DNA from: an uncultured bacterium
Lineage (GTDB): Bacteria; Bacillota_I; Bacilli_A; RFN20; CAG-826
Length of the DNA: 64,000 bases
NCBI GenBank assembly: GCA_949283025.1
Contig: CASDRB010000012.1
Location: 197,384-261,383 of the forward strand
Reading direction: 5' to 3'
The position numbers were made by a program, and so were the translations under genes. Numbering within the stretch: position 1 is the first letter of the stretch; the number at the start of each line of letters is the position of its first letter. The notes under the pieces were generated by a model. The model worked only from the letters and a program-made list of their open reading frames with translations. It did no database searches and was not told the DNA's origin. Below, piece after piece: positions 1-64,000 of this stretch.

Positions 1-407
1 AGCCCGACCAATGCAGCGTCTTTAATTATTTGAGTCATCTCGTCTTTACTTAACTTTTTTATTTCCTCATCGCTTCTTGTTGTACAAGATGAATCTAATG
101 TCTCTAAAAAATCATTTTTGATTTTAATAAAATCAGTCAATTTTCCGTTTCGATGATAATGTTTTTCTAAACCGACAAATGTACCAGAAACTGTAGCATG
201 AATAGGCTGATCAAAAAAAGCGGCATGCCTAATACCAATAACTTGGCACATATTAACATGATCGCCCTCTTTTATGAAAAGTTCGGCCTTGTTGCAACGA
301 GCGTTTGTCATTGCTAAATAAACATATTCGGGATGAACGAAACGTATTGTCGGCATTGCTCCTAATAATTTTTTTGTGTCTGCTATGTGATTAACTTTAG
401 CAATCAT
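1..407 (-). CDS. RnfC/PduS-type (RnfC_N / SLBB) electron-transfer oxidoreductase subunit, N-terminal part. The CDS runs off the left edge of the window.
   Basis: The reverse-strand ORF starts at ATG 405-407 (MIAKVNHIADTKKLLGAMPTIRFVHPEYVY...). 'EGDHVNMCQVIG...IHATVSGTFVGLE' fits the RnfC N-terminal barrel-sandwich hybrid pattern (vGDkV..Gq..a....VHaSvSGtV..I). The following '...EMTQIIKDAALVG' resembles the start of the SLBB/NADH-binding region. No stop codon before position 1. Confidence 0.45.
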   Translation of the reverse strand, partial: MIAKVNHIADTKKLLGAMPTIRFVHPEYVYLAMTNARCNKAELFIKEGDHVNMCQVIGIRHAAFFDQPIHATVSGTFVGLEKHYHRNGKLTDFIKIKNDFLETLDSSCTTRSDEEIKKLSKDEMTQIIKDAALVG

Positions 408-505
408 ACAATATTATTATCTAAACTTTTTATTTCATAATCAACAACAAAAATAAATAAACGAACACTCGTTCATTATTGTTATAACGAAATCTTTTTT
501 ATTAG

Positions 506-2212
506 TTATAAATTGCGATTTGCTTCTTCTTCTAAAATACGATAAGCGACTTTTCCAACCAAAGTTTTTGGAAGCTCGTCTTTAAATTCTATATCATAAG
601 GCATCGCGTATTTAGCAACATGTTTTTTTAAATAAGTTAAGATGTCTTTTTTTAACTCGTCGCTAGGTTTATAACCATTTTTTAACATGATATACGCTTT
701 AACTTTTTGCATCTTAACTGGATCTTTAACGCCGATAACGCATGACATTTGCACAGCATCGTGGGCATCGATAATATTTTCAATTTGGCTAGGATAAACA
801 TTATATCCGTTGGTAATAATCATTCTTTTTAATCTTTGAACAAAATAAACATATCCGTCTTCATCCATATAACCAATATCACCAGTATGAACATACGTTA
901 AACCATCGCTATGAACTTTTAATGTCTCGTCAGTTTCTTTTTGATTATCTAAATATCCTTTCATAACTGTTGGTCCAGCCAAACAAATTTCTCCTTGCTG
1001 ATTTGTTGGAAGTATTTCATCAGTTCCAGGTTTACAAATGCGATAAACCATGTCAGGTAATGGAACACCTATGCTGCCTTCTTTTTCTTTAACAACAGGG
1101 GTAAGACAAGATGCAGTAACACATTCGGTAGTGCCATATCCTTCTCTAACATTAATTTTGCAGCCATGTTCATGCAAAAATTTGTCAAAACGTCTTTTTA
1201 ATTCTATAGACAAAGTGTCTCCGCCAGAATAAACGCCTTTTAAAGAAGAAAGATTGGCTTTCTGCAAATATTTAGTCCTCATCATCGCTTCAAATAAGCT
1301 TGGAACACCCGCGATAAAATTGGGGTGGGAAGACTTGATTAATTTAGAATAAGATTTAGCAGTAAATCTTGGAACTAAAGCACATGTTCCTCCTTGGCTT
1401 AACATCGTGTGGATAGCGATACCTAATCCAAAACCATGAAAAATAGGCATGACCGCCAAAAATACATCGCCAGGTTTAAAGCTTTTATTCATTTCTAAAA
1501 TTTGATCAGATAAGGCATTAAAATTTAAATTAGTTAGCAATATTCCTTTATTGGTACCGGTGGTTCCACCGCTATACAAAATAGCGGAAACATCGTCTTT
1601 GTCCATTTTGGGGAATGAATATCCGCCAATATTATTTTTTCCTTTATAAAAATCTTTCCAAAAAATAACCGGCTCGCTTGAATCTATTTTTTTAATCTTT
1701 CGACCTAGCGTTAAATCATATAATGGTTTTTTCCAATGTGGCAAACCATCTCGAACAGATGCAATAATTGTATACTGTAAATATTTTAATCGGGATCGAA
1801 TATTTTTTATCTTGCCATAAAACGAGTCTAAAATTAACAGCCCAACCGATTTAGAAAAATTTAAATAAAACTCAATTTCGCCTTCGCTAGATAAAGGATG
1901 AATCATGTTAGCGACTGCACCAATTTTATTAAGTGCGTAAAACATCATAATTCCTTGTGGAGAATTAGGCATTGCAATCGTGACGCGATCACCTTTTTTT
2001 ATGCCTAGATTTATTAAAGCATAGGCGGTTTCTAAAATTTGTCTTTTAAATATTTTATACTTAACTTTTTTGCCCATGAATTCATAGGCGATAATATTTG
2101 GGTAACGATTAGCAGCTCTTTCTACCATTTCAGAAAATGAGCCTTCAAAATAAGGCAAAGTTTCTCGGGCATCTCCATATGCCTTCAGCCAGGGTTTTTC
2201 AATATTATTCAT
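506..2212 (-). CDS. AMP-forming acyl-CoA synthetase / long-chain-fatty-acid--CoA ligase
   Basis: 568 aa. AMP-binding signature 'YSGGTTGTNKGILLTNLNF' and the conserved C-terminal 'GYGTTE' block are present. An RBS-like AGAGGAAAA lies upstream of the ATG at 2212. Confidence 0.8.
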   Translation of the reverse strand: MNNIEKPWLKAYGDARETLPYFEGSFSEMVERAANRYPNIIAYEFMGKKVKYKIFKRQILETAYALINLGIKKGDRVTIAMPNSPQGIMMFYALNKIGAVANMIHPLSSEGEIEFYLNFSKSVGLLILDSFYGKIKNIRSRLKYLQYTIIASVRDGLPHWKKPLYDLTLGRKIKKIDSSEPVIFWKDFYKGKNNIGGYSFPKMDKDDVSAILYSGGTTGTNKGILLTNLNFNALSDQILEMNKSFKPGDVFLAVMPIFHGFGLGIAIHTMLSQGGTCALVPRFTAKSYSKLIKSSHPNFIAGVPSLFEAMMRTKYLQKANLSSLKGVYSGGDTLSIELKRRFDKFLHEHGCKINVREGYGTTECVTASCLTPVVKEKEGSIGVPLPDMVYRICKPGTDEILPTNQQGEICLAGPTVMKGYLDNQKETDETLKVHSDGLTYVHTGDIGYMDEDGYVYFVQRLKRMIITNGYNVYPSQIENIIDAHDAVQMSCVIGVKDPVKMQKVKAYIMLKNGYKPSDELKKDILTYLKKHVAKYAMPYDIEFKDELPKTLVGKVAYRILEEEANRNL

Positions 2213-2223
2213 TGTTTTTTCCT

Positions 2224-3552
2224 CTAATCTATTTTTTTAAAGTCCGATGATGGTCTTCCACACAACGGACAAACATAATTATTTGGGATTGTTTCCCCTT
2301 CATAAATATACCCACAAATATTACAACGCCAGTGATGAGTTTGCAAATTGTTTTTATCATTTTTATTGCTTACGCAAACCAATTCATCAATAATGTTGTC
2401 CAATATTTGGTAATCGCTTTCTTTAAGGCTAGATTTGATAGTTAAAGAAGTTGAAATAATGTGGCAATTTTTCATTTTTTCAATGGAATTACTCATAATT
2501 TTTTTAGCTTGTGGGGCCCACGATCCGTTTTCAATTAAAGCAAAAGTTTTATTGGCGATATTATGGTCGATTAAAACATCTAAATATTCGCGCATTTTTG
2601 GAAAAATTCCCATATTGAATGTCGGGGCAATTAAAATGATTTTGTCATAAATAAATGTTTTAGAAAGAGCGATAGAAAAATCTTCTTTATTTAAATTTAT
2701 TATGTCGACATCGACATTTGATTTTTTAATAGTTTCAAATAGATATAACGCGGCTTTTTCACTATGTCCATAAATGGTCGTGTAAACAATTAAAATACCC
2801 TCTTTTTCTTTTTGGTATGTCGACCAAAGTTGATAACAATCAATCAATTCATTAATACGTTTAGTGTGAATTGGTCCATGAAGAGGACATATTGTATCAA
2901 TGTTTAAATTAACAGCTTTTTTTAAAACATTTTGAACTTGTTCACCATACTTCCCAACGATATTTGTATAATAACGTCTTTCTTCAAATTTTAATTCTTT
3001 TAAATCATCATAATCAACGGAATCAATTTTATTTACGACACTAAATGAACCGAATGCATCAGCACTAAATAAAACTTTGCTATAACTATCATAAGACAAA
3101 ATAACTTCTGGCCAATGAACCATTGGTGCATTAATGAAATTTAAAACATGGTTTCCTAAATTTAATTGATCGCCTTCTTTAACAATCGTCTTGTTAATTA
3201 TATTAACATTTGGAAAAAACTGCTTTAAAAATACGAACCCCATGTTAGAAATTACAATATTGACGTTTGGATATTGTTTTAAAATAGCTTCTATTCCCGC
3301 GGTGTGATCTGGTTCTAAATGGTGAATAACAAAATAATCTAAAGGTTTATCGTTTAATACTTTTTTGACATCGACGACAAATTGATCGATTACCGATGCA
3401 TCGCAAGTATCCAATAAAGCTGTCTTGTTATCATTTATGATATATGCATTATAAGACATCCCTTTTGATAAAGGTATTTCGCCTTCAAAAATTCGCTGTT
3501 GGTGGTTGTTAAAATTTAAATAATAGATATCTTTTTTAAATTCTTTAATCAT
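2224..3552 (-). CDS. Flavodiiron protein (FprA family) with C-terminal rubredoxin domain (flavorubredoxin-like O2/NO reductase)
   Basis: 442 aa. Metallo-beta-lactamase di-iron motif 'HHLEPDHTAG', a central flavodoxin-like domain, and C-terminal rubredoxin Cys pairs 'CNICGYIYEG...CPLCGRP'. Confidence 0.75.
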   Translation of the reverse strand: MIKEFKKDIYYLNFNNHQQRIFEGEIPLSKGMSYNAYIINDNKTALLDTCDASVIDQFVVDVKKVLNDKPLDYFVIHHLEPDHTAGIEAILKQYPNVNIVISNMGFVFLKQFFPNVNIINKTIVKEGDQLNLGNHVLNFINAPMVHWPEVILSYDSYSKVLFSADAFGSFSVVNKIDSVDYDDLKELKFEERRYYTNIVGKYGEQVQNVLKKAVNLNIDTICPLHGPIHTKRINELIDCYQLWSTYQKEKEGILIVYTTIYGHSEKAALYLFETIKKSNVDVDIINLNKEDFSIALSKTFIYDKIILIAPTFNMGIFPKMREYLDVLIDHNIANKTFALIENGSWAPQAKKIMSNSIEKMKNCHIISTSLTIKSSLKESDYQILDNIIDELVCVSNKNDKNNLQTHHWRCNICGYIYEGETIPNNYVCPLCGRPSSDFKKID

Positions 3553-4469
3553 AATTGCTCCTTTTCTTTTAAAGTTTTTTTGTTGAATAAAACTAAATCA
3601 AAACAAGTAAAGATTGCTACGCCAATTAATAACCCAAAACTCACATCTGTTAAAAAATGTGCACCGACGAGCATTCTTGAAAATGCAACCAGCAAAATCC
3701 AAATTAAACCAATATAAAATAAAATGGTTTCATATTTGCAGTATTTTTCATTTATTTTTGGCAAATAAACCAAAAAAGGAATCAAAGAAAAAATTGTAGC
3801 GGTATGTCCGGAAGGAAATGATTTAAACTCTTCGGATGCGGCACCCATAGTATTGATATAAGCATCCTTAACCGATGTCCCTGTTTCCCACCAATTGCGA
3901 TAATCGCTCATGGTTGATGCATACGTATATAAAAACCTAAAACGAGGACGACACATAATTCCTTTTGTAATATTAACAACTAAAGTTGCCATTAATAACA
4001 CTAATGGTGCAATTAACAAAATAATGAGCAATTGGCGAATGTTTTCAAAACGAATAAAAAGATGATATCCTAACCAACACCCTAATCCAGCAATTACTAT
4101 GCCGATTGGAATGCCAACATACCAAAACATATCTTGTATGTTAAAAGCATTGACGCTCACAATCATGTCGGCTTGAAAATAAATCGAGGCGACAATGGCG
4201 ATAATTCCTAAAATAATTAATCCTATTCTTGCCCACATATTTTTTTGTTTTAAGCCAATGATAAAATATCCCGCCCCATAGCAAGATAAACCGATATATA
4301 CTGGCAAGCAACCAAATGCAGACATAGCGATTCCAAAGCCGTTGTTAACTGAATAAATGGCTTGGTTAATTTGCAAATCAAAAAAACTGCCAAATACTAT
4401 CCCTAATATTGCAATGCCGAATAACGAAAATAAATGCCACTTATTGCTCATCTTTGATACCTGTTTCAC
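3549..4469 (-). CDS. PAP2-family (type 2 phosphatidic acid phosphatase) integral membrane phosphatase
   Basis: 306 aa, multi-TM. PAP2 motifs present: KX6RP ('KGIMCRPRFRF'), PSGH ('FPSGHTAT'), SRX5HX3D ('SRMLVGAHFLTDV'). The stop overlaps the start of the upstream GT2 gene. Confidence 0.7.
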   Translation of the reverse strand: MKQVSKMSNKWHLFSLFGIAILGIVFGSFFDLQINQAIYSVNNGFGIAMSAFGCLPVYIGLSCYGAGYFIIGLKQKNMWARIGLIILGIIAIVASIYFQADMIVSVNAFNIQDMFWYVGIPIGIVIAGLGCWLGYHLFIRFENIRQLLIILLIAPLVLLMATLVVNITKGIMCRPRFRFLYTYASTMSDYRNWWETGTSVKDAYINTMGAASEEFKSFPSGHTATIFSLIPFLVYLPKINEKYCKYETILFYIGLIWILLVAFSRMLVGAHFLTDVSFGLLIGVAIFTCFDLVLFNKKTLKEKEQL

Positions 4470-5175
4470 TTAATAGATAATTTTTCTTATTCTTTTTAAT
4501 TTTTTTCATATCTTTTAAAAATTGAATAGATGAAGATGTAATTTTAACTGTTGAAGATGTGTCATTAATCCAAACAACCGGTATTTCTAAAACGGGAATT
4601 TTATTCAATTTCGCATAATATAAATATTCAACATCAAAAGCAAAACCATTAATAATTTGCTTGTTGGCAATATCTTTTGCAATTTCTTTTTTCATCGCTT
4701 TAAAACCACACTGAGTATCTTTATAGTGGAAATGAAATTTGAGATTGACTAAACAGCGGCATACATAACCAATAAACTGACGAATCAGTGGCTGTTTTTG
4801 AGGTAATACTGATTCTTTTAAATGTCTAGATCCGATAATAAAATCATATTGGCTGCATTTATTTCTAACCACCAATAAAGCACTTAAATCAGTTGAAAGA
4901 TCAGCATCCATAAACATGATATAGTCGCCGCTTGCTGCTTTAATACCTTCATTAACAGCGCCACCTTTACCGCGATTAGGTAAATATGAAATTGCTACAA
5001 TTCCATCGATAGACTCAATCACCTTTTTAGTGTCATCTTTAGATCCGTCGTCAACTAAAATAAGTTCATAATTAAAATCGTGTTGTTTTAAAAACGGAAT
5101 TACCTTATTTTCAATATTTTCTTTAATGCACGCTCCTTCATTATAGCAAGGAATAATAATCGATATTTTTTTCAT
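4441..5175 (-). CDS. GT2-family glycosyltransferase (polyprenyl-phosphate sugar synthase-like, DPM1/GtrB type)
   Basis: 244 aa. 'ISIIIPCYNEG', 'LVDDGSKDDT' and 'FMDADLS' (the DXD-type motif) are typical of GT2 dolichyl/undecaprenyl-phosphate glycosyltransferases. There is a 29-nt overlap with the PAP2 gene. Confidence 0.7.
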   Translation of the reverse strand: MKKISIIIPCYNEGACIKENIENKVIPFLKQHDFNYELILVDDGSKDDTKKVIESIDGIVAISYLPNRGKGGAVNEGIKAASGDYIMFMDADLSTDLSALLVVRNKCSQYDFIIGSRHLKESVLPQKQPLIRQFIGYVCRCLVNLKFHFHYKDTQCGFKAMKKEIAKDIANKQIINGFAFDVEYLYYAKLNKIPVLEIPVVWINDTSSTVKITSSSIQFLKDMKKIKKNKKNYLLSETGIKDEQ

Positions 5176-5314
5176 ATTTCTAACCTCACTTTATTATTAG
5201 TGATTTTACTTTTTAAGTAAATAAAAAATATTCATGTTCATAAATTAAATATGCAAATCATGCAAAAAATATAAAAAACTACAATAAAAGAAAAAAATTA
5301 CATACAATAGACGT

Positions 5315-6880
5315 ATGGAAAATAAATTAATTTTGACAATTGACATGGGCACTCAATCGCTTCGTGCTGGTTTGATTGATAAAAAAGGTAATATACAAGC
5401 GATTTCTAGAATCAAATATCCACAAACATATTTTTCTTTAAAACCAGGCTATACCGAACAAGATCCAGATGTTTATTTTAAAGCGCTTTGTCAAGCTACT
5501 AATAAATTATTTAAGGAAAATCCAAATATTGATAAAAACTCAATATTAGCCATATCGATGGGCTCATTTCGAGATTCGGCTGTGATGTGTGATGAAAATA
5601 TGAAGCCAGTAAGACCTGCTATCTTATGGCTAGATCAAAGACAAGCCGAAGCTAAAGAAAAAATATCGTGGTACTCTAAATTTTTATTTGGTATTGTCGG
5701 CAAAACTTCCACTTTAGTATTAAATCGAAAAAGAACACCTGCCCATTGGGTCAAAGAACACGAGCCAGAAATTTGGAATAAAGTCCGTTATTACATGAAT
5801 ACTTCGACATATGTAATATATTGTTTAACAGGCGAATATAAAGATACTGCTAGCGATTACGCAGGACATTTTCCAATTAACTTTAAAAAGAAGAATTTTT
5901 ATAAATCAGATAAACATTTTCAAGGTCAAATTTTTGGAATTAAATTGAATATGTTATGTCAATTAGTTTCGCCCGATTTACCTGTTGGATATGTCAGTGA
6001 AGAAGCCGCAAAATTATCTGGAATTCCTCAAGGCTTAAAAGTTTTTGTTCCTGGCTCAGATAAAGGTTGTGAAGTCTTAGGATTAGGGGCTATTGAAAAA
6101 GATGTAGCTGCTGTATCCTGTGGCACAGCTTCCACTGTTGGTATTATGACTAAACGATATCACACTCCTGAACCTCTGCTTCCTTCTTATCCTGGCGTTG
6201 TGCCTGGATATCATAATTTGGAGTTGCAAATTTATCGTGGCTTTTGGATGTTAGGGTGGTTTGCTCGGGAATTTGCAGAAAAAGAAACAGATGAATCTCA
6301 AACTCATCACATGCATGTTGAAGATGTTTTAAATTCAAAATTAAAAGAGGTGCCGCCAGGTGCTGACGGATTAGTTTTGCAACCTTACTGGGGTCCAGGA
6401 TTAGGACGCCCATTATCAAGAGGTGCAGTTATTGGTTTTTCAGATACTCACACTAAATTACATTTATATCGAGCCATCATTGAAGGTATAGATTATGAGT
6501 TAAAAAGGGCTCTAGAAGTCAATATTGAAAAAAGAGCGCATGTAAAAATTAAAAAAATCAAGATTGCTGGTGGGGCATCACAAAGTGATGAAATATGTCA
6601 AATTGCCGCTGATATTTTCAATTTGCCAACATATAGAGTGCAAACATTTGAAACGTCCAGCCTCGGTGCTGCTATCGCGGCTTTTGTCGCTTTAAAAGAA
6701 TATCCAGATATTCAAACAGCAGTTAAAAATATGGTTAGACAAGGCAAATGTTTTATACCAAATAAAGAAAATGCTAAACAATATGATTTTTTATACAAAC
6801 ATGCTTATAAAAAAATGTATCCAGCATTAAAAGGTATTTATAAAGATATTCGCTTAAATGAATTAAAAAAGAACAATTAA
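5315..6880 (+). CDS. FGGY-family carbohydrate kinase (xylulokinase/glycerol kinase-like). Substrate unknown.
   Basis: 521 aa. N-terminal 'LTIDMGTQSLRAGLID' and C-terminal 'IAGGASQSD' blocks match the FGGY kinase signatures. Confidence 0.7.
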   Translation: MENKLILTIDMGTQSLRAGLIDKKGNIQAISRIKYPQTYFSLKPGYTEQDPDVYFKALCQATNKLFKENPNIDKNSILAISMGSFRDSAVMCDENMKPVRPAILWLDQRQAEAKEKISWYSKFLFGIVGKTSTLVLNRKRTPAHWVKEHEPEIWNKVRYYMNTSTYVIYCLTGEYKDTASDYAGHFPINFKKKNFYKSDKHFQGQIFGIKLNMLCQLVSPDLPVGYVSEEAAKLSGIPQGLKVFVPGSDKGCEVLGLGAIEKDVAAVSCGTASTVGIMTKRYHTPEPLLPSYPGVVPGYHNLELQIYRGFWMLGWFAREFAEKETDESQTHHMHVEDVLNSKLKEVPPGADGLVLQPYWGPGLGRPLSRGAVIGFSDTHTKLHLYRAIIEGIDYELKRALEVNIEKRAHVKIKKIKIAGGASQSDEICQIAADIFNLPTYRVQTFETSSLGAAIAAFVALKEYPDIQTAVKNMVRQGKCFIPNKENAKQYDFLYKHAYKKMYPALKGIYKDIRLNELKKNN

Positions 6881-6951
6881 GAAGGATTACTTCCTTCTTT
6901 TTTTTATAAAACAATTGAATTATTTTATCTTATTTTGTATCATACTCGCGT

Positions 6952-7428
6952 ATGAAAAAAATGATTATTATGAGCGCGGCTCCAGGATGTGGAAAATCGA
7001 CGTGGGCACATAAATATCAAAATAGTCATCCAAACACTTATATAATTTCAAGCGACGAAATTCGTTTTGAATTAACAGGTCAATATCAAGATTTTTCTAA
7101 ACAAACATTAGTGTGGGAAATTTTTGAAAAAAGAATTTTAGAATTTTCAAAAAGAAATGAAGATTTGACAATAATCCTAGACGCTGTCATTGATTTAAAT
7201 TCTTTGCGAGTAAAGTATTTCAATTTAGGAAAAGATTATGATAGACGTATTCTTGTTGTCTTAAAAAAACCATTAGAAGATATATTAAAATACAATCATC
7301 AAAGAGAAAAAGAAAAATGGGTTCCTGAAGATATTGTTAAAATTTTATATAACAAATTTGAAGAACCGAGCAAAGAAGTTTTAGACTTATTCGATGAATA
7401 CTATTATATAAATTATTATTTCAATTAA
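6952..7428 (+). CDS. Small P-loop NTPase / predicted kinase (AAA_33/zeta-toxin/PNK-like)
   Basis: 158 aa. Walker A 'SAAPGCGKST' and a hydrophobic-D Walker B 'TIILDAV'. Confidence 0.5.
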   Translation: MKKMIIMSAAPGCGKSTWAHKYQNSHPNTYIISSDEIRFELTGQYQDFSKQTLVWEIFEKRILEFSKRNEDLTIILDAVIDLNSLRVKYFNLGKDYDRRILVVLKKPLEDILKYNHQREKEKWVPEDIVKILYNKFEEPSKEVLDLFDEYYYINYYFN

Positions 7429-7524
7429 TTTATAATATTGTTTTAGCTTTTTATCCAAACTTAATTTTTGCTATTAAATAGCATTTTTTTAATGTTAAAA
7501 TTAATATAACACGGGAGGAAACAC

Positions 7525-8751
7525 ATGAAAAAATATCTCGAGGAAATCGAAGCTGGTTTTACACCACTTACAATTTGTCAAGAAGCGGCGCGTTGTTTGT
7601 TATGTCATGATGCGCCATGTTCAAAAGAATGTCCGGCTGGAACTGATCCGGGCAAATTTATTCGTTCTGTCCGCTTTAAAAATTACAAAGGAGCAGCAGA
7701 AACAATTAGAGAGAATAATATATTAGGAGCTATTTGCGCTAGAGTATGTCCAACGGAAAAGTATTGTCAAAAAGGCTGTTCAAGATCTGGTATTGATAAA
7801 CCAATCGACATAGGAAGAATCCAACGTTACGTAACAGATTTAGAAGCCTCTTTAAACATGAAAATATTAAAAAAGGGACCATCTAAAAATAAAAAAATTG
7901 CCGTGGTTGGTTCAGGTCCTGGAGGATTATCCATTGCTGGAAATTTATTATTAAAAGGGTATCGTGTAGAAATATATGAAAAAGAAAGCAAATTGGGTGG
8001 ATATTTGCGTTATGGCATTCCATCTTATCGTTTGCCAGAAAAAGTTTTAGATAAGGAAATAAAACGAATAGTAGGTTTAGGTTTAAAAGTTCATCTATCA
8101 ACAAGAATTGGAAAAGATATTACCTTAAAACAACTTTCAGATGAATTTGATGCTGTCGTTATCGCGACAGGTTATAGCCAAGGGAAAGTTTTAAAAGATT
8201 TCGCCAACAATCCTTATGTTGAAACAGCTGTATCGTATTTAAAAAGAATTAAAGAAAATAAAGGCGATGTCGCTGTTGATGACAATATTTTAGTTGTCGG
8301 CGGAGGCGATGTTTCTATGGATATTTGCACATCATTAAAGATGTTGGGCGCTCCAAATGTTACCGCTGTTGTATATGAGGAATTATTTGAATTTAAAGCA
8401 TCTAAAAAAGAATTAGAAGGGGCTAGAGATTTACAAGTAACAATTATTGATGGCTATGTTCCTACAGAGGTCAAAAACAACACCGTTACTTTTGCTCATC
8501 GACGCATACCTAGTCAAATTCGCATCAGTGCTGATAAGATCGTTCTAGCAGTTGGCCAAGTTCCAGATATGGATGATTTAAATATCAAAATGGAAAAAGG
8601 TGAAGTCGTATCCAAAAACTATCGAATCGAAAATAGCAACATATTTGTAGTTGGCGATGTATCAACTAATAAAGAAAAAACAGTCGTTGGTGCGGTTCGT
8701 TCTGCTAAAGAAGCAGGATATTACATCGACAAATATTTAGGAGGTAAATAG
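7525..8751 (+). CDS. preT: NAD-dependent dihydropyrimidine dehydrogenase subunit PreT-like (glutamate synthase small-subunit-like FAD/NAD(P) oxidoreductase with N-terminal Fe-S domain)
   Basis: 408 aa. N-terminal Cys cluster '[16 protein letters not shown]', dinucleotide-binding '[13 protein letters not shown]' and a second '[10 protein letters not shown]'. RBS GGGAGGAAA upstream. Directly followed by the preA-like gene. Confidence 0.65.
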
Positions 8752-8753
8752 AT

Positions 8754-10001
8754 ATGATTAAAAAAGATTTATCGGTCGCCTTTTTAGGTGTTAAATTTGA
8801 AAATCCATTTTGCTTATCTTCTTCTCCAGTCGGCAATTGTTATGACATGTGTAAAAAAGCATATGACGTCGGATTTGGAGGAGTCGTATTCAAAACTATT
8901 GGGCCAAAATCATATTTCATTGATGAAGTTTCTCCTCGCTTTGATAAAATCGATAAAGAAGACACGCCATTTATTGGCTTTAAAAACATGGAGCAAATTG
9001 CCGAACACCCATTAGAAGAAAATTTAGCTGATTTAACAAGGTTAAAAAAAGAATACCCAAATAAAGTCTTAATTGCTTCAATTATGGGGAATGATGAAAA
9101 AACATGGGAGGATTTGGCAAGGTTAGTTGAAGAAGCTGGCGCTGACATGATTGAAATGAATTTATCCTGTCCACAAATGACTTCTCATGCTATGGGGTCG
9201 GATGTTGGTGCCAATCCTGAATTGTGCAAAAAATATTGTCGAGCTGTTAAAAGAGGTAGCAAATTGCCGATGATGGCTAAAATGACACCAAATATCACCG
9301 ATATGGTTCCAGTGGCATTAGCATGCATGGAAGGTGGTGCCGATGGAATCGCTGCTATCAATACGGTTAAATCTATTTGCAACATTGATTTAAATAAATA
9401 TGTAGGTATGCCAATAATCGATGGCAAATCGTCTATTTCTGGTTATTCCGGAAAAGCAATTAAACCGATTGCCTTAAGATTTATTCAACAAATGAAATCC
9501 GATCCAAGATTAAAAGATGTTGAAATATCCGGTATTGGTGGCATTGAGACTTGGGAAGATGCTGCCGAATTTATTTTGATTGGTTCCACCACTTTGCAAA
9601 TGACAACATCTTGCATGCAATATGGCTATAGAATCGTTGAAGATTTAAAAAACGGCTTGATGCATTATATGGACGAACAAGGTGTAAACAGTTTAAAAGA
9701 ATTAATTGGGTTAGCAAATAATAACATCATTCCTGCCGAACAGTTAAATCGTGATTATATTGTTTATCCAAAAATTGATTTAGATAAATGTGTTGGATGT
9801 GGGCGTTGTTATATTTCTTGTTACGATGGTGCTCATCAAGCTATGGAATGGGATGAAAAAACTAGACGTCCTAATTGCAATCATGATAAATGTGTTGGAT
9901 GTTTACTATGTGGTCACGTTTGCCCAGTTAAAGCTATTTCTTTAGGAGAAATTGTTATAAAAAATGGTCGAAAAACCAAAATAGAAGACATAAAATTATA
10001 A
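8754..10001 (+). CDS. preA: Dihydropyrimidine dehydrogenase subunit PreA-like (DHOD-like TIM barrel with C-terminal 2x[4Fe-4S] ferredoxin domain)
   Basis: 415 aa. DHOD/DHPD-like 'NLSCPQM' and two ferredoxin motifs '[11 protein letters not shown]' and '[12 protein letters not shown]'. RBS GGAGG upstream. Translationally adjacent to preT. Confidence 0.7.
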
Positions 10002-10011
10002 TCAAAATTGG

Positions 10012-10042
10012 CTGGTTTTATTGCAAAACCAGTCTTTTTTTG
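10012..10042 (+). terminator. Rho-independent terminator after preA
   Basis: 8-bp stem ctggtttt / aaaaccag with loop attgc, followed by tcttttttttg. Confidence 0.55.
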
Positions 10043-10055
10043 TTTAATTTTTATT

Positions 10056-10295
10056 ATGAAAACAAAATTAGATAAAGAAGATTTGATTTTATTAACGCTA
10101 TCAATCGTCCTTTTTATTGCTAATGCGCTTGTTATAAGTATTGGAGTGTATTTATACCCAGATTTTAATTTACCAAGTTGGTATTTGCTTTTACTTATTT
10201 GTTTTATAGTATTTTTTGTTTTTGCGATTTTATCTTTAATTGTTAAATTATACAATCAGCGAAAAATAAATCATAAAAATAAAAACCAAAAGTAA
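10056..10295 (+). CDS. Small hydrophobic membrane protein (2 TM), hypothetical
   Basis: The track ORF 10008-10295 begins inside the preA terminator hairpin. The internal ATG at 10056 (MKTKLDKEDLILLTLSIVLF...) is the more plausible start. Two hydrophobic helices and a basic C-terminal tail. Confidence 0.3.
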   Translation: MKTKLDKEDLILLTLSIVLFIANALVISIGVYLYPDFNLPSWYLLLLICFIVFFVFAILSLIVKLYNQRKINHKNKNQK

Positions 10296-10342
10296 TTTTG
10301 TAATTGCAATCAAAAATCATTTATTTATAATATGGCTTTGTT

Positions 10343-11536
10343 ATGAAAAATTTTATTTTTGTTTCTCCGAATTTTCCAGATGTTTATTATAAGTTTGTCA
10401 CCGCTTTAAAAAAACAAGGATTTAACGTGTTAGGAATTGGAGATGGCCCATATCATGAGATTCCAAATCAATTGAAACAAGACATTACTGAATATTATTA
10501 TGTTCATTCTTTAATGGATTATAATGCCGTAGAAGAAGCGGTTAGATTTTTTATAAATAAATATGGAGAAATTGATTATTTAGAATCCAATAATGAATTT
10601 TGGTTAATGCAAGATGCTATTTTAAGAGAAAAATTTAATATTAAAAATGGATTAAGACCAAAAGATATGGATGTAATCAAATATAAATCCAAAATGAAGG
10701 AAAAATTTAAAGATGCGGGCGTAAAAGTAGCTAGACATATTATTGTTAGTGACTTAAACGCTTCTTTAAACTTTATCAAAGAAGTAGGTTATCCTGTTTT
10801 TGTCAAACCAGATTGTGGAGTTGGTGCAGAAGACTCATACTCAATCAACAATCAAAACGAATTAGAAGCATTTCATCAGCGAAATTTATCACAACCATAC
10901 ATTATGGAAGAATTTTTAGAAGGAGAAATTATAACTTTTGATGGAATTTGTGATAATCAAAGTAATGTCTTGGTTTCGTTTCATGAACACTTCCCTATTT
11001 CTAATGCTGATGTAGTTAATTTAAATATTGATGATTATTATTATGCCCAATGCCAATTTGACGAGCAATTCAAAGCAATGGGACAACGAGTCGTCAAATC
11101 ATTTAATTTACAAAAAAGATGTTTTCATATTGAGTTTTTTAAATTGTCTAAACCTCGCCCAGGATTAGCTGAATTAGGGGAAATTGTCGCAATTGAAGTT
11201 AATATGCGTCCTCCAGGCGGTAATACTCCTGAATTATTATCGATTGCTTTAAATGCTTCGTTTTATGATTGCTATGCGCAAATTATTGACCATGATTGCA
11301 TCGACGAAGATTTAAGTAAAAATAAATTTATCGCTATATCCGTCGCACGCAAAGATCATTTCAATTATGTACATAATCATGACCAAATTATGTCATTATA
11401 TCAAAATAGTATTGCTGATTATGGTCGATATAGCAAAGAAATTGCCCTTAATATGGGTGATTCATATTATTTTGGACGATTCGATAGTGTTGAACAAGCA
11501 TTAGAATTTCAAAAATTTATTCAGCAAAAATATTAA
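10343..11536 (+). CDS. ATP-grasp domain protein (carboxylate-amine ligase-like). Substrate unknown.
   Basis: 397 aa. 'GYPVFVKPDCGVGAEDSYSI' resembles the ATP-grasp central-domain motif, and the Glu/Asn-rich C-terminal 'IEVNMRPPGG' resembles the ATP-grasp Mg-binding loop. Confidence 0.5.
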   Translation: MKNFIFVSPNFPDVYYKFVTALKKQGFNVLGIGDGPYHEIPNQLKQDITEYYYVHSLMDYNAVEEAVRFFINKYGEIDYLESNNEFWLMQDAILREKFNIKNGLRPKDMDVIKYKSKMKEKFKDAGVKVARHIIVSDLNASLNFIKEVGYPVFVKPDCGVGAEDSYSINNQNELEAFHQRNLSQPYIMEEFLEGEIITFDGICDNQSNVLVSFHEHFPISNADVVNLNIDDYYYAQCQFDEQFKAMGQRVVKSFNLQKRCFHIEFFKLSKPRPGLAELGEIVAIEVNMRPPGGNTPELLSIALNASFYDCYAQIIDHDCIDEDLSKNKFIAISVARKDHFNYVHNHDQIMSLYQNSIADYGRYSKEIALNMGDSYYFGRFDSVEQALEFQKFIQQKY

Positions 11537-11668
11537 GCACCATCTATGTGAGTATCACATATTTTTAATTGTGATTTTTTTGTGCCTTTTTTCTTTTCAT
11601 AAAGCATCATTTCATCATCTTTGCTCAGATAACGTTTCTTTTTTAAATATGCATATTTATTTTTCATA

Positions 11669-12574
11669 TTAAGGCATTGTGTTTCCTGTTGAACAATATA
11701 AACGATACCAATCAGGTTTGCTTAATTTAATTTTTAAAGCCTCGATGGAATCGCTGACATATTTTGGGTTGATTGCACCTGTCACAACATAAACATTATC
11801 GTGTAAGTTTAATAAAAACGCTGTAGCTATACTAGCTTTTGTTGTTTGATATTTTTGTGCTAATTCCTCCATTACTTCATTGCATGCCTTCATCTTTTCG
11901 TGTCTAAAAATAGATCCTTGCATGAATCCGTATTGATAAGGAGACCAGCATTGTAAGGAAATATTATGGTTTTTCAAAAAGAAAAATAAATCGCTAGCGC
12001 GCATAGTTCCCTCATCGTTATTAATATTGCAGTTAATATTTTCACGTATCAAATCTAAATGGCCAAGTCCCAATTGCAATTGATTGGTTGTTAATTTAAT
12101 TCCTGCATCTAATAAATATTGCACTGCTTCTTTAGAAAAATTAGAAACCCCAAATGATTTGACATAGCCGTTTTTATATAAATAGTCAAACGCTTCTTTA
12201 ATCTCTTCAGCATCTAAAAAGATATCTGGTCGATGCAACAAATACGAATCGAAATAATCCAATTGGCAACGTTTTAAAGAAGCAAGACAAGCTTCAATAA
12301 TATGTTGTTTAGACAAATCATAATGCTTAAATTCATCCTTGCGAATACCGCCTTTTGTTTGAATGAACATTTTTGGCCTTAATTCTGGATGAGCCCTTAA
12401 GACTTCTCCAAATTTTCTTTCGCTATCGCCATTGACATAAATATCAGCTAAATCAAAAAAATTGATTCCATGATCTAAATCAAATTTGATTAATTCATAT
12501 AATTGATTAGTATCTAAATCACGCAAACGCATAAGTCCTTGAATAATTCTTGAAGGTCTTAATTCATTTTCCAT
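11669..12574 (-). CDS. Aldo/keto reductase family oxidoreductase
   Basis: 301 aa. AKR-like 'LHRPD' and 'GVSNFS' blocks. Confidence 0.65.
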   Translation of the reverse strand: MENELRPSRIIQGLMRLRDLDTNQLYELIKFDLDHGINFFDLADIYVNGDSERKFGEVLRAHPELRPKMFIQTKGGIRKDEFKHYDLSKQHIIEACLASLKRCQLDYFDSYLLHRPDIFLDAEEIKEAFDYLYKNGYVKSFGVSNFSKEAVQYLLDAGIKLTTNQLQLGLGHLDLIRENINCNINNDEGTMRASDLFFFLKNHNISLQCWSPYQYGFMQGSIFRHEKMKACNEVMEELAQKYQTTKASIATAFLLNLHDNVYVVTGAINPKYVSDSIEALKIKLSKPDWYRLYCSTGNTMP

Positions 12575-12793
12575 ATTTTTCTCCTTTTTATTATCATATC
12601 AAAATTTTTATAAAATGGGATTGTTTATCATCAAAAATCAATTTTATGTGGCAAAAATGTCAAAATTATAAAATTAGTTAGAATAATTCTAATAAATACT
12701 TTTACAAAAGCTTTTGTTTTTTGTAAAATGTAATAAGTGATTTTGATTGCTCCTTAGGGATCTAATTGCTAGAAAGTGAAGGGGTTTATTAAG

Positions 12794-12994
12794 ATGAATG
12801 GAACAGTAAAGTTTTTCGACGATAAAAAAGGATTTGGCTTTATTATTGATGATGATTCTAAACGCGAAATCTTTGTTCATTTCACTGGTATTATCGGAGA
12901 AGGACATCGCACTTTGGTCGATGGACAAAAAGTCACTTTTGACGAAGAAGTCGATCCAAAAAACGGCAAGCCAAGAGCAGTTAATGTCAAATAA
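12794..12994 (+). CDS. cspA: Cold-shock protein (CspA family)
   Basis: 'MNGTVKFFDDKKGFGFI...IFVHFTGI' carries the RNP1/RNP2 motifs of CspA. RBS GAAGGGG lies 9 nt upstream of ATG 12794 (the track ORF starts at an upstream in-frame GTG). The long AT-rich leader 12575-12793 is typical of csp genes. Confidence 0.85.
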   Translation: MNGTVKFFDDKKGFGFIIDDDSKREIFVHFTGIIGEGHRTLVDGQKVTFDEEVDPKNGKPRAVNVK

Positions 12995-13067
12995 ATAAAT
13001 TTAAGGCACTTAATGGTGTCTTTTTTTATTGAAAATTTTTTCGATAATATTTAATATTATCACTGGT

Positions 13068-14432
13068 ATGAAGCAAAATAGGTTGGTAAAAGGTTCTATA
13101 ATAAAAGGTTTATTAGCGTTCTCTTTGCCAATCTTTTTTGTTTATCTATTAAATTATCTTTACCCCGCTGTTGATTTTTTCATTTTGTCATTAGCAGGCG
13201 CAGAAAAAGATATTTCTAATGTTTTATCGGCATATTTGCCGATAAATATAGCAATATCTTTGTTGACAGGCACTGGTGTAGCAGCGACATTTTTAATTGG
13301 ACAATATCATGGCGCAGGAGATGAACAAGGCAAATTAAAAGCTATTAAATCGGTAATTGTTTTTATTAATATCGTCGCTGTTGGTCTAAGTTTTATTATC
13401 GCTTTGTTTTCACCTTTGATAATTCAAGCATTAAATATACATGACCCAATTGCCAAAGATGCATCATTACGCTATTTATTAATATCGACTATCATCATTC
13501 CTTTTAATGGCTTAATTTATACGACACATGCAATATATAAAGGACAAGGGAAATCACTTTTACCTTTTGTATACAATTCATTAGGCGTGTCTTCAAATAT
13601 ATTATTTGATTTCATTTTTATTTATTTTTTAAATATGAAAAGTGATGGTGCCGCAATCGCGTCTGTTTTAGCATATCTATTTGCGGCTATAAGCATTTAT
13701 TCGTATATTTTCATCATTAAAAAAACTGGCAACCCTTTAAAAAATGTCCAAATTGATAAAATGATGATTCAATATTTAGCCAAAAAATCTTTTCCGTTAG
13801 CTATTCAAGAAGCTTTAGTAATAATTTGTTTTTCTGTGTTTGTCTCAGTTATCAATTTAAGAGGAGATATAACATCCACTGCTTTAGGTATTTCTGATCG
13901 AATTACTAATATCGCTTATGTGCCAGTGTTGGCATTTGGAAATACCATCTCCGCAGCAGTTTCTCAAAACCTAGGTGCTGGAGATATAAAAAGAACTAAT
14001 AAAATCGTATGGACTGGTGTTTTAATATTGCTCATATTTACTGCAATATTTAGCTTGCCCATTTTTTTGTTTATTAATCAATTAGCGAATTTATACACAG
14101 AAAACAAAGTCACTATTGATATGATTTTTTCCCGCTCCTGGGTTATATTTTTTGATTTAATTTTATGCGTCTTATTGACGCCTTTAAATGCATTAGCTTC
14201 AGGTTCAGGAAATGGTCGATGGTCTTTATATGTTTATTTATTTTCTGATATGTTAATTAGAGTGCCGTTAATATTGATATTAGGTTTGATGGATTATCCA
14301 TTATGGATAGTCAGCATTTCTTATCCAGCATCAACCATTTTAGGTCTTGGAATAATATTATTTTTCTATTTTAAAAAATATTGGCAAAATATCGAAAAAT
14401 TGTCAGTGAATATTCATCGATACGATAATTAA
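13068..14432 (+). CDS. MATE-family (MOP superfamily) multidrug/oligosaccharide efflux transporter-like membrane protein
   Basis: About 12 TM. N-terminal 'LLAFSLPIFFVYLLNYLYPAVDFFILS' resembles the first MATE repeat. The track start 13029 is a TTG, so the ATG at 13068 (MKQNRLVKG...) is preferred. Confidence 0.45.
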   Translation: MKQNRLVKGSIIKGLLAFSLPIFFVYLLNYLYPAVDFFILSLAGAEKDISNVLSAYLPINIAISLLTGTGVAATFLIGQYHGAGDEQGKLKAIKSVIVFINIVAVGLSFIIALFSPLIIQALNIHDPIAKDASLRYLLISTIIIPFNGLIYTTHAIYKGQGKSLLPFVYNSLGVSSNILFDFIFIYFLNMKSDGAAIASVLAYLFAAISIYSYIFIIKKTGNPLKNVQIDKMMIQYLAKKSFPLAIQEALVIICFSVFVSVINLRGDITSTALGISDRITNIAYVPVLAFGNTISAAVSQNLGAGDIKRTNKIVWTGVLILLIFTAIFSLPIFLFINQLANLYTENKVTIDMIFSRSWVIFFDLILCVLLTPLNALASGSGNGRWSLYVYLFSDMLIRVPLILILGLMDYPLWIVSISYPASTILGLGIILFFYFKKYWQNIEKLSVNIHRYDN

Positions 14433-15908
14433 TTATAAATTTAATAAATTTATAAATTGGTAAAGATGACTATGTTTTTCATCATCGTATTTAAAAACAT
14501 CAATATCTTTTAATATTTCGTTGCAAGCCCAAATAAGATATTCATCAATAGAATGATATTTATTTTGCAAAAATTCATCAATCATTTGTTTAAATGGAAT
14601 TAAATCAGTATTAGCTGTTAAAATTTCTTCGTATTTTTTAGGATTGCAAGCGATAAATTCCACCAATTCTAATTGACGTTTTAAACGAGGCGGCAAAACA
14701 AATAATCCACCAGCCTCAATAAGACCAATTCCTTCTTTTTTAATATGCATTAAAGATGGTCTAACATGGAATATGCCATCACTAAATTCTAAAGTACAAT
14801 TATTATTTCTCAAAATAATAAACATTCGATATTCATCTTTTATTTTGTCAACGATTACCGTCATGGTGTTATGATCTTTACTAACAATTTTTAATATCTC
14901 ATCATCATGGTTTTTCCATGTTGTTAAAAATTTATTTGCTAATTCGATCAAACTATTTTTATTTGTGCCTTTTAAGCAAAATGCAGTCGTTGGCCAATCT
15001 AAAATAGATACTTCTATATCTTTATGAAAGTTGTTGTTTAAAACTATTTTTGTTTTGGCGTCTAATATTGGTAGACAATGCGAGCCACCTTGAAAGTGTT
15101 CATGTTGCAAAATTGAACCACCAACAATAGGCAAATCAGCATTAGCTCCAATAAAATAATGAGGAAATAAATCAATATAATCTAATAAAGCCAACAAATT
15201 ATTTTTTTCCACACTCATTGGAATATGCTTATCGCTGACAACAATTAAATGCTGGTCAAAATAACCATATGGTGAATATTGCATAAACCAATGCTGATTA
15301 TTCAACGCTAAATTAATTATTCTAAGCGAATTTTTATACTCTGTATAAGTTCCGACATTTTCTTTGCATATCACACATAATGGATAAGATTCTTGTTTAA
15401 TTTTTGATTGCGTCATTTTAACTATGTCTTTGTTAGATTTTTCTGGTTTAGATAAATTGATGGTTACAATTAACTCGTGATTATCGATTTTAGATTTAAT
15501 TACGATGTTTTTGTCAATTTTTGTTTTTTGAACATAATTTGAATGAACACTTAGATTATAAAAATAATCTGTCGCTTTTTTGGAATCAATTTTCAACAAT
15601 TCATTGAATCGTTTGTTAACCTCGCTAGGACGCGGAGTTAAATGACCTAATAATTCAAATGCATGATGCAAAGCATCATCCATATCATATTTTAAATCGT
15701 TAATCAAATACGAAACTAGTTGATCAAATAGATGGTCCACTACTTCCATGTTGGAAATTTGTTTTTTATCTATTTGGCCAAAGTATGGTTTTTTAATTTT
15801 TAAATCGTGCATCAAATAATTTCGATAAAAATCAAAATCATTTTCATCTAAATATAGATGAGTGTGGCAGTAATATAATAATTCTTCAATAGTTTTGGAA
15901 ATTTCCAT
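14433..15908 (-). CDS. galT: UDP-glucose--hexose-1-phosphate uridylyltransferase (Gram-positive type, about 490 aa GalT)
   Basis: 491 aa, the size of Firmicute GalT, and N-terminus like lactobacillus-type GalT. Sits in a galM-agaA-transporter context. Confidence 0.6.
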   Translation of the reverse strand: MEISKTIEELLYYCHTHLYLDENDFDFYRNYLMHDLKIKKPYFGQIDKKQISNMEVVDHLFDQLVSYLINDLKYDMDDALHHAFELLGHLTPRPSEVNKRFNELLKIDSKKATDYFYNLSVHSNYVQKTKIDKNIVIKSKIDNHELIVTINLSKPEKSNKDIVKMTQSKIKQESYPLCVICKENVGTYTEYKNSLRIINLALNNQHWFMQYSPYGYFDQHLIVVSDKHIPMSVEKNNLLALLDYIDLFPHYFIGANADLPIVGGSILQHEHFQGGSHCLPILDAKTKIVLNNNFHKDIEVSILDWPTTAFCLKGTNKNSLIELANKFLTTWKNHDDEILKIVSKDHNTMTVIVDKIKDEYRMFIILRNNNCTLEFSDGIFHVRPSLMHIKKEGIGLIEAGGLFVLPPRLKRQLELVEFIACNPKKYEEILTANTDLIPFKQMIDEFLQNKYHSIDEYLIWACNEILKDIDVFKYDDEKHSHLYQFINLLNL

Positions 15909-15910
15909 AA

Positions 15911-16894
15911 TTAACCTCGATTAGAATTTAATCCAAAGCATAAATCGATATAACGAGAATATGGCACATTGGCTTTTAAAGATCTATCGCTAACATGAGA
16001 GTCTTCTAATTCGATAGCAACGCTTCTTCTATTTAAATAAGGAGACGATAAGGATGGAACATTTATTTTGTTATCAGAATAAATTTGTGCTCCACTATAA
16101 TTTGAGCATATATCTACAAAATATTTTTTTCCTTTTAAATGAATAACATTTTCTCCATCGCTAGAAAAACAAAAATGCTGGTCATATCCGCCAAGATAAG
16201 CTAATTTTTGATCATCGATGTACCGATCAAAAGAAAGTCCATTTCTAAAATCTCTAATTTCATCAACTTCTTTTTCGCATAATGGAACAAAAGTTTTTGA
16301 ATCTACTTCGACAAAACGATTTGAGTCCATTTGCAAAGATAAATTTTTATTGGTGTTTTCCCCTAAACAAAAATAGCAATGATTAGTTAAATTCATTATT
16401 GTATTTCGATCGCTTACAGCGTGCAATTCAATATGTATATTGTTTGTCAATTCATTGATTACATATATTATTTTAAAATCGACCTCGCCAGGAAAACCAG
16501 ATTCCAAATGCATTGAATGATAGGTAAATGTCAAAACAAAATTATGACCTTCCATATGATATTCATAATTAAAGCGACACGTGCTTAAACCAAACATACC
16601 TCCATGCAAACAAACATTGGTCTGTCCAACATTTGTAGCTAAAAAATAAGGTACATTATCGACCCATAAAACACTATCTTTTATTCTTCCAGCGACCCTG
16701 CCTATTGTTTTTCCATAATAGACCTCAGGCTTAAGAAAATCATCAACATTTTTGGTTGACATAATCATATAATCACCTAAATATTTAATTTGATATATAG
16801 AAGCACCAAGATTACAAAAAGTAACATCAAGCGATGTATTATTTAACACTTTAATAAAATCTACGCCCTTTTCTTGATATGTGTTAATTAACAT
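15911..16894 (-). CDS. galM: Aldose 1-epimerase (galactose mutarotase)
   Basis: 327 aa. Conserved mutarotase His/Glu blocks 'NVCLHGG' and 'FCLGENT' style. Located between galT and agaA. Confidence 0.6.
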   Translation of the reverse strand: MLINTYQEKGVDFIKVLNNTSLDVTFCNLGASIYQIKYLGDYMIMSTKNVDDFLKPEVYYGKTIGRVAGRIKDSVLWVDNVPYFLATNVGQTNVCLHGGMFGLSTCRFNYEYHMEGHNFVLTFTYHSMHLESGFPGEVDFKIIYVINELTNNIHIELHAVSDRNTIMNLTNHCYFCLGENTNKNLSLQMDSNRFVEVDSKTFVPLCEKEVDEIRDFRNGLSFDRYIDDQKLAYLGGYDQHFCFSSDGENVIHLKGKKYFVDICSNYSGAQIYSDNKINVPSLSSPYLNRRSVAIELEDSHVSDRSLKANVPYSRYIDLCFGLNSNRG

Positions 16895-19231
16895 TTATTT
16901 ATCCTCCAATTTTTTAATGTAATAAATTCTTGATCCAAAATCTCCTAAGGCTCTTACATCGTCATTAAAACCAGTCCCCATCCATTGTTGTTTTAATTTT
17001 AATGCTCCATTATTTAAATCAGATCCATAGATGACATATGATTCTTTTTCACCATTCATGGTTTTTCTTTTGCCTATTTGTTGCACCAACCAACCACGTT
17101 CATTGACGCGAATTGGAAGGACCATATTTATCAATCCACCGAAAGTTGCAAGCGGATGAACTTGCCTTCGAACTTTTATTTCGTATTGCCATTCATCAAT
17201 CAATCCATCTAACTTAATTTGATCGATTGGGGGGTTGATTTTTTGCAATCCGTTATAATACCCTAATATAGCTTCTTTTTTATCTTTTGAAACAACCATC
17301 CATAAACAGTAATTATCATTTTTAATATCTTTAAATCGATAAAAATCACCATCGCATATCAAAGCGCGATGAGATTTGTAGAACTTGACTTGTTCAATGA
17401 CCATTTTTTCTTCATATGGTAATAATGTAGACAAGTCTAACTCGTATCCAAATGCCCCAAAGCAAGCGACATTAAATCTTGTTTCAAAAGGAGTGTTTCT
17501 CAATACTGAATGGCTCGGACAGGCACTTAAATGATTAGAAATAGTTTTTAATGGATATGCTAACGACAATCCATTTTGTATATTTAATCGTTCAAATGCA
17601 TCAGTATCATCGCTAGACCAAATCGAATCAAAATATGTTAAAACACCTAGGTCAAACCTATTTCCGCCTGAAGCACAACCTTCAAAATAAACATCTGGAT
17701 GACTATTAATAATGTTATCTAACACACGATATAAGCCAAGAATATAACGATGATAAAATTCTCCGATTTCAAAATTAGAAGTTGCAACATCACTGATATG
17801 GCGATTCATATCCCATTTAACATATTCAATATTAGCGTGGTTTAATATGTTATTAACATTTTCAATGATGTAGTCTTGGACTTCTTTTTTTGTCAAATCT
17901 AAAACCAGTTGATGCCTACCCAAACTTGGTTGATAGTCATCAGACTTAATAGCCCAGTCTGGGTGCAAACGATAAAGTTTTGAATCTTGATTAACCATTT
18001 CTGGTTCAAACCATAGTCCAAACTTCATTCCTTTTTTATTGACATATTTAGCAAGACCATCTAAACCAATTGGCAATTTCTTTTTGTTGACATCATAATC
18101 TCCAAGACCACGAAAATCATCTATACGATTAGAAAACCATCCATCATCTAAAACAAACATTTCAATGCCTAGTTTTTTTGCTGAATTAATAATTGCCTTT
18201 ATTTTAGATTGGGTAAACTTCATATAGGTCGCTTCCCAATTATTTATTAAAATTGATGGATATTGATTTTTGTGATTAATTTTTAAAACTCTTTGACGAA
18301 TAAAATCATGCATATTTTGACTCATCCCATTAATACCTTTATCCGAATAAGTCATTATGGCATAGGGCGTTTCAAAAGTTTCATTAGGTCGTAAATGATA
18401 TTCAAAACAAAATGGATTAATTCCTAACTGAATTCTTACTTTATCAAATGAAGAATGTTCAACTAGTTCTTGATGATTTCCAGAATAAATTAAATTGAAT
18501 CCATAAACGCTTCCATGCGAATTTGTGGCGGTGTTTTCTTTTAATAAAAAGAATGGATTGTGGCGATTAGAAGAATTTCCAGTTTTAGAATCATTAATAT
18601 AAATGCTATGATCCAATTTAATTTGATTTACTTGGCCTTCAAATCCCCAACCTCCATATAATGATTGCAAAACAAAATTTTGATTGTTCAGCTCTAATTG
18701 CATTGAAGCAGCTTTGAAAATTTTTATTAATTTCCCGCTGAGATTGCTTATTAAAATATTTCTAACGATAACATCATTTTCAAAGTCAACAATATATTTC
18801 AAATCGACTTTAATATTTTTTACATTGTCAACTAACGTGATTATTAATTCTTCCATTTCTCCATGGATATCAGCAAGTTGAGTCAATGGAGTTATTTGTT
18901 TATTAATAATATGCGATACATATTTCAAATCTAAAATATAATTGTTATCGACTTTAATTAAAATAGACGGCTCTTTATAATCACCTTTACCAACGCTAGA
19001 AATTTCTAAACCTTTTAAATCAAGACAATAACTGTAATCCTTTTGGTCATCATAAACCGTACATGTTCCCGCACTATAGGCATATTTATCTAAAAGAAAA
19101 TCATAATTATCATGGTCAAAAATATATTTGCCATAATACTGGCTCAAAAGATGTCCAAACGAGGAAACATTAAAAATATACGATGTATTTTTTGTGTCTA
19201 ATTTAAAAACATTATTTTGAAATTTAATCAT
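16895..19231 (-). CDS. agaA: Alpha-galactosidase, GH36 (melibiase/raffinose hydrolase)
   Basis: 778 aa. The GH36 hallmark 'MFVLDDGWF' and catalytic-region 'KWDMNR' are present. Confidence 0.8.
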   Translation of the reverse strand: MIKFQNNVFKLDTKNTSYIFNVSSFGHLLSQYYGKYIFDHDNYDFLLDKYAYSAGTCTVYDDQKDYSYCLDLKGLEISSVGKGDYKEPSILIKVDNNYILDLKYVSHIINKQITPLTQLADIHGEMEELIITLVDNVKNIKVDLKYIVDFENDVIVRNILISNLSGKLIKIFKAASMQLELNNQNFVLQSLYGGWGFEGQVNQIKLDHSIYINDSKTGNSSNRHNPFFLLKENTATNSHGSVYGFNLIYSGNHQELVEHSSFDKVRIQLGINPFCFEYHLRPNETFETPYAIMTYSDKGINGMSQNMHDFIRQRVLKINHKNQYPSILINNWEATYMKFTQSKIKAIINSAKKLGIEMFVLDDGWFSNRIDDFRGLGDYDVNKKKLPIGLDGLAKYVNKKGMKFGLWFEPEMVNQDSKLYRLHPDWAIKSDDYQPSLGRHQLVLDLTKKEVQDYIIENVNNILNHANIEYVKWDMNRHISDVATSNFEIGEFYHRYILGLYRVLDNIINSHPDVYFEGCASGGNRFDLGVLTYFDSIWSSDDTDAFERLNIQNGLSLAYPLKTISNHLSACPSHSVLRNTPFETRFNVACFGAFGYELDLSTLLPYEEKMVIEQVKFYKSHRALICDGDFYRFKDIKNDNYCLWMVVSKDKKEAILGYYNGLQKINPPIDQIKLDGLIDEWQYEIKVRRQVHPLATFGGLINMVLPIRVNERGWLVQQIGKRKTMNGEKESYVIYGSDLNNGALKLKQQWMGTGFNDDVRALGDFGSRIYYIKKLEDK

Positions 19232-19239
19232 AAATATCC

Positions 19240-20841
19240 CTAATTTGATGTATTTTTAGAATTTTCGGCCACTTTTCTGGCTTTTATATCATCGAGCAAT
19301 TTTGAATAAGTTTTTTCATCAATTTTATAAAATTTTTTAACAAGAACATAAGTAATAACAAATAATATCATCGGTAAAATAGCAACGCCTAATTTATAAA
19401 TTATTACCCCGCTAAAATCTACTGTTGATGTAAAGGTGTTACAAATGACTTTTAATTCTTCTTCGCTAATTAAACCCATGGCTTGTTGTTGTTGGGCATT
19501 TGAAATTTCATTGACTATTCCAAATAATCCTGCAGCTATCAAAAATAAATACAAGACGCCTTGTTGAATAGCGCTAGATAGTTTTGCGGTCAATGGTCTT
19601 AATGAGAATATAACCGACTCTTTTCTTTCATTAAATTTCCATTCATTGTATTCAATAGTGTTAGCCATCATCATGACTAACATTAAATAAAACACGCCTT
19701 GGGCAGAAAAAATGACTACGCCAATTAATGCAAGTGGAATAACATATAAAATATTAATGCTCTCATTGACAATTGGAGCAGGGCCTAAATAAATTCCATT
19801 CCCAATTGGCAGACCATAAACAAAAAACACAATATATCCAACAACAGTCATAATAATACATATGTTAAATAATTTCGCTCTAGTAAACTTTTTAGAAAGA
19901 AGTGGGAATAAAAATTGAGCTAATATTGTTCCTAATCCATAAACGACCGTAAAAATAGTCATAATTGTACCACCATCACTAAAATTAACGGCAAAATAGA
20001 AGTAATTGATTCCTAGTGCATTTAATATTCCTGAGGCACAATAATAAATTAATAAAATGATTGTCATCCATCTCACTTGATCATTATTTTTCATTACCGC
20101 AAACATATCTTTAAATTTTGGTGCTGGATGTTTTCTTTCTTCTTCAATATCGCGAGTATGTTCTTTAACAAAGAAAAATAAAACAACTTGTAAAAGAGCA
20201 AAGACACAAACAACGATAATTGTTATCCATGTATAAGAAGATTGATAACCGAAACTAGAAGAAATAATAGGAGCCAAACCAGCGACAGCAAATTGACCCA
20301 CCGAACAAAAAATTGACATAATTGCCGTAATTGAAGTTCGTTGTTTTTCATCGCTTGTCAATGAAGGCAACATTGACCAATATGCAATATCATTCATTGT
20401 AAATGTAATTCCCCACAATAAATAAAAAACCGCAAACCAAGCCACGTAACCCCATCCTTGCAATGATGATGTCAATAATGGAAAAACAAACAAACATAAA
20501 ACAATTAATGAATTAGATAAACCACCTATTAAAATCCATGGTTTATATTTGCCAGATTTAAAATGACATTTTTCAATAATCACACCCATAAACGGATCAT
20601 TTAAAGCGTCAAAAATACGATATCCAATTACCAATCCCGAGATAACTCCAAACATAGCTGCAAATTGACCGCCATCAATATTTTGGCTCGCAGGTGTTAA
20701 AATTCCTGAATATTGAATAAAAGTTAGCAAAAATAATGACACAAGAGCATAAGCAGCATCCCTGCCAATTGCCACAATCGAATAAAGCCACTTCGTCTTT
20801 TTAGGCACATTATTGCCATCAAACGTTTGATAGAATTTCAT
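19240..20841 (-). CDS. Glycoside-pentoside-hexuronide (GPH):cation symporter family sugar transporter (melibiose/raffinose/lactose-type)
   Basis: 533 aa, about 12 TM. Its length and N-terminus fit GPH/LacS-type carriers. Co-oriented immediately upstream of agaA. Confidence 0.6.
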   Translation of the reverse strand: MKFYQTFDGNNVPKKTKWLYSIVAIGRDAAYALVSLFLLTFIQYSGILTPASQNIDGGQFAAMFGVISGLVIGYRIFDALNDPFMGVIIEKCHFKSGKYKPWILIGGLSNSLIVLCLFVFPLLTSSLQGWGYVAWFAVFYLLWGITFTMNDIAYWSMLPSLTSDEKQRTSITAIMSIFCSVGQFAVAGLAPIISSSFGYQSSYTWITIIVVCVFALLQVVLFFFVKEHTRDIEEERKHPAPKFKDMFAVMKNNDQVRWMTIILLIYYCASGILNALGINYFYFAVNFSDGGTIMTIFTVVYGLGTILAQFLFPLLSKKFTRAKLFNICIIMTVVGYIVFFVYGLPIGNGIYLGPAPIVNESINILYVIPLALIGVVIFSAQGVFYLMLVMMMANTIEYNEWKFNERKESVIFSLRPLTAKLSSAIQQGVLYLFLIAAGLFGIVNEISNAQQQQAMGLISEEELKVICNTFTSTVDFSGVIIYKLGVAILPMILFVITYVLVKKFYKIDEKTYSKLLDDIKARKVAENSKNTSN

Positions 20842-20948
20842 TTTTAATCTCCTAAATAATGTAATGAAATTTATTACTTTTTTATTTTAACACTTGTTAA
20901 TTAGAAAATATATTTATCTATTGTCTTTTTTTATTCTATACTGAAAAT

Positions 20949-21995
20949 ATGAAAAAAATCGGCAATCTTTTTAAAGAACTTTTTTCAAAGGAACCTTATG
21001 GCTATTGTGTTTTGGGCGGAAGATTTGAAATATTAGGCAATCATACCGACCATAACCATGGATTGTGTCTATCAAGCAGTTGTGACATTTTAATAAAATC
21101 TGCTGTTAGTAAAAATGATACTCAATTTATAAATGTTCATTCAAAAGGATATGATTACATTCAAATTGATTTAAATGATTTAACGATAAATCAAAACGAG
21201 TACTACACCACCAAATCTTTAATAAAAGGGGTAATTTATTATTTAAAAAATAATAACTACAAAATTGGCGGATTTGATATGCTTTGTATCTCTGATATAA
21301 CACCTGGTTCAGGTGTCTCATCATCTGCAGCTTTTGAAGTTATGATAGGAAAGATAGTGTCTTGTTTATTTAATCAAGACAAAATTCCTGCCTTAACATT
21401 AGCTAAAGCCGGACAATATGCCGAGAATAAATATTTCAATAAATCTTGCGGCCTATTAGACCAAATAAGCGTCGCTTTTAATGGCGTTAAATTTATTGAT
21501 TTTAAAGATGTGGAAAATCCAACAATTGAAGAATTAGAATTTGATTTACCTATTGATTTTGTATTGATAAATCCAGGAAGCAGCCACGAAAACTTATCAA
21601 AATTGTATAAATCAATACCCGATGCAATGAAAAGAGTGGCTAATCGTTTTCAACAAAACTACTTAAGAGATGTGGACTACATCCAATTTTGCGAAAACTC
21701 AGATTTAAATTGTGATGATTTAATTGCCAAACACTTTTTTAAAGAAAACAAAAGAGTATTAAAGGGTGTACAAGCAATTAAAAATAATGATGTGGATGCA
21801 TTATTAGAAGCGATACGTTCATCTAATTTGTCTAATCGCATCAATCTTAATAACACCATGATTGATGGCCATTATGAGCATTCTCCTCAAGAGGCAATTG
21901 ATTATGCCTTTAGCATTACAAATGAAAAAGACATTGCTTGTAAAATTAATGGCGGCGGATTTGCCGGAACTATAATTTGTTTTATTAAAAAATAA
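20949..21995 (+). CDS. galK: Galactokinase (GHMP kinase)
   Basis: 348 aa. Galactokinase signature 'GRFEILGNHTDHNHG', the GHMP motif 'PGSGVSSSAAFEV' and C-terminal 'GGGFAGTII'. Divergent from the transporter-agaA-galM-galT operon. Confidence 0.75.
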   Translation: MKKIGNLFKELFSKEPYGYCVLGGRFEILGNHTDHNHGLCLSSSCDILIKSAVSKNDTQFINVHSKGYDYIQIDLNDLTINQNEYYTTKSLIKGVIYYLKNNNYKIGGFDMLCISDITPGSGVSSSAAFEVMIGKIVSCLFNQDKIPALTLAKAGQYAENKYFNKSCGLLDQISVAFNGVKFIDFKDVENPTIEELEFDLPIDFVLINPGSSHENLSKLYKSIPDAMKRVANRFQQNYLRDVDYIQFCENSDLNCDDLIAKHFFKENKRVLKGVQAIKNNDVDALLEAIRSSNLSNRINLNNTMIDGHYEHSPQEAIDYAFSITNEKDIACKINGGGFAGTIICFIKK

Positions 21996-22083
21996 AAAAC
22001 GATTCCGTTTGTCAACAAAATGCAAGAAAAATATGGCTTTGAAAACGTTAAGATATTACATAGTTTAAATCAAGGTCCAACTT

Positions 22084-23334
22084 TTATTTTAAATACTCAT
22101 CAATCATCGATTGAGTAACACCTTTGTTTTTAATAATTTCTTCAAAAAATTTCCCAGATTTTCTTATAGACAATATATCTTTTTCAAAATCATACGCGAC
22201 TAGACCAAACCTAGCGCTTTCCCCTTCTTTCCATTCGAAATTATCTAAAAAAGTCCATTGGTAATATCTTTTAACAAAATCTAAATCGCTGATCACTCTT
22301 AAATGATCATAAATATATAAACTTCTAAAATTATCTTTTGCATCGCAAGTTCCGTTTTCGGTGATATAAATATCGCCACCAAACATTTGATGATATTTTA
22401 TGCATGTATTTCTTAAACCGATTGGATAAATTGCCCAACCTAAATCATTTCTAGGGTATTTTGGATCGGGGGAATACGAAAAATGCGCGACATTATTGCT
22501 GGTGTAATAATTGATGCCTATATAATCATAATATTTGCCTTTTTTGCATCCAACAAATCCAATTGGAAAAGAAAATTTTCCCCATGCCATCGCTTTAATT
22601 GGAGCGTCATTAAAAGCTTTATCAAAAAAGTTTGTCTCCCATTGATAAATTAAATTTTTGGGATTTTTAGGTTTAAAATATTGAACATGATGAGCAAACC
22701 CAACATGCGCCATCGGGTCAATTTCATGTAATATTTGATATGATTTAATATGTGCAACGCATAAATTTTTTAACACTTTTTGCATGTGGAAAAAATTCTT
22801 TTCTTGATTTAACCATTCGCCAAATAAAAAGCAATTCACCGCGTAGACATTTGGCTCATTAATCGTGCAATACTCATGGCAATAGTATCTTAAATTTAAA
22901 GCGACAAATTTAACAAATTCAATGAATTTTTGCACATTTTTTCTTTTCAACCAACCACCAATTTGATCAAACCAAATCGGATTAGAAAAATGATGTAAAG
23001 TAATTAATGATTGAATATTATATGACTTTAAAAGTTTGATTTCTTCAATATATCTATCCATCACTTTTTGGTCAAATTTTCCTTCTTGAGGTTCGATTCT
23101 CGACCACTCTAATGAAAAACGATATATTTGAATTTTCATGTCTTTCATCAATTCAATATCGCGCTTATAATTTTCCCAATGTCGGTTTGCTCTTAAACAA
23201 TTAGTATGATCAATAGTCTTATCATTATTTTTGCACCACTCAAACCAACTGTTATTTTTATCTCCGCCCTCTATTTGAGTGGATGCAGTAGCAACTCCCA
23301 ATAAAAAAGATGGATTCAATTTAAAGGCTTTCAT
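22084..23334 (-). CDS. GH1 family (6-phospho-)beta-glucosidase/beta-galactosidase
   Basis: 416 aa. N-terminal GH1 signature 'FLLGVATASTQIEGG' and nucleophile motif 'YITENG'. Confidence 0.7.
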   Translation of the reverse strand: MKAFKLNPSFLLGVATASTQIEGGDKNNSWFEWCKNNDKTIDHTNCLRANRHWENYKRDIELMKDMKIQIYRFSLEWSRIEPQEGKFDQKVMDRYIEEIKLLKSYNIQSLITLHHFSNPIWFDQIGGWLKRKNVQKFIEFVKFVALNLRYYCHEYCTINEPNVYAVNCFLFGEWLNQEKNFFHMQKVLKNLCVAHIKSYQILHEIDPMAHVGFAHHVQYFKPKNPKNLIYQWETNFFDKAFNDAPIKAMAWGKFSFPIGFVGCKKGKYYDYIGINYYTSNNVAHFSYSPDPKYPRNDLGWAIYPIGLRNTCIKYHQMFGGDIYITENGTCDAKDNFRSLYIYDHLRVISDLDFVKRYYQWTFLDNFEWKEGESARFGLVAYDFEKDILSIRKSGKFFEEIIKNKGVTQSMIDEYLK

Positions 23335-23335
23335 A

Positions 23336-25018
23336 TTAATTCTCCTTTAGATAAACTCTAGCTTCGTATGGTTTTAAATAATTATCGTCATTCTCCATGT
23401 AATTTGATATTAATAGTTTATAATCACATAAATTTAGTTTTTTTGTTAATTTAATATTTTTGTTTTTAAAATTTGTCAAAGCTAAAAGAGTATGTTTTTT
23501 ATCCTTTCTTAAATAAGCAAAAATACTATTGCTATGTTTTAAAATAGTAATATATTTCCCGTCTTTAATAACTGGGTATTTTTTTCTAATTTCAATAATC
23601 TTTTGATAATAATAAAAGACACTATTTGAATCATTGATAGCATTTTTTACATTAATTTTTTCATAGTTTGAATTCATTCTAATCCATGGCTTGACACTAG
23701 AAAATCCACCGTATGAGCTATCATCCCAAGCCATAGGAATTCGAGCGTTGTCTCTGCTGACTTCAAAAATATATTTTTTTATTAATAATCCTATTAATTT
23801 ATTCTTCTGACTAAGAGCATACATGTTTTTTGCTTCAACATCTTTTATTTCATCAATAGATTTAAAATAAGCGTTAGTCGTACCTATTTCTTGACCTTGA
23901 TAAATAAACGGGGTGCCTTGAAGGAAAAAATAAAATGTCGCAAGCATTTTACTAGATTCGACTCGATATTTTTGATCGCATGTTCCAAATCTGCCAACTG
24001 AGCGTCTTTGATCATGATTTTCAATAAATAAAGAGTTCCAGCCTTTTTGATATAGACCATCTTGCCATCGTTGAATAACCTTTCTTAATTTTTTGACTTT
24101 AAACTTCGCCTTTAAGTATTTAACACCAAAATAATTATCGGTGTCAGTATGGTCAAAATTAAAAACCATGTCTAATTCTTGGCGTTTAGGATCAACCAAA
24201 TTTTTGGCTTGTTTTAAAGACGATAACACCGTTTCCCCTACGGTCATACAATCGTAATCAGCGTATGCTTTTACATATAATTCATGAAGGTATTCATGCA
24301 ATCTAGGGCCATTAATATAAGCATCTTTTCCTGTTAGTGCCAATTTAGGGAAGCGATTTTTAAAATCTTGTTTTTTAGATATTAAAGTAATGACATCGCA
24401 CCTAAACCCATCTACTCCTAAATCAAGCCAAAAACGAAGAATATTAATAACTTCTTCTCTTACTTTTTCATTTTCCCAATTTAAATCAGGTTGTCCTTTT
24501 GCGAATAGATGCAAATAATATTCATCACTATTTGGATTTTCTTTTTCCCAAGTAGAACCACCAAAAAATCCTGTCCAATTATTCGGTGGCTTTTTGCCGT
24601 TGTTTTTTCCTTTTTTAAATATGTAGTAATTGCGATAAGGACTATTTTTATTTTTTAAAGCTTCTTGAAACCATCGATGTTGGTTAGAAGTGTGATTAAC
24701 CACCAAATCCATGATAATTCTAATACCTTTTTCGTGAGCCTTTTTGATAAGCGTTTTCATATCATCTAAAGTTCCAAAAGGTGGATAAATATCATAATAA
24801 TTTGCTATATCGTATCCATTATCTTCTTGTGGTGAATCATAAACAGGAGATAACCAAATGCAATTTATTCCTAATTGCTTTAAATAATCCAATTTAGAAA
24901 TAATTCCTGGAATATCACCAAAGCCATCTGCGTTAGAATCTTTAAAAGAGCGTGGATAGATTTGATAAATTATTGCATCTTTATACCAATCAGTATGTTT
25001 CATATTTTTACCTTCCAA
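23336..25018 (-). CDS. GH13 alpha-glucosidase (oligo-1,6-glucosidase / sucrose-isomaltose-trehalose-6-P hydrolase subfamily)
   Basis: 560 aa. 'DAIIYQIYPRSF', region I 'DLVVNHTS', region II 'GFRCDVI', region IV 'FIENHDQRR'. Confidence 0.8.
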   Translation of the reverse strand: MEGKNMKHTDWYKDAIIYQIYPRSFKDSNADGFGDIPGIISKLDYLKQLGINCIWLSPVYDSPQEDNGYDIANYYDIYPPFGTLDDMKTLIKKAHEKGIRIIMDLVVNHTSNQHRWFQEALKNKNSPYRNYYIFKKGKNNGKKPPNNWTGFFGGSTWEKENPNSDEYYLHLFAKGQPDLNWENEKVREEVINILRFWLDLGVDGFRCDVITLISKKQDFKNRFPKLALTGKDAYINGPRLHEYLHELYVKAYADYDCMTVGETVLSSLKQAKNLVDPKRQELDMVFNFDHTDTDNYFGVKYLKAKFKVKKLRKVIQRWQDGLYQKGWNSLFIENHDQRRSVGRFGTCDQKYRVESSKMLATFYFFLQGTPFIYQGQEIGTTNAYFKSIDEIKDVEAKNMYALSQKNKLIGLLIKKYIFEVSRDNARIPMAWDDSSYGGFSSVKPWIRMNSNYEKINVKNAINDSNSVFYYYQKIIEIRKKYPVIKDGKYITILKHSNSIFAYLRKDKKHTLLALTNFKNKNIKLTKKLNLCDYKLLISNYMENDDNYLKPYEARVYLKEN

Positions 25019-25065
25019 AAATATTTTAACAACTTTTCATAAAAATTATCTATAATATCGTTAAT

Positions 25066-25506
25066 ATGAAAATATTAATTGTTTCAGATAGTCATGGTGA
25101 TCAAGACACATTAAATCAAATTTTATTACAAAATCCAAGAATGGATTTATATTTACACGCTGGCGATTCTTTACAAAACCCATATACACTAAAACCATTT
25201 ATTTCAGTCAAAGGAAACTGCGATTACGATATAAATTTATTAGAAAATATCAAATTGAAAACTCCATACGGTTATTTATATATGCAGCATAAACCTTATT
25301 TTTCATCCAATGTTTTAAATGATGACAACATAAAAATATTTATAAGTGGTCATACTCATATTCGACAATTTAAAAAAATAGATAACAAATATTTTATCAA
25401 CCCTGGTTCAATTGCTTTTTCAAGAGACCCTTTGGGGCCATCTTATTGCATATTAACAATTGATAAAAATAATGTTGATTGTCAATTTATTAATTTGTCT
25501 ATTTAG
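25066..25506 (+). CDS. YfcE-like metallophosphoesterase (phosphodiesterase MPP family)
   Basis: 146 aa. 'ILIVSDSHGD', 'HAGD' and 'GHTH' metal-binding motifs. Confidence 0.7.
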   Translation: MKILIVSDSHGDQDTLNQILLQNPRMDLYLHAGDSLQNPYTLKPFISVKGNCDYDINLLENIKLKTPYGYLYMQHKPYFSSNVLNDDNIKIFISGHTHIRQFKKIDNKYFINPGSIAFSRDPLGPSYCILTIDKNNVDCQFINLSI

Positions 25507-26041
25507 ATAAGTAAGTATATATACAATGCGGGATAGATTCAAACCAAGCCTTCATCATTATTGGATATTCTTCAATTTTAATTCTATTTCTCACTAATCG
25601 ATAAACAAATGTAACGTCAGAAAGCGCCAGCGCCTCTGCCCCTCTTATTATATAATATTCATTAATATCAGCGCCCAATGCTTTTAAATGCTTAAGCAAA
25701 GCGTCTTGGTATGTTTTTATTAAGTCATAATAAATAAAATATGGCTCATCGTATTTTAATATATTTTTAACAAAATTAAAATTTTCCAAAATAGATTTAT
25801 AAGTCGTATAAATTCTTTGTCGCCAAGGATATGTAGTATTTTCTGGATTTTTAAAAGAAGCTAATATTACATCTTTCAATACATTAGACATAACATCATA
25901 TTTATCTTTAAAATAATAATAAAAACTAGCCTTAGCTACTTGAGCATTTTGGATTATTGTATCCGTTTTTACCTTATCCATCGGTTTTTTAGATAAAAGA
26001 TCAAACGCAGCAATTTTAATTTTTTGTTCAATGTTTTTCAC
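25499..26041 (-). CDS. TetR/AcrR family transcriptional regulator
   Basis: 180 aa with an N-terminal HTH ('...VKTDTIIQNAQVAKASFYYYFKDKYDVM'). Confidence 0.7.
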   Translation of the reverse strand: MKNIEQKIKIAAFDLLSKKPMDKVKTDTIIQNAQVAKASFYYYFKDKYDVMSNVLKDVILASFKNPENTTYPWRQRIYTTYKSILENFNFVKNILKYDEPYFIYYDLIKTYQDALLKHLKALGADINEYYIIRGAEALALSDVTFVYRLVRNRIKIEEYPIMMKAWFESIPHCIYTYLSK

Positions 26042-26063
26042 AAGATTAATTTTATATTATTTT

Positions 26064-26972
26064 TTATTTTTTAGAAACGCTGATATTATATTTTTTTAAT
26101 TTATCATTCATTTTTTTAAAGTATGGATAAAACAATTTAAAATATCCTTTTGTCTTTGGATTTATATAATTGTCTTCTACAGTAAAATCATTAGAAATTC
26201 TTTTAAAATTATAAGGAGTATTCACTTTCCAATGATTTAATATTCCAAATTTAATAGCGTCATGCGGGCAATACATTGTGCAGTGCATACACATTGAACA
26301 ATGTGACGATATTTTTAATTTCCCTTTTTTGTCTTTATAAATAGCGTTAGTTGGGCATAAATTATAACATGTGCCACAATCGACACAAGATTTCATATTA
26401 ACGCTAGAAAACCATGAATTTATGCAAGGCGCAATCCATTCAATTCTCAACAACGTTGATACTAACCGGTATCTTAATTTATATTTAACTTGTTCTTCTT
26501 CACCTAAGGATATTCGTTTAGCAATCATTTGACATATTGGTTCGCAATATAACAATTGTTGCTTAACAACTTCATCTTTATATCTAAACATGATGTTATA
26601 TGGCAAAATAATGTGTTCTTCTAAAATTAATTTATAACCTTTTTTTATTATTTTTTTATAAAAATGATAAGATGAACTATCATTTAAATGATAAGGCTCT
26701 CCAGACGTCTTAAAAATAAACATTTTTTTATCCTTAACGTTTGGCAATTGCTTTAAGAATTTATTAAACGCTGCAGGAACATTAAAAGCATGAATTGGAT
26801 AACCAATTCCAACATAATCATAATCATTAGGGTCAGGAACATTGACTATTGATTTTTTATATTGATATAAATCGACTTGAAAACCATACTCGCTCAAATG
26901 TTTAGCAATATATTTAGCACATAATTTCGTGTTCCCGGTTCCACTAAAATAGTATAAAACCGCTTTTTTCAT
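26064..26972 (-). CDS. Flavodoxin-like domain fused to 2x[4Fe-4S] ferredoxin (EFR1-family ferredoxin-like protein)
   Basis: 302 aa. N-terminal 'VLYYFSGTGNTKLCAKYIAK' (flavodoxin fold) and C-terminal 'CVDCGTCYNLCP' and 'CSMCMHCTMYCP'. Confidence 0.55.
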   Translation of the reverse strand: MKKAVLYYFSGTGNTKLCAKYIAKHLSEYGFQVDLYQYKKSIVNVPDPNDYDYVGIGYPIHAFNVPAAFNKFLKQLPNVKDKKMFIFKTSGEPYHLNDSSSYHFYKKIIKKGYKLILEEHIILPYNIMFRYKDEVVKQQLLYCEPICQMIAKRISLGEEEQVKYKLRYRLVSTLLRIEWIAPCINSWFSSVNMKSCVDCGTCYNLCPTNAIYKDKKGKLKISSHCSMCMHCTMYCPHDAIKFGILNHWKVNTPYNFKRISNDFTVEDNYINPKTKGYFKLFYPYFKKMNDKLKKYNISVSKK

Positions 26973-26983
26973 ATAATAATTGT

Positions 26984-27988
26984 CTATTTAAATGATCTGT
27001 TTGGATAACAAGCTTCCATCGTTTCTTCGATTCCTTCTTTCAAACCACCTCTTGTTATATGCAATTCGTTACATACTTTATCCATTACTTCAGGGGAAAC
27101 AACAATGTCTGCTGACATGATTTGTTTCATGACTCTAACCAAATCTAATCCAGGTTGTTTGCCTTGTTTTGCCTCTTTTTTGACAATAGCTTTAGCACCT
27201 AATGCGCAAATCCAACCAGCAGGGTTAATTATTTTTCTTGTTTTGCCAGTTGCCGCAATCATCATCGTATCAAGCATCCAATTATAAGATTTATTTTCAT
27301 CACCAATCGGATAATATTCTCCATCTTTACCATATTCAATAGCGCCTATTCCTGCCTCTGCAATATGTTTGACATGAGTCATGGTTGTTGAACCTTTTGG
27401 AAAGAAAATAGTCTTTTTATTATAAGCAAATCTATCTAAAAATGTAGCTTTCCATAATGGAATACGTTTAGGCATCGAACCAAAAATATATGGCAATTCT
27501 AACACCACAACTTCCATTTTCTTTTTTTGCTCATTTAAAAGTGCAGCTTGTTCAACCCTAGCTCTTATATATGGGTGATATTTAGCCAATTCTAATTCAG
27601 GATAAGTTTTATTAAAATGGGTAAAATAAGAATTATAAACAACAGATTTTTTAATGCCAGCTTTTTCAGCTGCTCTAAAACATTTAGCACAATGATCGAC
27701 TAATCTTAATTTGAAAAATTCATATGCCGGAGCAGGCGGAGTATCGCGATCATCTGGTCCAATTGAATAAATCATATAATCATATCCTTTTAACAATTTG
27801 ACCAATTCCTCTTCTTTTGCTTCAAAAACATCACAAATTGTTACTTTCACTTCTTTTGGCCACCAGCCAGTTAAATCAACGTCATCAATAGCAATAACGC
27901 CTACTTCATAACCTTTTTGTAAAGCTAATAAAACAGTGTGGTAACCTAAAAACCCGGTTCCACCCATAACCATAATTTTTTTTGCCAT
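26984..27988 (-). CDS. NAD(P)-dependent epimerase/dehydratase (extended SDR / NmrA-like) oxidoreductase
   Basis: 334 aa with a Rossmann N-terminus 'IMVMGGTGFLGYH'. Confidence 0.6.
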   Translation of the reverse strand: MAKKIMVMGGTGFLGYHTVLLALQKGYEVGVIAIDDVDLTGWWPKEVKVTICDVFEAKEEELVKLLKGYDYMIYSIGPDDRDTPPAPAYEFFKLRLVDHCAKCFRAAEKAGIKKSVVYNSYFTHFNKTYPELELAKYHPYIRARVEQAALLNEQKKKMEVVVLELPYIFGSMPKRIPLWKATFLDRFAYNKKTIFFPKGSTTMTHVKHIAEAGIGAIEYGKDGEYYPIGDENKSYNWMLDTMMIAATGKTRKIINPAGWICALGAKAIVKKEAKQGKQPGLDLVRVMKQIMSADIVVSPEVMDKVCNELHITRGGLKEGIEETMEACYPNRSFK

Positions 27989-28279
27989 CTATGTTTCTCC
28001 TTTTTATGACTAGTTTAATTATATGTTAGTTTTATACAAAGAAACACTAATTTTTCAACAATTTTATCAAAAATGTTTAATAATCTTTAATTAATTATAT
28101 CGATTATTGTTTTACACATTATATTTAACAAATAAAAAATCATGCACATATATATTAAATAAAATTAGAGATATAGCGTTTTTTTGAACTTTTTTATTAT
28201 TTAGTCTATATTTAAAATGAGTTCGATTGTAATTAAAAATATTATAAATATTTTATGTAAACGAAAATTTTTTTGTTAA

Positions 28280-28311
28280 TTGATACATAATTTTGTAAAA
28301 GATTGTATAAT
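28280..28311 (+). promoter_or_regulatory. Putative sigma-A-type promoter for the fibre-subunit operon
   Basis: TATAAT at 28306-28311, preceded by TTG (gattgTATAAT). TTGATA at 28280-28285 lies at a non-ideal 20-nt spacing. The site is in a 365-bp AT-rich gap, about 40 nt upstream of RBS AAGGAGA and ATG 28354. Confidence 0.3.
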
Positions 28312-28353
28312 GTAAAAGATTGCAAAACCTTTTATCAAGGAAGGAGAACTTAG

Positions 28354-29133
28354 ATGAAAAAATTAACAAAGCATGCAAGTAGAAGAAAATGGATTCTTGG
28401 TGGCGTACTAGCTTTTGCTGGCGTAACTCTATTAACTGTTGGTACTGCTACTTGGATTGTTGGACAAGATAGTTCTAGCAAAGATGAAGACATTCAAGTA
28501 TCAGTTGACTCAGTTGAAAATAGGTCAGTAGTGTTGACGACCAAATTATCAGATAGTGCGATTGAATTAAAAGAGACTAAGGAACCAGCAGAAGACGGTA
28601 TTCTAGGACTTGAAGGTGGAGCGACTCCAGATGCATTAAAAATTACATTTAGTGAAATTAAATTAACTTATGGTAACAATTATTTCAATTCGGATAGCGA
28701 TAGTTTAAAATTTGATTTTTCAATCAAATATCACGACGAAGAAGGTAGCGCTACAAATTCGCAAAATTTAGTTAAAGAAAGTAAAATTGGCACTAAGCGA
28801 GTTCAAGATAAAACAGCAGCTTCTATTAAAAATGAAAGCAATGATTCGTGGGAATATGTTGCTGCACCTGAACCATTGACTTTATCTGGCAGCGGAGGAA
28901 CTGGTGATACAGATCCTACTAGCGGTTTAAAAACTATCACATACACTAGTAAAACTGTAGAATTTAGATGGGGTAGCTTCTTTAATAATGAATCACCTTG
29001 CACATATTACAACAAATTGACTTTTGACAATGAATTAAAAGCGATGAATGATATTACTAATGAATTAGAAGCTATGCAAGTTTTAAGTAAAATTAGTTTA
29101 ACTATCTCTGTTTCAGTTGTTAAAGGAGCTTAA
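28354..29133 (+). CDS. Secreted protein with SipW-cognate (TasA/camelysin-type) N-terminal signal peptide. Paralog 1 of 5. Candidate fibre/matrix subunit.
   Basis: 259 aa. N-terminus 'KKWILGGVLAFAGVTLLTVGTATWIVGQDSS' has a basic n-region, a hydrophobic core and a G-T-A-T-W-x-x-G-x-D box, resembling B. subtilis TasA '...GGGTWAAFND'. Strong RBS. Clear paralogy to the next ORF ('DIQVSVDSVENRSVVLTT' versus 'NITVSVADVQDKSLIITE'). Confidence 0.5.
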   Translation: MKKLTKHASRRKWILGGVLAFAGVTLLTVGTATWIVGQDSSSKDEDIQVSVDSVENRSVVLTTKLSDSAIELKETKEPAEDGILGLEGGATPDALKITFSEIKLTYGNNYFNSDSDSLKFDFSIKYHDEEGSATNSQNLVKESKIGTKRVQDKTAASIKNESNDSWEYVAAPEPLTLSGSGGTGDTDPTSGLKTITYTSKTVEFRWGSFFNNESPCTYYNKLTFDNELKAMNDITNELEAMQVLSKISLTISVSVVKGA

Positions 29134-29135
29134 AA

Positions 29136-29873
29136 ATGAAAATTAAACACAATAAAATTTTAACCTATTCAATGTTAGGTTTAGCTGCTGTATCATTAGT
29201 AGGCGTCGCGTTTTCATCATGGTTAGTCCAAGAGACTCAAGGAGCAAAAGTTGAAAACATCACTGTGTCAGTCGCCGATGTTCAAGACAAAAGTTTAATC
29301 ATAACTGAAGCAAAAGTTGATGAATATAATAAGACTTTCCTTTTTGATGCTAAAGAAGATGATACAACTGGGCCTATTATTTATACAGGTGAGACTGGTG
29401 GGGAAGATTTGAATTTTGGAATTACTTTTAAAGTAGAAAAAGCCTTAAATGCAAATGGCACTGCCGCTGCAGATAATTTTGGTGGCGTCTATGTTAAATG
29501 GGAAGTCACTGACGATGATGCCGGACGAGCTTTAAAAAACGCTATAACTAATAATTACATTGTTTCACCTTTGTCCGATAGCAATGTTGCTCTTCCTTCA
29601 TTTACTAATATTGGAGCTGATAGCGGAACTACTGTTAGTGGAACTAATGTTCAGGTCACATATGATGCTGATACAGTAACTAAAACCACTCTTACTGTTT
29701 CAGTCACATTTAGTTTTGCTTGGGGGAGTAAAACTGGCAGTCAAAATCCAGGAGAGTATGCTACTACCGATGATCCCGCTACTACACAAACTGCATTACA
29801 AGTTTTAATTGATTTGCAAGCCGCTAATAATGCGAAGTTTAACATTGTCTTAACTCCATTTTTAAAAGCATAA
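29136..29873 (+). CDS. Secreted protein with SipW-cognate signal peptide. Paralog 2 of 5.
   Basis: 245 aa. 'LGLAAVSLVGVAFSSWLVQETQGA'. RBS AAAGGAG. Thr/Ser/Asp/Asn-rich beta-type composition. Followed by a terminator. Confidence 0.5.
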   Translation: MKIKHNKILTYSMLGLAAVSLVGVAFSSWLVQETQGAKVENITVSVADVQDKSLIITEAKVDEYNKTFLFDAKEDDTTGPIIYTGETGGEDLNFGITFKVEKALNANGTAAADNFGGVYVKWEVTDDDAGRALKNAITNNYIVSPLSDSNVALPSFTNIGADSGTTVSGTNVQVTYDADTVTKTTLTVSVTFSFAWGSKTGSQNPGEYATTDDPATTQTALQVLIDLQAANNAKFNIVLTPFLKA

Positions 29874-29894
29874 TAAATTTATCAATAAACTTTT

Positions 29895-29924
29895 AACGCC
29901 TTTTTAGGCGTTTCTTCTTTTTTA
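29895..29924 (+). terminator. Rho-independent (probably partial) terminator between the subunit genes and the signal-peptidase gene
   Basis: Stem aacgcct / aggcgtt with loop tttt, then tcttctttttt. Confidence 0.5.
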
Positions 29925-29947
29925 TATGCGCGCACGCATAATAACCT

Positions 29948-30994
29948 ATGAACAGTTTAGAAATTCTTTCATTAATTATCACTTTTATCTGTTTGATAAG
30001 TTTTTGCATCGTTTTTACATTTTTATTTCGTGCCTATTTTAAAAATACGATAAAAAATATCAATGAAGGAAAAGAAGATATTGAATTAATTGATCAAGCT
30101 GTCATCGATGAGCAAAAAAAACATTCTAAAAAACAAAAAGTTTTAAAAGTAACCGGTAAGGTCATCTCATATACCATATTAGGCGCACTTATTGCTTTTT
30201 TTGGAATGGCCATCATTTCTAGAATAGCAGGTAATACTTTATTTTTTGGAGATACTACTGTAGTAGTTATCGCTTCTGGTTCAATGTCGAAAAAAAATAG
30301 CGCTAATACATATTTGCAAACATACGATTTAAACAATCAAATCGACACATATGATATAATTGGCATTAGCAAATATAAAAATTCACAACAAGTAAAATTG
30401 TACGATGTTGTCGCTTTTAAAGCTGATAACGGGGTCACAATTGTTCATCGCATTATAGATATTCAATATGATGATGATGGTATCGCTTATTACACTACAC
30501 GCGGAGATTCTAATGCGATAAGCGATAATGGTAGTTTATATAATGGCTATTTGACGTATGAAAATCTGGTTGGATATTATAACGGGGTGCGAGTTCCAAT
30601 ATTAGGTTCGTTTGTTATTTTTTTACAATCAGGTTCAGGAATTATTACTATTCTTTCCATCATATATTGTTTCGTGATGTTTGATGTATATAAAAAGAAA
30701 CTAGATGATGCAATTATCAATCGTAGCAATATGCTTATAGAATTGATAGATTATGATCCATCAAACGGCGATATCATTAATGATTTTAAACAAGAGTTGT
30801 ACTATCAAGGAATCAAATATACTTTCAAAGACGGACAATTTATCGATAAGTCTGAAACAATCGACGAACGTTTCAAAGATGTTGATAAAGATGATATGGT
30901 ATTTGTTAATGAAAGCAAAAATGAAACGTCTATTAAAATAAAGAATACTAAAAACAATCACATAAGTGATTTAAATGATAAGCGTGATAAATGA
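29948..30994 (+). CDS. sipW: Sec11/SipW-type (S26B) signal peptidase I with an extra N-terminal TM and a C-terminal cytoplasmic extension of about 100 aa
   Basis: 348 aa. Ser box 'VVIASGSMSKK', His box 'TIVHRIIDI' and 'TTRGDSNAISD' match the Sec11/SipW family (SGSMEP ... VHRV ... TKGDNN..D). TM helices flank the catalytic domain. The extra tail is 'DVYKKKLDDAIINRSN...KRDK'. Ends with a TGA stop. Confidence 0.7.
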   Translation: MNSLEILSLIITFICLISFCIVFTFLFRAYFKNTIKNINEGKEDIELIDQAVIDEQKKHSKKQKVLKVTGKVISYTILGALIAFFGMAIISRIAGNTLFFGDTTVVVIASGSMSKKNSANTYLQTYDLNNQIDTYDIIGISKYKNSQQVKLYDVVAFKADNGVTIVHRIIDIQYDDDGIAYYTTRGDSNAISDNGSLYNGYLTYENLVGYYNGVRVPILGSFVIFLQSGSGIITILSIIYCFVMFDVYKKKLDDAIINRSNMLIELIDYDPSNGDIINDFKQELYYQGIKYTFKDGQFIDKSETIDERFKDVDKDDMVFVNESKNETSIKIKNTKNNHISDLNDKRDK

Positions 30995-31007
30995 GGGGGA
31001 ACACACT

Positions 31008-32819
31008 ATGAAAACACACTTTACACGAAAGAATTTTATCGTCTTATCTTGTGTCTTTTTTTATTTAGTCATCACTGCCTTTTGTGCATTGTGCCTAGAT
31101 GCTAAAAGTTCAATAGTAAGAGACGGCAATCCAATTCAATTAATTGCTAAAGCATTCGGATTTACTTTAGTATCAATTAATTTAGCAACTGGAGTATTAT
31201 GCGCGATGTTAGGAATTTATACATTGCTTTTTGCCGCTGCACTAATTTATGAAACAAGACTAGCAAAATACTATGGTGAAAAGGCTAACTCATTAAAATG
31301 GTTGGGAATTTATGTTATTACTTTTGTAGTTTGTTATGGACTAGCTATCGGCATTGGAGTTATCGCGCATATTCCAGTTGACGCTACTGCATTAGGATAT
31401 TCATTTTCATTTTGTTTACAAGCCTTTTTAATTGGCTTAATTATTTTCATATTTGCGGCAGCATTAGTCTTGTTTGCCCTACTTTTAATTTTGAACATCA
31501 AAAATTATGGAAAGCCATATAAATGGTTTGGACCAAAAGTTGAAAAGGCTGAATTAGATGAAAAACTTCAAGAAAGAATTGAAGAAAATAAACAGATTGA
31601 ACAGGGCTTATTGGCCGCTGCATTTGGCGATGTAAAAGCTCAGGGAGTCGCTCATACTACTGAATCAAACACAAATAGTTCCACTTCTGCAAATTCATCG
31701 TTAGAAAACAATTATAATTTAGTGAAAGAAAGGGTCTTCCCTGGTTTATGCAAAATTGACACTATTCATGAGATTGTTTTGCAAGAAGATTTTGCTAACG
31801 ACATAAACTTAGCCACTCTTTGTGAACAATTCCGAAACTATTTGGCTTCACATGAAAGATTATACTATGATATGCCAACTATTCGCGCTTTTGTGGCAGG
31901 ATTAAGTGCATCTCGTTTAATTATTTTAGAAGGTCTTTCTGGTACTGGTAAATCTTCAATCGCTCGTTATTTTTCTGATTTTATTAACGAAAAGTCATTT
32001 TTTGTTCCTGTTCAAGCTACTTGGCGCGATCGTACATCAGTATTAGGATTTTTTAATGATTTTTCCAAAACTTATAATGAAACCGAATTTTTAAAACATC
32101 TATATGAAGCCACATATCGAGCAAGACATGTCAATATCATGGTTTTAGATGAAATGAATATTTCCCGTATTGAATATTATTTTGCTGATTTCTTGTCAAT
32201 TATGGAATATCCGATGAATGACTGGGTTTTAAAAATAATGCAATTACCATATGATTTTGAAGCACCTCTGCATTTAGAAGATGGTGAACTTCACATTCCT
32301 GAAACGACTTGGTTTATCGGCACCGCAAATAAAGATGACTCAACATATACAATTACTGATAAAGTCTATGACCGTGCTATAGTCATCTCTTTTAGCGATC
32401 GAAACGAACCATTCCAAGTTGTTGGAAAATCTGACCCAATCACTTTATCTTATGATTATTTAATGGAACTATATAATCATGCTCAAAAAGATGAAGATAA
32501 TCGTTTAAATGGCGCTGACATCGCTAAATTTAAAACTATCACTGACCAAATTTATGATTCGTTTGATTTGACGTTTGGTAATCGTATCATGAATCAAATC
32601 GAATTATTTGTTCCAACATTTGTTGCTTGTGGCGGAACAAAAGAAGAAGCATTAGACTTTATGTTAGCCCGCAAGGTTTTAATTAAACTTGATGGCCGCT
32701 TTGAAGAATATGTTAAAAAAGGATTAGAAGAATTATTAAAATTAATCAAAAAAACTTATGGCAAAGGCAATTTTGCTTTGAGCCAAGAATTAATTGAAAG
32801 ATTATTAAAACGCTTCTAA
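31008..32819 (+). CDS. Membrane-anchored McrB-like AAA+ (AAA_5) NTPase: 4 N-terminal TM helices and a Ser/Asn-rich linker, followed by the NTPase domain
   Basis: RBS GAGGGGG lies before ATG 31008 (the track ORF begins upstream at 30975). Walker A 'LEGLSGTGKSSIARY', McrB-type Walker B/sensor 'IMVLDEMNISRIEYYFADFLSIMEY' (compare McrB 'IDEINRAN...GEL..LLE') and 'WFIGTANKDDSTYTITDKVYDRAIVISF' (compare 'GTMNtaDrs...lD.AlrRRF'). The first roughly 200 aa are polytopic membrane. Confidence 0.5.
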   Translation: MKTHFTRKNFIVLSCVFFYLVITAFCALCLDAKSSIVRDGNPIQLIAKAFGFTLVSINLATGVLCAMLGIYTLLFAAALIYETRLAKYYGEKANSLKWLGIYVITFVVCYGLAIGIGVIAHIPVDATALGYSFSFCLQAFLIGLIIFIFAAALVLFALLLILNIKNYGKPYKWFGPKVEKAELDEKLQERIEENKQIEQGLLAAAFGDVKAQGVAHTTESNTNSSTSANSSLENNYNLVKERVFPGLCKIDTIHEIVLQEDFANDINLATLCEQFRNYLASHERLYYDMPTIRAFVAGLSASRLIILEGLSGTGKSSIARYFSDFINEKSFFVPVQATWRDRTSVLGFFNDFSKTYNETEFLKHLYEATYRARHVNIMVLDEMNISRIEYYFADFLSIMEYPMNDWVLKIMQLPYDFEAPLHLEDGELHIPETTWFIGTANKDDSTYTITDKVYDRAIVISFSDRNEPFQVVGKSDPITLSYDYLMELYNHAQKDEDNRLNGADIAKFKTITDQIYDSFDLTFGNRIMNQIELFVPTFVACGGTKEEALDFMLARKVLIKLDGRFEEYVKKGLEELLKLIKKTYGKGNFALSQELIERLLKRF

Positions 32820-32822
32820 TAT

Positions 32823-34184
32823 TTGATAATTATGCAAAAAGATAAATTTTTGGTTAAGATAAATGAATCGTTTATTCAAGCGCTTGGAATAAAGTGCGAT
32901 TTTAATAATGTAATTAAGGCGATTCATAAACAAGAAATATCTCTTTTTAGTCAACATCTTGAATCAGATTTATCATTTTTTGAAGAAATCAATTCTTTGA
33001 TTGATAAAATGATGAATATTATTTATCACCCCCATTTTCAAACGACGACAAATGAAGTTGTATTAAGAAGTGAAATTAGCCAATCTTTAAACCAAGAATC
33101 TTTTATCAAAACCACAAACGATCCATCTCTTTGGAAACAAAAACCAAACAAAGAAATGTATCCAGAATATGTTCATTCTATTGAATACATCGACACCTTG
33201 AATATCTATGAAAACAGGGTACTAATTTATGTTTATGAACAAATCTTAGCTTTTTTAGAAAACTATAAAAGTCAAACGATAACCCAAAATTCTTCTATTC
33301 AAGAATTTTATAAGCAAAAAGGTTTAGTTTTTGCTAAGCACAACATCGTCGATGATTTATTAAAAAACAAAAAAAGGATTGCCGAATTTATTCAAGGTGA
33401 TGAAGAAAAAATAGCGGAAATGAATACATTTTTAAAAGTGTATAAAAAAGCTAAAAGAATTAAATTAACTAGTTTTTATAAATTGCTTCGCCATGAAAAA
33501 ATTGCTCTGCCGTTAATGCCTACTAATATTTTAATTCACGACCTTAATTACAATTCAATTTATCGTTTTTATAAAAAATATCTAGTAGTCAAAACCGAAA
33601 AAGATGGAACTACTTATGAAGAATTAGCAAACTACATCTTCATACGTCTAATTGATGATTTAATAACATCAAAGTATAAATTTAACAAATTTAGCAAAAT
33701 AAAAATAAATCAACTTATTTTGCATCCAACAAAACCATTTGTTTGCCGCAAAGATGGTTTTAGATATTCAATTGATTATCAATTCCCGAATATTGATGTT
33801 TGTGTCTCATATAACAAATCTGCTTTAGCTTTTCATCGTTTAACAATAAGAGATAAATTATCAAATTATAGTTTTATTGATGATCGTGATATCAACACAT
33901 TTTATATCACGCTTAACAATGAATGTGATCAATACTTCAATGTTGTCGATATTAACATTAATAAACAAAACAATGATGAGCATATCTTCGACAATTTATT
34001 CAAATCAATGCGCGTTAATATTCCGTATAAAAACGATAAAGTTGAACGATGTCCAGTATGTGGTGGCATGCGTTTACAAAAGGACAAAAATTATTATTAT
34101 TGCGATAATTGTGGTTCAAAGCTTGCTAAACTAAAAATTAAGAGCAAACCGAGTCTTTGGATACAATCTTTGTGGAGGTATTGA
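32823..34184 (+). CDS. Hypothetical soluble protein with C-terminal C4 zinc ribbon. Genetic partner of the AAA_5 NTPase.
   Basis: 453 aa. C-terminal 'CPVCGGMRLQKDKNYYYCDNCGS'. No recognisable catalytic motif by eye. Starts 3 nt after the NTPase gene and ends (TGA) 2 nt before the ABC ATPase gene. Confidence 0.35.
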   Translation: MIIMQKDKFLVKINESFIQALGIKCDFNNVIKAIHKQEISLFSQHLESDLSFFEEINSLIDKMMNIIYHPHFQTTTNEVVLRSEISQSLNQESFIKTTNDPSLWKQKPNKEMYPEYVHSIEYIDTLNIYENRVLIYVYEQILAFLENYKSQTITQNSSIQEFYKQKGLVFAKHNIVDDLLKNKKRIAEFIQGDEEKIAEMNTFLKVYKKAKRIKLTSFYKLLRHEKIALPLMPTNILIHDLNYNSIYRFYKKYLVVKTEKDGTTYEELANYIFIRLIDDLITSKYKFNKFSKIKINQLILHPTKPFVCRKDGFRYSIDYQFPNIDVCVSYNKSALAFHRLTIRDKLSNYSFIDDRDINTFYITLNNECDQYFNVVDININKQNNDEHIFDNLFKSMRVNIPYKNDKVERCPVCGGMRLQKDKNYYYCDNCGSKLAKLKIKSKPSLWIQSLWRY

Positions 34185-34186
34185 TA

Positions 34187-34969
34187 ATGGCAGATAATCA
34201 AATGTTAAAAATTAACCAAGATATTTTAACTAACAACTTGCCTGACATTGCAATAAGTTTTGAAGACCTTCATAAATCATATGGAAAAAAGGAAGTGTTA
34301 AAAGGAATCACTTTGCAAATCAAAAAAGGCGAGATTTTTGGTTTTTTAGGAAAAAACGGAGTAGGCAAATCCACTACGATAGATTGCCTTGTCGGATTAA
34401 AAGATTATAATTCAGGAACAATTAAAATTTTTGATTTGGATATCAAAAAAAATCCATTAGAAGCCAAGTCTTTATTTGGTTATGTCCCATCTGAACCTAT
34501 GACTTACGAACTCATGAGCGGGTATGAGTATCTACAATTTGTTTCGGCCGCTTATGAAATGAGTCAAGAATCATTTGATGAAAACTATCAATTCTTAAAA
34601 GAAAAATTTGCCATAGGAGACGAGGATTTAAATCGAAGAATCATCGAATATTCTCATGGTATGAAACAAAAGGTTTGTTTGATGGCCTCATTAATTCATA
34701 ATCCAAAATTATGGATTATGGATGAACCAACAGTCGGTTTAGATGTCATGGTTTATGAAACATTATTAAAAATGATGAAGGAGTATTCAAAAAGCGGAAA
34801 TACTATTTTTGTTACTTCACATAACATTGATTTAGTCGCTTCAATTTGCGATCGAGTCGCTATCATTAATAATGGTAATATAGTCAATTTGATTGACTTT
34901 AATAAAGAACCATTAAAAAGAAAGGATTTAAAACGCATCTTTTTTAGGGTGTATGGCATCAATTTATGA
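34187..34969 (+). CDS. ABC transporter ATP-binding protein (NosF/ABC-2 type)
   Basis: RBS GGAGG lies before ATG 34187. Walker A 'GKNGVGKST', signature 'YSHGMKQKV' and Walker B 'LWIMDEPT'. Confidence 0.8.
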   Translation: MADNQMLKINQDILTNNLPDIAISFEDLHKSYGKKEVLKGITLQIKKGEIFGFLGKNGVGKSTTIDCLVGLKDYNSGTIKIFDLDIKKNPLEAKSLFGYVPSEPMTYELMSGYEYLQFVSAAYEMSQESFDENYQFLKEKFAIGDEDLNRRIIEYSHGMKQKVCLMASLIHNPKLWIMDEPTVGLDVMVYETLLKMMKEYSKSGNTIFVTSHNIDLVASICDRVAIINNGNIVNLIDFNKEPLKRKDLKRIFFRVYGINL

Positions 34970-36573
34970 TTTTATCTTTGGTTGGCAAAGAATATGTTGA
35001 AGCAAAAGAAAATGCTTCTAAATCAACCATAGCAGTTAAATGGATATTAACCGTATTGCTATATGCTTTTTTTGTTGCGTTAGAAGTATATATTTTTATT
35101 GCTATAAATAATAAATTGGATGAAATGTCATCATATGGCTCGTTTGATTTTATTTGTGTTTATTTATTTGTCATTACTATTATTTCTTCTATCATAGTCG
35201 TCAATAAAGCCAGAATTTCCATCTTTAAAGAAAAAGATCGGCTTTTATTATCTAAATTACCAATTACAAGTGATGATATCGTCATTTCAAAAGTTATTTA
35301 TATATATTTAAAAGAAGTCGCTAATTCTTTAATATTGGCCGCTCCTATTTTAATAACTTATGGCGCCCTTCACGAATTAAAGACTGGGTATTATATCTTT
35401 TCTTGTTTGTATCCTTTTTTTATTTCTTTTTTTAGCATCGGCGTCACAATGATTATTCTTATTCCATATAACTATATTTATAACTTTTTAAAGAAAAGAT
35501 ATATTTTACAAATTATTGTATCGTCTATTTTAGTTATTGGCTTATGCTTTGTTTATAAATACGTTTTAGAATTATTTTTAAATATTGTTAACAATTCCAA
35601 ATTGGATTATTTATTTTCTGAATCATTTATGGAATCGATCAATAAAACTGCCAGTTATTTGATACCAGTAAGTTCATATTTAAAAATGATTACAATTAAA
35701 ACTAATTTAGTTAGCAACACTTCTATATTTATTGGAGTATGTTTATTATTTAGTGTCATTGGCTTTTTCTTAGCTAGTTCATTATTAAAAAAATCACAAT
35801 TTGCCACTTCTGAAGAAACTTCAAGTGGTAAAATTAAAATCAAAAAGATAAAAACTGCCAAAAAAGCCTTAATTAGCAAGGAATTAATGTTGATTTTTAG
35901 AAACTCTAATTTCATTTTTACTTATACCGCCTTGATTATTATGCAGCCTTTTTTGACGTTGGTAGTCATCACTTCTTTAAACAAATTATTATATGATAGC
36001 CTAGAAATGTTTTTAATCTATTATCCAGAGATGATTAATGGTATCAATATTTGTATTATCTTGCTATTTTCATCTATTATTGGCGCTAGTTCAATTGAAC
36101 CATTATCAAGGGAAGGGAAAGGGCTATTAACCGTCAAACAAATCCCTATTTCTCCTATTACACAAACTTTGATTAAAATATCTATTACATCAATTATCTC
36201 TATTTTTTCTTTATTGATTTCAAATATCGTTTTGATTGGCACTTCCACTATTTCTGCAACTGTTTTTTGGGTTTCATTAGGGATAGGGATTTTGTTCACA
36301 ATTGAATTAAATATTTTGGGTTTGTTTTTAGATTTAAGACGTTTGGATGTTGATAAAAAAGCAAACATGACTTATCTTTCAGCTTTTGTATCCTTTGCTT
36401 TTCCGTTGTTATTAGGGATAATTCATTTTGCTTTAACCTTTATAAGGGTCAATGCCACCTATATTTATTTAATTGAATTTGGGCTAGCAATAATTGTTAT
36501 GATTCCTTTAATTTTGATGTATAAAAAAATAGTTAATGATGGTTTTACCAAGATGAGGAGTGAATTATTATGA
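34966..36573 (+). CDS. Large polytopic membrane protein, probable ABC-2-type permease partner
   Basis: 535 aa with at least 12 hydrophobic helices. Its ATG overlaps the ATPase stop (ATGA), and its stop overlaps the next start. Confidence 0.45.
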   Translation: MILSLVGKEYVEAKENASKSTIAVKWILTVLLYAFFVALEVYIFIAINNKLDEMSSYGSFDFICVYLFVITIISSIIVVNKARISIFKEKDRLLLSKLPITSDDIVISKVIYIYLKEVANSLILAAPILITYGALHELKTGYYIFSCLYPFFISFFSIGVTMIILIPYNYIYNFLKKRYILQIIVSSILVIGLCFVYKYVLELFLNIVNNSKLDYLFSESFMESINKTASYLIPVSSYLKMITIKTNLVSNTSIFIGVCLLFSVIGFFLASSLLKKSQFATSEETSSGKIKIKKIKTAKKALISKELMLIFRNSNFIFTYTALIIMQPFLTLVVITSLNKLLYDSLEMFLIYYPEMINGINICIILLFSSIIGASSIEPLSREGKGLLTVKQIPISPITQTLIKISITSIISIFSLLISNIVLIGTSTISATVFWVSLGIGILFTIELNILGLFLDLRRLDVDKKANMTYLSAFVSFAFPLLLGIIHFALTFIRVNATYIYLIEFGLAIIVMIPLILMYKKIVNDGFTKMRSELL

Positions 36574-39008
36574 AAAAGACTTTATATGTCTTATTAATCA
36601 TTCCTTTCATTGTCGCTATTTTAACTTTTGTTAACATAGTCGTTTTAAAAAACACTATTGGTGTAGATATAATCGGTATCAATTGGTCATACGCTGATGA
36701 AGAAGGCTTTCAAATTCGCGATCAATCATATCAATTGGAAGCCACCCCTATCATCGATCCAAATTATGAATTAAGTGAAGGAAATGATTTGGTGTGGTCT
36801 ATTAAAAATAAAGATGGTTCAGACAACAGTTATGCTACATTAACTGAAAATAATGGTAATTATTATCTAAAAGCTAACTTAGAAGGTTATATTGATATCA
36901 CTTGTTCAAACCGTAAAAATACAGTTTCAAGAACATTCAGTGCTCAAATATTTAAAGATGGTGCTATCATCATTAATAATGCTCAAAATCCTAGTTCAGG
37001 ACAATCTATTTCTAATATAAGAAATTATGGACAATACGATTTAATGTATGGAAATGATAAAAGCGTAAATAAGATTAAATCATCTTTAACATTAGATATT
37101 AATGTTTTATCTGCTGTTCCAAATGATACTTATTACCTTTTAGATCAAAGCGTCAATGTCGCTTTTGAAAATGGAAAAGTCAATTTTATCGGTGTTGGCC
37201 AAGCCTATTTTACCTTAGCAATCACTTCTATGCCCTACATTACATCTACTTATTCTTTTAATATTGTTGAAGATGGTATTAATGTTTACAATTATCAAGA
37301 TTTATTAGAATGCACTAACAAATCTAATGATGGGGAGATTGTTTGTTTACAAACTAATTTGCAATCTTTGCAATATACATATCAAATAGATGCTAATGGC
37401 AATTACACACAAACATATTTAAATAATAATACTAAATTGTTTGGCAATTATGATTTTAAAAACAAAAAATTTAGTTTCAAAGATGAAATTTATCGTTTTA
37501 CCACTACTTATAATCATGAATATATCGATCAATATGTTGAGCAAGCTTACAATAATGACCAACAAAAATTACAAGAATTATTACAAGTAAAAAGCGCAGT
37601 TCATGTCCAAAAAGATTTTTATGGAAATGGCTACACAATTAATACACACGAGGTGTCATATCCTACCAATGGAAAAATCGATCCTTATTCTGGAAAATTA
37701 AAACCTGGTGCAAATGATTTATTCCAAGGTCCGTTAACTTTTGTTTCTTTAGGAAAATTAGAAGCTCCAATAGTAGAAACTTACGGACAAGATAATTCTG
37801 GAATGTATATTGAAGGAAACGATATTACAATCGATGATTTAAAAATCCAAAATACAAACGATGTTGATAATTTATACAATCTTGAATATGTTGGTTCTGT
37901 AATTGATACTTTAGGAAATAATATAACAATTTCTAATTCTATCATTCGCAATGGTAGAGTAGGTTTAAGAGTATTTTCTAGCCCAGGATTTGTTTTAAAT
38001 AACTCTATGATTAGCAATGCTAGAGAATTCTTATTAAAACTTGGTTCTAATCGCTATGTTAAAACAAACGATTCAGAAACCGTATACATCGATTATCGAA
38101 ACAATCGATATTCAGGACCGATTGCCAAGTTTATGAACAATACTACTGGATTAAACGCTGATGTAATAATGGATGATACCATTAAAGATTTTCAAAACCC
38201 CATTGAAACATTAAATGCTTATTATAAAATGCAAAACGGTTTAGACAATCAAGAAGCTTTATATCGTAATGATAGAACTTTAATCTATGAACAAGAAGTA
38301 AAAATAATTGATTCTATTTTTTATACATCCGGATTGTTTGCCATTGGTTTTGATACCAATTTTAATGGACCATATTTATATAATGGATTACCATCATTTG
38401 TAAAAACGATATTATCAAGGTTGGAAGAACAACCAATTGTTCCTAATAATATTGGGGGTACATCTTATCCCACTAATTTAATAATAGAAGGCGACACCCG
38501 TTTTTATGATTATAAAGATATTGATAGCGTCGATTTATCTTGTTTAATACAAGAAAGATTTGGAGAGATTTTACATTCGATGGGCTATGATATTGAAATA
38601 ACTATCGATCAATATTTCCCAGTGAAAAAAATGTTAAAAGAATATATAACATCGCTTCAACATTTATACGCTTATCAAGAAAATGAAAAAAATTATATTA
38701 ATACAATTGTAGCGTATTATGGAGGGGGTAATAATTTATCCAATGTCGATTTAACAAGCACTACTAACCCCAATTATTCTGAAATTATTGAATTAGACTA
38801 TGCTTATGCATCTTTAACTGGAGATGGTTTAGAAACGGGCGAAGATGATTTAATTAATATGGGGTCGGCTTTATTAGCTAGATGCGTACCGATGGCGGCT
38901 GGATTTAACCCATTCAAATTCATTACTAACGGCACTTATACTGATAAGCCGTATTTATATGGTGAAACACCTAATATTGAAGATTTATATAATCGAGGAG
39001 GAAATTAA
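36570..39008 (+). CDS. N-terminally membrane-anchored extracellular protein with right-handed parallel beta-helix (PbH1/CASH, NosD-like) repeats
   Basis: 812 aa. Signal-anchor 'LYVLLIIPFIVAILTFVNIVVL'. Beta-helix repeat signatures 'GNNITISNSIIRNGRVGLRVFSSPGFVLNNSMISNA'. Translationally coupled to the permease gene. Confidence 0.45.
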   Translation: MKKTLYVLLIIPFIVAILTFVNIVVLKNTIGVDIIGINWSYADEEGFQIRDQSYQLEATPIIDPNYELSEGNDLVWSIKNKDGSDNSYATLTENNGNYYLKANLEGYIDITCSNRKNTVSRTFSAQIFKDGAIIINNAQNPSSGQSISNIRNYGQYDLMYGNDKSVNKIKSSLTLDINVLSAVPNDTYYLLDQSVNVAFENGKVNFIGVGQAYFTLAITSMPYITSTYSFNIVEDGINVYNYQDLLECTNKSNDGEIVCLQTNLQSLQYTYQIDANGNYTQTYLNNNTKLFGNYDFKNKKFSFKDEIYRFTTTYNHEYIDQYVEQAYNNDQQKLQELLQVKSAVHVQKDFYGNGYTINTHEVSYPTNGKIDPYSGKLKPGANDLFQGPLTFVSLGKLEAPIVETYGQDNSGMYIEGNDITIDDLKIQNTNDVDNLYNLEYVGSVIDTLGNNITISNSIIRNGRVGLRVFSSPGFVLNNSMISNAREFLLKLGSNRYVKTNDSETVYIDYRNNRYSGPIAKFMNNTTGLNADVIMDDTIKDFQNPIETLNAYYKMQNGLDNQEALYRNDRTLIYEQEVKIIDSIFYTSGLFAIGFDTNFNGPYLYNGLPSFVKTILSRLEEQPIVPNNIGGTSYPTNLIIEGDTRFYDYKDIDSVDLSCLIQERFGEILHSMGYDIEITIDQYFPVKKMLKEYITSLQHLYAYQENEKNYINTIVAYYGGGNNLSNVDLTSTTNPNYSEIIELDYAYASLTGDGLETGEDDLINMGSALLARCVPMAAGFNPFKFITNGTYTDKPYLYGETPNIEDLYNRGGN

Positions 39009-39009
39009 C

Positions 39010-40110
39010 ATGAAAAAACATTTTTGGAAAGGACTATTTGTTGCTTGTTCATTGCTATTAGCTACCCCGCTAACTGCTTGTTCAACATTTTTTGGTGGCA
39101 GCGAATATCTAATCGACGATGTCACAGCAGTGACAAATGATAATGGTGACACGGTTGTTACTATCACTTTTAGTGATAATACGGTTCCAAACGTCGTATT
39201 TACCATTCCAAAAGGACAAGAAGGAAATGGCATTAAAGATATAAAAAGCGAATATGATGAAAATGGCCAAAGAATTAAAATAACTATTTCTTTTACAGAT
39301 CCAAGTGTAGAAGATTATATATTTTATATTCCTGTCATTAAAGGTGAACAAGGTAATGGTATAAGTGAAGTTAAAGTCGACACATTGGAAAATGGTGATC
39401 AGGTTCTTACTTTTTCTTATTCAGATGGAAGAAATGATACCGTCATCACTATCCCACGCGGACAAGCCGGTAATGGCATTGAATCAATCAACATTGAGCA
39501 AGACGAACAAGGCAATTTAATCGCGACAATTACTTTTACCGACTTGGATATGCCACCAGTCAGTTTTACTATTCCTAAAGGCAATCCAGGAAATGGCATA
39601 ACTATGATTGAAACAAGCGAAACCGATGATAAATATATTCTGACAATTTATTATGATAATGGTCTAACTGATACAATTGAATTTGATAAGCCTACTACTA
39701 ATGAATGGTATTATGGAAATAATGATCCAAGCGATAATATTGGTCGTATCGGAGATTTTTATTTAAATACATATACAGGCGATGTTTTTATCAAAGTTGC
39801 TGATGGAAGCGCTAGTGGCCATTGGAAATTTTATTTAAGACTTGGCAATAACCCCGGCCAAGGAGGCGATAAAGAACAATATATTGTCGCGTTTGATTAT
39901 AATGGTGGCAATCCTATCAACCCAGATGAGCCTCATTCTGTAAAAGTTGATGAAGGAAAATGCATCGATTTACCACTAGCACAAAAAGATGGATTTGAAT
40001 TTATTGGCTGGTACACAGATTTAGTTATCGATGCCAACACAGCACATTTTACTGACGCTACCCCCGTTACTCAAGATTGGACTTTGTACGCTCATTACGA
40101 AGCTTTATAA
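39010..40110 (+). CDS. Lipoprotein with 5 tandem internal repeats of about 39 aa and a C-terminal Listeria-Bacteroides repeat (Flg_new) domain
   Basis: RBS AGGAGG lies before ATG 39010 (the track ORF starts upstream at 38959). Lipobox 'LLATPLTAC'. Repeats with core 'TIPKGQEGNGI / IPVIKGEQGNGI / TIPRGQAGNGI / TIPKGNPGNGI'. C-terminal 'VAFDYNGGNP...KDGFEFIGWYTD' matches the LBR consensus (FdxNGG...P.k.Gy.F.GWY.d). Confidence 0.55.
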   Translation: MKKHFWKGLFVACSLLLATPLTACSTFFGGSEYLIDDVTAVTNDNGDTVVTITFSDNTVPNVVFTIPKGQEGNGIKDIKSEYDENGQRIKITISFTDPSVEDYIFYIPVIKGEQGNGISEVKVDTLENGDQVLTFSYSDGRNDTVITIPRGQAGNGIESINIEQDEQGNLIATITFTDLDMPPVSFTIPKGNPGNGITMIETSETDDKYILTIYYDNGLTDTIEFDKPTTNEWYYGNNDPSDNIGRIGDFYLNTYTGDVFIKVADGSASGHWKFYLRLGNNPGQGGDKEQYIVAFDYNGGNPINPDEPHSVKVDEGKCIDLPLAQKDGFEFIGWYTDLVIDANTAHFTDATPVTQDWTLYAHYEAL

Positions 40111-40141
40111 ATTTTATATATATATTAATAAATAAACAAAA

Positions 40142-40176
40142 ACACGAAGCGTCCCGAATCGCTTCGTGTTTTATTA
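40142..40176. terminator. Strong bidirectional rho-independent terminator between convergent transcription units
   Basis: 10-bp stem acacgaagcg / cgcttcgtgt with an 8-nt loop, flanked by an A-run upstream and ttttatt downstream. Confidence 0.65.
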
Positions 40177-40201
40177 ACAAAATGTCAATAAATAACTATA
40201 A

Positions 40202-40348
40202 CTAATCTTCTATTAAGACAAAGTCGCTAGCTGGATGTCCACAAATTGGGCAAACAAAATCATCTGGTAATTCTTCTCCTTCATAGATGAATCCACATAT
40301 TTTGCATTGCCATTTTTTGTTAGTTTTAACTTCTTTTTTGTTTTCCAT
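40202..40348 (-). CDS. rub: Rubredoxin (48 aa, below the ORF-track size cut-off)
   Basis: The reverse-strand translation is MENKKEVKTNKKWQCKICGFIYEGEELPDDFVCPICGHPASDFVLIED, carrying the two canonical CxxCG rubredoxin knuckles. An RBS-like AGGAGAAAAAA lies upstream. Confidence 0.8.
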   Translation of the reverse strand: MENKKEVKTNKKWQCKICGFIYEGEELPDDFVCPICGHPASDFVLIED

Positions 40349-40417
40349 GTTTTTTCTCCTTTATATGGAATGCCATTAGTGTATGCTATTTAAAATTAAA
40401 TTAAAAGAAATATGCAC

Positions 40418-41590
40418 TTAATTATTAATAGCGTCATTTATAGCAAGACAAGTTAGCAGGCACCACTTCATATTATATCCACCACAAAGACCATCTATAT
40501 TTAATATTTCGCCTGCAAAAAACACATTTTTTTCATGTTTTGAGATGAATTGATCATCAACTTCATCTAAAGACACGCCACCAATAGAAACTTGTGAATC
40601 TTTAAAATCATATAAACTATCGAATGTGAATTTTAAATCATTTAAAGAACTGCACAACTTGACAATATCATTATTTGTTAAGTTAATTTTTGGTTTTATG
40701 TTATTTATTTTATAAATGTAGTCCGCTATTGGTTGGCCAACATAACAAAGCAAGGGATTATCCACTACTTTGTTAATATCAATTAATTCTTGTAGATCAA
40801 CACTAGGCAACAATGATAGATGAAAAGAAACATCTTTTTTATAATTGTTTCTAGCAATTATAGAAGCAATATCCATCATTACGATGCCAGATAAACCATC
40901 CTTTTTAAAATTAATCTCGCCCTGTTCTTGATAAACACACTTTCCATCAACTATCAACTTGACATTAGCCTTCATTCTTTGGCCAAATAAAGATTTAATA
41001 TTTTCTTTGACTTTGATTGGGCATAACCCAGCTTTAAAATCATAAAATTTATAACCATGTTGTTTTATCACGTCGATAAAATTGCCATCGCTACCTAGAT
41101 TAGGGGAAGATTTCCCACCTACTGCTATAATTAATTTATCAACTGCATAAACTCCTTTATTAGTTAATATAGTAATATTTTTATCATTGATTTTATAATC
41201 CAAAACACCCGTTTCTAAATGAATGATTACTTTATTTAAAAATAGTTGTTGTTTTAATATTTCTACAACATTATTTGCAGATTCACTAATCGGATATAAT
41301 CCTTCCTTATTCAATATTTTAGTTGGTATGCCTAAATCATTTAATGTTTGAATTTGAATATTTAAAGGATATTTTTTGATTAATTTTTCAACGATTAAAG
41401 GATTATTAAATTTATCAGGATTATCATCAATGGTATTAATGTTGCATTTGCCATTTCCAGTCGCTTTAGTTTTTTTAGCAATTTGATCATTTTTTTCAAA
41501 GATTAAAACATCGTTATTTTTATTTTTTTGTTTAATTAATAACGCTAATAAAACGCTTGAGTAGCCACCACCAATGATTCCGATTTTCAT
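40418..41590 (-). CDS. HI0933/BaiN-family FAD-dependent flavoprotein (NAD(FAD)-utilizing dehydrogenase)
   Basis: 390 aa. 'KIGIIGGGYSSVLLA' FAD-binding N-terminus and 'ATGNGKCNI' (the TGxGRCN motif of the HI0933 family). Confidence 0.6.
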   Translation of the reverse strand: MKIGIIGGGYSSVLLALLIKQKNKNNDVLIFEKNDQIAKKTKATGNGKCNINTIDDNPDKFNNPLIVEKLIKKYPLNIQIQTLNDLGIPTKILNKEGLYPISESANNVVEILKQQLFLNKVIIHLETGVLDYKINDKNITILTNKGVYAVDKLIIAVGGKSSPNLGSDGNFIDVIKQHGYKFYDFKAGLCPIKVKENIKSLFGQRMKANVKLIVDGKCVYQEQGEINFKKDGLSGIVMMDIASIIARNNYKKDVSFHLSLLPSVDLQELIDINKVVDNPLLCYVGQPIADYIYKINNIKPKINLTNNDIVKLCSSLNDLKFTFDSLYDFKDSQVSIGGVSLDEVDDQFISKHEKNVFFAGEILNIDGLCGGYNMKWCLLTCLAINDAINN

Positions 41591-41605
41591 ATTTAAAATT
41601 ACTTT

Positions 41606-43882
41606 TTAATCTATATTTGCATACAAAGTTTTTGATGTTTCACAAAGAAGATCGCTTGCCTCTAAATATCCACCAATCCAAACAAAAAGCCAAGTTCCCT
41701 TATATATGCTTGTCGTAACTATTGTATAGTCATAGTTTTTATAGTTGCTGGCGCTAATTGAAAGGAGCCCATCATACAAATATATATTTTCTACACATGC
41801 AGTGCCACTTCCTTTTTCGTATCTATATTTGTAATAAAATCCTTTGCGTATTATAACACTTAATGCACTACCATTCCCCATAGTTGCTAACAACTGATAA
41901 TTCCCACCGCTTGTTTCTGATTCGTACACATATTTTGTTGATCCGCCATTTCCAGAATTTCCTGCACTTAGGAACCTCATTTCAATTCCTTCACCTGGTT
42001 CGATAGTGACATCTATGTTTCCTAACATAATATACATTTGATTGCTAGCAAAAGTATAATTCGAACCTTCTTGCATTGAAAAGTAAGTTCTTTCGGCTCT
42101 TGATGATGATTCGATTTTTATTTGTTGACCAATTTCAATCATAAACTCTTTAGATATACTTTCTAAACCATTTTCTGTGGTTAATAATACTTCGTTGTTG
42201 CCACTGGAGTCATAAGACCAGACTCTATATCCAACAGTAGGATGTTCATAATTAAATTTATTATCGATAATAATTCTTAATATATATGATGATAAGTATC
42301 CATTGGCCCAACATTTTAATCCATTAGAATTTGAATAAATGGTTTCGCCTGCTTTTAATAAGTAATTTTGATATTCATTTAATGTTGAATTAAAAAACGG
42401 TCCCGATGCACTAATGTTCACATTTACATTCGTGGTTCCTTCATTGGATGAAACTCTTAAATTACTTTGTTTTATATTAGTTAGATCAATTTTAGCACTT
42501 CCATCTAAATTCTCAGTTGTGACATAGCCACCAAATGATCCAGAACTAGAAACTATTATCGTTCCATTATTAATTAATTTTGCATCACCTCTATCAATAG
42601 GATAAGATGTGATTCCATTAGTTGAATCTGTTTCATAAATAATAAATTTATTTAAAATGTTAGCTGTAGAACTATTTGAAATTGTCAAAGAAGATCCGCC
42701 CATAAATTTCACCTGATAATTGAAATTGAATTCAGTGTTGCCTTCTAATCTAATATCTAATTTGTATGAAATTGGTAAAAAATAATATGAAGTATTAATT
42801 TCTGCTAATTCTAGGTCAAAATACAAATATCCCATATTAACGAGTCCGTTTATAGCAATATAAGTTTTTGAATTATCGGCATTCGTATAATCAGGATTAA
42901 TTGGACAGTATTCAAAAGAAATACTCCCAGATTCAAGAAAAAATAAAGGTTTCGAACCACTTTCATTAACTTTTTGCTGGCTTGAAATGATACAGCCAGT
43001 AACATCAACTGGTCTTGACATAATAGATGTGGATAGGTATGCTCTACATTGAACATCAAATACACCTCCAGATTCTATTTGCAAATATGTTTGAGTGTTA
43101 TAAAAATCAAAAACATTTACAGGACAAACATTATTGTTAATCAATTCATTAATAGCACTTATGCCAGGCATATCGTAAATACCAATTGGTGTTCTTAGAT
43201 AACCAGTAGATGTAATTTTTAAATATCTATTTGAATCGAATTCGTTAGAATAACTAGGATTTTCTACATTATCGACATTTTTATTATTTATTTCTTTTAT
43301 ATATCCATAATTATATAGCGAACCATTTACAGTAATTGAAGAATTTTCATCTAGTGATACTTCAGCATAATAACTGCAAATTCCTTTTGTTCTAAATTGA
43401 CCGCCAATATACATATATCCATTTACAATCAAATTAGTATTTATTAATTTTAATTGACTTCTTCTATATGTGTTTACACCAGCCGAACTAGTATCAATAA
43501 ATAAATCTTTCAAAGAAGCGACGTCGGTATTATTCCAATTTTTGAGTTCATCATAAGGTAAATATAAACTTGTATTGTCTCCAACAATTAACGTCTTATT
43601 TTCTTCAGTAAGAAAACTTCCAGAAAGTAAATAAACATCAACATTTTGAGAAGATTGTGAAGCAGAGATTAAAGCGCTCTCCAAGTTTGCAAATCTTGCA
43701 TATGGAGAACTAGTGCCTTGATAATAATTTTCAACAATAGCTTTTGAATTTTTATCAATTATCGCAGGAGCAGTTTCTTCATTATTATTTTTAGAATCAT
43801 ATTGAACAATTAAAAAAGAAGATAAACTTATTGAAAATATGCCACCAAATAAAATTAAAGAAGATAGTACACTTTTTTTCAT
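41606..43882 (-). CDS. Large secreted/surface protein (758 aa). The N-terminus resembles a SipW-cognate signal. Paired with the small paralog upstream.
   Basis: 'MKKSVLSSLILFGGIFSISLSSFLIVQYDSKNNN'. Asn/Ser/Thr/Tyr-rich beta-type composition. Separated by 2 nt from the upstream 206-aa gene. Confidence 0.4.
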   Translation of the reverse strand: MKKSVLSSLILFGGIFSISLSSFLIVQYDSKNNNEETAPAIIDKNSKAIVENYYQGTSSPYARFANLESALISASQSSQNVDVYLLSGSFLTEENKTLIVGDNTSLYLPYDELKNWNNTDVASLKDLFIDTSSAGVNTYRRSQLKLINTNLIVNGYMYIGGQFRTKGICSYYAEVSLDENSSITVNGSLYNYGYIKEINNKNVDNVENPSYSNEFDSNRYLKITSTGYLRTPIGIYDMPGISAINELINNNVCPVNVFDFYNTQTYLQIESGGVFDVQCRAYLSTSIMSRPVDVTGCIISSQQKVNESGSKPLFFLESGSISFEYCPINPDYTNADNSKTYIAINGLVNMGYLYFDLELAEINTSYYFLPISYKLDIRLEGNTEFNFNYQVKFMGGSSLTISNSSTANILNKFIIYETDSTNGITSYPIDRGDAKLINNGTIIVSSSGSFGGYVTTENLDGSAKIDLTNIKQSNLRVSSNEGTTNVNVNISASGPFFNSTLNEYQNYLLKAGETIYSNSNGLKCWANGYLSSYILRIIIDNKFNYEHPTVGYRVWSYDSSGNNEVLLTTENGLESISKEFMIEIGQQIKIESSSRAERTYFSMQEGSNYTFASNQMYIMLGNIDVTIEPGEGIEMRFLSAGNSGNGGSTKYVYESETSGGNYQLLATMGNGSALSVIIRKGFYYKYRYEKGSGTACVENIYLYDGLLSISASNYKNYDYTIVTTSIYKGTWLFVWIGGYLEASDLLCETSKTLYANID

Positions 43883-43884
43883 AA

Positions 43885-44505
43885 TTAACCTAAATTTACA
43901 GCTGTTATTTTCAAATCAAAATGTGAAATTTCACTATTATTGGCAGCAGAAGAAAAACTATTGTAAATTTGTGAAAAAGAAGTATGGTCAAGAATAGTAA
44001 AAGTGAAACCTACTTCAATATTTGTAACATTTTCCGTAGATAATTCAATTGCTATTTCATCACTAAACAAATAATAATTTGAGACAGTCAAATTATGCAC
44101 ATTATTTTTATTTATTTCTAAAGTATGTGAAAAGTATTCATTAATAAATTTTCCATTTATTTCAGCTAGATTAAAAGTTAATTTGATAGAATTATTCAAA
44201 ACATAATTTGTGCTTTCAGCCACCTGTCTATTAATATCAATATAATAAATTAATCTACCAGTATCAGTAATTTGTCCATCTTCAATAAAACCATCTTGGC
44301 AAATTGTAAAAGTTTTAAATCCTAGAGGATGACTATCGTTTTTATTAAGTGTTATAAATGAATGAACTCCAGCAAAATTAAAACTATTATCCTTAATTTC
44401 TCCAGAAAAACTATCTCCAGTAACTGAGAATGAGGAAAATCCTAATGAAAAAAGGCAAATGGGCATAATAACACTAAATATAGATAATAATGATTTTCTT
44501 TTCAT
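43885..44505 (-). CDS. Secreted protein with SipW-cognate signal peptide. Paralog 3 of 5.
   Basis: 206 aa. 'LLSIFSVIMPICLFSLGFSSFSVTGDSF'. Confidence 0.45.
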   Translation of the reverse strand: MKRKSLLSIFSVIMPICLFSLGFSSFSVTGDSFSGEIKDNSFNFAGVHSFITLNKNDSHPLGFKTFTICQDGFIEDGQITDTGRLIYYIDINRQVAESTNYVLNNSIKLTFNLAEINGKFINEYFSHTLEINKNNVHNLTVSNYYLFSDEIAIELSTENVTNIEVGFTFTILDHTSFSQIYNSFSSAANNSEISHFDLKITAVNLG

Positions 44506-44607
44506 AAGTTTATGTTACATTTTGTGCATTTATATGTCAATTTTCAACTTTGATATATTAAATTGATTAATACTATAAACAAATAATTAACAATAATATT
44601 ATAAATA

Positions 44608-45405
44608 TTACCCTTGATATGTAGTCCATGTTCCACTGACGCCTGGGTCTCCCCATATAGCGCTTGAATCAACAATTGAATACATGTTATTAGTGCCCAT
44701 ATCTGCAATAGATAAATCAACAGTCTTAGCGTCCAAATAAGCAAGTTCACCATCACCATTAACTCTAACAAAGATAAGACTATCGTATTTTGCAATATCT
44801 AACTCAAATGACCAATAATTAAATTTGCCTGTTTCATCATATTTAATATGTGTCATTCTTTCGCCCGGCCATTCTGCGTTTTTAACATCGTCTTGAGAAT
44901 TCCAAGCATAGACTGCTGTTCCAGCAGCAGTTTCATTCCACCAAGAAGCGTCTTGGAAATAAATAGTAGTCAACTCTGGATCTGGATCAGGTTCTGGATC
45001 TGGAGTGACATTTCCACCATCACCAACATAAGTGAAAAATGCATATAAAATTAATCCGCTTTGTTCTGGAACTTTAGTATAAATAGTGGGTTTGCCATCA
45101 CCTTCATAAGCAATCCATGATGTAAATTCAACATCTTTTACACTTGATGTAATTTCATTTTTATTTGGCAAATCAGTTTTAGCGTCACCATAAAACGGAA
45201 TGCAATTTTCTAAATGTAATTCTTCGATATTTTGACCTTTTTGATTGTTATAAAGACCATTTTTAGTAAGTACTAAATATGTGACAAATTCATTGGAAGC
45301 ATTTTCGACTTGATTAACTTGTTCATTGATAATTTGTTTATTCGAACATGCACCAAGAAGAAACAAAGGAACGATCAATAATATTTTTTTAATAATGTTT
45401 TTCAT
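44608..45405 (-). CDS. Lipoprotein with a C-terminal aromatic-rich putative carbohydrate (starch) binding module
   Basis: 265 aa. Lipobox 'LFLLGACSNKQ'. The Trp/Tyr-rich C-terminal domain ('IYFQDASWWNETAAGTAVYAWN...YWSFELD') resembles CBM25/26-type modules. Sits immediately downstream of the amylase gene. Confidence 0.4.
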   Translation of the reverse strand: MKNIIKKILLIVPLFLLGACSNKQIINEQVNQVENASNEFVTYLVLTKNGLYNNQKGQNIEELHLENCIPFYGDAKTDLPNKNEITSSVKDVEFTSWIAYEGDGKPTIYTKVPEQSGLILYAFFTYVGDGGNVTPDPEPDPDPELTTIYFQDASWWNETAAGTAVYAWNSQDDVKNAEWPGERMTHIKYDETGKFNYWSFELDIAKYDSLIFVRVNGDGELAYLDAKTVDLSIADMGTNNMYSIVDSSAIWGDPGVSGTWTTYQG

Positions 45406-45416
45406 ATTTGTTCCTC

Positions 45417-47858
45417 CTATTTAGCAACAATGACACCATAAGGCGGCAATGTTCCATTATCTGAAGCTCCATTTAAAGCATAAATATCAGTTTTACCACT
45501 GACATTGACATTAACACTTATGTTAGATTTACCTGTGTTGATATAAATATAAAACGTTCCATTATCTGAAGCCACAACAAAATGATAGATATCATTGTTA
45601 CCTTCATACGAATATGCATCATATTTAGCATTAGAACCATACATCTTTTTAATTTCAATTAATTGCTTATAATAATCTAACATGTCACCGTCATTATCAG
45701 ATTCACTTTGTTGAGCGGCAGATTTTAAAGTTTTATTATAAGAATCCCATTCAACTTTATAAGAGCCAAAAGTATAATCGACAGTTGTTTCGTCTCCCCA
45801 ATTAAATGGTTGACGATACCATAAATCTTCATTGTTTTCATTTCCGTATTTATTAATATGTTGGTCGGTATTAGAAGACATGCCTAATTCATCACCATAA
45901 TAAATCCAAGAAATGCCCGGGGTCAAAATAGTTGAAGCTGCTCCAACTCTAGCTTGGCCAACTTGCAAAGCGGTTCCAGTTATATGGTCGGTATTCGACA
46001 TTTGATTAATCAATCTCATTGTATCGTGATTAGAAGTGAAAGCGGAGTTGATAAAATCGCTTCGCTTGCCACCTTCTACCCTAACGCCAGTATCACCTAA
46101 AGTGGCGTTGCTATTAGAAGCAAATCGATCGTAAGTTTCTCCAGCATGATTTTGAGCCATATAGACAGCTCCTTTATCATATAACCATTCGCGGTTGTGA
46201 TAATATAAAGCAAAGTCAAATTGGCTATCAAGAGCTTGATAATATGGAGCGATTCTTGTTCCCCATCCATCAAAGTTTTCACCAACTAAAAAACAATCTG
46301 GGAAAATATATTTAATTCGATTGGCAAATTCTTTCCAAAAATTGACATTTTTAGTCAAATCGCTCGAATAATCAAATGAGGTGGTAACTTCCTCCATTTT
46401 TTCTTCATCGTAATATGTTTTTTCACCATAATCTTCAATAATTATGTCATTGCCTGTGGATTCAACTTCATCTTTCATATAGATATGTTTGACGGCATCT
46501 AGTCTAAATCCATCTAAACCAAATCCCATCCAATATAAAGCCATATTGATAATTAAATCGCGAGTGGCTTGACAATCATAATTTAATTCCGCCATATTGG
46601 AGCCAAATTTGCCGTAGTAATAATAATTTGATTCACCATCTTTATACCAATCTGGGTGATTTTCAACATTGATTAATTTATATGAACCATTTTCATAATA
46701 TTGGACCTTGTCGCCTTTAAATTTCCAATGGTACATATTTCGATAATCAATTTCATTTCCAAATTCGTCGACACCTTTTTCAGCGCGTTGTGATTTTTTA
46801 AACCACACATTATTTTTAGAAGTGTGATTAATAACTAAGTCCATCAAAACTTTCATTCCTTTTTGATGAGCTTTATAAATTAATTCGCGATAGTCTTCAA
46901 TCGTGCCAAACTTAGAATCAACCGCATAAAAATCAGTTATATCATATCCATGGTATGACTCAGAGGCTTGAATTGGTGTCAACCATAAAACTTGAACCCC
47001 TAATTCAGCTAAATAATCTAAAGAATTAATAACGCCTCTTAAATCTCCCATTCCGTCGCCGTCACTATCTTTAAATGAGGCGACAAATATTTGATATCCA
47101 ACTCCTAAAGAAGAAAAGGATTGGGATGTTTTTGAAACACCGTAGTTTGAAGATGACGAATCGACATCATATTGACTACGATAATTACCTGTATCATCAT
47201 TGACAACTGGGTTTTCAATAATATCGTCGCTATATTGGAAAGTAAACCCACCGACATTACCTTGAACACAATAAATATGCACATAGCCTTTTTCGGCTAA
47301 ATGTTTATCAAAATCTTGAATGTAAGTATTGGCTCCACCATCACTAGTCCAATGCGAACCACCATCCATAGAGTTTTGATTAATTATTAAAAATCCTAAA
47401 CGTGTAGCATTAATTAAACTGACAGAAGTTCCGGTTTTTCCGCCTTTTAAATCAGTTCTTGTCATGTCTATATCCATGACGCGCCCACTTTGATCAATAT
47501 TTGCACCGCTGCCACCAATGTCGCTCATCCACGATGTCGACATTTCATAAAAAATATTTTGAACTGAGGGATTAGATGCTCCCCAAAGAGTTCCTTCAGA
47601 ATCAATCGGAGCATTTTGCCAAAGCCAAATCGCCCAATCATTATATTCGTTAGCGCTTGCTTTTGGTCTTAAATAATGAATGTAGAGATGCCCTTGTTCA
47701 GACCAAGATTCAACCCAATCATCATAATTACCTTGAATAGACGTAGTTACATCGCTTTCCGAAGTTTGACTTGATGGCAAACTTGAAGTAGTAGGATTGC
47801 AAGACGATAAAATCAAAGAAGCTAATAAAACCCCTATTTTTAAAACATTATTTTTCAT
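45417..47858 (-). CDS. GH13 alpha-amylase-family lipoprotein (amylase/neopullulanase-like, with N-terminal accessory domain)
   Basis: 813 aa. Lipobox 'LILSSCNPTT'. GH13 region I 'LMDLVINHTS', region II 'GFRLDAVKHI', region III 'FLVGENFD', region IV 'FTSNHDTMR'. Confidence 0.8.
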   Translation of the reverse strand: MKNNVLKIGVLLASLILSSCNPTTSSLPSSQTSESDVTTSIQGNYDDWVESWSEQGHLYIHYLRPKASANEYNDWAIWLWQNAPIDSEGTLWGASNPSVQNIFYEMSTSWMSDIGGSGANIDQSGRVMDIDMTRTDLKGGKTGTSVSLINATRLGFLIINQNSMDGGSHWTSDGGANTYIQDFDKHLAEKGYVHIYCVQGNVGGFTFQYSDDIIENPVVNDDTGNYRSQYDVDSSSSNYGVSKTSQSFSSLGVGYQIFVASFKDSDGDGMGDLRGVINSLDYLAELGVQVLWLTPIQASESYHGYDITDFYAVDSKFGTIEDYRELIYKAHQKGMKVLMDLVINHTSKNNVWFKKSQRAEKGVDEFGNEIDYRNMYHWKFKGDKVQYYENGSYKLINVENHPDWYKDGESNYYYYGKFGSNMAELNYDCQATRDLIINMALYWMGFGLDGFRLDAVKHIYMKDEVESTGNDIIIEDYGEKTYYDEEKMEEVTTSFDYSSDLTKNVNFWKEFANRIKYIFPDCFLVGENFDGWGTRIAPYYQALDSQFDFALYYHNREWLYDKGAVYMAQNHAGETYDRFASNSNATLGDTGVRVEGGKRSDFINSAFTSNHDTMRLINQMSNTDHITGTALQVGQARVGAASTILTPGISWIYYGDELGMSSNTDQHINKYGNENNEDLWYRQPFNWGDETTVDYTFGSYKVEWDSYNKTLKSAAQQSESDNDGDMLDYYKQLIEIKKMYGSNAKYDAYSYEGNNDIYHFVVASDNGTFYIYINTGKSNISVNVNVSGKTDIYALNGASDNGTLPPYGVIVAK

Positions 47859-47873
47859 AAATTACCTCTTAAT

Positions 47874-48248
47874 CTAAGCATCCCAAATCGCATACAACTC
47901 AAAAGGCGTCTCGGGAGTTGCGGTTTGAGGAATAACATCATTTTCAAAGTCCCATAAATCGTTTTTGTCTAAAACAAATTTTAATGTAGACCAGCCAATA
48001 AAGGTAGTAAACGAAGGATCTGGGGATTCGACTTCAGTTGGATATTTAGTAATCTTTTCACCTGCATACGCAAAGGTGGTATAAATCGGCAAGGTCTCCT
48101 CACTGATAGCACCAAAATTATAAAAATTAATCGTGATTGCATTAGGATCATCAAAAGATGTAGAAGTTGTTGAAGAAGATGAATTACTTGTTGGCTTGCA
48201 ACCAACTAAAGCTATAACTGCTAATAACAAACATGCTGCTTTTTTCAT
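47874..48248 (-). CDS. Small lipoprotein with a Listeria-Bacteroides-repeat-like domain
   Basis: 124 aa. Lipobox 'ALVGCKPTS'. '...FYNFGAISEE...YPTEVESPDPSFTTFIGWS' is LBR-like. Confidence 0.4.
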   Translation of the reverse strand: MKKAACLLLAVIALVGCKPTSNSSSSTTSTSFDDPNAITINFYNFGAISEETLPIYTTFAYAGEKITKYPTEVESPDPSFTTFIGWSTLKFVLDKNDLWDFENDVIPQTATPETPFELYAIWDA

Positions 48249-48259
48249 TTTGTTTTCTC

Positions 48260-51256
48260 CTAACTTTTGAAAATGACAAATTGGCCAGGTCCTAAAGTAA
48301 TTTTGCCATCGCCAATAGAAATGCCATTATCTTCACCTTTAGTGTTGTAATACAAAGTTTTAGTTCCAGCTTCATCCCAAGAGATAGTTCCACCGACTCT
48401 ACCACTTAAAAATAACCAATAAGTAGTTGTGGCAGTACCAAACCAAACACCGATAACAGTGGCATTATATGTTGAATCGTTTTCACCATTTCCCCAAGTT
48501 GAGGTCTTAGTGACATTATCATCATAACCGCAGCGAGTTTCCATCATTTCGTTGCGAATCTTGAATATATTTGCAAATTCTTTTGAATATTCTAACATGT
48601 CAATTTTTTCGCCTTGGTATTCAATAGATATTTTTCTATCCCATTTAAACGAATTGCATTCATCAGAACTCATATAAGAATTATGAGTAATTACTTTGTC
48701 AAACATTCTAACTGCTGGACCGCATTTTGGCGCGGTTAAATCACCGTCGACCCAAGATGGCAAATCAGGATATGGAATTACATCTGGATTATCTTCAATT
48801 TTGGTTCTAAATAATTCTTCTCCGCCTTGAATAAAAGAAATACCCAAAGACATTGCTACTGCCGCATGAGCCGCCACTGAAGCGGCCGCTACAACTTCTG
48901 GATTTGGTTCTTTAGAAGCGGGTGGATTTTCTCCTGGATCATCTGCTAATGTGTAGTTTAATTGATCCCACAATGTGTAATTATCATGGCAAGAAACATA
49001 ATTAACTGTTTGATATGGATTAGCACCAACACCAGTATGAATACCTCTTATCATGTCCCCAACTTTTTGTCCTTTATCACCGACATCAGTTGCTCCTTGC
49101 GCCATGAAGCCCCAACCTGGATATGGATTATTAGTGCCATAACCTTGGTCGTTGCCACCTCTCATCGCGTTTCTTCCACCATCAGAAAAACCACCTAAAA
49201 TACCTGGGCTGTCAGTCGTTGGATACAATTTAGAATAAACATTGCTAGTCCACGCGCCATTATCAGCTGGACCAGAATATCCTAAAGACCAACCTTCGCC
49301 ATAACAAACGATGTCTGGATCGATTTTATATAATTCGTCTTTAACTTTGCGCATGGTATCGACATCTAAAAGACCCATTAAATCAAATCTAAACCCTTTG
49401 ATTTTATATTCGCTTGCCCACCATTTGACTGAATCGACAATGTATTTAGACATCATTGTAGCTTCACTTTTTACTTCATTGCCACATCCAGCACCATCAG
49501 TATAAAAGCCATTTTCATCAGTTCTAAAATAATAATAAGGCATAATTTTTGTAAATATTGATTGAGTAACCGACGCTACATGATTATAAACCACATCCAT
49601 GATAACTCTAGTGTGATTATCATTATTCGCATAAGCTTGAATTAATTGTTTAAATTCTTTGACTCTAACCTCGCCATGATATGGATCGCTAGAATATCCA
49701 CCTTCAACAACATTGTAATTTAAAGGATTATATCCCCAGTTAAAACTCATGTTTATTTCATCATTTGAATGATCAAAAACAGGTAAAATTTGAATGGCAT
49801 TAACTCCTAATTCTTCAATATGATCAAAACCTGTTTTAACTGTGATTCCGTTTTCTGAATAAGTTGTTCCAGATTCATAAAAAGCTTGAAAAGTACCTGG
49901 AGTAGATGTTCCATTCCAAGTATCATCCATCGTCAAATCACGAATATGAATTTCATAAACCGATAAATCGGTTGGATGCTTGATATCATAACCTTCAACA
50001 CCATCCCATACTTGCGGAATTTCATCCCAACCATCTGGATCAGTAGTGTCAAAATCTAATATCATTCCTCTTTCGCCATTGACTCCCGCTGCTTTAGCAT
50101 AAGGGTCAACCACTTCATTTGCACCGGCACTATTATAAACATAATATGTATAATACTTGCCATGTAAATCACCATCGACAATAGCAGAATAAACGCCGCC
50201 AGGCATATATGACATACGATATACTTGATATTCATAAGCAGCCATATCAACATCTATAGAAGAATAGCGATTTGAGTTGCCAACACTATAAATGCGCAGC
50301 TCCACTCTTGCTGCAGTTGGAGCCCACAATTTAAATGAAGTTTTTTCTTTGCTATAAACTGCACCTAAATCGTTACCAGAATATGTGTAATAAGTTTCAA
50401 AGCGTTGATCATCATATAATTTTTCCCAACCAATTGATGATGTTCTACTTTTTTCATAATTTGTAAATTGAACTTCTATTTCATAAACGACATTAGTGGG
50501 CATCGTGTATGGGAACTTAATTTCAATTGAATTGGAAACATTGTCTCCTTCACCGCGCCCTATTTCGTATTGATGGCGATATAATTCCCGATTAGATGCA
50601 CTTAAAGAATAATATTTAGAATCTAATGCATATAGTTTATACGATCTAATTGGCCCAGTACCTTTAACTTGGACAGTTTTCCAATCGACAAATTGAGCCG
50701 ATTCGATTTTATCAAAAACTGTCTCTTCAGGAGAGCCGTAAACCTCAACGGTATTTCTACTTCCGTATACGCTATATAAATTCATCACTCCATCGACAAT
50801 GCTAAAATCTTCATACTTTACGAGCGTGTCAAGAGATTGACCAACCCAAGTATTTCTTGTTTTTATAATAAAATAAAAACGATCGTGCTGTGGCCAGCCC
50901 ATTTGTCGAGGTTTAAATTCAATATACATTCCAAAATCATTGACACCAGTTTTTTCATACTCGGTTCCGTTAACACCGTCAGTCCAAATATAAAAGCATT
51001 TGTCATCATATGTTCCTTCATCGAGTTTAAAATTAAGTATAACAGTGTTTGGAATAGCGATTGCGCTATAAACTTTTTCTTGTTCTTGCCCAATATATTC
51101 ACCTGTCGGATCGTTTTCAAAAAGTGCAGACGCATCTTTTTCAAATTCAATCGTTTTCGATGGATTAGCGTCATTAATGACACCAACGAGCAAAGCACAT
51201 GATAATAAAAACGCCAGTTTAGCAATTTTCATATCAAAACCTCCATATAAAACCAT
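48260..51256 (-). CDS. pulA: Pullulanase type I (GH13_14 with CBM48-like N-terminal domains), secreted
   Basis: 998 aa. Signal peptide present. 'YEIHIRDLT', region I 'RVIMDVVYNHV', region II 'GFRFDLMGLLD', region III 'YGEGWS', region IV 'VNYVSCHDNYTLWD'. Confidence 0.8.
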   Translation of the reverse strand: MVLYGGFDMKIAKLAFLLSCALLVGVINDANPSKTIEFEKDASALFENDPTGEYIGQEQEKVYSAIAIPNTVILNFKLDEGTYDDKCFYIWTDGVNGTEYEKTGVNDFGMYIEFKPRQMGWPQHDRFYFIIKTRNTWVGQSLDTLVKYEDFSIVDGVMNLYSVYGSRNTVEVYGSPEETVFDKIESAQFVDWKTVQVKGTGPIRSYKLYALDSKYYSLSASNRELYRHQYEIGRGEGDNVSNSIEIKFPYTMPTNVVYEIEVQFTNYEKSRTSSIGWEKLYDDQRFETYYTYSGNDLGAVYSKEKTSFKLWAPTAARVELRIYSVGNSNRYSSIDVDMAAYEYQVYRMSYMPGGVYSAIVDGDLHGKYYTYYVYNSAGANEVVDPYAKAAGVNGERGMILDFDTTDPDGWDEIPQVWDGVEGYDIKHPTDLSVYEIHIRDLTMDDTWNGTSTPGTFQAFYESGTTYSENGITVKTGFDHIEELGVNAIQILPVFDHSNDEINMSFNWGYNPLNYNVVEGGYSSDPYHGEVRVKEFKQLIQAYANNDNHTRVIMDVVYNHVASVTQSIFTKIMPYYYFRTDENGFYTDGAGCGNEVKSEATMMSKYIVDSVKWWASEYKIKGFRFDLMGLLDVDTMRKVKDELYKIDPDIVCYGEGWSLGYSGPADNGAWTSNVYSKLYPTTDSPGILGGFSDGGRNAMRGGNDQGYGTNNPYPGWGFMAQGATDVGDKGQKVGDMIRGIHTGVGANPYQTVNYVSCHDNYTLWDQLNYTLADDPGENPPASKEPNPEVVAAASVAAHAAVAMSLGISFIQGGEELFRTKIEDNPDVIPYPDLPSWVDGDLTAPKCGPAVRMFDKVITHNSYMSSDECNSFKWDRKISIEYQGEKIDMLEYSKEFANIFKIRNEMMETRCGYDDNVTKTSTWGNGENDSTYNATVIGVWFGTATTTYWLFLSGRVGGTISWDEAGTKTLYYNTKGEDNGISIGDGKITLGPGQFVIFKS

Positions 51257-51304
51257 TATATTTTATCATAAAAAACAAATATTGTTTATATAAGTTTACT
51301 TTTA

Positions 51305-51334
51305 TAAAAAATGCGCGTTTTGTACGCGCATTTA
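51305..51334. terminator. Rho-independent terminator downstream of the nuclease gene (minus-strand sense)
   Basis: Stem atgcgcg / cgcgcat with loop ttttgta, an A-run on the plus side and a T-run on the minus side. The GC stem is conspicuous in AT-rich DNA. Confidence 0.55.
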
Positions 51335-51341
51335 ATATCAA

Positions 51342-53543
51342 TTATTTTGTTTTTCTTTTTAAAATCACTGCACCACCGATAATCGGAATAATGGCAACAC
51401 TTAAAATGATAACAATAATCAATATTTGATTGGTGTCATAGACAGGCTGTTGATTTAAACCATTACTAATAATGGCTCTATTGATAAAATTCTCATAAGT
51501 ATCAATGCCATATTTATTAATAATATAATCATATCTTTCCATCGCTAAACCAATTAAATTATCAACATTTGAGGAAGCTGTTTTCAATTCGTTTTGTTGT
51601 TGAATAGTCAAATTATTAAATTTAATTTTCATTTGATTCCAACCATCAATTGATGGCGGCGTTACACCATTATCGCAAGTAATAGTATTTAAAAATAATT
51701 GGCAATAAGATTCAACTGGCGATAGTTCTTGTGAAGAATCACTGGCTTTGTATAATTGAATTGGCTGTTGACCTTTTTTATAAAAACGGAAACGATCTTG
51801 CCCACTACTGTTATTAAATCTTAATATTGCGTCAGTGCTATTTGATTTTATTGTTATACCATTATTGTAAGAAATGCTCATAATCGCGCTCTTGTCGCTC
51901 GGTGAAACAAATTTTAAATCGTTAGGATTGGAAGAAGCTATCGCATTATTTACATCACTTTTTATAACATATCCTCCACTGACACTTTCAATAATGAAAT
52001 TATATGATTCTCCGTCTTCATAATTTATTACATTATTATTAATTGAGACTTCATGATAATTATTTGTTACATCACCTTTTGAAGCATCAAAAACCCATCC
52101 TTTAGAATTATTTTCATAAACAATTAGATAATTGCCGCTCCAATCAGATAGATTTTCTCCAACTTTTACATATCCAGATGGGAGTATGGGTTGAATAACA
52201 TCAATGGTGCACGATGCACTAATCGATGGATATTTAACTGATGTGGCGGTAATGATTGTGCTTCCAATGGATAATCCTTTAACTAACCCATCAGAACTAA
52301 CACTAGCTATGTCAGGATTAGAACTAGCCCAATTTACATTTGTGGAAGCATCGCTTGGAATTGCTGTAACACTTAATTGATAAGTTTTGTTCTTATCTAA
52401 TGTTAATGATGTCAAATTCATTGTTAACTCTTCTAATACTACTGGCTGTTTAACATTAACTTGGCAAGTAGCACTATATGAAACACCATCAATTGTAGTT
52501 TTAGCAGTTATCGTGGCATTCCCTACCTCTTTAGCATTTACATTTCCCAAACTATCAACGCTAGCAACACTAGAATTAGAAGATGAATATACAATTGTCC
52601 CACTGCCGTTATTAATAACAGCGTTAACATTAGCAGTTTCGCCAATCTCTAAAGATAAATTTGATGTAATAGAAATGGACGGTTCGTTATCTTCTAAGGC
52701 TCCTGGACCAGAATATGAAACATCATAAATCATATCTGCAAATTCAGGATGATCAATAAATGGATTGCGGTTATGTTGAAAATCATCATATATGACATTA
52801 TTTCTTCTAATTTCGCGATTAGTTGGCGGAAATTCGTTGTTCCAATCCAAACAAGTTTGCAATGATGTGAAACAATTAGTCACATTTGTGGAATATCCAG
52901 TGTTGTAATACATCACTGACATGTATAATACTGCTCTAGCCACTTCGCCTTTAGCCTCATCACAAGGTTCGAAAGTACTTCCGCTTGTATAATTATCAGT
53001 TAAATTTCCTAACGAATCTTTAACTTGCGTGCCATTTGTTACCTCACCAAATTTACTGTTGGATCTTGTTCCGTTAACTTTATTATCAGATGCAAATAAA
53101 TGATGGGCATCGGCTCCTGGACCGCTTTCACCATAACCACCTAAATTTTTAGCAAAAACATGTTCTCTATTCCATCCACTAGATCCACTGACATGTTGAC
53201 TTTTTTTCATAGTAGTTCGAGTGTATATTAAAAATACTTCACTAGAATTATTCTCTGATTCATCTCCAGATTCGCAACTATCCCATATATTAGAATAACT
53301 TAATTGTTTATATCCATTTCTAAGGATAGTTTTTAATCCAGACCTTAAATCTGTTCCTGTCATTCCTCTGATATTTTCATAATATGAATCGTCAACAGAT
53401 GGCGTTTGTGTTCCACTCCAAGCTTCAACCAACTCTAATTTGTTAAATACATTGGTTTTTAAATTAACTGCGCCAAAAGACAATGTAAGCAAAACAAAAG
53501 ACGCTACTAAAAAAATAGACTTTTTATTGATGTGTTTTTCCAT
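51342..53543 (-). CDS. Cell-surface Endonuclease I-family (EndA/Dns-like) DNA/RNA nuclease with two Big_2 Ig-like domains and a C-terminal TM anchor
   Basis: 733 aa. Signal peptide. 'WNREHVFAKNLGG', 'DAHHLFASDNKVNGTRSNSKFGEV' and 'NRNPFIDHPEFA' match endonuclease I blocks. Two copies of 'VASVD..GNV.AKEVG.ATITA'-type Big_2 repeats. C-terminal 'IIVIILSVAIIPIIGGAVILKRKTK'. Confidence 0.6.
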   Translation of the reverse strand: MEKHINKKSIFLVASFVLLTLSFGAVNLKTNVFNKLELVEAWSGTQTPSVDDSYYENIRGMTGTDLRSGLKTILRNGYKQLSYSNIWDSCESGDESENNSSEVFLIYTRTTMKKSQHVSGSSGWNREHVFAKNLGGYGESGPGADAHHLFASDNKVNGTRSNSKFGEVTNGTQVKDSLGNLTDNYTSGSTFEPCDEAKGEVARAVLYMSVMYYNTGYSTNVTNCFTSLQTCLDWNNEFPPTNREIRRNNVIYDDFQHNRNPFIDHPEFADMIYDVSYSGPGALEDNEPSISITSNLSLEIGETANVNAVINNGSGTIVYSSSNSSVASVDSLGNVNAKEVGNATITAKTTIDGVSYSATCQVNVKQPVVLEELTMNLTSLTLDKNKTYQLSVTAIPSDASTNVNWASSNPDIASVSSDGLVKGLSIGSTIITATSVKYPSISASCTIDVIQPILPSGYVKVGENLSDWSGNYLIVYENNSKGWVFDASKGDVTNNYHEVSINNNVINYEDGESYNFIIESVSGGYVIKSDVNNAIASSNPNDLKFVSPSDKSAIMSISYNNGITIKSNSTDAILRFNNSSGQDRFRFYKKGQQPIQLYKASDSSQELSPVESYCQLFLNTITCDNGVTPPSIDGWNQMKIKFNNLTIQQQNELKTASSNVDNLIGLAMERYDYIINKYGIDTYENFINRAIISNGLNQQPVYDTNQILIIVIILSVAIIPIIGGAVILKRKTK

Positions 53544-53633
53544 AAATGCTCCTAAAGTGTGCGTGTTTATTATATAACAAACAAATTAAAAAATGGAAAT
53601 AAATTAAACTATTGTGCAATTATCTAAAATTAT

Positions 53634-53656
53634 AAAAAAGCCTACAAATTGTAGGC
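53634..53656 (-). terminator. Rho-independent terminator after the Fe-ADH gene
   Basis: Stem gcctaca / tgtaggc with a 3-nt loop, and a T-run on the minus strand (plus-strand aaaaaag). Confidence 0.5.
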
Positions 53657-53659
53657 GAT

Positions 53660-54829
53660 TTATTCATAACACTCTTCTAAAATCTGCAATATTTCTTCAT
53701 GGTCTAATTGTTTATAACCATATCCAGAATTATTGACAGAATAAGCGATGTCGTGAAGCATTTCTTTTGTAGCTCCTAGTTCTTTTAATGATGTGACCAT
53801 ATTAGAATTTTTAATAAATTTGGTCAAACGTCTTAAACCTTTTAAAGCAATTTCTTCATCATTTAAACCGCTTGAATTTACATTGAATACTTCAATTGCA
53901 AAACGTTTAAATTTAGGCAAACCATAAGAATAAATATGACGATAATAAGGTATAGAAATAGCCGCTAAACCCATGCCATGGGCACAATTTGTATAAGCTC
54001 CTAATTGATGTTCAATAGCATGGACGAGCCAATCTTGGGTTTTGCCTTTTCCAACCAAAGTATTTAATGCCAAAGTAGCGGTCCACATAATATTGCTTCT
54101 CGCTTCATAATTGGTTGGATTTTGAATAGCAACAGGTGTTTGCTTAATTAAACATTTTAATAAACTTTCAATTAAATAATCTGAAACATTATCATCGTCG
54201 TCGCTAAAATATTGTTCCATCAAATGCGACATAATATCAAATATTCCAGATACCATCTGATATTGGCTTACTGAATATGTATAAGTTGGATTTAAAATAG
54301 AAAATTTAGGATATGCTTCTGGTCCAAATACACGACCCACTTTTAATTTTTGAGCGACATTGGTAATAACAGAACCACCATTCATCTCTGAACCTGTCCC
54401 CACCATTGTTAAAATAGAAGCAACAGGTACGACATAATTATCTAATGGTTCGCCTTTAATCCAATATTTTTTCCATGCATCATCTTTACAATACGCTGAT
54501 ACAGAAACACCTTTTGCTAAATCGATAACTGATCCACCACCAACAGCTAAAATTAAATCTATGTGATATTCGTGGACTAAATTGACGCCTTCCATTAATT
54601 TTTTATATGTAGGATTAGGCATAATATTTGCCAATTCAACAATATGTTTGTCGCAAGATTTTAAAATTTTAATAACTTCATCGTAAAGGCCGATTTTTTT
54701 AATTGAACCGCCGCCATAAGCTAATAATATGTTTTGGCCATAATGAGACAATTCATCTTTTAAATTATCTAATGAATGCTCTCCAAAATAAATTTTCGTC
54801 GGATTATAAAATACAAAATCTTGTTTCAT
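53660..54829 (-). CDS. Iron-containing (group III) alcohol dehydrogenase
   Basis: 389 aa. 'AVGGGSVIDLAKG' and the His-rich metal-site blocks of Fe-ADH. Confidence 0.8.
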   Translation of the reverse strand: MKQDFVFYNPTKIYFGEHSLDNLKDELSHYGQNILLAYGGGSIKKIGLYDEVIKILKSCDKHIVELANIMPNPTYKKLMEGVNLVHEYHIDLILAVGGGSVIDLAKGVSVSAYCKDDAWKKYWIKGEPLDNYVVPVASILTMVGTGSEMNGGSVITNVAQKLKVGRVFGPEAYPKFSILNPTYTYSVSQYQMVSGIFDIMSHLMEQYFSDDDDNVSDYLIESLLKCLIKQTPVAIQNPTNYEARSNIMWTATLALNTLVGKGKTQDWLVHAIEHQLGAYTNCAHGMGLAAISIPYYRHIYSYGLPKFKRFAIEVFNVNSSGLNDEEIALKGLRRLTKFIKNSNMVTSLKELGATKEMLHDIAYSVNNSGYGYKQLDHEEILQILEECYE

Positions 54830-54839
54830 AATTACTCCT

Positions 54840-55679
54840 TTATAATAAAAGTTCTAACATCATCATAATAGCAAAACCGGCGATAAAAGACCAAATACCA
54901 AAATGAGAATTAGATGATTGTTTAAACTCTGGAACTAGTTCATCGATAGTGACATAAATCATTGCTCCGGCAGCAAAAGACAACAGCCAAGGCAAAGCCA
55001 TATCAGCAACAGCACTAGTGATAAACATAGCAATAACAGCAAAGATAGGCTCCACAATTCCACTTGCTAAACCATACAAAAAGGCTTTTGGTTTAGATAC
55101 ACCATCTTCTAACATTGGAATAGACACCGCTGCACCTTCTGGAATATTTTGAATAGATATACCAATTGCAAGCGCTAAAGCGGTAGACACACCCAAAGCC
55201 ATCGCCTCTTGATTTCCGCCTTTTAATAAAACACCACAAGCAAATCCAACTGCTAGACCTTCTGGAATGTTGTGCATTGCCACTGCTAAAAAGAATTTTA
55301 AACGTTTAGTTGTTCTAATTGATGGCAATCCTTCGGCGTGTTCTTCTTTGTTAATATGAATGTGTGGAACCAATTTATCTAAAGCATAAAGTAATAGACA
55401 CCCTAAAATAAATCCACCCACCATCGGTAAAAAAGCAATTTTATCATATGATTCTTGGGCTTGTTCTAAAGCTGGTTTTAATAGACCAAAAAAGGATGTG
55501 GAAATCATAATTCCACTAGCCAATCCAACAATGATAGCAGACGTTTTACTAGAAAAATTTTTCTTAAAAAAGAAAACTAATCCAGAACCGATGGTCGTGG
55601 CGATAAATATGGAACTGATTGAAATGATAATCGCTAAGGTTTCGTTCATAACTTGACGCTTAATTATATAACAATCCAA
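54840..55679 (-). CDS. zupT: ZIP-family metal (zinc) transporter
   Basis: 279 aa, 8 TM. 'HNIPEGLAVG' and 'IQNIPEGAAVS' are ZIP signature helices. Confidence 0.75.
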   Translation of the reverse strand: MDCYIIKRQVMNETLAIIISISSIFIATTIGSGLVFFFKKNFSSKTSAIIVGLASGIMISTSFFGLLKPALEQAQESYDKIAFLPMVGGFILGCLLLYALDKLVPHIHINKEEHAEGLPSIRTTKRLKFFLAVAMHNIPEGLAVGFACGVLLKGGNQEAMALGVSTALALAIGISIQNIPEGAAVSIPMLEDGVSKPKAFLYGLASGIVEPIFAVIAMFITSAVADMALPWLLSFAAGAMIYVTIDELVPEFKQSSNSHFGIWSFIAGFAIMMMLELLL

Positions 55680-55694
55680 TCTAAATTAATATAA

Positions 55695-56699
55695 TTAATA
55701 ATAAAAATTTACCATCGCATCATAAAAATAAAAAGATAATTCATTTGGTATTAAATATTTAACTTCGTCATTGCTCATATTAGTTTCAAATATTAAATAT
55801 TGATGGTCGTCAAATTCAATTATTTTTAATAACTCTAAAGCAATAGTTATTCCAATTGAATCGGTATAATATCCATAAGTAATCGTTTGATATTTGTATT
55901 TATTTAATATTGAATTAATTTCGTTGTTGCGATACGGGGTTTTAATATCGTTATCAAAAATTAATGGATTGCTATATAAATTAGGCAATTCGTTATTCAA
56001 ACAATATTCGAGTACCGAGTCAAAATTATCAATATAAAAATTGGAGAAATCATAATAAGAACAATAATAATTTAAAATCTCATTTTGATAGTTGCTATGA
56101 TAAATAATCAATTGGTCATCATAATAATTAATTGAATTAATTTTAGTTAATTGTTGATTAGAAATCGAAAAGTGTTTTTCTAAATTCAAACGAATTTTGT
56201 TAAATACTTTTTCTCCATTATTAACCATAATTAATTCATCATTGAGAGGTTGATAATTAATAAATTGATACATACCTATGCCTAATGATAAACTGGCAAC
56301 AATTAAAATATAAAACATGGTGACTGGTTGAAATATTTTCAAATTGACATTATGTCTAATTTTTAATGCCCACCAAACAAAAGAAAATAACGAAATACAA
56401 ATTGCATATATTCCGCATATAATCAAATAATCGGCGTATCTTGAAAAATAAAAAATAATGAAACTGAATAAAAACGATAAAACAATAATTAACGACCGTA
56501 CTATCCATTTAAAATTTCTTTTTTTAAAATAAAATGCATAACCAAACGCCAAAGATGAAACAAGCAATGAACAAAAACATGTGGCAATAAGATGATTAAT
56601 TAGATTGTTTATCAAAAATAATGCAAAAAACAAGCTGATAAAAAATACATTAAACCAATATGCAAAAACATCTAAAAATTTAACTTTTTTAACAATCAT
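55695..56699 (-). CDS. Hypothetical membrane protein (N-terminal 4-5 TM, C-terminal soluble Tyr/Asn-rich domain)
   Basis: 334 aa. Hydrophobicity only. Its stop overlaps the mazG-like gene. Confidence 0.3.
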   Translation of the reverse strand: MIVKKVKFLDVFAYWFNVFFISLFFALFLINNLINHLIATCFCSLLVSSLAFGYAFYFKKRNFKWIVRSLIIVLSFLFSFIIFYFSRYADYLIICGIYAICISLFSFVWWALKIRHNVNLKIFQPVTMFYILIVASLSLGIGMYQFINYQPLNDELIMVNNGEKVFNKIRLNLEKHFSISNQQLTKINSINYYDDQLIIYHSNYQNEILNYYCSYYDFSNFYIDNFDSVLEYCLNNELPNLYSNPLIFDNDIKTPYRNNEINSILNKYKYQTITYGYYTDSIGITIALELLKIIEFDDHQYLIFETNMSNDEVKYLIPNELSFYFYDAMVNFYY

Positions 56700-57022
56700 A
56701 ATTTATCGTATTTATTAGCCTTTCCTTTGCATTTTTCTATTGGGTATTTAGCAATATTTTTTCTCATTTTGTCGCTTATTATTTGATAAATATCAACATC
56801 TAATTTGTCCGCTAATTGAAAACAATATGTAAATACATCTGCCAATTCGTCTTTGACATCATCTAAATTATAATTTTGTTCATCCCATTGAAAACACTCT
56901 AAAAGTTCGTTTGCTTCTATCGATATTGATTTGGCTAAGTTTGCAGGTGAGTGAAATTTATCCCAGTTTCTTTCATTAACAAATCGTTTTATTTGTTTAT
57001 TGATTGTTTTTAATTTATCCAT
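56696..57022 (-). CDS. MazG-family nucleoside triphosphate pyrophosphohydrolase (small, all-alpha NTP-PPase)
   Basis: 108 aa. 'EANELLECFQW...ELADVFTYCFQLADKL' matches the MazG EExxE/D motif region. Confidence 0.6.
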   Translation of the reverse strand: MDKLKTINKQIKRFVNERNWDKFHSPANLAKSISIEANELLECFQWDEQNYNLDDVKDELADVFTYCFQLADKLDVDIYQIISDKMRKNIAKYPIEKCKGKANKYDKL

Positions 57023-57057
57023 GTTTATTTTATTTTAACAAATATTGGCCAAAAATC

Positions 57058-57088
57058 ATCAAAATAAAAGGTGTAGATTTGCTACACC
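57058..57088 (-). terminator. Rho-independent terminator ending fibre module B
   Basis: Stem ggtgtag / ctacacc with loop atttg. The plus-strand A-run 57058-57069 gives a T-run on the minus strand. The hairpin overlaps the sipW-like stop codon. Confidence 0.5.
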
Positions 57089-58737
57089 TAGTTATCTTCT
57101 TGTTCTTGAGTTTCACCACTTAAAATTTTTTCTTTAAGCTCTTGATAATGATCTTTGATTGGAATTTCTTTTTTATTAAGACCATCTTTGCTCATACAAT
57201 CCTTTATTAATTCCAACGCTCTTTTTAATGATAAAGTGGAACGGACTTTTAAGACGACAGGAATATCGGCATAAACACCTTTATTTCCAACATCTTTAAC
57301 AGGATAAGTTGTGTTTTCATAATCTTTATAATCTAATGCTAGATATAATTTTAAATTTTTGCCAGAAATAGCAATTTTACAATATGCTTTCTTATGCAAT
57401 CTAAATGTATCACCGGTAGCAGAAATACGAGATTTAACACCATAAGATAAAATTTCTTGTTTCATCGCATTATATCGGCTTTGCAATTCTTCATCTAGTT
57501 CTAAGAAACGTTGAGAAAATGAAATGCGGTCATAAGCTTTCGTTTTTCTTGGAGCGCCTGTTGAAGTAAACAAATGAGAACGCAAAGAATCATCTTCATC
57601 TTGCTCTTCTTTAATTTCTTCTACATTTGTTTCCTCATTATTTTGATTAGTGTCTACTGCTTGAGATTCATCCATTAAATTGTCTTCAACAGCATTATCT
57701 TGCGCTGTAGAAACTACTTCGTTATCTTTTTCTTGTTCGATTTGTTCAACTTGTTCAGTATTTTCTTTTCTTGTTGCCCAATCTAAATAATGAATTTCGT
57801 TTTCCTTAATAATCGCATCATCAATTTCATTTTCAAAACGAGTGTATAAATATTGTTTTCTCAAATTTATTTTTTTGCCTAAATAAATGTCTAAAATATC
57901 ATAAAAACCAATCAACACTAATGCTAAAGCAATGGTTATCATACCTATTCCAGATTGAATATAATAAATTACTATTCCTAATCCAAAATTTTGAAAACCG
58001 TTATATTTTCCAATTATATCTTGATATGTTAATCCTATTTCATAACCAGCACTCGATGTATTAGCATCGCCTCGAGCCGTAAAATATTTAACTCCTTCGT
58101 GTTCATAAATATCAATAACTCTATGAACAACAATATTATTATTGTCATCTTTAAAAGCAATAATATCATATAAATCAATATCGCCTTCTTCAACTTTATT
58201 AATACCAATTAAAGAATAGGTAGAAATTTGATTTGTTAAATTGTTTTCAATTAAATATTTATTATCTGGGTCCACTTTTTCCATTGAACCTGATTTAATA
58301 ATTAAACACGAGGTATCATTAATCATAAATAAGTCGCCTGACGCTCTAACATAAATAGCAAATCCCATAAATGCGACAAAGCAAATATAAACAACAATTA
58401 ACACGATATTTGCGACCATTTTAATGATATTTGCAGATTTTCTACCTTTTTCAATGTGCTGAGTAAAAGGAACGACATTTTCTTGTTTATATTCAACGGG
58501 TTGTTGATGATCATTTACTAAAGCTTCGGTTTTTAAAAAGTACTTTTTGTTTTCTAAAATAACTTCTCTTGCTATATAAGAATCTTCAACTTTATGATCG
58601 ATGCACTTTGCATAATATCGATAATAAAGATAAAACAAAACACCAAAACCTATCACAAGCAAAACAATGACACTGATTGAGACCGCCAATGAAATGGCTT
58701 CTAAATTGGATACACTATTTAAAATGATATTTGTCAT
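57088..58737 (-). CDS. sipW: Sec11/SipW-type (S26B) signal peptidase I, second copy, with a 2-TM N-terminal extension and a C-terminal cytoplasmic extension of about 230 aa including an acidic low-complexity tract
   Basis: 549 aa. Ser box 'LIIKSGSMEKV', His box 'IVVHRVIDI' and 'TARGDANTSS'. Three TM segments. Tail 'QVEQIEQEKDNEVV...EEQDEDDS' followed by a folded basic domain. Confidence 0.65.
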   Translation of the reverse strand: MTNIILNSVSNLEAISLAVSISVIVLLVIGFGVLFYLYYRYYAKCIDHKVEDSYIAREVILENKKYFLKTEALVNDHQQPVEYKQENVVPFTQHIEKGRKSANIIKMVANIVLIVVYICFVAFMGFAIYVRASGDLFMINDTSCLIIKSGSMEKVDPDNKYLIENNLTNQISTYSLIGINKVEEGDIDLYDIIAFKDDNNNIVVHRVIDIYEHEGVKYFTARGDANTSSAGYEIGLTYQDIIGKYNGFQNFGLGIVIYYIQSGIGMITIALALVLIGFYDILDIYLGKKINLRKQYLYTRFENEIDDAIIKENEIHYLDWATRKENTEQVEQIEQEKDNEVVSTAQDNAVEDNLMDESQAVDTNQNNEETNVEEIKEEQDEDDSLRSHLFTSTGAPRKTKAYDRISFSQRFLELDEELQSRYNAMKQEILSYGVKSRISATGDTFRLHKKAYCKIAISGKNLKLYLALDYKDYENTTYPVKDVGNKGVYADIPVVLKVRSTLSLKRALELIKDCMSKDGLNKKEIPIKDHYQELKEKILSGETQEQEDN

Positions 58738-58758
58738 TTGTTTTTCCTCCCGATCTAA

Positions 58759-61260
58759 CTATTTTGGAACAACTTGCAAGAAGTAATTTTTACGCACGAT
58801 AAATGGATTTTCCACATAATCTTGATATGCAACATACTCACCTGTAACAACATCTTGTAGACGTTTACCTTTTTGATCATAGTATTTAAGGAGTTGCTCA
58901 AAAGTTACTATATTGCCGCTAACTCCAATTTCAGATGGAATAGTCAATCCTGCTTGCCTGACATAATTATCGGTTCCTAAAATTGGTGTTTCTAAATAAT
59001 AATAGTCTTCGCAACGATATGAATACCTGCTAGTATCTAAATAATTTGAGCCCACTTCTAATATTTGTCCACCAAAATCATCTGGATCATAAATGTTAAC
59101 AAAGATGTTATGCAGACGATATGTCCAAATATCGACTGAATTTGGTATGTTATTTATATCATAATTTATGATTGTATATATGTTATATGTTCCAGTAACT
59201 TTAAATCTGATTAACTTAACATTATTATAAACAGCGTTCCATTCAGCAGAACCTTTACCCCACTCTGCAAGAGATTTTAATTCACTTGGGGCTCCATTAT
59301 TGTATGTTCTAACTTTGATACGTCTTAAATCTTCTGTATATAAAGTATTTCCGTCCACCGAAGTATATTTTCCATCCATTACATCTTGCAAAGATACCAA
59401 ATATTTTTTTGAAGAATAAACTTCTTCTATTTCATTACCATTGATATCTTTGTACTTATACACCGGTGCGTCATATTTCAAATTAGGATCCAAAGAGTCA
59501 GTAAATTCAGAATCATTAGGATTAGTATTATCTTGTCCATATAACTTTTGATCATATATTGTATTTTGGTCTAAAGCCACTTGAATGGCAAAATAATAAG
59601 CTGGTATCAAATATTGCCTTCTTGGAGTTCCATCATCATTATAAAAAGTATAATCAATATATTTTAATGTTGGATCATTATCATTACTAGGAACATTGAC
59701 TGTTCTATTTCTTAATTCATAACTTCTTAAAAGGGTACCGCTAGTGCCTTGTCTTGTAAAATTTAATTTATAAGATTGAGGATTATTATAATCAAGAGCT
59801 AAAGATGAACCACCGATAACCCTAGGCTCATAAACTCTTTCAACAACGATATATGTGCCACGTATGTTTCCTTCATAAGCGAATGTATTTGATAAATCTG
59901 TTTTATAAGATTCATAAATATAAATTCCATCATTTCTTAACATGCTATCAATATAGTCAATTTGATCGCCAGTAAAATTGCCATTCTCATAATAATTATC
60001 GTAATATTGGTTGCCTGTATCATAAGATTCTTTTACAAAAAAGTAAATATTATATCTTCCTATCTGATCATTTAAAGGAAAATCTGAGAAAATATTTCTT
60101 GAATGTTCATTGCCCGCCCAAGAACTACCATAACAGTTGATATCATTTCTTATAATATACTTGCCAACGACAGAATCACTATTTAAATTTGATTCATTAA
60201 TTAAAAGATTTGTATAACGATACGCCTCATATTTTATACCATAATAGTATGTTTTTAATTGGGGTAGCCAATCAACCCATTCCCATACATCATAGCTGCT
60301 TTCTTTTACTCCTGCAAAAGAGGCATTTTTTTGTAATGTGTCACTAAACTCTTTGTCGTAAGAAAAATTTAAAGAACCGCTATTGGTAAAAATTTCTACA
60401 CATTCTTTTAAATTATCTTTATTTCCAGCATCATATGAATAATTATCTTTTCCAGTCGAATACATAGGATAAAAAACTATTGTTTTTCTTCCATCAATCG
60501 TAATAGCGCAATCATTATAAATGCTCAATAACGTATTAAAACGAGCAAGTTCGGTAGTAGTAGAATACGATCCTGCTACATAATGATAACCATTAGCATC
60601 ACTTGGCGTTTTCCCACTTCTTTTATATGTATTGCCATCATAAGATAGGCCCCAGCCCATAAAATTTAAATAATAAAATTTATTATCATTAACTTCAGAA
60701 CTTCTATCTAGTAACCCGCACTTCAAATCACTATTATTTTTAGAATTTACAGGTAAAACATTTGGATTACTTAAATCATCGAGCATGCCGTTAGTCACTT
60801 CTGCAACATTACGATAAATTCTTGGTCCAATATAACAATTATTCACAATATAATTACTTTGTGTGGATTCATCTGGCCAATTTGTTTCATCATAAATCCA
60901 TTTCCCATAATATCCTTGTGCTTCTTGTTGGCCTTCTGGGATGTAAACCCATAGTGAATCATTGCTTTTATATTCGTTTGTTCCACCTTCAACTGGAGTT
61001 AATTTACTAGTTATGTCAACATTTTGAGCTAAAAACACAACATCATAATATTCAACATCGTTAACAACAACATCGCTTTCTTCACCAAAAGTTTGGTTGG
61101 CTCTTATTGCATCTCCAATTGGTGATGCTTGTTCAGAAATATTAAAATTATTAGCAAAATAAAAGGTGGAATATGCTGTTGTTACAACCATGCCCAATGC
61201 ACCGACAACTAAAAACGATGCAATGATAGGTTTTTTGAAAAAACTTTTAATATTCATCAT
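58759..61260 (-). CDS. Large secreted/surface protein (833 aa) with a SipW-cognate-like signal peptide
   Basis: 'KKPIIASFLVVGALGMVVTTAYSTFYFANNFN' (compare TasA 'GGGTWAAFND'). Tyr/Asn/Gly-rich. Its ATG overlaps the stop of the upstream small paralog (TAATG). Confidence 0.4.
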   Translation of the reverse strand: MMNIKSFFKKPIIASFLVVGALGMVVTTAYSTFYFANNFNISEQASPIGDAIRANQTFGEESDVVVNDVEYYDVVFLAQNVDITSKLTPVEGGTNEYKSNDSLWVYIPEGQQEAQGYYGKWIYDETNWPDESTQSNYIVNNCYIGPRIYRNVAEVTNGMLDDLSNPNVLPVNSKNNSDLKCGLLDRSSEVNDNKFYYLNFMGWGLSYDGNTYKRSGKTPSDANGYHYVAGSYSTTTELARFNTLLSIYNDCAITIDGRKTIVFYPMYSTGKDNYSYDAGNKDNLKECVEIFTNSGSLNFSYDKEFSDTLQKNASFAGVKESSYDVWEWVDWLPQLKTYYYGIKYEAYRYTNLLINESNLNSDSVVGKYIIRNDINCYGSSWAGNEHSRNIFSDFPLNDQIGRYNIYFFVKESYDTGNQYYDNYYENGNFTGDQIDYIDSMLRNDGIYIYESYKTDLSNTFAYEGNIRGTYIVVERVYEPRVIGGSSLALDYNNPQSYKLNFTRQGTSGTLLRSYELRNRTVNVPSNDNDPTLKYIDYTFYNDDGTPRRQYLIPAYYFAIQVALDQNTIYDQKLYGQDNTNPNDSEFTDSLDPNLKYDAPVYKYKDINGNEIEEVYSSKKYLVSLQDVMDGKYTSVDGNTLYTEDLRRIKVRTYNNGAPSELKSLAEWGKGSAEWNAVYNNVKLIRFKVTGTYNIYTIINYDINNIPNSVDIWTYRLHNIFVNIYDPDDFGGQILEVGSNYLDTSRYSYRCEDYYYLETPILGTDNYVRQAGLTIPSEIGVSGNIVTFEQLLKYYDQKGKRLQDVVTGEYVAYQDYVENPFIVRKNYFLQVVPK

Positions 61261-61865
61261 TATCCCACCCTTTCATAAGTTATGTTTAAAGTTAAGGTTA
61301 CTTTTTCATCTTTATACAAATTTAATTGTTCAAGCATCGTAACAAACTTAGCGGATGAATCTGGTTTCATACCGCTTTTGTAACGAAATAAAGGTGTTAA
61401 TGTATAAGTTTTTGTTCCTGCAGTTAAATCAACATTTAAAAATCCTTCTTGATTTTCAACAAATTCAGCATATGTATTGAAAGCAATATTATTTCCAACA
61501 TCAAATCCTAATTGATATTTGAAATCATAACCGCTCAAATTTGCATAATCATCACCTAAAGAACCTTCGGCAATAGGATTAAAATCAAACACGAGATTTG
61601 GAACAAAATTAACACCAACATCTTCATTGCCTATTTCATTGTCTCCGCCTTGTTCAAAAACAATGCGATAGTTTTCATATCCTAATGTAGTTGGACCAAT
61701 TAGGTTTATTTCTCCTAATTCGCATTTAGTAGCAATGGTTATTCCAAATGCTATTTGATCGTTTTGGGTTTGGTTAGTAAAAATCCATGCTCCAAATCCA
61801 GCAGTTACAACTGTAGCAAAAGAAATAAGCGGAACAAAAAGTTGTGCTAAAAAACGTTTAAACAT
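61260..61865 (-). CDS. Secreted protein with SipW-cognate signal peptide. Paralog 4 of 5.
   Basis: 201 aa. 'LFVPLISFATVVTAGFGAWIFTNQTQND'. The shared block 'FEQGGDNEIGNEDVGVNF' corresponds to 'YTGETGGEDLNFGITF' in paralog 2. Confidence 0.45.
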   Translation of the reverse strand: MFKRFLAQLFVPLISFATVVTAGFGAWIFTNQTQNDQIAFGITIATKCELGEINLIGPTTLGYENYRIVFEQGGDNEIGNEDVGVNFVPNLVFDFNPIAEGSLGDDYANLSGYDFKYQLGFDVGNNIAFNTYAEFVENQEGFLNVDLTAGTKTYTLTPLFRYKSGMKPDSSAKFVTMLEQLNLYKDEKVTLTLNITYERVG

Positions 61866-61901
61866 CTTATTTATTTATATATTTATTTCTAAACTATATT
61901 A

Positions 61902-62525
61902 TTATTTGTCTGTCCAAGTAGCTGTAACAGTCACTGTTAAAGTAAATTTTTTGCTATTTAATGCAGTAACCATGGCATCATATTCTGTTTTGTCAGCTGG
62001 TTTATCAACATATGTCCAAGTTAATGGCACACTAGACCATTTATGAATGGTCCCAGAACTCATTGTGCCAGCATTATAATTATCAACAACGACATCACTA
62101 GCACTTTCTTTTGCAAGTCCATTAGTTAAATCAAAATAAGTTGTGACATTATCAGTTGAACTAATAGCAACTGTATAAGAAAGTGTCAATTTGCTATTTG
62201 TAAGTAATTCTTGTAAACCACCAACTGTTTCATATGAAACTTTAATATCATAAGAAGTTACGGTGGATTTTATTCCTTCACTTGCAATACTAGCATTAGC
62301 AATACCGCCTTGATCTAAAGTTAAATTAACTGCGGTTAAATCGTTATCAGTATCAACTTCCTTTATTTCTACTTTCAACTTATCAACTACCGGGGTAATA
62401 CTGAAAGTTCCACTAAGCGTATCAGTAACTGAGGTATCACTAAATACCCAAGCAGAAAAACCTGAACCGACCACGACAGCTGCTCCTAAAACAGGTAGCA
62501 TGAAATTATAAAATTTTTTATGCAT
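61902..62525 (-). CDS. Secreted protein with SipW-cognate signal peptide. Paralog 5 of 5 and first gene of module B.
   Basis: 207 aa. 'MLPVLGAAVVVGSGFSAWVFSDTSVTD'. Strong RBS AAGGAGGG. Confidence 0.45.
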   Translation of the reverse strand: MHKKFYNFMLPVLGAAVVVGSGFSAWVFSDTSVTDTLSGTFSITPVVDKLKVEIKEVDTDNDLTAVNLTLDQGGIANASIASEGIKSTVTSYDIKVSYETVGGLQELLTNSKLTLSYTVAISSTDNVTTYFDLTNGLAKESASDVVVDNYNAGTMSSGTIHKWSSVPLTWTYVDKPADKTEYDAMVTALNSKKFTLTVTVTATWTDK

Positions 62526-62645
62526 AACAAATCCCTCCTTCTAAAGAAAAATGCACAAAACCTTATCGGTGTATATATATTAAGATAAAGATACAAAAAA
62601 ATACAAAAACCGCATTTTTGTCGTGTATTTATATGATTTTTGTGG

Positions 62646-62674
62646 ATTATAGTTAAGGAAAAATATACATTTAA
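62646..62674 (-). promoter_or_regulatory. Putative sigma-A promoter of fibre module B (minus strand)
   Basis: On the minus strand: TTAAAT (plus 62669-62674), a 17-nt spacer, then TATAAT (plus 62646-62651), about 120 nt upstream of ATG 62525. Confidence 0.3.
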
Positions 62675-62714
62675 TCTATTATTTTGTATTTTTTCCACAA
62701 AAAATTAAAAATAA

Positions 62715-62727
62715 CCCCCCCCCCCCC
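62715..62727. repeat. Homopolymeric C13 (G13 on the minus strand) tract in the upstream region of fibre module B
   Basis: A 13-nt poly-C run in a genome of about 28% GC. It lies 41 nt upstream of the putative -35 and about 190 nt upstream of the first start codon of the minus-strand operon. Confidence 0.9.
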
Positions 62728-62850
62728 GAAATTTTTAAAAGTTTTCATACTTTTTTTAAAAAAAGTTCAATTATTTCTATTTTTTACAACGAAATTCGAT
62801 TATTTTATAGACATTTTTGACCAAAATGTAATTTTATATTATACAAAAAA

Positions 62851-62878
62851 ACACAGCATAAACGCTGTGCAAAAAAAC
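62851..62878. terminator. Hairpin terminator (bidirectional) downstream of the Zn-ribbon membrane protein gene
   Basis: Stem cacagc / gctgtg with loop ataaac, flanked by A-runs on both sides on the plus strand. Confidence 0.35.
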
Positions 62879-62896
62879 AACAAAAAACGCTTTTTA

Positions 62897-63286
62897 TTAG
62901 AAAAATGCAATAGCATTAGTAATACTAGGTAAAATCAAAATTCCATAAATTACTGACCAGACAATGCTTAAAACAAAGCCAATTAACGCACCAATACCAG
63001 CGGCTTTTGCTTTGGCTGGTTCACTTTTCAACCATACACAAAATAAAATTAATCCTGCTAGTGGAATAAAAAATCCTAATATCCCCCATCCGATAGCACT
63101 AGAATTGCTAACAGAAGATGTTGAGTTATTATAATTAGGTGTTGCATTTTGTTGAGGCTGTGGTTGATTAACAGTTGGTTGAGGTTCTACTTCTGGTTGA
63201 GAAGAATCAACAAGCGTAGCACCACAAAATGTACAAAATTTAGCACTATCATCTACTTCACGACCGCATTTTGGACAAATTTTCAT
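62897..63286 (-). CDS. Membrane protein with N-terminal zinc-ribbon, Pro/Gln-rich linker and C-terminal 2-TM domain
   Basis: 129 aa. 'CPKCGREVDDSAKFCTFCG', a Pro/Gln/Asn-rich low-complexity linker, then two hydrophobic helices. Confidence 0.45.
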   Translation of the reverse strand: MKICPKCGREVDDSAKFCTFCGATLVDSSQPEVEPQPTVNQPQPQQNATPNYNNSTSSVSNSSAIGWGILGFFIPLAGLILFCVWLKSEPAKAKAAGIGALIGFVLSIVWSVIYGILILPSITNAIAFF

Positions 63287-63443
63287 TGCTATTTTTTCTC
63301 CTTTTATACATTATTAATAATATTATATTCGTTTAAAAATATAAATTAAATAAACAAAACGACAATAAAATGTATTTTGATAAATATTTTTTCTTTGCTA
63401 ATCCTAATACATTGTTTATACTAAAAACGAAAGGGGAATATAT

Positions 63444-63653
63444 ATGTCTAACAAATCAAGACTAGCGGCTTTATTGCTTTGCTTTTTCTTAGGCGGAATC
63501 GGTGTCCATCGTTTTTATGTTGGTAAAATTGGCACAGGTATTTTATGGCTCTTTACTGGCGGATGCTTTGGCATTGGTGTTATCGTCGACTTTATCATGA
63601 TTGCTGTTGGTGCATTCAAAGATAAAGCAGGAAATGTCATTAGCAAATGGTAA
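63444..63653 (+). CDS. TM2-domain membrane protein
   Basis: 69 aa. 'GGIGVHRFYVGKIGTGILWLFTGGCFGIGVIVD' matches the TM2 domain consensus. RBS AAAGGGGAA. Followed by a terminator. Confidence 0.7.
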   Translation: MSNKSRLAALLLCFFLGGIGVHRFYVGKIGTGILWLFTGGCFGIGVIVDFIMIAVGAFKDKAGNVISKW

Positions 63654-63683
63654 TTTAGTTAATTAAATTACTTTAAAATAAAA

Positions 63684-63708
63684 CTGCCCAGTTGATGGGC
63701 AGTTTTTT
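63684..63708 (+). terminator. Rho-independent terminator
   Basis: Stem ctgccca / tgggcag with loop gttga, followed by tttttt. Confidence 0.7.
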
Positions 63709-63721
63709 AAATCCACAATTA

Positions 63722-64000
63722 ATTAAGATTCTAAATAAAACGCGAATGAATTTAATGCGACTGTAAAATATTTTCCAATAAAATTGCTATCAAACGCAAT
63801 TCTAACATACTGTATTTGGTTTTCAAATTTAATGTCTTTTCTTGATAGACCTTTAGCGTTTGCATCAGCAGCAAATTCTTCCGTCCAATCTTGAGCTAAA
63901 TCCCATGTTATTCCATCACTTGAAGTATATATTAGTGCTTTATAAAACTTTGATTGAATATTTGAAATTTGATTTTCAAATAAAGCACCATAAGTAAATG
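63722..64000 (-). CDS. 3' end of a hypothetical CDS that continues beyond the right edge of the window
   Basis: The reverse-strand frame is open from the window edge to TAA (plus-strand tta at 63722-63724). The encoded C-terminus is ...GITWDLAQDWTEEFAADANAKGLSRKDIKFENQIQYVRIAFDSNFIGKYFTVALNSFAFYLES. No start codon lies in the window. Confidence 0.3.

Follow-up and report, generated by a model that had tools for sequence, protein, structure and literature searches.

The window, a stretch of 64,000 nucleotides from an uncultured low-GC gut bacterium, on balance appears to contain a conserved secretion/assembly cassette twice, once complete and once as a variant. The substrates of either copy would be at least two small beta-sandwich proteins of ~200-260 aa (S), joined in the complete cassette by one large protein (G). 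A co-encoded, dedicated peptidase very probably cleaves the cognate signal of these putative surface proteins, with a predicted site of G/A↓F-S-A-W-x-F. The S and G proteins may then form a polymer, at somewhat less than an even chance. The original prediction described three iterated modules of this kind. Its ORF coordinates are identical to those in the ORF listing of the window and the ORFs are real, but the threefold repetition is overstated. Module 3 (57088-62525) is the sole complete cassette of the window. Module 1 (28354-30994) is a variant cassette with a syntenic AAA/ABC/G1 block fused to it. "Module 2" (41606-44505) consists of two orphans, S3 and G2, whose resemblance to the cassettes is visual only, and neither G1 nor G2 is related to G3. 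The features are listed below, with arrows at the predicted cleavage sites.

61902-62525, minus strand: S5, 207-aa small secreted protein, founder of the S family; tag MHKKF..LPVLGAAVVVGSG↓FSAWVF
61260-61865, minus strand: S4, 201-aa small secreted paralog; tag ..VVTAG↓FGAWIF
58759-61260, minus strand: G3, 833-aa large secreted partner; variant tag ..VVTTA↓YSTFYF
57088-58737, minus strand: Pep2, 549-aa SipW/Sec11-type (S26B) signal peptidase
57069-57089, minus strand: terminator-like hairpin that closes the S5-S4-G3-Pep2 transcription unit
28354-29133, plus strand: S1, 259-aa small secreted protein; tag ..LLTVG↓TATWIV
29136-29873, plus strand: S2, 245-aa small secreted protein; tag ..SLVGVA↓FSSWLV
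29895-29912, plus strand: terminator-like hairpin between S2 and Pep1
29948-30994, plus strand: Pep1, 348-aa SipW/Sec11-type (S26B) signal peptidase
30975-40110, plus strand: block syntenic with module 1 in relatives, in the same gene order in loci L033 and L032
30975-32819, plus strand: TM-AAA ATPase, in the block 3' of module 1
32823-34184, plus strand: 453-aa Zn-ribbon protein, same block
34157-34969, plus strand: ABC ATPase, same block
34966-36573, plus strand: ABC permease-like protein, same block
36570-39008, plus strand: G1, 812 aa, same block
38959-40110, plus strand: Flg_new lipoprotein, last gene of the block
43885-44505, minus strand: S3, 206-aa orphan protein; ..LFSLG↓FSSFSV
41606-43882, minus strand: G2, 758 aa, directly downstream of S3; ..IFSIS↓LSSFLIV

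A further terminator-like hairpin (62851-62870) lies upstream of the S5-S4-G3-Pep2 unit and closes the preceding gene. The S2-Pep1 intergenic hairpin may act as a transcriptional attenuator, giving an excess of S1 and S2. The case for this is weak because the hairpin is not conserved in L033. The AAA/ABC/G1 block has the same order in L033, where it follows S1-S2-Pep, and in L032, where S-S-S-Pep-G precedes it. Whether the block is part of the system is uncertain; its AAA protein matches the PADLOC defence candidate PDC-M26A (1.6e-39).

A genome scan seeded with the small-protein motif [IV]VGSGFSAW alone returned 28 loci, 25 of which have enough flanking DNA to be informative; the other three are cut by contig ends. 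At least two S genes, one SipW-like peptidase and one G-type large protein are present in all 25 informative loci. The cassettes contain two to five tandem S paralogs and one large partner. The same cassette occurs in a high-GC relative (L001), and the type B cassettes have the order S-Pep-S(-G). The hosts are uncultured gut Bacilli/"Mollicutes" MAGs, RF39/RFN20-like judging by the MAG titles. Since the tagged proteins are linked to a co-encoded, dedicated SipW-type peptidase in 25/25 informative loci, the arrangement follows the logic of a cognate signal/peptidase pair.

The tag has three parts: an n-region that is short and basic, a hydrophobic helix with Pro and Gly, and a near-invariant V-G-[SA]-G-F-[SA]-A-W-x-F box, which takes the form ..S-F-G-L-S-Y-F-Y-F in the G proteins. 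It is the best-conserved part of the S family, whose mean column identity is 16%. Among 135 members, G20 is conserved in 133, G22 in 132, F23 in 131, W26 in 133 and F28 in 134. Residues 1-30 carry 2.76 bits per column and the remainder 1.52, and the N-terminal 28 aa of S5 are more conserved than any other part of that protein. The apparent conservation is somewhat inflated because members were retrieved with the conserved N-terminus as seed. The independently retrieved S2 family has the same conservation pattern and aligns with the S5 family over 68 columns (hhalign probability 98%, E 7.5e-14). The S family likewise aligns with the G family (probability 94.5%, E 8e-8). By these alignments, the tag is common to families that are otherwise unalignable.

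A tag HMM, built from the first 48 residues of the S5 family, was compared with every ORF of the window. S5 (7e-24), S4 (1.2e-14), S2 (7e-7) and G3 (4e-4) have significant E-values, so the shared N-terminal box of the original prediction stands for these proteins. S1 is marginal (0.03, with the next unrelated ORF at 0.087), but it is a paralog of S2 (BLASTP 8e-6) and its tag is accepted on that basis. The box does not extend significantly to S3 (0.36) or G2. Two of the large proteins had been assigned the same kind of N-terminus; this is correct for G3, but G2 is not found by the tag HMM, and G1 also has no match. In a control of ~70 ordinary signal peptides and signal-peptide-like N-termini, the cassette proteins alone occupy the top ranks. 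S3 (4.9 bits) falls within the background, whose top-scoring ordinary lipoprotein signal has 5.9 bits. The tag HMM does not find the tag in other secreted proteins of the window.

The SipW/Sec11-type assignment of the two peptidases is upheld by profile matches, SEC11 similarity and invariant motifs. Pep1 matches the NCBIfam SipW model NF046067 (4.8e-17, 62.2 bits) and, at 53.7 bits, exceeds the curated cut-off of TIGR02228 sigpep_I_arch (51.85 bits). Pep2 is below the cut-off of both NF046067 (2.6e-11, 43.4 bits) and TIGR02228 (1.3e-9, 38.1 bits). Neither reaches the NF046067 equivalog cut-off of 190 bits, and by these scores both are SipW-like proteins, not SipW orthologs. They are paralogs of one another (28% identity over 384 aa, E 1.6e-38). 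Pep1 contains the motifs SGSM, VHR and GDSN and matches human SEC11C/SEC11A in the PDB, with the H-R and G-D-x-N stretch aligned. Without exception (29/29), the cassette peptidases preserve the catalytic motifs S-M, H-R and G-D-x-N; they have the S26B pattern of a Ser nucleophile, a His general base and a conserved Asp and not the S26A Ser-Lys dyad. Because of these invariant motifs and the Sec11 homology, the cassette peptidases look active. Pep2 has orthologs in 26 loci. It has an additional transmembrane helix at its N-terminus and, at its C-terminus, a tail of ~270 aa that is cytoplasmic as judged by eye.

S5 has 56 homologs, all unnamed and without Pfam domains, and the S family comprises ~630 representative clusters at 50% identity (E ≤ 1e-3). 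No Pfam or NCBIfam match is present in 135 members. The AF2 model of S5 (pLDDT 85.3) predicts a helix (residues 3-22), an extended arm (23-49) that lies outside the beta-sandwich, and the beta-sandwich itself (50-206). S4 is related to S5 (BLASTP 1e-5), and its orthologs adjoin S5-like genes in seven loci (L001, L005-L008, L012 and L014). S2 has 38 homologs, and S1 has orthologs in L032 and L033 in the same position. The five small proteins had been described as paralogous, which holds for the N-terminal ~50-100 residues but not for the remainder. The shared internal block (D/E)(Q/T)GG is confirmed: L70, D71 and Q72 each reach 90% conservation or more among the 135 members. S3 has a single database match (99% identity) and aligns with the family at P 8e-4 over 29 columns (hhalign); it is possibly a degenerate S protein.

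In G3, the tag is followed by a G-specific block (D.I..N..FG....YYDV.F). G3 has homologs in every complete cassette, where the G proteins are 716-1163 aa long, and has no Pfam or PDB match. Type A and type B G proteins are alignable in their N-terminal part (69 columns; hhalign probability 99.4%, E 4e-21). G1 has no relation to the G3 family. G2 has no homolog in any fetched locus and no Pfam or PDB match. Its alignment with the G family is not significant (hhalign P 0.2), and an IVENY stretch is in register with D.I.ENY; G2 is possibly a degenerate G protein.

In the proposed mechanism, Sec would export the S and G proteins, and the membrane-bound peptidase would cut after an invariant small residue (G/A at -1; G/S/T at -3 in every family). 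The mature proteins would all start with an aromatic hexapeptide, [F/L/Y]-S-x-[W/F]-x-[F/V]. The conserved post-cleavage arm, which in S5 spans approximately residues 23-49 and has no structure in the monomer model, would then serve in cell-surface assembly, most likely by N-terminal strand donation between S subunits. In TasA, residues 28-38, right after the SipW cleavage site, form the donor strand (PMC9674648). A G protein with the same arm could be a nucleator, anchor or adhesive tip, comparable to TapA for TasA and, as has been proposed, AbpB for AbpA. Gene linkage, tag conservation, intact catalytic residues and the predicted beta-sandwich fold are shown, whereas the cleavage site, surface location and polymerisation are inferred.

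The same peptidase-substrate pairing could also operate with no polymer, in which case the arm would function in recognition or retention only and the S and G proteins would be displayed or secreted singly as adhesins, glycan- or host-binding proteins, or a surface coat. This is rather unlikely. It would fit the hypervariable C-terminal parts, which are typical of exposed adhesins, and the fact that no known fibre subunit matches the fold. In one family member, which is followed by a further S gene, the S domain is joined to BspA-type LRR adhesin repeats (LRR_5, 3.9e-85); this points to a surface or adhesive role. However, conservation common to S and G runs ~20 residues beyond the predicted cleavage site (F23-F28 and G39-T44 in the S family). 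This exceeds what a peptidase needs, and peptidase recognition alone hardly explains it. A polymer is the product of every dedicated-SipW operon characterised so far (TasA, CalY, BsaA), and two to five tandem S paralogs with one large partner is a pilus-like composition.

The S proteins might instead be true, extremely diverged members of the TasA/BsaA superfamily, making the cassette just another TasA-type fibre operon. This is improbable. In its favour, the TasA/BsaA family is known for wide divergence, with only 632 of 2,172 iteratively found members matching M73 (PMC11580942), the operon order resembles tapA-sipW-tasA, and 44 N-terminal columns align with TasA (S residues 2-47 with TasA 3-48, hhalign P 4.8e-4). 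Against it, the alignment ends at residue 47, with nothing past it. PF12389 Peptidase_M73 has no match in S1-S5 at E ≤ 0.1 or in the 135 S-family members at E ≤ 1. TIGR04088, the model of the SipW-cognate signal, has no match in S1-S5 or G1-G3, nor in the 135 members at E ≤ 10. Searches of PDB sequences with the S proteins, profile searches included, are empty. The TasA fibre appears in Foldseek at E 0.35, and the model is not superposable on the TasA jelly-roll (5OF1/8AUR). The N-terminus of TasA scores 7.5 bits on the tag HMM, against 5.9 bits for the top ordinary lipoprotein signal, so its likeness to the tag is marginal. By these comparisons, the TasA resemblance is marginal and confined to the first ~45 residues. 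With neither HMM nor structural similarity to TasA/camelysin, a result that the original prediction itself named as refuting, its TasA-like claim fails; the cassette may nevertheless work like a TasA system.

It is quite improbable that the N-terminal helix remains uncleaved as a signal-anchor that tethers the S and G proteins, packed against a multi-pass peptidase-like protein in a membrane complex. Such a complex would accord with the predicted helix (residues 3-22, pLDDT ~81; L10, P11 and G14 conserved), with the extra transmembrane helices and long tails of the peptidases, cytoplasmic as judged by eye, and with the membrane-anchored BsaA oligomers of C. perfringens (PMC11580942). The S and G proteins have no other anchor: no LPXTG, hydrophobic stretch or basic tail is present at the C-termini of S1-S5 and G1-G3, and no sortase is seen in the cassettes. 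Against this, the catalytic Ser/His/Asp motifs are invariant (29/29), which implies that cleavage is under selection. The helix is only ~18 residues long with Pro and Gly, as in a signal peptide, and in all families it ends in a perfect small/small -3/-1 site. The predicted site has G at -1 in 132/135 and at -3 in 133/135 S-family members, A at -1 in 17/19 and G at -3 in 18/19 members of the S2 family, and G at -1 in 17/19 members of the G family, with small residues at -3. The -3/-1 rule is satisfied at a single position only. A type IV pilin or class III signal is ruled against by inspection, as the hydrophobic helix precedes the box and no Glu is present at +5, and the cassettes contain no prepilin peptidase, PilB or PilC genes.

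Ordinary Sec signal peptides beside a peptidase by coincidence are very improbable: S3 and G2 are indistinguishable from ordinary signal peptides and may be such, but for S5, S4, S2, S1 and G3 this is contradicted by the 25/25 linkage, the near-invariant box and the exclusive top ranks of cassette proteins on the tag HMM.

The cassettes could, though less likely than not, represent an undescribed, sortase-independent class of surface filament or display system of uncultured, genome-reduced gut Bacilli/"Mollicutes". This class would have new, non-TasA beta-sandwich subunits, a 716-1163-aa primer or tip, and a private Sec11/SipW-like peptidase for sorting and activating them by way of a new signal, VG[SA]G↓F[SA]AWxF. 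The SipW/TasA principle would then have been invented a second time independently, or have split in ancient times, and the principle of a dedicated signal peptidase plus strand-donating subunits would reach beyond the TasA fold. Three unannotated protein families would be defined (S, with ~630 clusters at 50% identity; G; and the long-form S26B peptidase), along with a new N-terminal sorting signal that is searchable by motif. The cassettes would be a candidate route for abundant uncultured gut Bacilli to surface attachment or matrix without sortase pili. With the motif and cassette as guides, annotation could be given to hundreds of hypothetical proteins from gut metagenomes.

The cassettes share several features with tapA-sipW-tasA of B. 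subtilis. A dedicated S26B peptidase is encoded between or beside its substrates, and type B cassettes (S-Pep-S(-G)) mirror the operon order. The substrates have a common conserved signal with a G-x-G-aromatic-A-aromatic-F-x-D-like box and a conserved segment right after the (here predicted) cleavage site. G, like TapA, is an accessory partner that has that N-terminal segment alone in common with the subunits. Past the first ~45 residues, the S proteins resemble TasA neither in sequence nor in fold, and the tag is one residue longer than the TasA signal and does not match TIGR04088. SipW is ~190 aa long, whereas the cassette peptidases have an extra N-terminal transmembrane helix, long C-terminal tails and total lengths of 189-897 aa. 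The cassette partner has 716-1163 aa versus 253 aa.

The original prediction held the arrangement to be undescribed, which is too strong. The C. perfringens sipW-bsaA-bsaB-bsaC operon combines SipW, small paralogous matrix subunits and a larger secreted 70-kDa vWA protein, BsaC (PMC11580942; PMC7395162). Like the S and G proteins, the Bsa proteins lack an LPXTG motif, and their oligomers are anchored in the membrane rather than in peptidoglycan, which may be a further likeness. BsaA and BsaB can be recognised as remote homologs of TasA, and BsaC contains vWA, whereas S and G have no known domain; in addition, no N-E-K isopeptide triad is identified in the cassette proteins. In the bundling pili of archaea, AbpA, a small donor-strand subunit, is paired with the larger, multi-domain, 410-aa AbpB (PMC9245690), a similar pairing to that of the cassettes. 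In AbpB, the beta-sandwich next to the signal is a proposed primer of assembly, and the distal domains are proposed adhesins. Unlike S, AbpA has a TasA-like jelly-roll fold, and the archaeal pair has no dedicated peptidase encoded nearby.

The LPXTG/sortase, PEP-CTERM/exosortase and class III signal/prepilin peptidase pairs also place a short conserved tag on otherwise unrelated co-encoded proteins and have a genomically linked processing enzyme. The cassettes differ in having no C-terminal tag and, compared with the class III system, no G↓F-x-x-x-E motif or PilB/PilC. In contrast to all three pairs, the cassette tag is N-terminal and Sec-type (n-h-c), and the cassette enzyme is an S26B serine peptidase.

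Every open reading frame claimed in the original prediction is present in the ORF listing of the window, in a region with a GC content of approximately 30%. The small secreted proteins (S1–S5), large proteins (G1–G3) and peptidases (Pep1 and Pep2) are encoded as follows.

28354-29133, + strand: S1, small protein, 259 aa
29136-29873, + strand: S2, small protein, 245 aa
29948-30994, + strand: Pep1, peptidase, 348 aa
36570-39008, + strand: G1, large protein, 812 aa
41606-43882, - strand: G2, large protein, 758 aa
43885-44505, - strand: S3, small protein, 206 aa
57088-58737, - strand: Pep2, peptidase, 549 aa
58759-61260, - strand: G3, large protein, 833 aa
61260-61865, - strand: S4, small protein, 201 aa
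61902-62525, - strand: S5, small protein, 207 aa

The public gene call for S5 (P0001) is 199 aa long; its start codon lies 8 codons into the ORF and so leaves out the conserved MHKKF n-region. The longer start at 62525 is probably correct, because nearly all homologs retain this n-region.

Comparative genomics is the decisive evidence for the cassette. When 185,579 species-representative genomes are scanned with a back-translated peptide of the small protein alone ([IV]VGSGFSAW) as bait, 28 loci are recovered. All belong to MAGs of uncultured gut organisms that carry the labels Bacilli, Firmicutes, Mollicutes or Candidatus Caccosoma. In each of the 25 loci with enough flanking sequence, two or more S genes occur with one Pep homolog and one protein of 716-1163 aa whose N-terminus is of the G type; the remaining three are interrupted by contig ends and were left out of this count. 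Each cassette encodes between 2 and 5 S paralogs in tandem. The type A gene order, S-S-G-Pep, is that of module 3 of the window (S5-S4-G3-Pep2) and is seen even in a high-GC relative. The type B order is S (~265 aa), Pep (~330 aa), S (~207 aa) and G (~900-1160 aa). Terminator-like hairpins on both sides of module 3 indicate one transcription unit. The pairing of peptidase and predicted substrates is well supported. Some loci come from one project's bins with the implausible-looking titles Prevotella, Alistipes, Lachnospiraceae or Bacteroidales (L010, L020, L023, L030, L031). With a Bacilli-type cassette, these look like mislabelled or chimeric bins, and record titles are therefore unfit for judging taxonomic range.

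In BLASTP comparisons, similarity among the small proteins is N-terminal only (S1-S2, 8e-6; S4-S5, 1e-5; S2-S5, 3e-3), and S3 has no significant match to the others. S5 has 56 close-to-moderate homologs, and a full HMMER scan collects 630 representative clusters. None of these is named or carries a Pfam domain, and no member of any family has a database name. In a 135-member alignment of the S5 family (the S family), mean column identity is 16%, and conservation is highest over the first 28 residues. Their consensus is M-[KH]-[RK]-K-x-L-x-x-x-L-P-x-x-G-x-x-x-[IV]-V-G-[SA]-G-F-S-A-W-x-F, with G20, G22, F23, W26 and F28 retained in 131-134 of the 135 sequences.

An HMM of this N-terminal tag (residues 1-48 of the S5 family) was searched against all window ORFs. 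It finds S5 (7e-24), S4 (1e-14), S2 (7e-7), G3 (4e-4) and S1 (0.03); the best unrelated ORF is at 0.087, S3 is at 0.36, and G1 and G2 are undetected. Cassette proteins score 9.9-25.7 bits, against 5.9 bits for the best lipoprotein signal in a control of about 70 ordinary signal-peptide-like N-termini. Profile-profile comparison links the S2 and S5 families (probability 98%, E 7.5e-14, 68 columns), the S family and the G family of G3-type partners (94.5%, E 8e-8), and the G proteins of both cassette types (99.4%, E 4e-21), the last over only the N-terminal 69 columns. At the sequence level, a tag common to otherwise unalignable families is confirmed. The shared N-terminus originally claimed thus stands for S5, S4, S2, S1 and G3 by HMM, BLASTP and profile-profile comparison, falls for G1, and is not demonstrable for S3 and G2.

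The claim that Pep1 and Pep2 are SipW/Sec11-type enzymes holds: both are true signal peptidases of the ER/archaeal (S26B) type. With TIGR02228, Pep1 reaches 53.7 bits, above the curated cut-off of 51.85, and with the Bacillus SipW model it gives 4.8e-17; the corresponding values for Pep2 are 1.3e-9 and 2.6e-11. The two are paralogs (E 1.6e-38), and human SEC11C/SEC11A align with Pep1 over the His and Asp motifs. All 29 aligned cassette peptidases retain the S-M, H-R and G-D-x-N motifs, and these enzymes are therefore very likely active. Orthology to SipW is ruled out by scores of 62 and 43 bits against an equivalog cut-off of 190 bits. Both exceed SipW in length and have an additional N-terminal transmembrane helix and a C-terminal tail read as cytoplasmic; across the cassettes, total peptidase length varies between 189 and 897 aa. 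The tail, which accounts for the extra length, combines an acidic low-complexity stretch with a conserved terminal domain of ~130 aa that has no Pfam match. In Pep2, it is the C-terminal ~270 aa (57088-57900) and has homologs in L008, L009, L013 and L014. The SipW of B. subtilis has a regulatory C-terminal tail, which may parallel that of the cassette peptidases. A genome scan with Pep1 as the single query gives no match.

The -3/-1 rule is satisfied in every family at one position only, the residue preceding the aromatic box. At this position, -1 is G in 132/135 and -3 is G in 133/135 S-family sequences. In the S2 family, -1 is A (17/19) and -3 is G (18/19); in the G family, -1 is G (17/19) and -3 is S, G, A or T. 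An alternative site after position 25 has Tyr there in many G proteins. S5 is predicted to be cleaved between residues 22 and 23 (VGSG/FSAWVF), because this is the sole position that meets the rule in all families. The corresponding predicted sites are TVG/TATWIV in S1, GVA/FSSWLV in S2, TAG/FGAWIF in S4 and TTA/YSTFYF in G3.

A signal peptidase requires few residues flanking the scissile bond. Beyond the predicted site, two blocks are conserved, F23-F28 and G39-T-[VI]-x-[VI]-T44, and both belong to an extended arm (residues 23-49) that lies outside the sandwich in the confident S5 model. In TasA, residues 28-38, directly after the SipW site, form the donor strand, and TapA mimics a donor strand (PMC9674648). 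A conserved arm after the predicted site in both S and its large partner resembles this arrangement. The C-terminal parts of the cassette proteins are hypervariable, and no C-terminal anchor is present in S or G proteins. In one protein, P0173 (L034 2617-4635), the tag and S domain (residues 1-224) are naturally fused to leucine-rich adhesin repeats of the BspA type (LRR_5, 3.9e-85); the next gene (L034 4670-5110) is another tagged S gene.

In the most economical model, S subunits would polymerise into a surface appendage or matrix, and G would serve as primer, anchor or tip. This model is favoured because of the post-cleavage arm, the tandem S paralogs, the hypervariable C-termini, the absent anchor and the leucine-rich repeat fusion. 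We infer cleavage site, location and polymerisation alike. With processing unchanged, S and G could instead be monomeric surface adhesins or a coat, without a polymer; this is possible, if unlikely.

The claim that the small proteins are TasA-like fails in the family HMM and fold tests proposed with it, as well as in PDB sequence searches. Peptidase_M73 and TIGR04088 have no match among S1–S5, nor in 135 diverse S-family members, even with E-value limits relaxed to 1 for Pfam and 10 for NCBIfam. The small proteins have no PDB sequence relatives, as single sequences or profiles, and PDB sequence searches with S5, A1, A2, A3, G1 and G2 yield nothing useful. Both AF2 models of S5 are beta-sandwiches, the first with pLDDT 68 and the second, from a deeper alignment, with pLDDT 85.3 and pTM 0.71. 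The best Foldseek match is at E 0.046; the TasA fibre 8AUR is at E 0.35 and TM 0.23. With a TasA sequence validated against 8AUR, the S profile aligns only at columns 2-47, to TasA residues 3-48 (probability 32%, P 4.8e-4). On the tag HMM, TasA reaches 7.5 bits, against 5.9 for the highest-scoring lipoprotein signal in the control. The likeness between the tag and the TasA signal hardly exceeds that of ordinary signal peptides and is suggestive but marginal, and homology of the globular domain is unsupported. The TasA/BsaA superfamily is notoriously divergent (PMC11580942), which speaks for S proteins as hidden TasA homologs, a reading that is nonetheless improbable. A type IV pilin reading was rejected by motif order and missing machinery. 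The invariance of the catalytic residues and a perfect -3/-1 site argue against an uncleaved signal-anchor complex.

Chance association is excluded except for S3 and G2, the claimed second module. S3 is an orphan with a single database match (99% identity), and G2 has no relative in any fetched locus. Their reading as a displaced S(207)/G(875) pair of L032 was rejected by BLASTP, in which only the N-terminal 20 residues of S3 align (E 0.017) and G2 has no significant match.

Module 1 (S1-S2-Pep1 and the downstream block) is a cassette variant. The order in L033, S1-S2-Pep-AAA-442aa-ABC-permease-G1like-Flg_new lipoprotein, is identical to window 28354-40110. In L032 the genes around the peptidase include a third S and a tagged protein of 875 aa, and the same downstream block follows. 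G1 lacks the tag, is unrelated to G3 and was rejected as a G3-type partner; it is best read as a conserved syntenic neighbour only, because L032 and L033 share its order. The block at 30975-36573 (L032 14938-20434, L033 11648-17137) encodes an AAA ATPase, a 453-aa protein that carries a zinc ribbon at its C-terminus, an ABC ATPase and a multi-pass permease of 535 aa, and comes after the S-S-Pep genes in three genomes. The membrane-anchored AAA_5/McrB-like ATPase (614 aa) matches the PADLOC defence candidate PDC-M26A at 1.6e-39, and its homologs also occur within about 7 kb of type B cassettes (L027, L029, L030). The block may be a separate system, and could be a defence island or part of the export/assembly system. 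A hairpin between S2 and Pep1 was rejected as an attenuator, as it is not conserved in L033. A palindromic hairpin with a 13-bp stem (40139-40172) lies between a convergent lipoprotein gene (+, ends 40110) and an HI0933-like flavoprotein gene (-, ends 40418), and is likely a bidirectional terminator at the end of a long module 1 operon.

Directly between S3/G2 and module 3 is a lipoprotein-type starch-utilisation cluster (44608-51256, - strand) with a CBM26-like protein (weak, sub-threshold Pfam match), a small lipoprotein, and 813-aa and 998-aa proteins that by eye resemble amylase and pullulanase. Judged by eye, a 733-aa secreted protein at 51342-53543 is nuclease-like in its N-terminal region, carries Ig-like repeats and has a transmembrane anchor at the C-terminus. 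The adjoining genes, with their lipoprotein boxes, starch-degrading enzymes and sugar metabolism, fit a saccharolytic gut organism of Gram-positive or Mollicutes-like type.

The evidence for the cassette is entirely computational, and the literature searched contains no paper that ties SipW to these lineages or describes the cassette. The underlying principle is already known. It is common to sipW-tasA-calY of B. cereus and to tapA-sipW-tasA of B. subtilis, whose order is that of the type B cassette. It is also found in C. perfringens sipW-bsaABC, where a 70-kDa partner and membrane-anchored oligomers are already present (PMC11580942), and in archaeal AbpA/AbpB (PMC9245690). What is new here is the S and G substrate families, without Pfam, NCBIfam or PDB relatives, together with a putative variant of the cognate signal, a long-form peptidase, a strict four-component cassette and the host lineage.

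What the first reader, a model, noticed from the sequence alone, without database searches (positions are those of the whole stretch)
29948..30994. SipW/Sec11-type signal peptidases with non-canonical architecture (extra N-terminal TM segments and long cytoplasmic C-terminal tails)
Both S26B peptidases keep the catalytic boxes (SGSM(S/E)K, VHR(I/V)IDI, T(T/A)RGD(S/A)N). Canonical SipW/Sec11 is about 190 aa with a TM-catalytic domain-TM layout. Here copy 1 (348 aa) adds a preceding TM and a cytoplasmic tail of about 100 aa. Copy 2 (549 aa, 57088-58737) adds two N-terminal TMs, an acidic low-complexity tract (about 60 aa of E/D/Q/N) and a basic domain of about 170 aa.

Cytoplasmic extensions on a signal peptidase suggest coupling to a cytoplasmic partner or regulation. 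This may tie substrate processing to the downstream AAA_5 NTPase or to assembly.
Basis: partly seen in the sequence, partly recalled or inferred. Interest (0 to 1): 0.65.

Follow-up and report, generated by a model that had tools for sequence, protein, structure and literature searches.

The report
Three-helix SipW peptidases with modular tails
Two genes in this window encode SipW/Sec11-type signal peptidases that carry one extra membrane helix and long cytoplasmic tails. They belong to a large unannotated family in uncultured gut Bacilli and sit beside their probable secreted substrates; one copy is also always followed by a membrane-anchored McrB-like NTPase.

Summary
Both ORFs are intact S26B (SipW/Sec11-type) peptidases with the Ser and His boxes.

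- **Membrane layout.** Each has three hydrophobic helices: one extra N-terminal helix (TM0), the canonical anchor, and the C-terminal helix. Copy 2 therefore adds one helix, not two.
- **Not an artefact.** About 110 of 140 representatives at 50% identity have two helices before the Ser box. TM0 is as conserved as the catalytic domain or more so.
- **Tails are modular.** Copy 1 has a conserved juxtamembrane helix followed by a poorly modelled beta-rich stretch. Copy 2 has an acidic linker and then a confidently folded, net-basic domain of about 135 aa. That domain also occurs alone, in tandem, and at the C-terminus of unrelated membrane proteins. It matches only PADLOC candidate PDC-S18.
- **Neighbours.** Upstream genes encode small and large secreted paralogs that share a G-F-x-x-W-[IV]-[FV] signal motif.
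- **Copy-1 cluster.** In 74 of 74 informative loci, copy-1 orthologs are followed by a 4-TM NTPase with McrB-like motifs (NxD signature), a DUF2357 (McrC-like) zinc-ribbon protein and an ABC transporter. This resembles the 'CoCoPALM' association named, but not described, by Bell et al. 2024.

Coupling through the tails is inferred, not shown.

The parts
29948..30994 (+). Copy 1: 348-aa SipW/Sec11-type (S26B) signal peptidase with TM0 and a cytoplasmic tail
   Evidence: ORF. TIGR02228 53.7 bits, above the cut-off. phmmer to human SEC11C/A, E 2.6e-6. Foldseek to 7p2q_A, E 4e-5. 215 homologs.
29972..30028 (+). Copy 1 extra N-terminal helix TM0 (residues 9-27; N-terminus predicted outside)
   Evidence: Hydropathy 2.89. 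AF2 helix 3-39. F23, L26, F27 and Y30 invariant; E5, T12, C15, L16, S18 and F19 at 90% or more. Mean identity to orthologs 0.66, against 0.56 for the catalytic domain.
30029..30160 (+). Copy 1 Lys-rich loop between TM0 and TM1 (residues 28-71), predicted cytoplasmic, with invariant G41 and D44 (G-x-E-D motif)
   Evidence: The motif is shared with the copy-2 family (VED) and with the distant homolog P0223.
30161..30217 (+). Copy 1 canonical N-terminal anchor TM1 (residues 72-90)
   Evidence: The SipW model starts at residue 67.
30227..30622 (+). Copy 1 catalytic domain (residues 94-225): Ser112 (30281-30283), His167 (30446-30448), Asp187, Asp193 (30524-30526)
   Evidence: These residues are invariant in 54 sequences. 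pLDDT is about 90 or higher. D193 aligns with the second Asp of the SEC11 'VDD'.
30632..30688 (+). Copy 1 C-terminal helix TM-C (residues 229-247)
   Evidence: Mean identity 0.65.
30689..30991 (+). Copy 1 cytoplasmic tail (residues 248-348): conserved juxtamembrane helix to about residue 267, semi-conserved beta-hairpin stretch to about 303, variable end
   Evidence: R259 invariant; L263, Y286, Y291 and G296 at 90% or more. pLDDT 45-66 beyond residue 277. Identity falls from 0.47 to 0.36 to 0.19 along the tail.
57088..58737 (-). Copy 2: 549-aa paralog (28% identity to copy 1, aligned from TM0 to just past TM-C)
   Evidence: Orthologs P0121-P0143.
58633..58689 (-). Copy 2 extra helix TM0 (residues 17-35)
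58351..58407 (-). Copy 2 canonical anchor TM1 (residues 111-129)
57988..58341 (-). Copy 2 catalytic domain (Ser151, His205, Asp224; Glu233 in place of the second Asp)
57886..57987 (-). Copy 2 C-terminal hydrophobic region TM-C (residues about 251-284)
57553..57762 (-). Copy 2 acidic low-complexity linker (residues 326-395)
   Evidence: 22 D/E against 3 K/R. Other proteins carrying the same C-terminal domain also have acidic or Pro-rich linkers.
57130..57528 (-). Copy 2 C-terminal mobile alpha/beta domain ('A6 domain', residues 404-536)
   Evidence: HMM match at 404-536, E 1.4e-63. AF2 block-mean pLDDT 88-97 over model residues 21-150. 50-60% identical to the C-termini of unrelated membrane proteins and to stand-alone proteins. 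12 of 13 members hit PADLOC PDC-S18.
28354..29133 (+). 259-aa secreted paralog, probable substrate (signal ends ...TVGTATWIVG)
   Evidence: Present upstream in 66 of 67 informative loci together with the 245-aa paralog.
29136..29873 (+). 245-aa secreted paralog, probable substrate (signal ends ...GVAFSSWLV)
30975..32819 (+). 614-aa protein: 4 TM helices, a short Glu/Lys-rich helical stretch, then a P-loop NTPase with McrB-like motifs (probable true start ATG 31008)
   Evidence: AAA_5 in 24 of 26 orthologs. Walker A GLSGTGKSS, Walker B MVLDE, signature GTANKD(D/E)ST. PADLOC PDC-M26A E 1.6e-39. Follows the peptidase in 74 of 74 loci.
32823..34184 (+). 453-aa DUF2357 (McrC N-terminal-like) protein with a C-terminal C4 zinc ribbon
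   Evidence: PF09823 in 17 of 27 orthologs, best E 3.9e-10. C410, C413, C427 and C430 invariant; no invariant acidic residue or Lys in the C-terminal half.
34157..36573 (+). ABC transporter ATPase (34157-34969) and 535-aa permease (34966-36573), conserved members of the cluster
   Evidence: PF00005 E 1.7e-24; PF16949 E 7.6e-4. Conserved gene order.
58759..62525 (-). Locus 2 probable substrates: 207 aa (61902-62525), 201 aa (61260-61865) and 833 aa (58759-61260), with signals ...GSGFSAWVF, ...TAGFGAWIF and ...TTAYSTFYF
   Evidence: The same arrangement is seen in ortholog loci L084-L086.

Best explanation
Both genes encode active, dedicated ER/archaeal-type (Ser-His) signal peptidases. Each most likely removes the signal peptides of the secreted proteins encoded beside it.

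Those neighbours are two to six small paralogs plus a large protein. All carry a conserved G-F-x-x-W-[IV]-[FV] motif at the end of the hydrophobic core. The layout parallels tapA-sipW-tasA of Bacillus subtilis and sipW-bsaABC of Clostridium perfringens. There, SipW cleavage releases membrane-anchored subunits that assemble into surface fibres.

The enzyme is built on a three-helix membrane module with the N-terminus outside:
- TM0;
- a Lys-rich cytoplasmic loop with a G-x-E-D motif;
- TM1;
- the external catalytic domain;
- TM-C;
- a cytoplasmic tail.

TM0 is ancestral to the whole family and is at least as conserved as the catalytic domain. I infer that it is an integral part of the enzyme's membrane core, probably shaping where the unusual signal peptides dock. 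I do not think it is a partner-specific add-on.

The tails are interchangeable cytoplasmic adaptors.
- In the copy-1 subfamily, the conserved juxtamembrane helix and small beta-rich stretch plausibly dock the peptidase to the co-encoded membrane-anchored NTPase and its DUF2357 partner. Processing or release of subunits would then be tied to an NTP-driven step.
- In copy 2, a flexible acidic linker carries a net-basic domain with weak fold matches to YjbR, DUF1801 and DUF5655 proteins. Many unrelated membrane proteins of the same lineage carry the same domain. This suggests a shared cytoplasmic docking target, possibly a polyanion such as nucleic acid.

Shown: family membership, catalytic residues, architecture, conservation, synteny. 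Inferred: the substrates, the cleavage, the role of TM0, and any tail-partner contact.
For: - **Peptidase identity.** NCBIfam SipW/TIGR02228 hits. SEC11A/C are the best sequence matches and the best fold matches. S112, H167, D187 and D193 are invariant in 54 sequences. Ser, His and a conserved Glu are kept in the copy-2 family.
- **Architecture and topology.** Three hydrophobic segments. The N-terminus has no positive charge, while the loop and the tail start are Lys-rich. AF2 helices agree.
- **Family size.** 1369, 571 and 108 representatives at E <= 1e-3, 1e-10 and 1e-30. Nearly all of the top 150 align from query residues 1-8. 109 of 140 new representatives have two hydrophobic segments before the Ser box; tails range from 9 to 438 aa.
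- **TM0 conservation.**
- **Substrate link.** Paralogs lie upstream in 66 of 67 loci. The same signal motif appears next to copy-2-type and more distant family members. A large secreted protein is inserted between the peptidase and NTPase genes in L014.
- **NTPase link.** 74 of 74 loci, with short or negative spacers. Conserved seven-gene order.
- **Modular tail.**
- **Precedents.** Canonical SipW has a cytoplasmic C-tail, and deleting its last 20 residues gives an adhesion defect (Terra 2012, as reported in PMC13566338). Bell et al. [quoted passage not shown] In the BsaA model, SipW cleaves after membrane-anchored oligomerisation (PMC11580942).
Against: - No experiment or structure prediction links either tail to a partner.
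- The distal half of the copy-1 tail is poorly conserved and modelled with low confidence.
- The neighbours match no known SipW substrate family. There is no Pfam Peptidase_M73/TasA hit, no PDB hit and no TIGR04088 signal hit. The cleavage site cannot be placed.
- Copy 2 scores below the TIGR02228 cut-off and lacks the second Asp.
- Some copy-2 orthologs lack the C-terminal domain entirely, so it is dispensable for the core function.
- The NTPase profile finds no solved McrB by sequence.
- TM segments come from hydropathy and AF2 helices, not from a dedicated topology predictor.
Confidence: 0.6

Rival explanations
1. The peptidases are dedicated SipW-type enzymes, but the tails are not couplers. 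They are fast-evolving spacer or regulatory tails, as in B. subtilis SipW. The McrB-like/DUF2357 pair is a functionally separate module, for example a membrane-anchored defence system, that merely shares the operon.
For: - The tail length varies from 9 to 438 aa across the family.
- The distal copy-1 tail is weakly conserved.
- The copy-2 domain is lost in some orthologs.
- The NTPase hits a PADLOC defence-candidate model, PDC-M26A, at E 1.6e-39, and the copy-2 domain hits PDC-S18.
- McrBC relatives are classically restriction systems (PMC11090510).
Against: - Linkage is 74 of 74, with translationally coupled spacing across species whose peptidases are only 37-56% identical. That is unlike the patchy distribution of defence islands.
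- The NTPase has four TM helices.
- The DUF2357 partner shows no conserved nuclease motif.
- A secreted protein gene can sit between the peptidase and NTPase genes.
- The proximal tail has invariant and near-invariant residues.
Confidence: 0.25
2. The proteins are catalytically silent assembly chaperones, like the streptococcal SipA/LepA pilus factor, rather than working peptidases.
For: - Bell et al. describe the associated signal-peptidase-family proteins as likely pilus assembly factors.
- Copy 2 lacks the second conserved Asp and scores below the family cut-off.
Against: - Ser, His and both Asp residues are invariant in the copy-1 family.
- Ser, His, the first Asp and a Glu are conserved in the copy-2 family.
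- The proteins are S26B-type with His, not the LepB-like S26A type.
Confidence: 0.07
3. The extensions are annotation or assembly artefacts, such as frameshifts that merge neighbouring ORFs or low-complexity read-through.
For: None found. Only the acidic linker of copy 2 is low-complexity.
Against: - Homologs of the same length and layout occur in hundreds of independent assemblies.
- A 98%-identical 549-aa ortholog exists.
- TM0 and the copy-2 C-terminal domain are strongly conserved, and the domain folds confidently.
Confidence: 0.01

Closest known systems
Bacillus subtilis SipW (tapA-sipW-tasA operon) and Clostridium perfringens SipW (sipW-bsaA-bsaB-bsaC)
   Same: - ER/archaeal-type Ser-His signal peptidase encoded in an operon with its own secreted substrates, small paralogs plus a larger protein.
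- N-terminal and C-terminal TM helices flank an external catalytic domain.
- Canonical SipW also has a cytoplasmic C-tail with a second, peptidase-independent role.
   Different: - About 190 aa with two TM helices; here there are three, with a conserved TM0 and loop in front.
- The tails are 100-265 aa rather than about 20.
- The proteins score far below the SipW equivalog cut-off (62 and 43 bits against 190).
- The neighbours show no detectable TasA/Peptidase_M73 homology and no TIGR04088-type signal.
Eukaryotic signal peptidase complex catalytic subunits SEC11A/SEC11C (PDB 7P2P, 7P2Q)
   Same: Best sequence and fold match for the catalytic domain. The Ser, His and Asp positions align.
   Different: SEC11 has a single TM helix and relies on separate accessory subunits for further TM helices (my own knowledge of the SPC structure, not tested here). 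In this family the extra helices are part of the same polypeptide, and there is a cytoplasmic tail.
[quoted passage not shown] 2024, eLife 13:RP94800
   Same: - A GTPase with the NxD signature followed by D/E.
- A DUF2357 McrC-like partner.
- Membrane anchoring of the GTPase.
- Association with signal-peptidase-family proteins.
   Different: - The published description is one paragraph, with details deferred to a later paper.
- It specifies an FtsB-like single TM plus coiled coil. Here there are four TM helices and a short Glu/Lys-rich helical stretch, and no DivIC/FtsB hit.
- The peptidase architecture, the substrates and the ABC transporter are not described there.
- Membership could not be tested against their sequences.
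Archaeal bundling pili, threads and cannulae (signal-peptidase-I-processed, donor-strand filaments)
   Same: Secreted beta-rich subunits with Sec signals form surface filaments after signal-peptide removal. The operons pair small subunits with a large protein.
   Different: - The archaeal operon examined has no dedicated peptidase.
- The fold of the subunits here was not determined.
- No NTPase is involved in those systems.
PADLOC candidate PDC-S18 (C-terminal region); YjbR, DUF1801 and DUF5655 proteins as weak fold matches
   Same: - The copy-2 C-terminal domain matches the C-terminal 110-130 positions of the PDC-S18 models in 12 of 13 members (E down to 3.3e-10).
- Weak fold matches to YjbR (2fki), YdhG/DUF1801 and a phage DUF5655 protein.
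   Different: - No function is known for PDC-S18.
- There are no Pfam, NCBIfam or PHROG hits.
- Here the domain is tethered to membrane proteins through long acidic linkers.

Membership tests
S26B signal peptidase I (SipW/Sec11/archaeal type; NCBIfam TIGR02228, NF046067) | Score at or above the curated HMM cut-off | tested here: inconclusive
   Copy 1: TIGR02228 53.7 against 51.85 (passes); NF046067 62.2 against 190 (fails the SipW equivalog). Copy 2: 38.1 and 43.4 bits, both below cut-off although E is 1e-9 to 1e-11. No Pfam Peptidase_S26 or S24 hit for either.
S26B signal peptidase I (SipW/Sec11/archaeal type; NCBIfam TIGR02228, NF046067) | Nucleophile Ser in an SGSM box, and a general-base His rather than Lys | tested here: met
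   S112/H167 in copy 1 and S151/H205 in copy 2. Invariant across family alignments.
S26B signal peptidase I (SipW/Sec11/archaeal type; NCBIfam TIGR02228, NF046067) | Conserved Asp pair (GDxN...D) that completes the Sec11-type active site | tested here: inconclusive
   Copy 1 has D187 and D193, both invariant; D193 aligns with the second Asp of the SEC11 'VDD'. The copy-2 family has D224 but no second Asp. An invariant Glu (E233) follows a short deletion.
S26B signal peptidase I (SipW/Sec11/archaeal type; NCBIfam TIGR02228, NF046067) | SEC11-like fold of the catalytic domain | tested here: met
   Foldseek with the copy-1 model: 7p2q_A E 4.0e-5 and 7p2p_A E 1.2e-4, ranked above the bacterial SpsB and LepB. 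Copy 2 was not modelled.
S26B signal peptidase I (SipW/Sec11/archaeal type; NCBIfam TIGR02228, NF046067) | Signal-peptide cleavage activity | not testable with these tools
   Needs biochemistry or N-terminal proteomics.
tapA-sipW-tasA-type operon (SipW with TasA-family substrates) | Neighbouring genes belong to the TasA/camelysin (Peptidase_M73) family | tested here: not met
   No Pfam family is shared by the 42 paralogs. A profile search finds no PDB sequence at E <= 10.
tapA-sipW-tasA-type operon (SipW with TasA-family substrates) | Substrates carry the SipW-cognate class signal peptide (NCBIfam TIGR04088) | tested here: not met
   No TIGR04088 hit at E <= 10 for seven N-termini. They carry their own G-F-x-x-W-[IV]-[FV] motif. 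Its resemblance to the TasA 'GGGTWAAF' is recalled from memory only.
CoCoPALM (Bell et al. 2024) | McrB-like GTPase of the NxD signature clade | tested here: inconclusive
   The GTANKD(D/E)ST motif is invariant: NxD followed by D/E, as described. AAA_5 hits are weak (best 2.2e-5). No solved McrB is found by sequence.
CoCoPALM (Bell et al. 2024) | Adjacent McrC homolog (DUF2357) | tested here: met
   PF09823 in 17 of 27 orthologs of the 453-aa protein, best E 3.9e-10. The window copy itself does not reach E <= 0.05.
CoCoPALM (Bell et al. 2024) | Association with signal-peptidase-family genes | tested here: met
   74 of 74 informative loci.
CoCoPALM (Bell et al. 2024) | [quoted passage not shown] | tested here: not met
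   There are four hydrophobic segments and a Glu/Lys-rich helical stretch of about 30 aa. No DivIC/FtsB Pfam hit in 26 orthologs. The only hint is insignificant similarity to ATP synthase subunit b (E 0.18). Coiled coils were not formally predicted.
Streptococcal SipA/LepA-type pilus chaperone (inactive S26A homolog) | Loss of the catalytic residues; LepB-like (Ser-Lys) lineage | tested here: not met
   The catalytic Ser and His are retained and invariant. The best matches are Sec11/SipW, not LepB.

The most novel reading that the evidence does not exclude
The copy-1 cluster could be a previously undescribed surface-filament assembly machine of uncultured gut Bacilli.

In this reading a membrane-anchored NxD McrB-type GTPase, from a protein family otherwise known from DNA restriction, acts as an assembly motor together with a nuclease-less McrC-like partner. 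The cytoplasmic tail and TM0 module of the three-helix SipW peptidase dock to this motor. NTP hydrolysis would then gate cleavage, release and polymerisation of the G-F-x-x-W-signal subunits, with the ABC transporter as a further component.

Separately, the copy-2 C-terminal domain would define a lineage-wide cytoplasmic 'address tag' that gathers many membrane proteins at one intracellular structure.
Probability: 0.2. Interest if true: 0.85.

Novelty: new variant of a known kind. Interest (0 to 1): 0.6.

Why it matters
- Signal peptidases of the SipW/Sec11 type are regarded as minimal two-helix enzymes. Here a large family, unannotated in Pfam and mostly labelled 'hypothetical', has a third, highly conserved helix and swappable cytoplasmic modules. 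Cleavage at the outer face of the membrane may therefore be wired to events inside the cell.
- The copy-1 cluster gives a concrete, sequence-defined example of the link between McrB-like GTPases and signal peptidases, which the literature has so far only named. If that link is functional, an AAA+ family known from restriction would be working in protein secretion or surface-filament assembly.
- The organisms are common, uncultured members of animal gut communities, so their surface structures are otherwise unknown.
- The copy-2 tail reveals a new, highly conserved domain family tethered to many membrane proteins.

Tried and rejected
- **Extensions against profile libraries.** Pfam and NCBIfam scans of TM0 plus loop, the copy-1 tail, and the copy-2 loop, linker and C-terminal domain gave nothing meaningful at E up to 10. 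PHROGs gave nothing for the copy-2 domain.
- **Sequence searches of PDB.**
  - Copy 2: no hit.
  - Paralog profile: no hit.
  - NTPase profile: no McrB.
  - DUF2357 protein: only zinc-ribbon hits.
  - Copy-2 domain: nothing.
- **Substrate tests.** The TIGR04088 SipW-cognate signal model did not hit. Profile comparison of the locus-1 paralogs with the locus-2 small proteins aligned only the signal motif or the last strand, so common ancestry of the mature parts is unproven.
- **Terminator idea.** A terminator-like hairpin sits at 29895-29912 between the second paralog and the peptidase gene. I tested it as a conserved attenuator. It is absent in most loci with short spacers, and the scan as a whole was not above chance.
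- **Stand-alone domain context.** The gene context of a stand-alone copy of the domain (P0287) was uninformative.
- **Literature.** Searches for PDC-S18 and PDC-M26 found nothing. A search for CoCoPALM found no paper beyond Bell et al. and its preprint. Terra et al. 2012 itself is not held.
- **Artefact explanation.** Considered and rejected (see the rival explanations).
Full report
**1. The observation**

Both ORFs are present and uninterrupted: 29948-30994 (+), 348 aa, and 57088-58737 (-), 549 aa.

- Pfam gives no hit for either. NCBIfam places both in the ER/archaeal-type signal peptidase I group.
  - Copy 1 scores 53.7 bits on TIGR02228 (cut-off 51.85) and 62 bits on the SipW equivalog NF046067 (cut-off 190).
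  - Copy 2 scores 38 and 43 bits, with E values of 1e-9 to 1e-11.
- The best solved relatives of copy 1 are human SEC11C and SEC11A, by sequence (E 2.6e-6) and by fold (Foldseek E 4e-5).
- The 189-position SipW model starts matching at residue 67 of copy 1 and residue 106 of copy 2. The N-terminal 65 and 105 residues are therefore additions to the canonical layout.

**2. Anatomy**

A hydropathy scan finds three segments in each protein.

| | TM0 | TM1 | TM-C |
|---|---|---|---|
| Copy 1 | 9-27 | 72-90 | 229-247 |
| Copy 2 | 17-35 | 111-129 | about 251-284 |

- Each protein thus has one extra helix in front of the canonical anchor.
- The short N-terminus carries no positive charge. The TM0-TM1 loop and the start of the tail are Lys-rich. 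Because the catalytic domain must face outward, the predicted topology is N-out, loop-in, catalytic domain out, tail-in. This rests on the positive-inside rule and was not run through a dedicated predictor.
- The AF2 model of copy 1 was built on a 54-sequence alignment and has mean pLDDT 77.
  - It shows long helices at 3-39, 61-93 and 229-267.
  - The catalytic domain has pLDDT of about 90 or more.
  - The tail beyond residue 277 is low-confidence beta-hairpins (pLDDT 45-66).
- The copy-2 tail consists of a juxtamembrane stretch, a 70-aa acidic linker (22 D/E against 3 K/R) and a net-basic region (28 K/R against 18 D/E).

**3. Are the extensions real and conserved?**

Yes.

- Copy 1 has 215 word-index homologs, nearly all 330-440 aa and covering 86-100% of the query.
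- An exhaustive HMMER scan of 1.84 billion representatives found 1369, 571 and 108 proteins at E <= 1e-3, 1e-10 and 1e-30. Almost all of the top 150 align from query residues 1-8.
- Of 140 new representatives, 109 have two hydrophobic segments before the Ser box. Most of the rest are fragments or lack a recognisable box.
- In the 54-sequence alignment the invariant catalytic residues are S112, M113, H167, R168, G186, D187 and D193.
- Residues inside TM0 and the loop are also invariant (F23, L26, F27, Y30, G41, D44) or at 90% or more (E5, L9, T12, C15, L16, S18, F19, T24).
- Mean identity to the window protein, by region:

| Region | Mean identity |
|---|---|
| TM0 | 0.66 |
| TM-C | 0.65 |
| Catalytic domain | 0.56 |
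| Juxtamembrane helix | 0.47 |
| Proximal tail | 0.36 |
| Distal tail | 0.19 |

- Copy 1 and copy 2 align from TM0 to just past TM-C (28% identity, E 1e-39). TM0 and a G-x-E-D/VED loop motif also occur in the distant homolog P0223. TM0 is therefore ancestral to the family.
- Copy-2 orthologs lack the Asp that aligns with D193 and with the second Asp of the SEC11 'VDD'. They keep an invariant Glu (E233) after a short deletion.

**4. The copy-2 C-terminal domain**

- Residues 404-536 are 50-60% identical to the C-termini of many otherwise unrelated 390-770-aa proteins. Those proteins have four to six N-terminal TM helices and long acidic or Pro-rich linkers.
- The domain also occurs in stand-alone proteins of 130-200 aa.
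- It is tandemly duplicated in some peptidase orthologs and absent from others (P0135, P0137-P0143). It recurs, often doubled, in at least 11 further peptidase representatives.
- It folds confidently as helix-helix, a beta-sheet of about six strands, then two helices. Block-mean pLDDT is 88-97 over model residues 21-150.
- Fold matches are weak:
  - YjbR (2fki, E 0.02) and YdhG/DUF1801 in PDB;
  - an unnamed phage protein (E 8.6e-6) and a DUF5655 phage protein (E 1.7e-4) in BFVD.
- No Pfam, NCBIfam or PHROG model matches. However, 12 of 13 members match the C-terminal region of the PADLOC candidate PDC-S18 (E down to 3.3e-10). I found no literature on that candidate.
- The function is open. 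A shared cytoplasmic docking role, possibly polyanion binding given the net positive charge, is my inference.

**5. Genomic context**

A scan of one genome per species found 137 species with a copy-1 relative. The 80 loci retrieved come from uncultured gut Bacilli MAGs, some deposited under other names. Labels include Candidatus Onthovivens, Enteromonas, Scatosoma and Caccosoma, CAG:568, CAG:324 and 'uncultured Mollicutes'.

- *Gene order.* The order is conserved (exact in 33 loci). Most of the other loci are contig truncations or carry extra paralogs.
  1. One to six paralogs of the 259- and 245-aa proteins.
  2. The peptidase.
  3. The 614-aa NTPase.
  4. The 453-aa protein.
  5. The ABC ATPase.
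  6. The ABC permease.
- *NTPase linkage.* The NTPase gene follows the peptidase gene in 74 of 74 loci with at least 2.5 kb downstream. Spacers are mostly -4 to +30 nt.
- *Paralog linkage.* Paralogs lie upstream in 66 of 67 loci with room.
- *Inserted gene.* In four loci the spacer is 2.6-3.0 kb. In L014 it holds a 988-aa secreted protein.
- *Start codon.* In the window, the start shared with orthologs for the NTPase is ATG 31008, behind a GAGGGGG run. That leaves a 13-nt spacer rather than a 20-nt overlap.

**6. The neighbours**

- *Small paralogs.* They share a basic N-terminus, a hydrophobic core ending in V-G-F-(A/S)-x-W-(V/I)-(V/I), and a C-terminal F-x-W-G-x-x-F...N-P motif. They match no Pfam family and no solved structure.
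- *Shared signal motif.* The same signal motif heads the three genes upstream of copy 2 (207, 201 and 833 aa). It also heads the small and large genes flanking copy-2 orthologs and more distant TM0-bearing peptidases (L084-L089). None of those loci has an NTPase of this type.
- *SipW-cognate model.* The NCBIfam SipW-cognate signal model does not hit.
- *The 614-aa protein.*
  - It has four hydrophobic segments and a short Glu/Lys-rich helical stretch.
  - Its motifs are Walker A GLSGTGKSS, Walker B MVLDE-x-N-x-x-R and an invariant GTANKD(D/E)ST.
  - That is the NxD signature followed by D/E that Bell et al. describe for one major McrB branch.
  - AAA_5 hits are weak. No solved McrB is found by sequence.
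  - PADLOC PDC-M26A matches at E 1.6e-39.
- *The 453-aa protein.* It is DUF2357 (the McrC N-terminal domain) in 17 of 27 orthologs (best E 3.9e-10). It ends in an invariant C4 zinc ribbon. No conserved nuclease-type acidic/Lys set is visible in its C-terminal half.

**7. Comparison with the literature**

- Bell et al. (eLife 2024, PMC11090510) name 'CoCoPALM' systems. [quoted passage not shown] The description is deferred to a later paper. I found no later paper.
- The cluster here shares the NxD GTPase, the DUF2357 partner, the membrane anchoring and the peptidase association. It differs in having a four-TM anchor and no FtsB/DivIC match. I treat it as CoCoPALM-like, with membership unproven.
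- Canonical SipW has one N-terminal and one C-terminal TM helix plus a short cytoplasmic tail. Deleting the last 20 residues causes an adhesion defect (Terra 2012, as summarised in PMC13566338). A functional cytoplasmic tail therefore has a small-scale precedent.
- Two operons pair SipW with small TasA-like subunits and a larger protein: tapA-sipW-tasA and sipW-bsaA-bsaB-bsaC. The BsaA model has SipW cleaving after membrane-anchored oligomerisation.

**8. Interpretation**

The best-supported reading is as follows.

- These are working, dedicated signal peptidases for the co-encoded G-F-x-x-W-signal proteins.
- They are built on an ancestral three-helix membrane core in which TM0 is an integral part. 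Its conservation and its presence in all subfamilies, whatever the neighbours, point that way.
- The cytoplasmic tails are subfamily-specific adaptors.
- For copy 1, the invariant synteny with the membrane-anchored NTPase makes a functional link very likely. Physical coupling through the tail is plausible but untested.
- For copy 2, the tail is a lineage-wide mobile domain, so its role is probably localisation or docking rather than anything specific to peptidase chemistry.

The main rival is that the tails are dispensable or regulatory and that the McrB-like pair is a separate, perhaps defensive, module. It keeps appreciable weight. The PADLOC candidate hits and the tail variability support it. 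The strict linkage, the membrane anchor and the apparent lack of a nuclease argue against it.

**9. Verdict**

- The finding is a new architectural variant of a known enzyme family, embedded in a system the literature has only named.
- Interest is moderate to high. It would rise if the peptidase-NTPase coupling or a filament product were demonstrated.

Noticed in passing
window 41606-44505 (-): A third 'small plus large' pair with no peptidase gene beside it: a 206-aa protein (43885-44505; signal ...FSLGFSSFSV) followed by a 758-aa secreted protein (41606-43882). Neither has a Pfam hit. They may be further substrates of one of the two peptidases.
   Followed up: partly
window 29895-29912 (+): A terminator-like hairpin (AACGCCTTTTTAGGCGTT followed by a T-run) lies in the 74-nt gap between the second small paralog and the copy-1 peptidase gene. 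It could lower expression of the downstream genes. It is not conserved in most ortholog loci, and the scan as a whole was at chance level.
   Followed up: yes
window 30975-31010 (+): The listed start of the NTPase ORF (30975) overlaps the peptidase gene by 20 nt. Orthologs instead begin at the equivalent of ATG 31008, which is preceded by GAGGGGG that overlaps the peptidase stop codon. The likely spacer is 13 nt.
   Followed up: yes
proteins P0144, P0149, P0156 and relatives (not in the window): A separate family of 520-600-aa proteins ends in the same C-terminal domain as copy 2. They have four to six TM helices, an acidic/Pro-rich linker and a strongly conserved internal stretch (LREVVRDIVRDEIARN ... 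TGATFGGPLVVQYFNGGINGV). Function unknown.
   Followed up: no
L081 4394-6522 and the syntenic loci L082, L083: A stand-alone copy of the copy-2 domain (P0287, 173 aa) lies directly downstream of a 531-aa protein with no Pfam hit in L081 and L082 (the upstream gene is cut by the contig end in L083). CNNM/CBS transporter genes follow in all three. It may be a split version of the fused architecture.
   Followed up: partly
L014 9031-11997; similar 2.6-3.0 kb spacers in three other loci, including L025 and L032: In L014 a 988-aa secreted protein (signal ...LGSSSFYI) lies between the peptidase and NTPase genes and overlaps the end of the peptidase gene. Only L014 was inspected.
   Followed up: partly
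window 36570-40110 (+): The cluster continues past the ABC permease. An 812-aa protein with an N-terminal hydrophobic segment starts 4 nt inside the permease gene and has no Pfam hit. A 383-aa putative lipoprotein with a Listeria-Bacteroides repeat (Flg_new, E 1.1e-10) follows. Whether these are conserved cluster members was not checked.
   Followed up: no
window 51342-57022 (-) compared with L084: The genes flanking locus 2 (Endonuclease_1-family 733-aa protein, Fe-ADH, ZIP transporter, 334-aa membrane protein, MazG-like) recur near the 65%-identical ortholog in L084 in a similar order. Locus 2 therefore sits in conserved chromosomal context rather than an obvious island. The Pfam labels for three of these are taken from the L084 table; only MazG-like and the 334-aa protein were scanned in the window.
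   Followed up: partly
window 30975-32819 (+), profile positions 141-251: The last TM helix of the NTPase and the helix after it give insignificant matches (E about 0.2) to ATP synthase subunit b, which is a TM helix followed by a long stalk helix. This fits a membrane-anchored stalk but proves nothing.
   Followed up: no

What the first reader, a model, noticed from the sequence alone, without database searches (positions are those of the whole stretch)
31008..34184. Membrane-anchored McrB-like AAA_5 NTPase with a Zn-ribbon partner inside the fibre operon: assembly motor or embedded defence-like pair?
The ORF at 31008-32819 has 4 N-terminal TM helices and an S/N-rich linker. These are followed by a clear McrB/AAA_5-type NTPase core (GTGKSS; 'MVLDEMNISRIEYYFADFLSIMEY'; 'WFIGTANKDD...DRAIVISF'). 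McrB-family NTPases are normally soluble and paired with a McrC PD-(D/E)xK nuclease. Here the downstream partner (32823-34184, 453 aa) has no visible nuclease motif but ends in a C4 zinc ribbon. The pair sits between a SipW-type peptidase gene and a NosDFY-like ABC system, all translationally tight.

Either reading is unusual. One is a membrane NTPase recruited to surface-structure biogenesis. The other is a novel membrane-associated McrBC-like defence module inserted into the operon.
Basis: partly seen in the sequence, partly recalled or inferred. Interest (0 to 1): 0.7.

Follow-up and report, generated by a model that had tools for sequence, protein, structure and literature searches.

The report
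Membrane-anchored McrBC relative in surface-structure operon
A pair of genes descended from the McrBC restriction enzyme has lost its nuclease, gained a membrane anchor and become a fixed part of a conserved operon in many uncultured gut Firmicutes that appears to build a secreted cell-surface structure; this kind of system was named in 2024 but never characterised.

Summary
Positions 31008-32819 encode a 603-aa protein with four N-terminal TM helices, a charged helix, an S/N-rich linker and a C-terminal AAA+ core. The next gene (32832-34184) encodes a soluble protein ending in an invariant C4 zinc ribbon.

The pair is not an inserted defence module. All seven core genes (SipW peptidase, NTPase, partner, ABC ATPase, 12-TM permease, ~800-aa exoprotein, lipoprotein), preceded by secreted-protein genes, were found in 63 of 84 loci; most others are cut contigs. 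Only one locus (L072) breaks the order. Loci come from Bacilli (RF39-like, Acholeplasmatales) and Clostridia (Christensenellales). At least 583 species genomes encode the NTPase. The window's flanks are metabolic genes.

The closest known system is CoCoPALM (Bell et al. 2024), described in a few sentences. This is a 4-TM, ABC-linked, zinc-ribbon variant.

Most likely it is the cytoplasmic NTP-driven energising or regulatory module of a SipW-dependent surface-assembly machine. That mechanism is inferred, not shown.

The parts
28354..29133 (+). Small secreted protein 1 (259 aa). It has a K/R-rich N-terminus, a hydrophobic segment and then 'GTATWIV'. It is a presumed SipW substrate and structural subunit.
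   Evidence: Paralogues are present in 1-7 copies upstream of sipW in related loci. No Pfam or PDB sequence match.
29136..29873 (+). Small secreted protein 2 (245 aa), a paralogue of protein 1 with the N-terminal motif 'VAFSSWLV'.
29895..29912 (+). Terminator-like hairpin followed by a T-run, lying between the subunit genes and the machinery genes. It may act as a partial terminator.
   Evidence: This is a consensus scan only, and the number of such sites in the region is no greater than in shuffled sequence.
29948..30994 (+). Extended SipW/archaeal-type signal peptidase I (348 aa). It has an extra N-terminal TM helix and a C-terminal tail of about 100 aa. SGSMS, VHRI and GDSN motifs are present.
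   Evidence: NCBIfam TIGR02228 scores 53.7 bits against a cut-off of 51.85. The SipW equivalog gives E 4.8e-17, below its cut-off. TM helices. The motifs are read directly from the translation.
31008..32819 (+). Membrane-anchored McrB-like NTPase (603 aa), the first gene of the finding.
31008..31502 (+). Four-helix membrane domain (residues 1-165). Conserved polar positions are N41-P42 in the outer loop and Y-E82-x-R84-L-A86 at the cytoplasmic end of TM2.
31533..31724 (+). Charged helix of about 30 residues (176-206) followed by a disordered S/N-rich linker (207-239).
   Evidence: The BLASTP alignment to the 1-TM CoCoPALM-type protein P0215 starts inside this helix.
31725..32816 (+). AAA+ core (residues 240-603). 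Motifs: Walker A GLSGTGKSS, Walker B MVLDEM, and the signature N441-K-D443-D. N441 and D443 are invariant; D444 is nearly invariant and is E in some homologues.
32832..34184 (+). McrC-derived partner (450 aa from the ATG at 32832; the longest ORF starts at the TTG at 32823). It is soluble and lacks a nuclease. This is the second gene of the finding.
33000..33572 (+). DUF2357-like core (residues 60-250, counted from 32823). Conserved positions include R82, W104, P114-E115, D124, Y129-E130-N131, F218, T234-N235, Y243 and R/K248. A variable helical insert at about residues 145-200 splits the core.
   Evidence: hhalign to a DUF2357-positive CoCoPALM partner gives 97.2% probability and E 4e-11.
34050..34112 (+). 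C4 zinc ribbon (C410, C413, C427, C430), followed by a conserved W...RR tail.
34187..34969 (+). ABC transporter ATPase.
   Evidence: Pfam ABC_tran 1.7e-24. NCBIfam matches the DrrA and GldA types, below their cut-offs.
34966..36573 (+). Polytopic permease of about 12 TM helices (535 aa).
   Evidence: ABC_tran_2 at 7.6e-4, below the Pfam cut-off. Orthologues carry 12TM_1 or ABC_tran_2. TM segments.
36570..39008 (+). N-terminally anchored 812-aa extracytoplasmic protein of unknown fold, conserved in all complete loci.
   Evidence: No Pfam, NCBIfam or PDB sequence match.
39010..40110 (+). Lipoprotein (lipobox LTAC) with internal repeats and a C-terminal Listeria-Bacteroides repeat.
   Evidence: Flg_new 1.1e-10. 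Conserved as the last operon gene.
40139..40172 (.). Palindromic terminator-like hairpin with 13 base pairs at the end of the operon.

Best explanation
The two genes are a domesticated McrBC pair.

The first protein is an McrB-family AAA+ NTPase of the NxD-motif clade, probably a GTPase by homology. Four TM helices and a short charged helix hold it at the inner face of the membrane. The second protein is an McrC homologue. It keeps the DUF2357 domain, which in McrBC plugs the McrB ring and stimulates hydrolysis. It has lost the PD-(D/E)xK nuclease and ends in a zinc ribbon.

The pair is a fixed component of a vertically inherited operon. That operon also encodes 1-7 small secreted proteins with SipW-type signal peptides, an extended SipW peptidase, an ABC ATPase with a 12-TM permease, a large anchored exoprotein and a lipoprotein.

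The most likely role is the cytoplasmic NTP-driven energising or gating module of a SipW-dependent cell-surface assembly machine. In this model a membrane-tethered hexamer, activated by the McrC-like subunit, couples nucleotide hydrolysis through its conserved TM domain, and possibly the cytoplasmic tails of SipW, to processing or assembly of the secreted subunits.

Shown: homology, architecture, loss of conserved nuclease residues, and operon conservation. Inferred: ring formation, stimulation by the partner, coupling to SipW or the ABC system, and the fibre nature of the product.

The confidence given (0.6) is for the functional reading as a whole. The homology and operon-integration parts alone would rate about 0.9, and the specific coupling mechanism about 0.3.
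For: McrB identity.
- The only AAA+ protein in the PDB sequence search is McrB (E 0.005, residues 296-468).
- hhalign against E. coli McrB gives 85.7% probability and E 5.5e-6 over 167 columns running from Walker A to the signature motif. RavA gives 12% over 40 columns.
- N441 and D443 are invariant and are followed by D or E. This is exactly the NxD variant described in PMC11090510.
- The AAA+ domain is 44% identical to a soluble coiled-coil relative and 39% identical to a 1-TM FtsB-like relative.

McrC identity.
- 38 of 70 orthologues match DUF2357, best E 3.9e-10.
- hhalign to a DUF2357-positive partner gives 97.2% probability.

Nuclease loss.
- No conserved D/E/K triad in residues 260-400, and 0 of 70 orthologues match any nuclease family.

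Integration into the operon.
- All seven core genes were found in 63 of 84 loci, and most of the others are cut contigs. Order is kept in all loci but L072.
- At least 583 species genomes of Bacilli and Clostridia encode the NTPase.
- The median NTPase-partner gap is 5 nt.
- The NTPase is the second most conserved operon protein (median 46% identity).
- The window's flanks are metabolic genes.
- Extra secreted-protein genes are inserted inside the operon in some lineages.
- Sister 1-TM loci carry the same signal-peptide type, S26 peptidases, and GGDEF-EAL genes upstream in L094 (confirmed by Pfam) and at the same position in several others.
Against: - The window's own partner does not reach the DUF2357 threshold. 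Its model is only moderately confident (pLDDT 66.5). It shows no similarity to E. coli McrC by hhalign.
- The small secreted proteins have no detectable similarity to TasA or any pilin, so 'fibre' is unproven.
- SipW cleavage releases substrates outside the cell, so it is not obvious why a cytoplasmic NTPase would be needed.
- The retained zinc ribbon and the kinship to predicted RNA-targeting CoCoNuT systems leave a nucleic-acid role open.
- There are no experimental data for any member.
Confidence: 0.6

Rival explanations
1. The pair, or the whole operon, is an anti-phage defence system. In this reading a membrane-associated McrBC-like sensor detects infection and triggers an effector, for example remodelling of the cell surface or damage to the membrane.
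For: - The NTPase core matches the PADLOC candidate PDC-M26A at E 1.6e-39.
- Its closest soluble relatives belong to the CoCoNuT-like NxD clade, which is predicted to act in defence.
- The partner evolves fast (median 27% identity against 46% for the NTPase), as proteins at a conflict interface often do.
Against: - The PDC-M26A match covers only the AAA+ core, and the partner matches no PADLOC model.
- PDC systems are unpublished candidates.
- No nuclease or other effector domain is present.
- The operon has a fixed gene order, was found in at least 583 species genomes, and has metabolic flanks. None of this resembles a defence island.
Confidence: 0.12
2. The pair is a signalling or regulatory device rather than a motor. 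The membrane NTPase senses the state of the envelope or of assembly, and it holds or releases the zinc-ribbon partner, which then acts on DNA or RNA to control expression of the subunit genes.
For: - The invariant C4 zinc ribbon gives weak TFIIB-type and ribosomal zinc-ribbon matches.
- A terminator-like hairpin lies between the subunit genes and the machinery genes.
- The outer loop and the cytoplasmic loop of the TM domain are conserved.
Against: - The zinc-ribbon matches are generic and below threshold.
- Zinc ribbons also occur in McrC homologues of the NxD clade that have no regulatory role assigned.
- No DNA-binding domain is detectable.
- The hairpin count is no higher than in shuffled sequence.
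Confidence: 0.1
3. The pair moves nucleic acid at the membrane, either DNA uptake or eDNA release coupled to the surface fibre. This would reuse the translocase activity of McrBC.
For: - McrBC is a GTP-driven DNA translocase (established knowledge; structures 6hz4 and 6ut5 are hit).
- The module is anchored in the membrane and retains a zinc ribbon.
Against: - No DNA-binding N-terminal domain is present; a membrane domain takes its place.
- The operon encodes no channel like ComEC, no nuclease and no DNA-binding protein.
Confidence: 0.07
4. The NTPase is a MoxR/RavA-type AAA+ chaperone that matures or inserts a partner protein. Under this reading the McrB resemblance is superficial.
Against: - Sequence-profile evidence favours McrB.
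- The N-x-D signature is present.
- The neighbour is McrC-like and not a VWA protein.
Confidence: 0.04

Closest known systems
[quoted passage not shown] 2024, eLife 13:RP94800 (PMC11090510)
   Same: - NxD-clade McrB-like NTPase with a membrane-anchoring N-terminus followed by a charged helix.
- A DUF2357 McrC-like partner immediately downstream.
- A signal-peptidase gene immediately upstream.
- Preceded by several small secreted proteins whose signal peptides end in [ST]-F-A-W-like motifs.
- AAA+ domain 39% identical to a 1-TM FtsB-like representative; partner profile 97% hhalign probability.
   Different: - The anchor here has 4 TM helices, not a single FtsB-like TM plus leucine zipper.
- The partner is shorter and ends in a C4 zinc ribbon, not a long coiled-coil tail.
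- There is one extended SipW, not two short S26 peptidases flanking the pair.
- An ABC ATPase, a 12-TM permease, an exoprotein of about 800 aa and a lipoprotein always follow here. They were not found beside the pair in the 80 1-TM loci examined.
- The mature domains of the secreted proteins are not detectably homologous.
- The paper gives only a few sentences and no experiments. Whether its authors counted this 4-TM family as CoCoPALM could not be checked.
McrBC type IV restriction enzyme (E. coli, T. gammatolerans)
   Same: - An AAA+ NTPase with Walker A, Walker B and the N-x-(x)-D signature.
- It is followed by a partner with the McrC N-terminal fold.
   Different: - No DNA-binding N-terminal domain; a membrane domain takes its place.
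- No conserved PD-(D/E)xK residues in the partner.
- Not linked to restriction or defence genes.
- Vertically conserved inside a secretion or surface operon.
CoCoNuT systems and the PADLOC candidate PDC-M26
   Same: - The same NxD[DE]ST signature.
- 44% identity in the AAA+ domain to a soluble coiled-coil relative.
- McrC homologues with inactivated or missing nucleases and with zinc ribbons occur in that clade.
   Different: - Those proteins are soluble and have long N-terminal coiled coils.
- They are always associated with HEPN or other nucleases.
- No nuclease, helicase or TerY-P genes are present here.
TapA-SipW-TasA biofilm fibre operon of Bacillus
   Same: A dedicated archaeal-type signal peptidase is encoded next to secreted proteins whose signal peptides carry a T/S-W motif near the cleavage site. 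The TasA signal peptide used for this comparison is recalled from memory.
   Different: - The secreted proteins show no sequence similarity to TasA or camelysin.
- The Bacillus operon has no NTPase, no McrC-like protein and no ABC transporter.

Membership tests
McrB-like AAA+ GTPase (NxD clade) | [quoted passage not shown] | tested here: met
   GLSGTGKSS and MVLDE are invariant in 50 homologues.
McrB-like AAA+ GTPase (NxD clade) | N-x-D signature at the sensor-1 position, usually followed by D or E (PMC11090510) | tested here: met
   N441 and D443 are invariant. Position 444 is D, or E in some homologues. The motif aligns with NTAD of E. coli McrB.
McrB-like AAA+ GTPase (NxD clade) | Sequence closer to McrB than to other AAA+ families | tested here: met
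   McrB is the only AAA+ protein found by phmmer against the PDB (E 0.005). hhalign gives 85.7% probability and E 5.5e-6 for McrB, against 12% for RavA.
McrB-like AAA+ GTPase (NxD clade) | Structural nearest neighbour is McrB | tested here: not met
McrB-like AAA+ GTPase (NxD clade) | GTP-specific hydrolysis stimulated by the McrC partner | not testable with these tools
   Requires biochemistry.
McrC | N-terminal DUF2357/McrC-N domain | tested here: met
McrC | C-terminal PD-(D/E)xK nuclease with a catalytic D...(D/E)xK | tested here: not met
   No conserved acidic or lysine positions in residues 260-400. 0 of 70 orthologues match a nuclease family.
CoCoPALM | NxD McrB GTPase next to a DUF2357 McrC homologue | tested here: met
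CoCoPALM | GTPase fused to an FtsB-like TM plus coiled-coil domain | tested here: inconclusive
   There are four TM helices, and the last is followed by a charged helix of about 30 residues. The 1-TM relatives P0197 and P0215 show the FtsB-like layout. No FtsB profile comparison was run.
CoCoPALM | Association with signal-peptidase family genes | tested here: met
   A SipW-type gene lies immediately upstream of the NTPase in the window. A SipW homologue was detected in 82 of 84 loci.
CoCoPALM | Coiled coils in both the McrB and the McrC homologue | tested here: inconclusive
   Long helices are predicted at NTPase 176-206 and at partner 129-165 and 194-214, the partner region being a variable insert. 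No coiled-coil predictor was available.
Anti-phage defence system (PADLOC PDC-M26 / type IV restriction) | All system components detected, plus an effector | tested here: not met
   Only the AAA+ core of component A matches. The partner matches no PADLOC model, and no nuclease is present.
Anti-phage defence system (PADLOC PDC-M26 / type IV restriction) | Defence-island or mobile context | tested here: not met
   The window's flanks are metabolic genes. The operon is conserved in 84 loci and the NTPase in at least 583 species genomes. Patchiness within a species was not measured.
MoxR/RavA/CbbQ AAA+ chaperones | Paired VWA/MIDAS protein and MoxR-type sequence | tested here: not met
   The operon has no VWA domain. 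hhalign to RavA covers only 40 columns around Walker A. The overall fold is similar.
NosDFY | NosD beta-helix protein, NosF ATPase and NosY ABC-2 permease | tested here: not met
   Pfam and NCBIfam show only a generic ABC ATPase. The permease is of the 12TM_1/ABC_tran_2 type. The 812-aa protein matches no family.
SipW/TasA fibre system | SipW-type (archaeal/ER-type) signal peptidase I | tested here: met
   TIGR02228 scores above its cut-off (53.7 against 51.85). The Ser, His and Asp boxes are present.
SipW/TasA fibre system | TasA/camelysin-family subunit | tested here: not met
   A profile of 61 small-protein sequences finds neither TasA in the PDB nor Peptidase_M73 in Pfam.

The most novel reading that the evidence does not exclude
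The McrBC-derived pair is the motor of a previously unrecognised class of bacterial surface-filament assembly machinery. It would be distinct from type IV pili, sortase pili, chaperone-usher pili and self-assembling TasA. In this reading a membrane-tethered GTPase ring, activated by a nuclease-less McrC, drives ordered SipW processing and polymerisation of subunits, working together with an ABC transporter. The system would be core to RF39-like Bacilli and Christensenellales of the gut.
Probability: 0.3. Interest if true: 0.8.

Novelty: new variant of a known kind. Interest (0 to 1): 0.6.

Why it matters
This would be a clear case of a restriction-enzyme motor (McrBC) being exapted for a cell-envelope function.

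The module sits in a conserved operon found in hundreds of uncultured gut Firmicutes species (RF39-like Bacilli, Acholeplasmatales, Christensenellales). Their surface biology is essentially unknown.

If the pair energises or gates assembly of a secreted structure, it defines a new assembly principle for monoderm or wall-less bacteria. It would also give a testable function to the CoCoPALM branch, which the literature has only named.

It matters for annotation too. Automated defence finders that use McrB-like or PDC-M26A-like models will hit this housekeeping-like gene.

Tried and rejected
- A tight family profile of the NTPase against PDB sequences lost the McrB signal (E 0.77). The single sequence and hhalign were more informative.
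- A word-indexed search with the 70-sequence partner alignment returned only 6 proteins. The partner structure therefore had to be predicted from 7 sequences (pLDDT 66.5).
- hhalign of the partner profile against E. coli McrC found nothing.
- The CoCoNuT paper's held supplementary files contain no CoCoPALM, FtsB or signal-peptidase text. No later CoCoPALM paper exists in the library.
- 'PDC-M26' appears in no paper.
- Profiles of the small secreted proteins and of the 812-aa protein gave no significant PDB or Pfam hits.
- hhalign of the small-protein profile against 1-TM-locus proteins aligned only the signal peptide.
- Rfam found nothing in the window.
- The promoter scan was uninformative in this AT-rich DNA.
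- Rejected: insertion of a mobile defence cassette (synteny and flanks).
- Rejected: MoxR identity (sequence profiles, signature motif, McrC-like neighbour).
- Rejected: the NosDFY label (no family support).

Full report
**1. Observation**

The + strand between 28354 and 40110 carries nine co-directional, tightly spaced ORFs. The finding covers two of them.

The first ORF can start at 30975 or 31008. A 99%-identical database protein of 603 aa supports 31008.

Hydropathy predicts four TM helices at residues 10-28, 62-80, 101-119 and 144-162. Basic residues lie at the N-terminus, in the 2-3 loop and after TM4, which gives an N-in/C-in topology with a cytoplasmic C-terminal domain.

An AlphaFold model built from 50 homologues (pLDDT 80) shows the same helices. 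They are followed by a 30-residue charged helix (176-206), a disordered S/N-rich segment (207-239) and an AAA+ domain (240-603).

The second ORF most likely starts at the ATG at 32832; a 98%-identical homologue is 450 aa. It has no TM helix. It ends in a CPxC...CxxC zinc ribbon whose four cysteines are invariant in 70 orthologues.

**2. What the two proteins are**

*The NTPase*
- Pfam gives only a sub-threshold AAA_5 hit.
- Against PDB sequences, the only AAA+ protein found is McrB (E 0.005). The alignment runs from Walker A through the McrB signature motif.
- hhalign of the family profile against E. coli McrB gives 85.7% probability and E 5.5e-6 over 167 columns. Against RavA, a MoxR-type ATPase, only 40 columns around Walker A align (12%).
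- The signature is N441-K-D443-D. N441 and D443 are invariant; position 444 is D, or E in some homologues. This is the 'NxD, usually followed by E or D' variant that Bell et al. 2024 use to define a major McrB branch.

*The partner*
- The window copy matches no Pfam family above noise.
- 38 of its 70 operon orthologues match DUF2357, the McrC N-terminal domain (best E 3.9e-10).
- Conservation is concentrated in residues 60-145 and 200-250, split by a variable helical insert, and in the zinc ribbon.
- Residues 260-400 are poorly conserved and have no conserved acidic or lysine positions. No orthologue matches any nuclease family.
- The partner is therefore an McrC derivative without an active PD-(D/E)xK nuclease.

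**3. Context**

The NTPase has more than 5,000 relatives in 90%-identity clusters. The best 120 are all about 600 aa and align over their full length.

By record title these are uncultured Bacilli and Clostridia:
- Bacilli: Staphylococcus sp. CAG:324, Ca. Onthovivens, Enteromonas, Acholeplasmatales, Anaeroplasmataceae and 'Mollicutes'.
- Clostridia: Christensenellaceae and Eubacteriales.

In the 84 loci fetched, the gene order is small secreted proteins (1-7 copies), SipW, NTPase, partner, ABC ATPase, permease, an exoprotein of about 800 aa, then a lipoprotein. This order holds wherever the contig is long enough, and 63 loci contain all seven core genes.

Exceptions and additions:
- In L072 a lipoprotein gene and sipW separate the NTPase from the partner.
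- In L005 and L007 an 889-aa secreted-protein gene lies between sipW and the NTPase.

Median identity to the window proteins:

| Protein | Median identity |
|---|---|
| ABC ATPase | 58% |
| NTPase | 46% |
| SipW | 40% |
| Partner | 27% |

The window's flanks encode sugar and redox metabolism genes. There are no mobile-element or defence genes.

This rules out the 'inserted defence module' reading.

**4. Wider family**

An exhaustive search with the AAA+ domain found 8,113 clusters at 50% identity (703 at E<1e-30). In the 150 best hits listed, the domain lies at the C-terminus.

Among those 150, the N-terminal regions fall into three groups:
- 4-6 TM helices, the type seen here (44 proteins);
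- 1-2 TM helices, some followed by a leucine-zipper-like coiled coil, as in P0197 and P0215 (37 proteins);
- long soluble N-terminal regions, clearly coiled-coil in P0224 (68 proteins).

The PADLOC candidate PDC-M26A aligns with the soluble group over a longer stretch. With the membrane forms it aligns only over the AAA+ core. PDC systems are unpublished candidates.

**5. Comparison with what is known**

Bell et al. 2024 (PMC11090510) describe, in a few sentences, a 'large clade' of NxD GTPases. [quoted passage not shown] They usually have coiled coils in both the McrB and McrC homologues. The authors name them CoCoPALM and defer them to a later paper. No later paper is in the library.

I fetched 80 metagenomic loci of the 1-TM type. 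The eight loci inspected gene by gene contain:
- several small proteins whose signal peptides end in 'STFAWF';
- an S26 peptidase, then the 1-TM NTPase, then a partner of 490-875 aa (DUF2357-positive in two of the three tested) with a coiled-coil tail and, in most, a second peptidase (one locus lacks this partner);
- in several, a 1-TM gene just upstream that Pfam confirmed as GGDEF-EAL in L094;
- in some, a giant protein downstream.

None of the 80 loci has the ABC, exoprotein or lipoprotein genes beside the pair.

The window NTPase is 39% identical to a 1-TM representative, with the alignment starting inside the post-TM helix. The partner profile matches a 1-TM-locus partner at 97% probability.

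The small secreted proteins share only the signal-peptide type: '[GT]-F-A-[TS]-W' here against 'T-F-A-W-F' there.

The window therefore holds a distinct architectural variant of the CoCoPALM kind. It has a 4-TM anchor, a zinc-ribbon partner, a single extended SipW and an obligatory ABC/exoprotein/lipoprotein module.

**6. Mechanism**

*Shown*
- Homology to McrB and McrC.
- Membrane anchoring with a cytoplasmic AAA+ domain.
- Intact NTPase motifs.
- Loss of conserved nuclease residues.
- Obligatory linkage to a SipW peptidase, its presumed substrates and an ABC system.

*Inferred from the McrBC structures*
- The NTPase forms a ring under the membrane.
- The DUF2357 domain of the partner inserts into that ring and stimulates hydrolysis through a conserved basic residue (candidates R82 and R/K248) acting on D443.

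*Inferred from context*
- The conserved TM domain (N41-P42 in the outer loop; E82, R84 and A86 at the cytoplasmic face) and the cytoplasmic tails of SipW transmit this cycle to signal-peptide processing or to ordered assembly of the secreted subunits.
- The ABC transporter, the anchored exoprotein and the lipoprotein form the extracytoplasmic platform.

Why a cytoplasmic NTPase is needed for proteins that SipW releases outside the cell remains unexplained. The fibre nature of the product is unproven.

*Rivals kept open*
- Defence.
- Regulation through the zinc-ribbon partner.
- Nucleic-acid transport.
- MoxR-like chaperone.

**7. Verdict**

This is a new variant of a kind that has been named but not characterised. 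Interest is moderate to high (0.6): the exaptation of McrBC is surprising and the system is widespread in gut Firmicutes, but the association was already flagged in 2024 and the function here rests on inference.

Noticed in passing
L078:106-4451: One related genome carries a second, paralogous pair directly upstream of the same operon. The first gene encodes a 923-aa NTPase with a much larger polytopic membrane domain, an S/N-rich linker and the same AAA+ core (FIGTANRDEST; PDC-M26A 7e-51). The second encodes a 524-aa partner with the YEN motif and C-terminal Cys motifs that look like two zinc ribbons.
   Followed up: partly
L005:7311-9980 (also L007) and L072:4617-6974: Some lineages have an extra large secreted-protein or lipoprotein gene (889 aa and 785 aa) inserted inside the operon next to sipW. 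In L072 this separates the NTPase from its partner.
   Followed up: partly
window 28354-29873 and loci L001-L084: The number of small secreted-protein genes varies from 1 to 7 per locus. All share a K/R-rich N-terminus, a hydrophobic segment and a G-F-[AS]-[TS]-W-[IV] motif, plus an invariant W-G near the C-terminus (W206-G207 in the window's first copy). The family has no Pfam or PDB match.
   Followed up: partly
window 29895-29912: A terminator-like hairpin lies between the two subunit genes and sipW. It could give higher expression of the subunits than of the machinery.
   Followed up: no
L094:4184-5719 (similar 1-TM genes at the same position in L102, L125, L136): In loci of the 1-TM (FtsB-like) CoCoPALM type, a membrane-anchored gene lies just upstream of the small secreted-protein genes. 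Pfam confirmed it as GGDEF-EAL only in L094. This hints at c-di-GMP control of that sister system.
   Followed up: partly
L028, L034, L041, L006, L024, L070 (record titles): Contigs carrying this Firmicutes operon are filed under Prevotella, Paludibacteraceae, Lachnospiraceae or Gemmiger formicilis bins. These are probably binning or labelling errors in the source MAGs.
   Followed up: no
L010, L014, L032 (end of operon): The terminal lipoprotein gene is duplicated in tandem in some loci.
   Followed up: no
window 41606-43882 (- strand): A 758-aa ORF just downstream of the operon, on the opposite strand, has no Pfam match at E<=1e-4.
   Followed up: no
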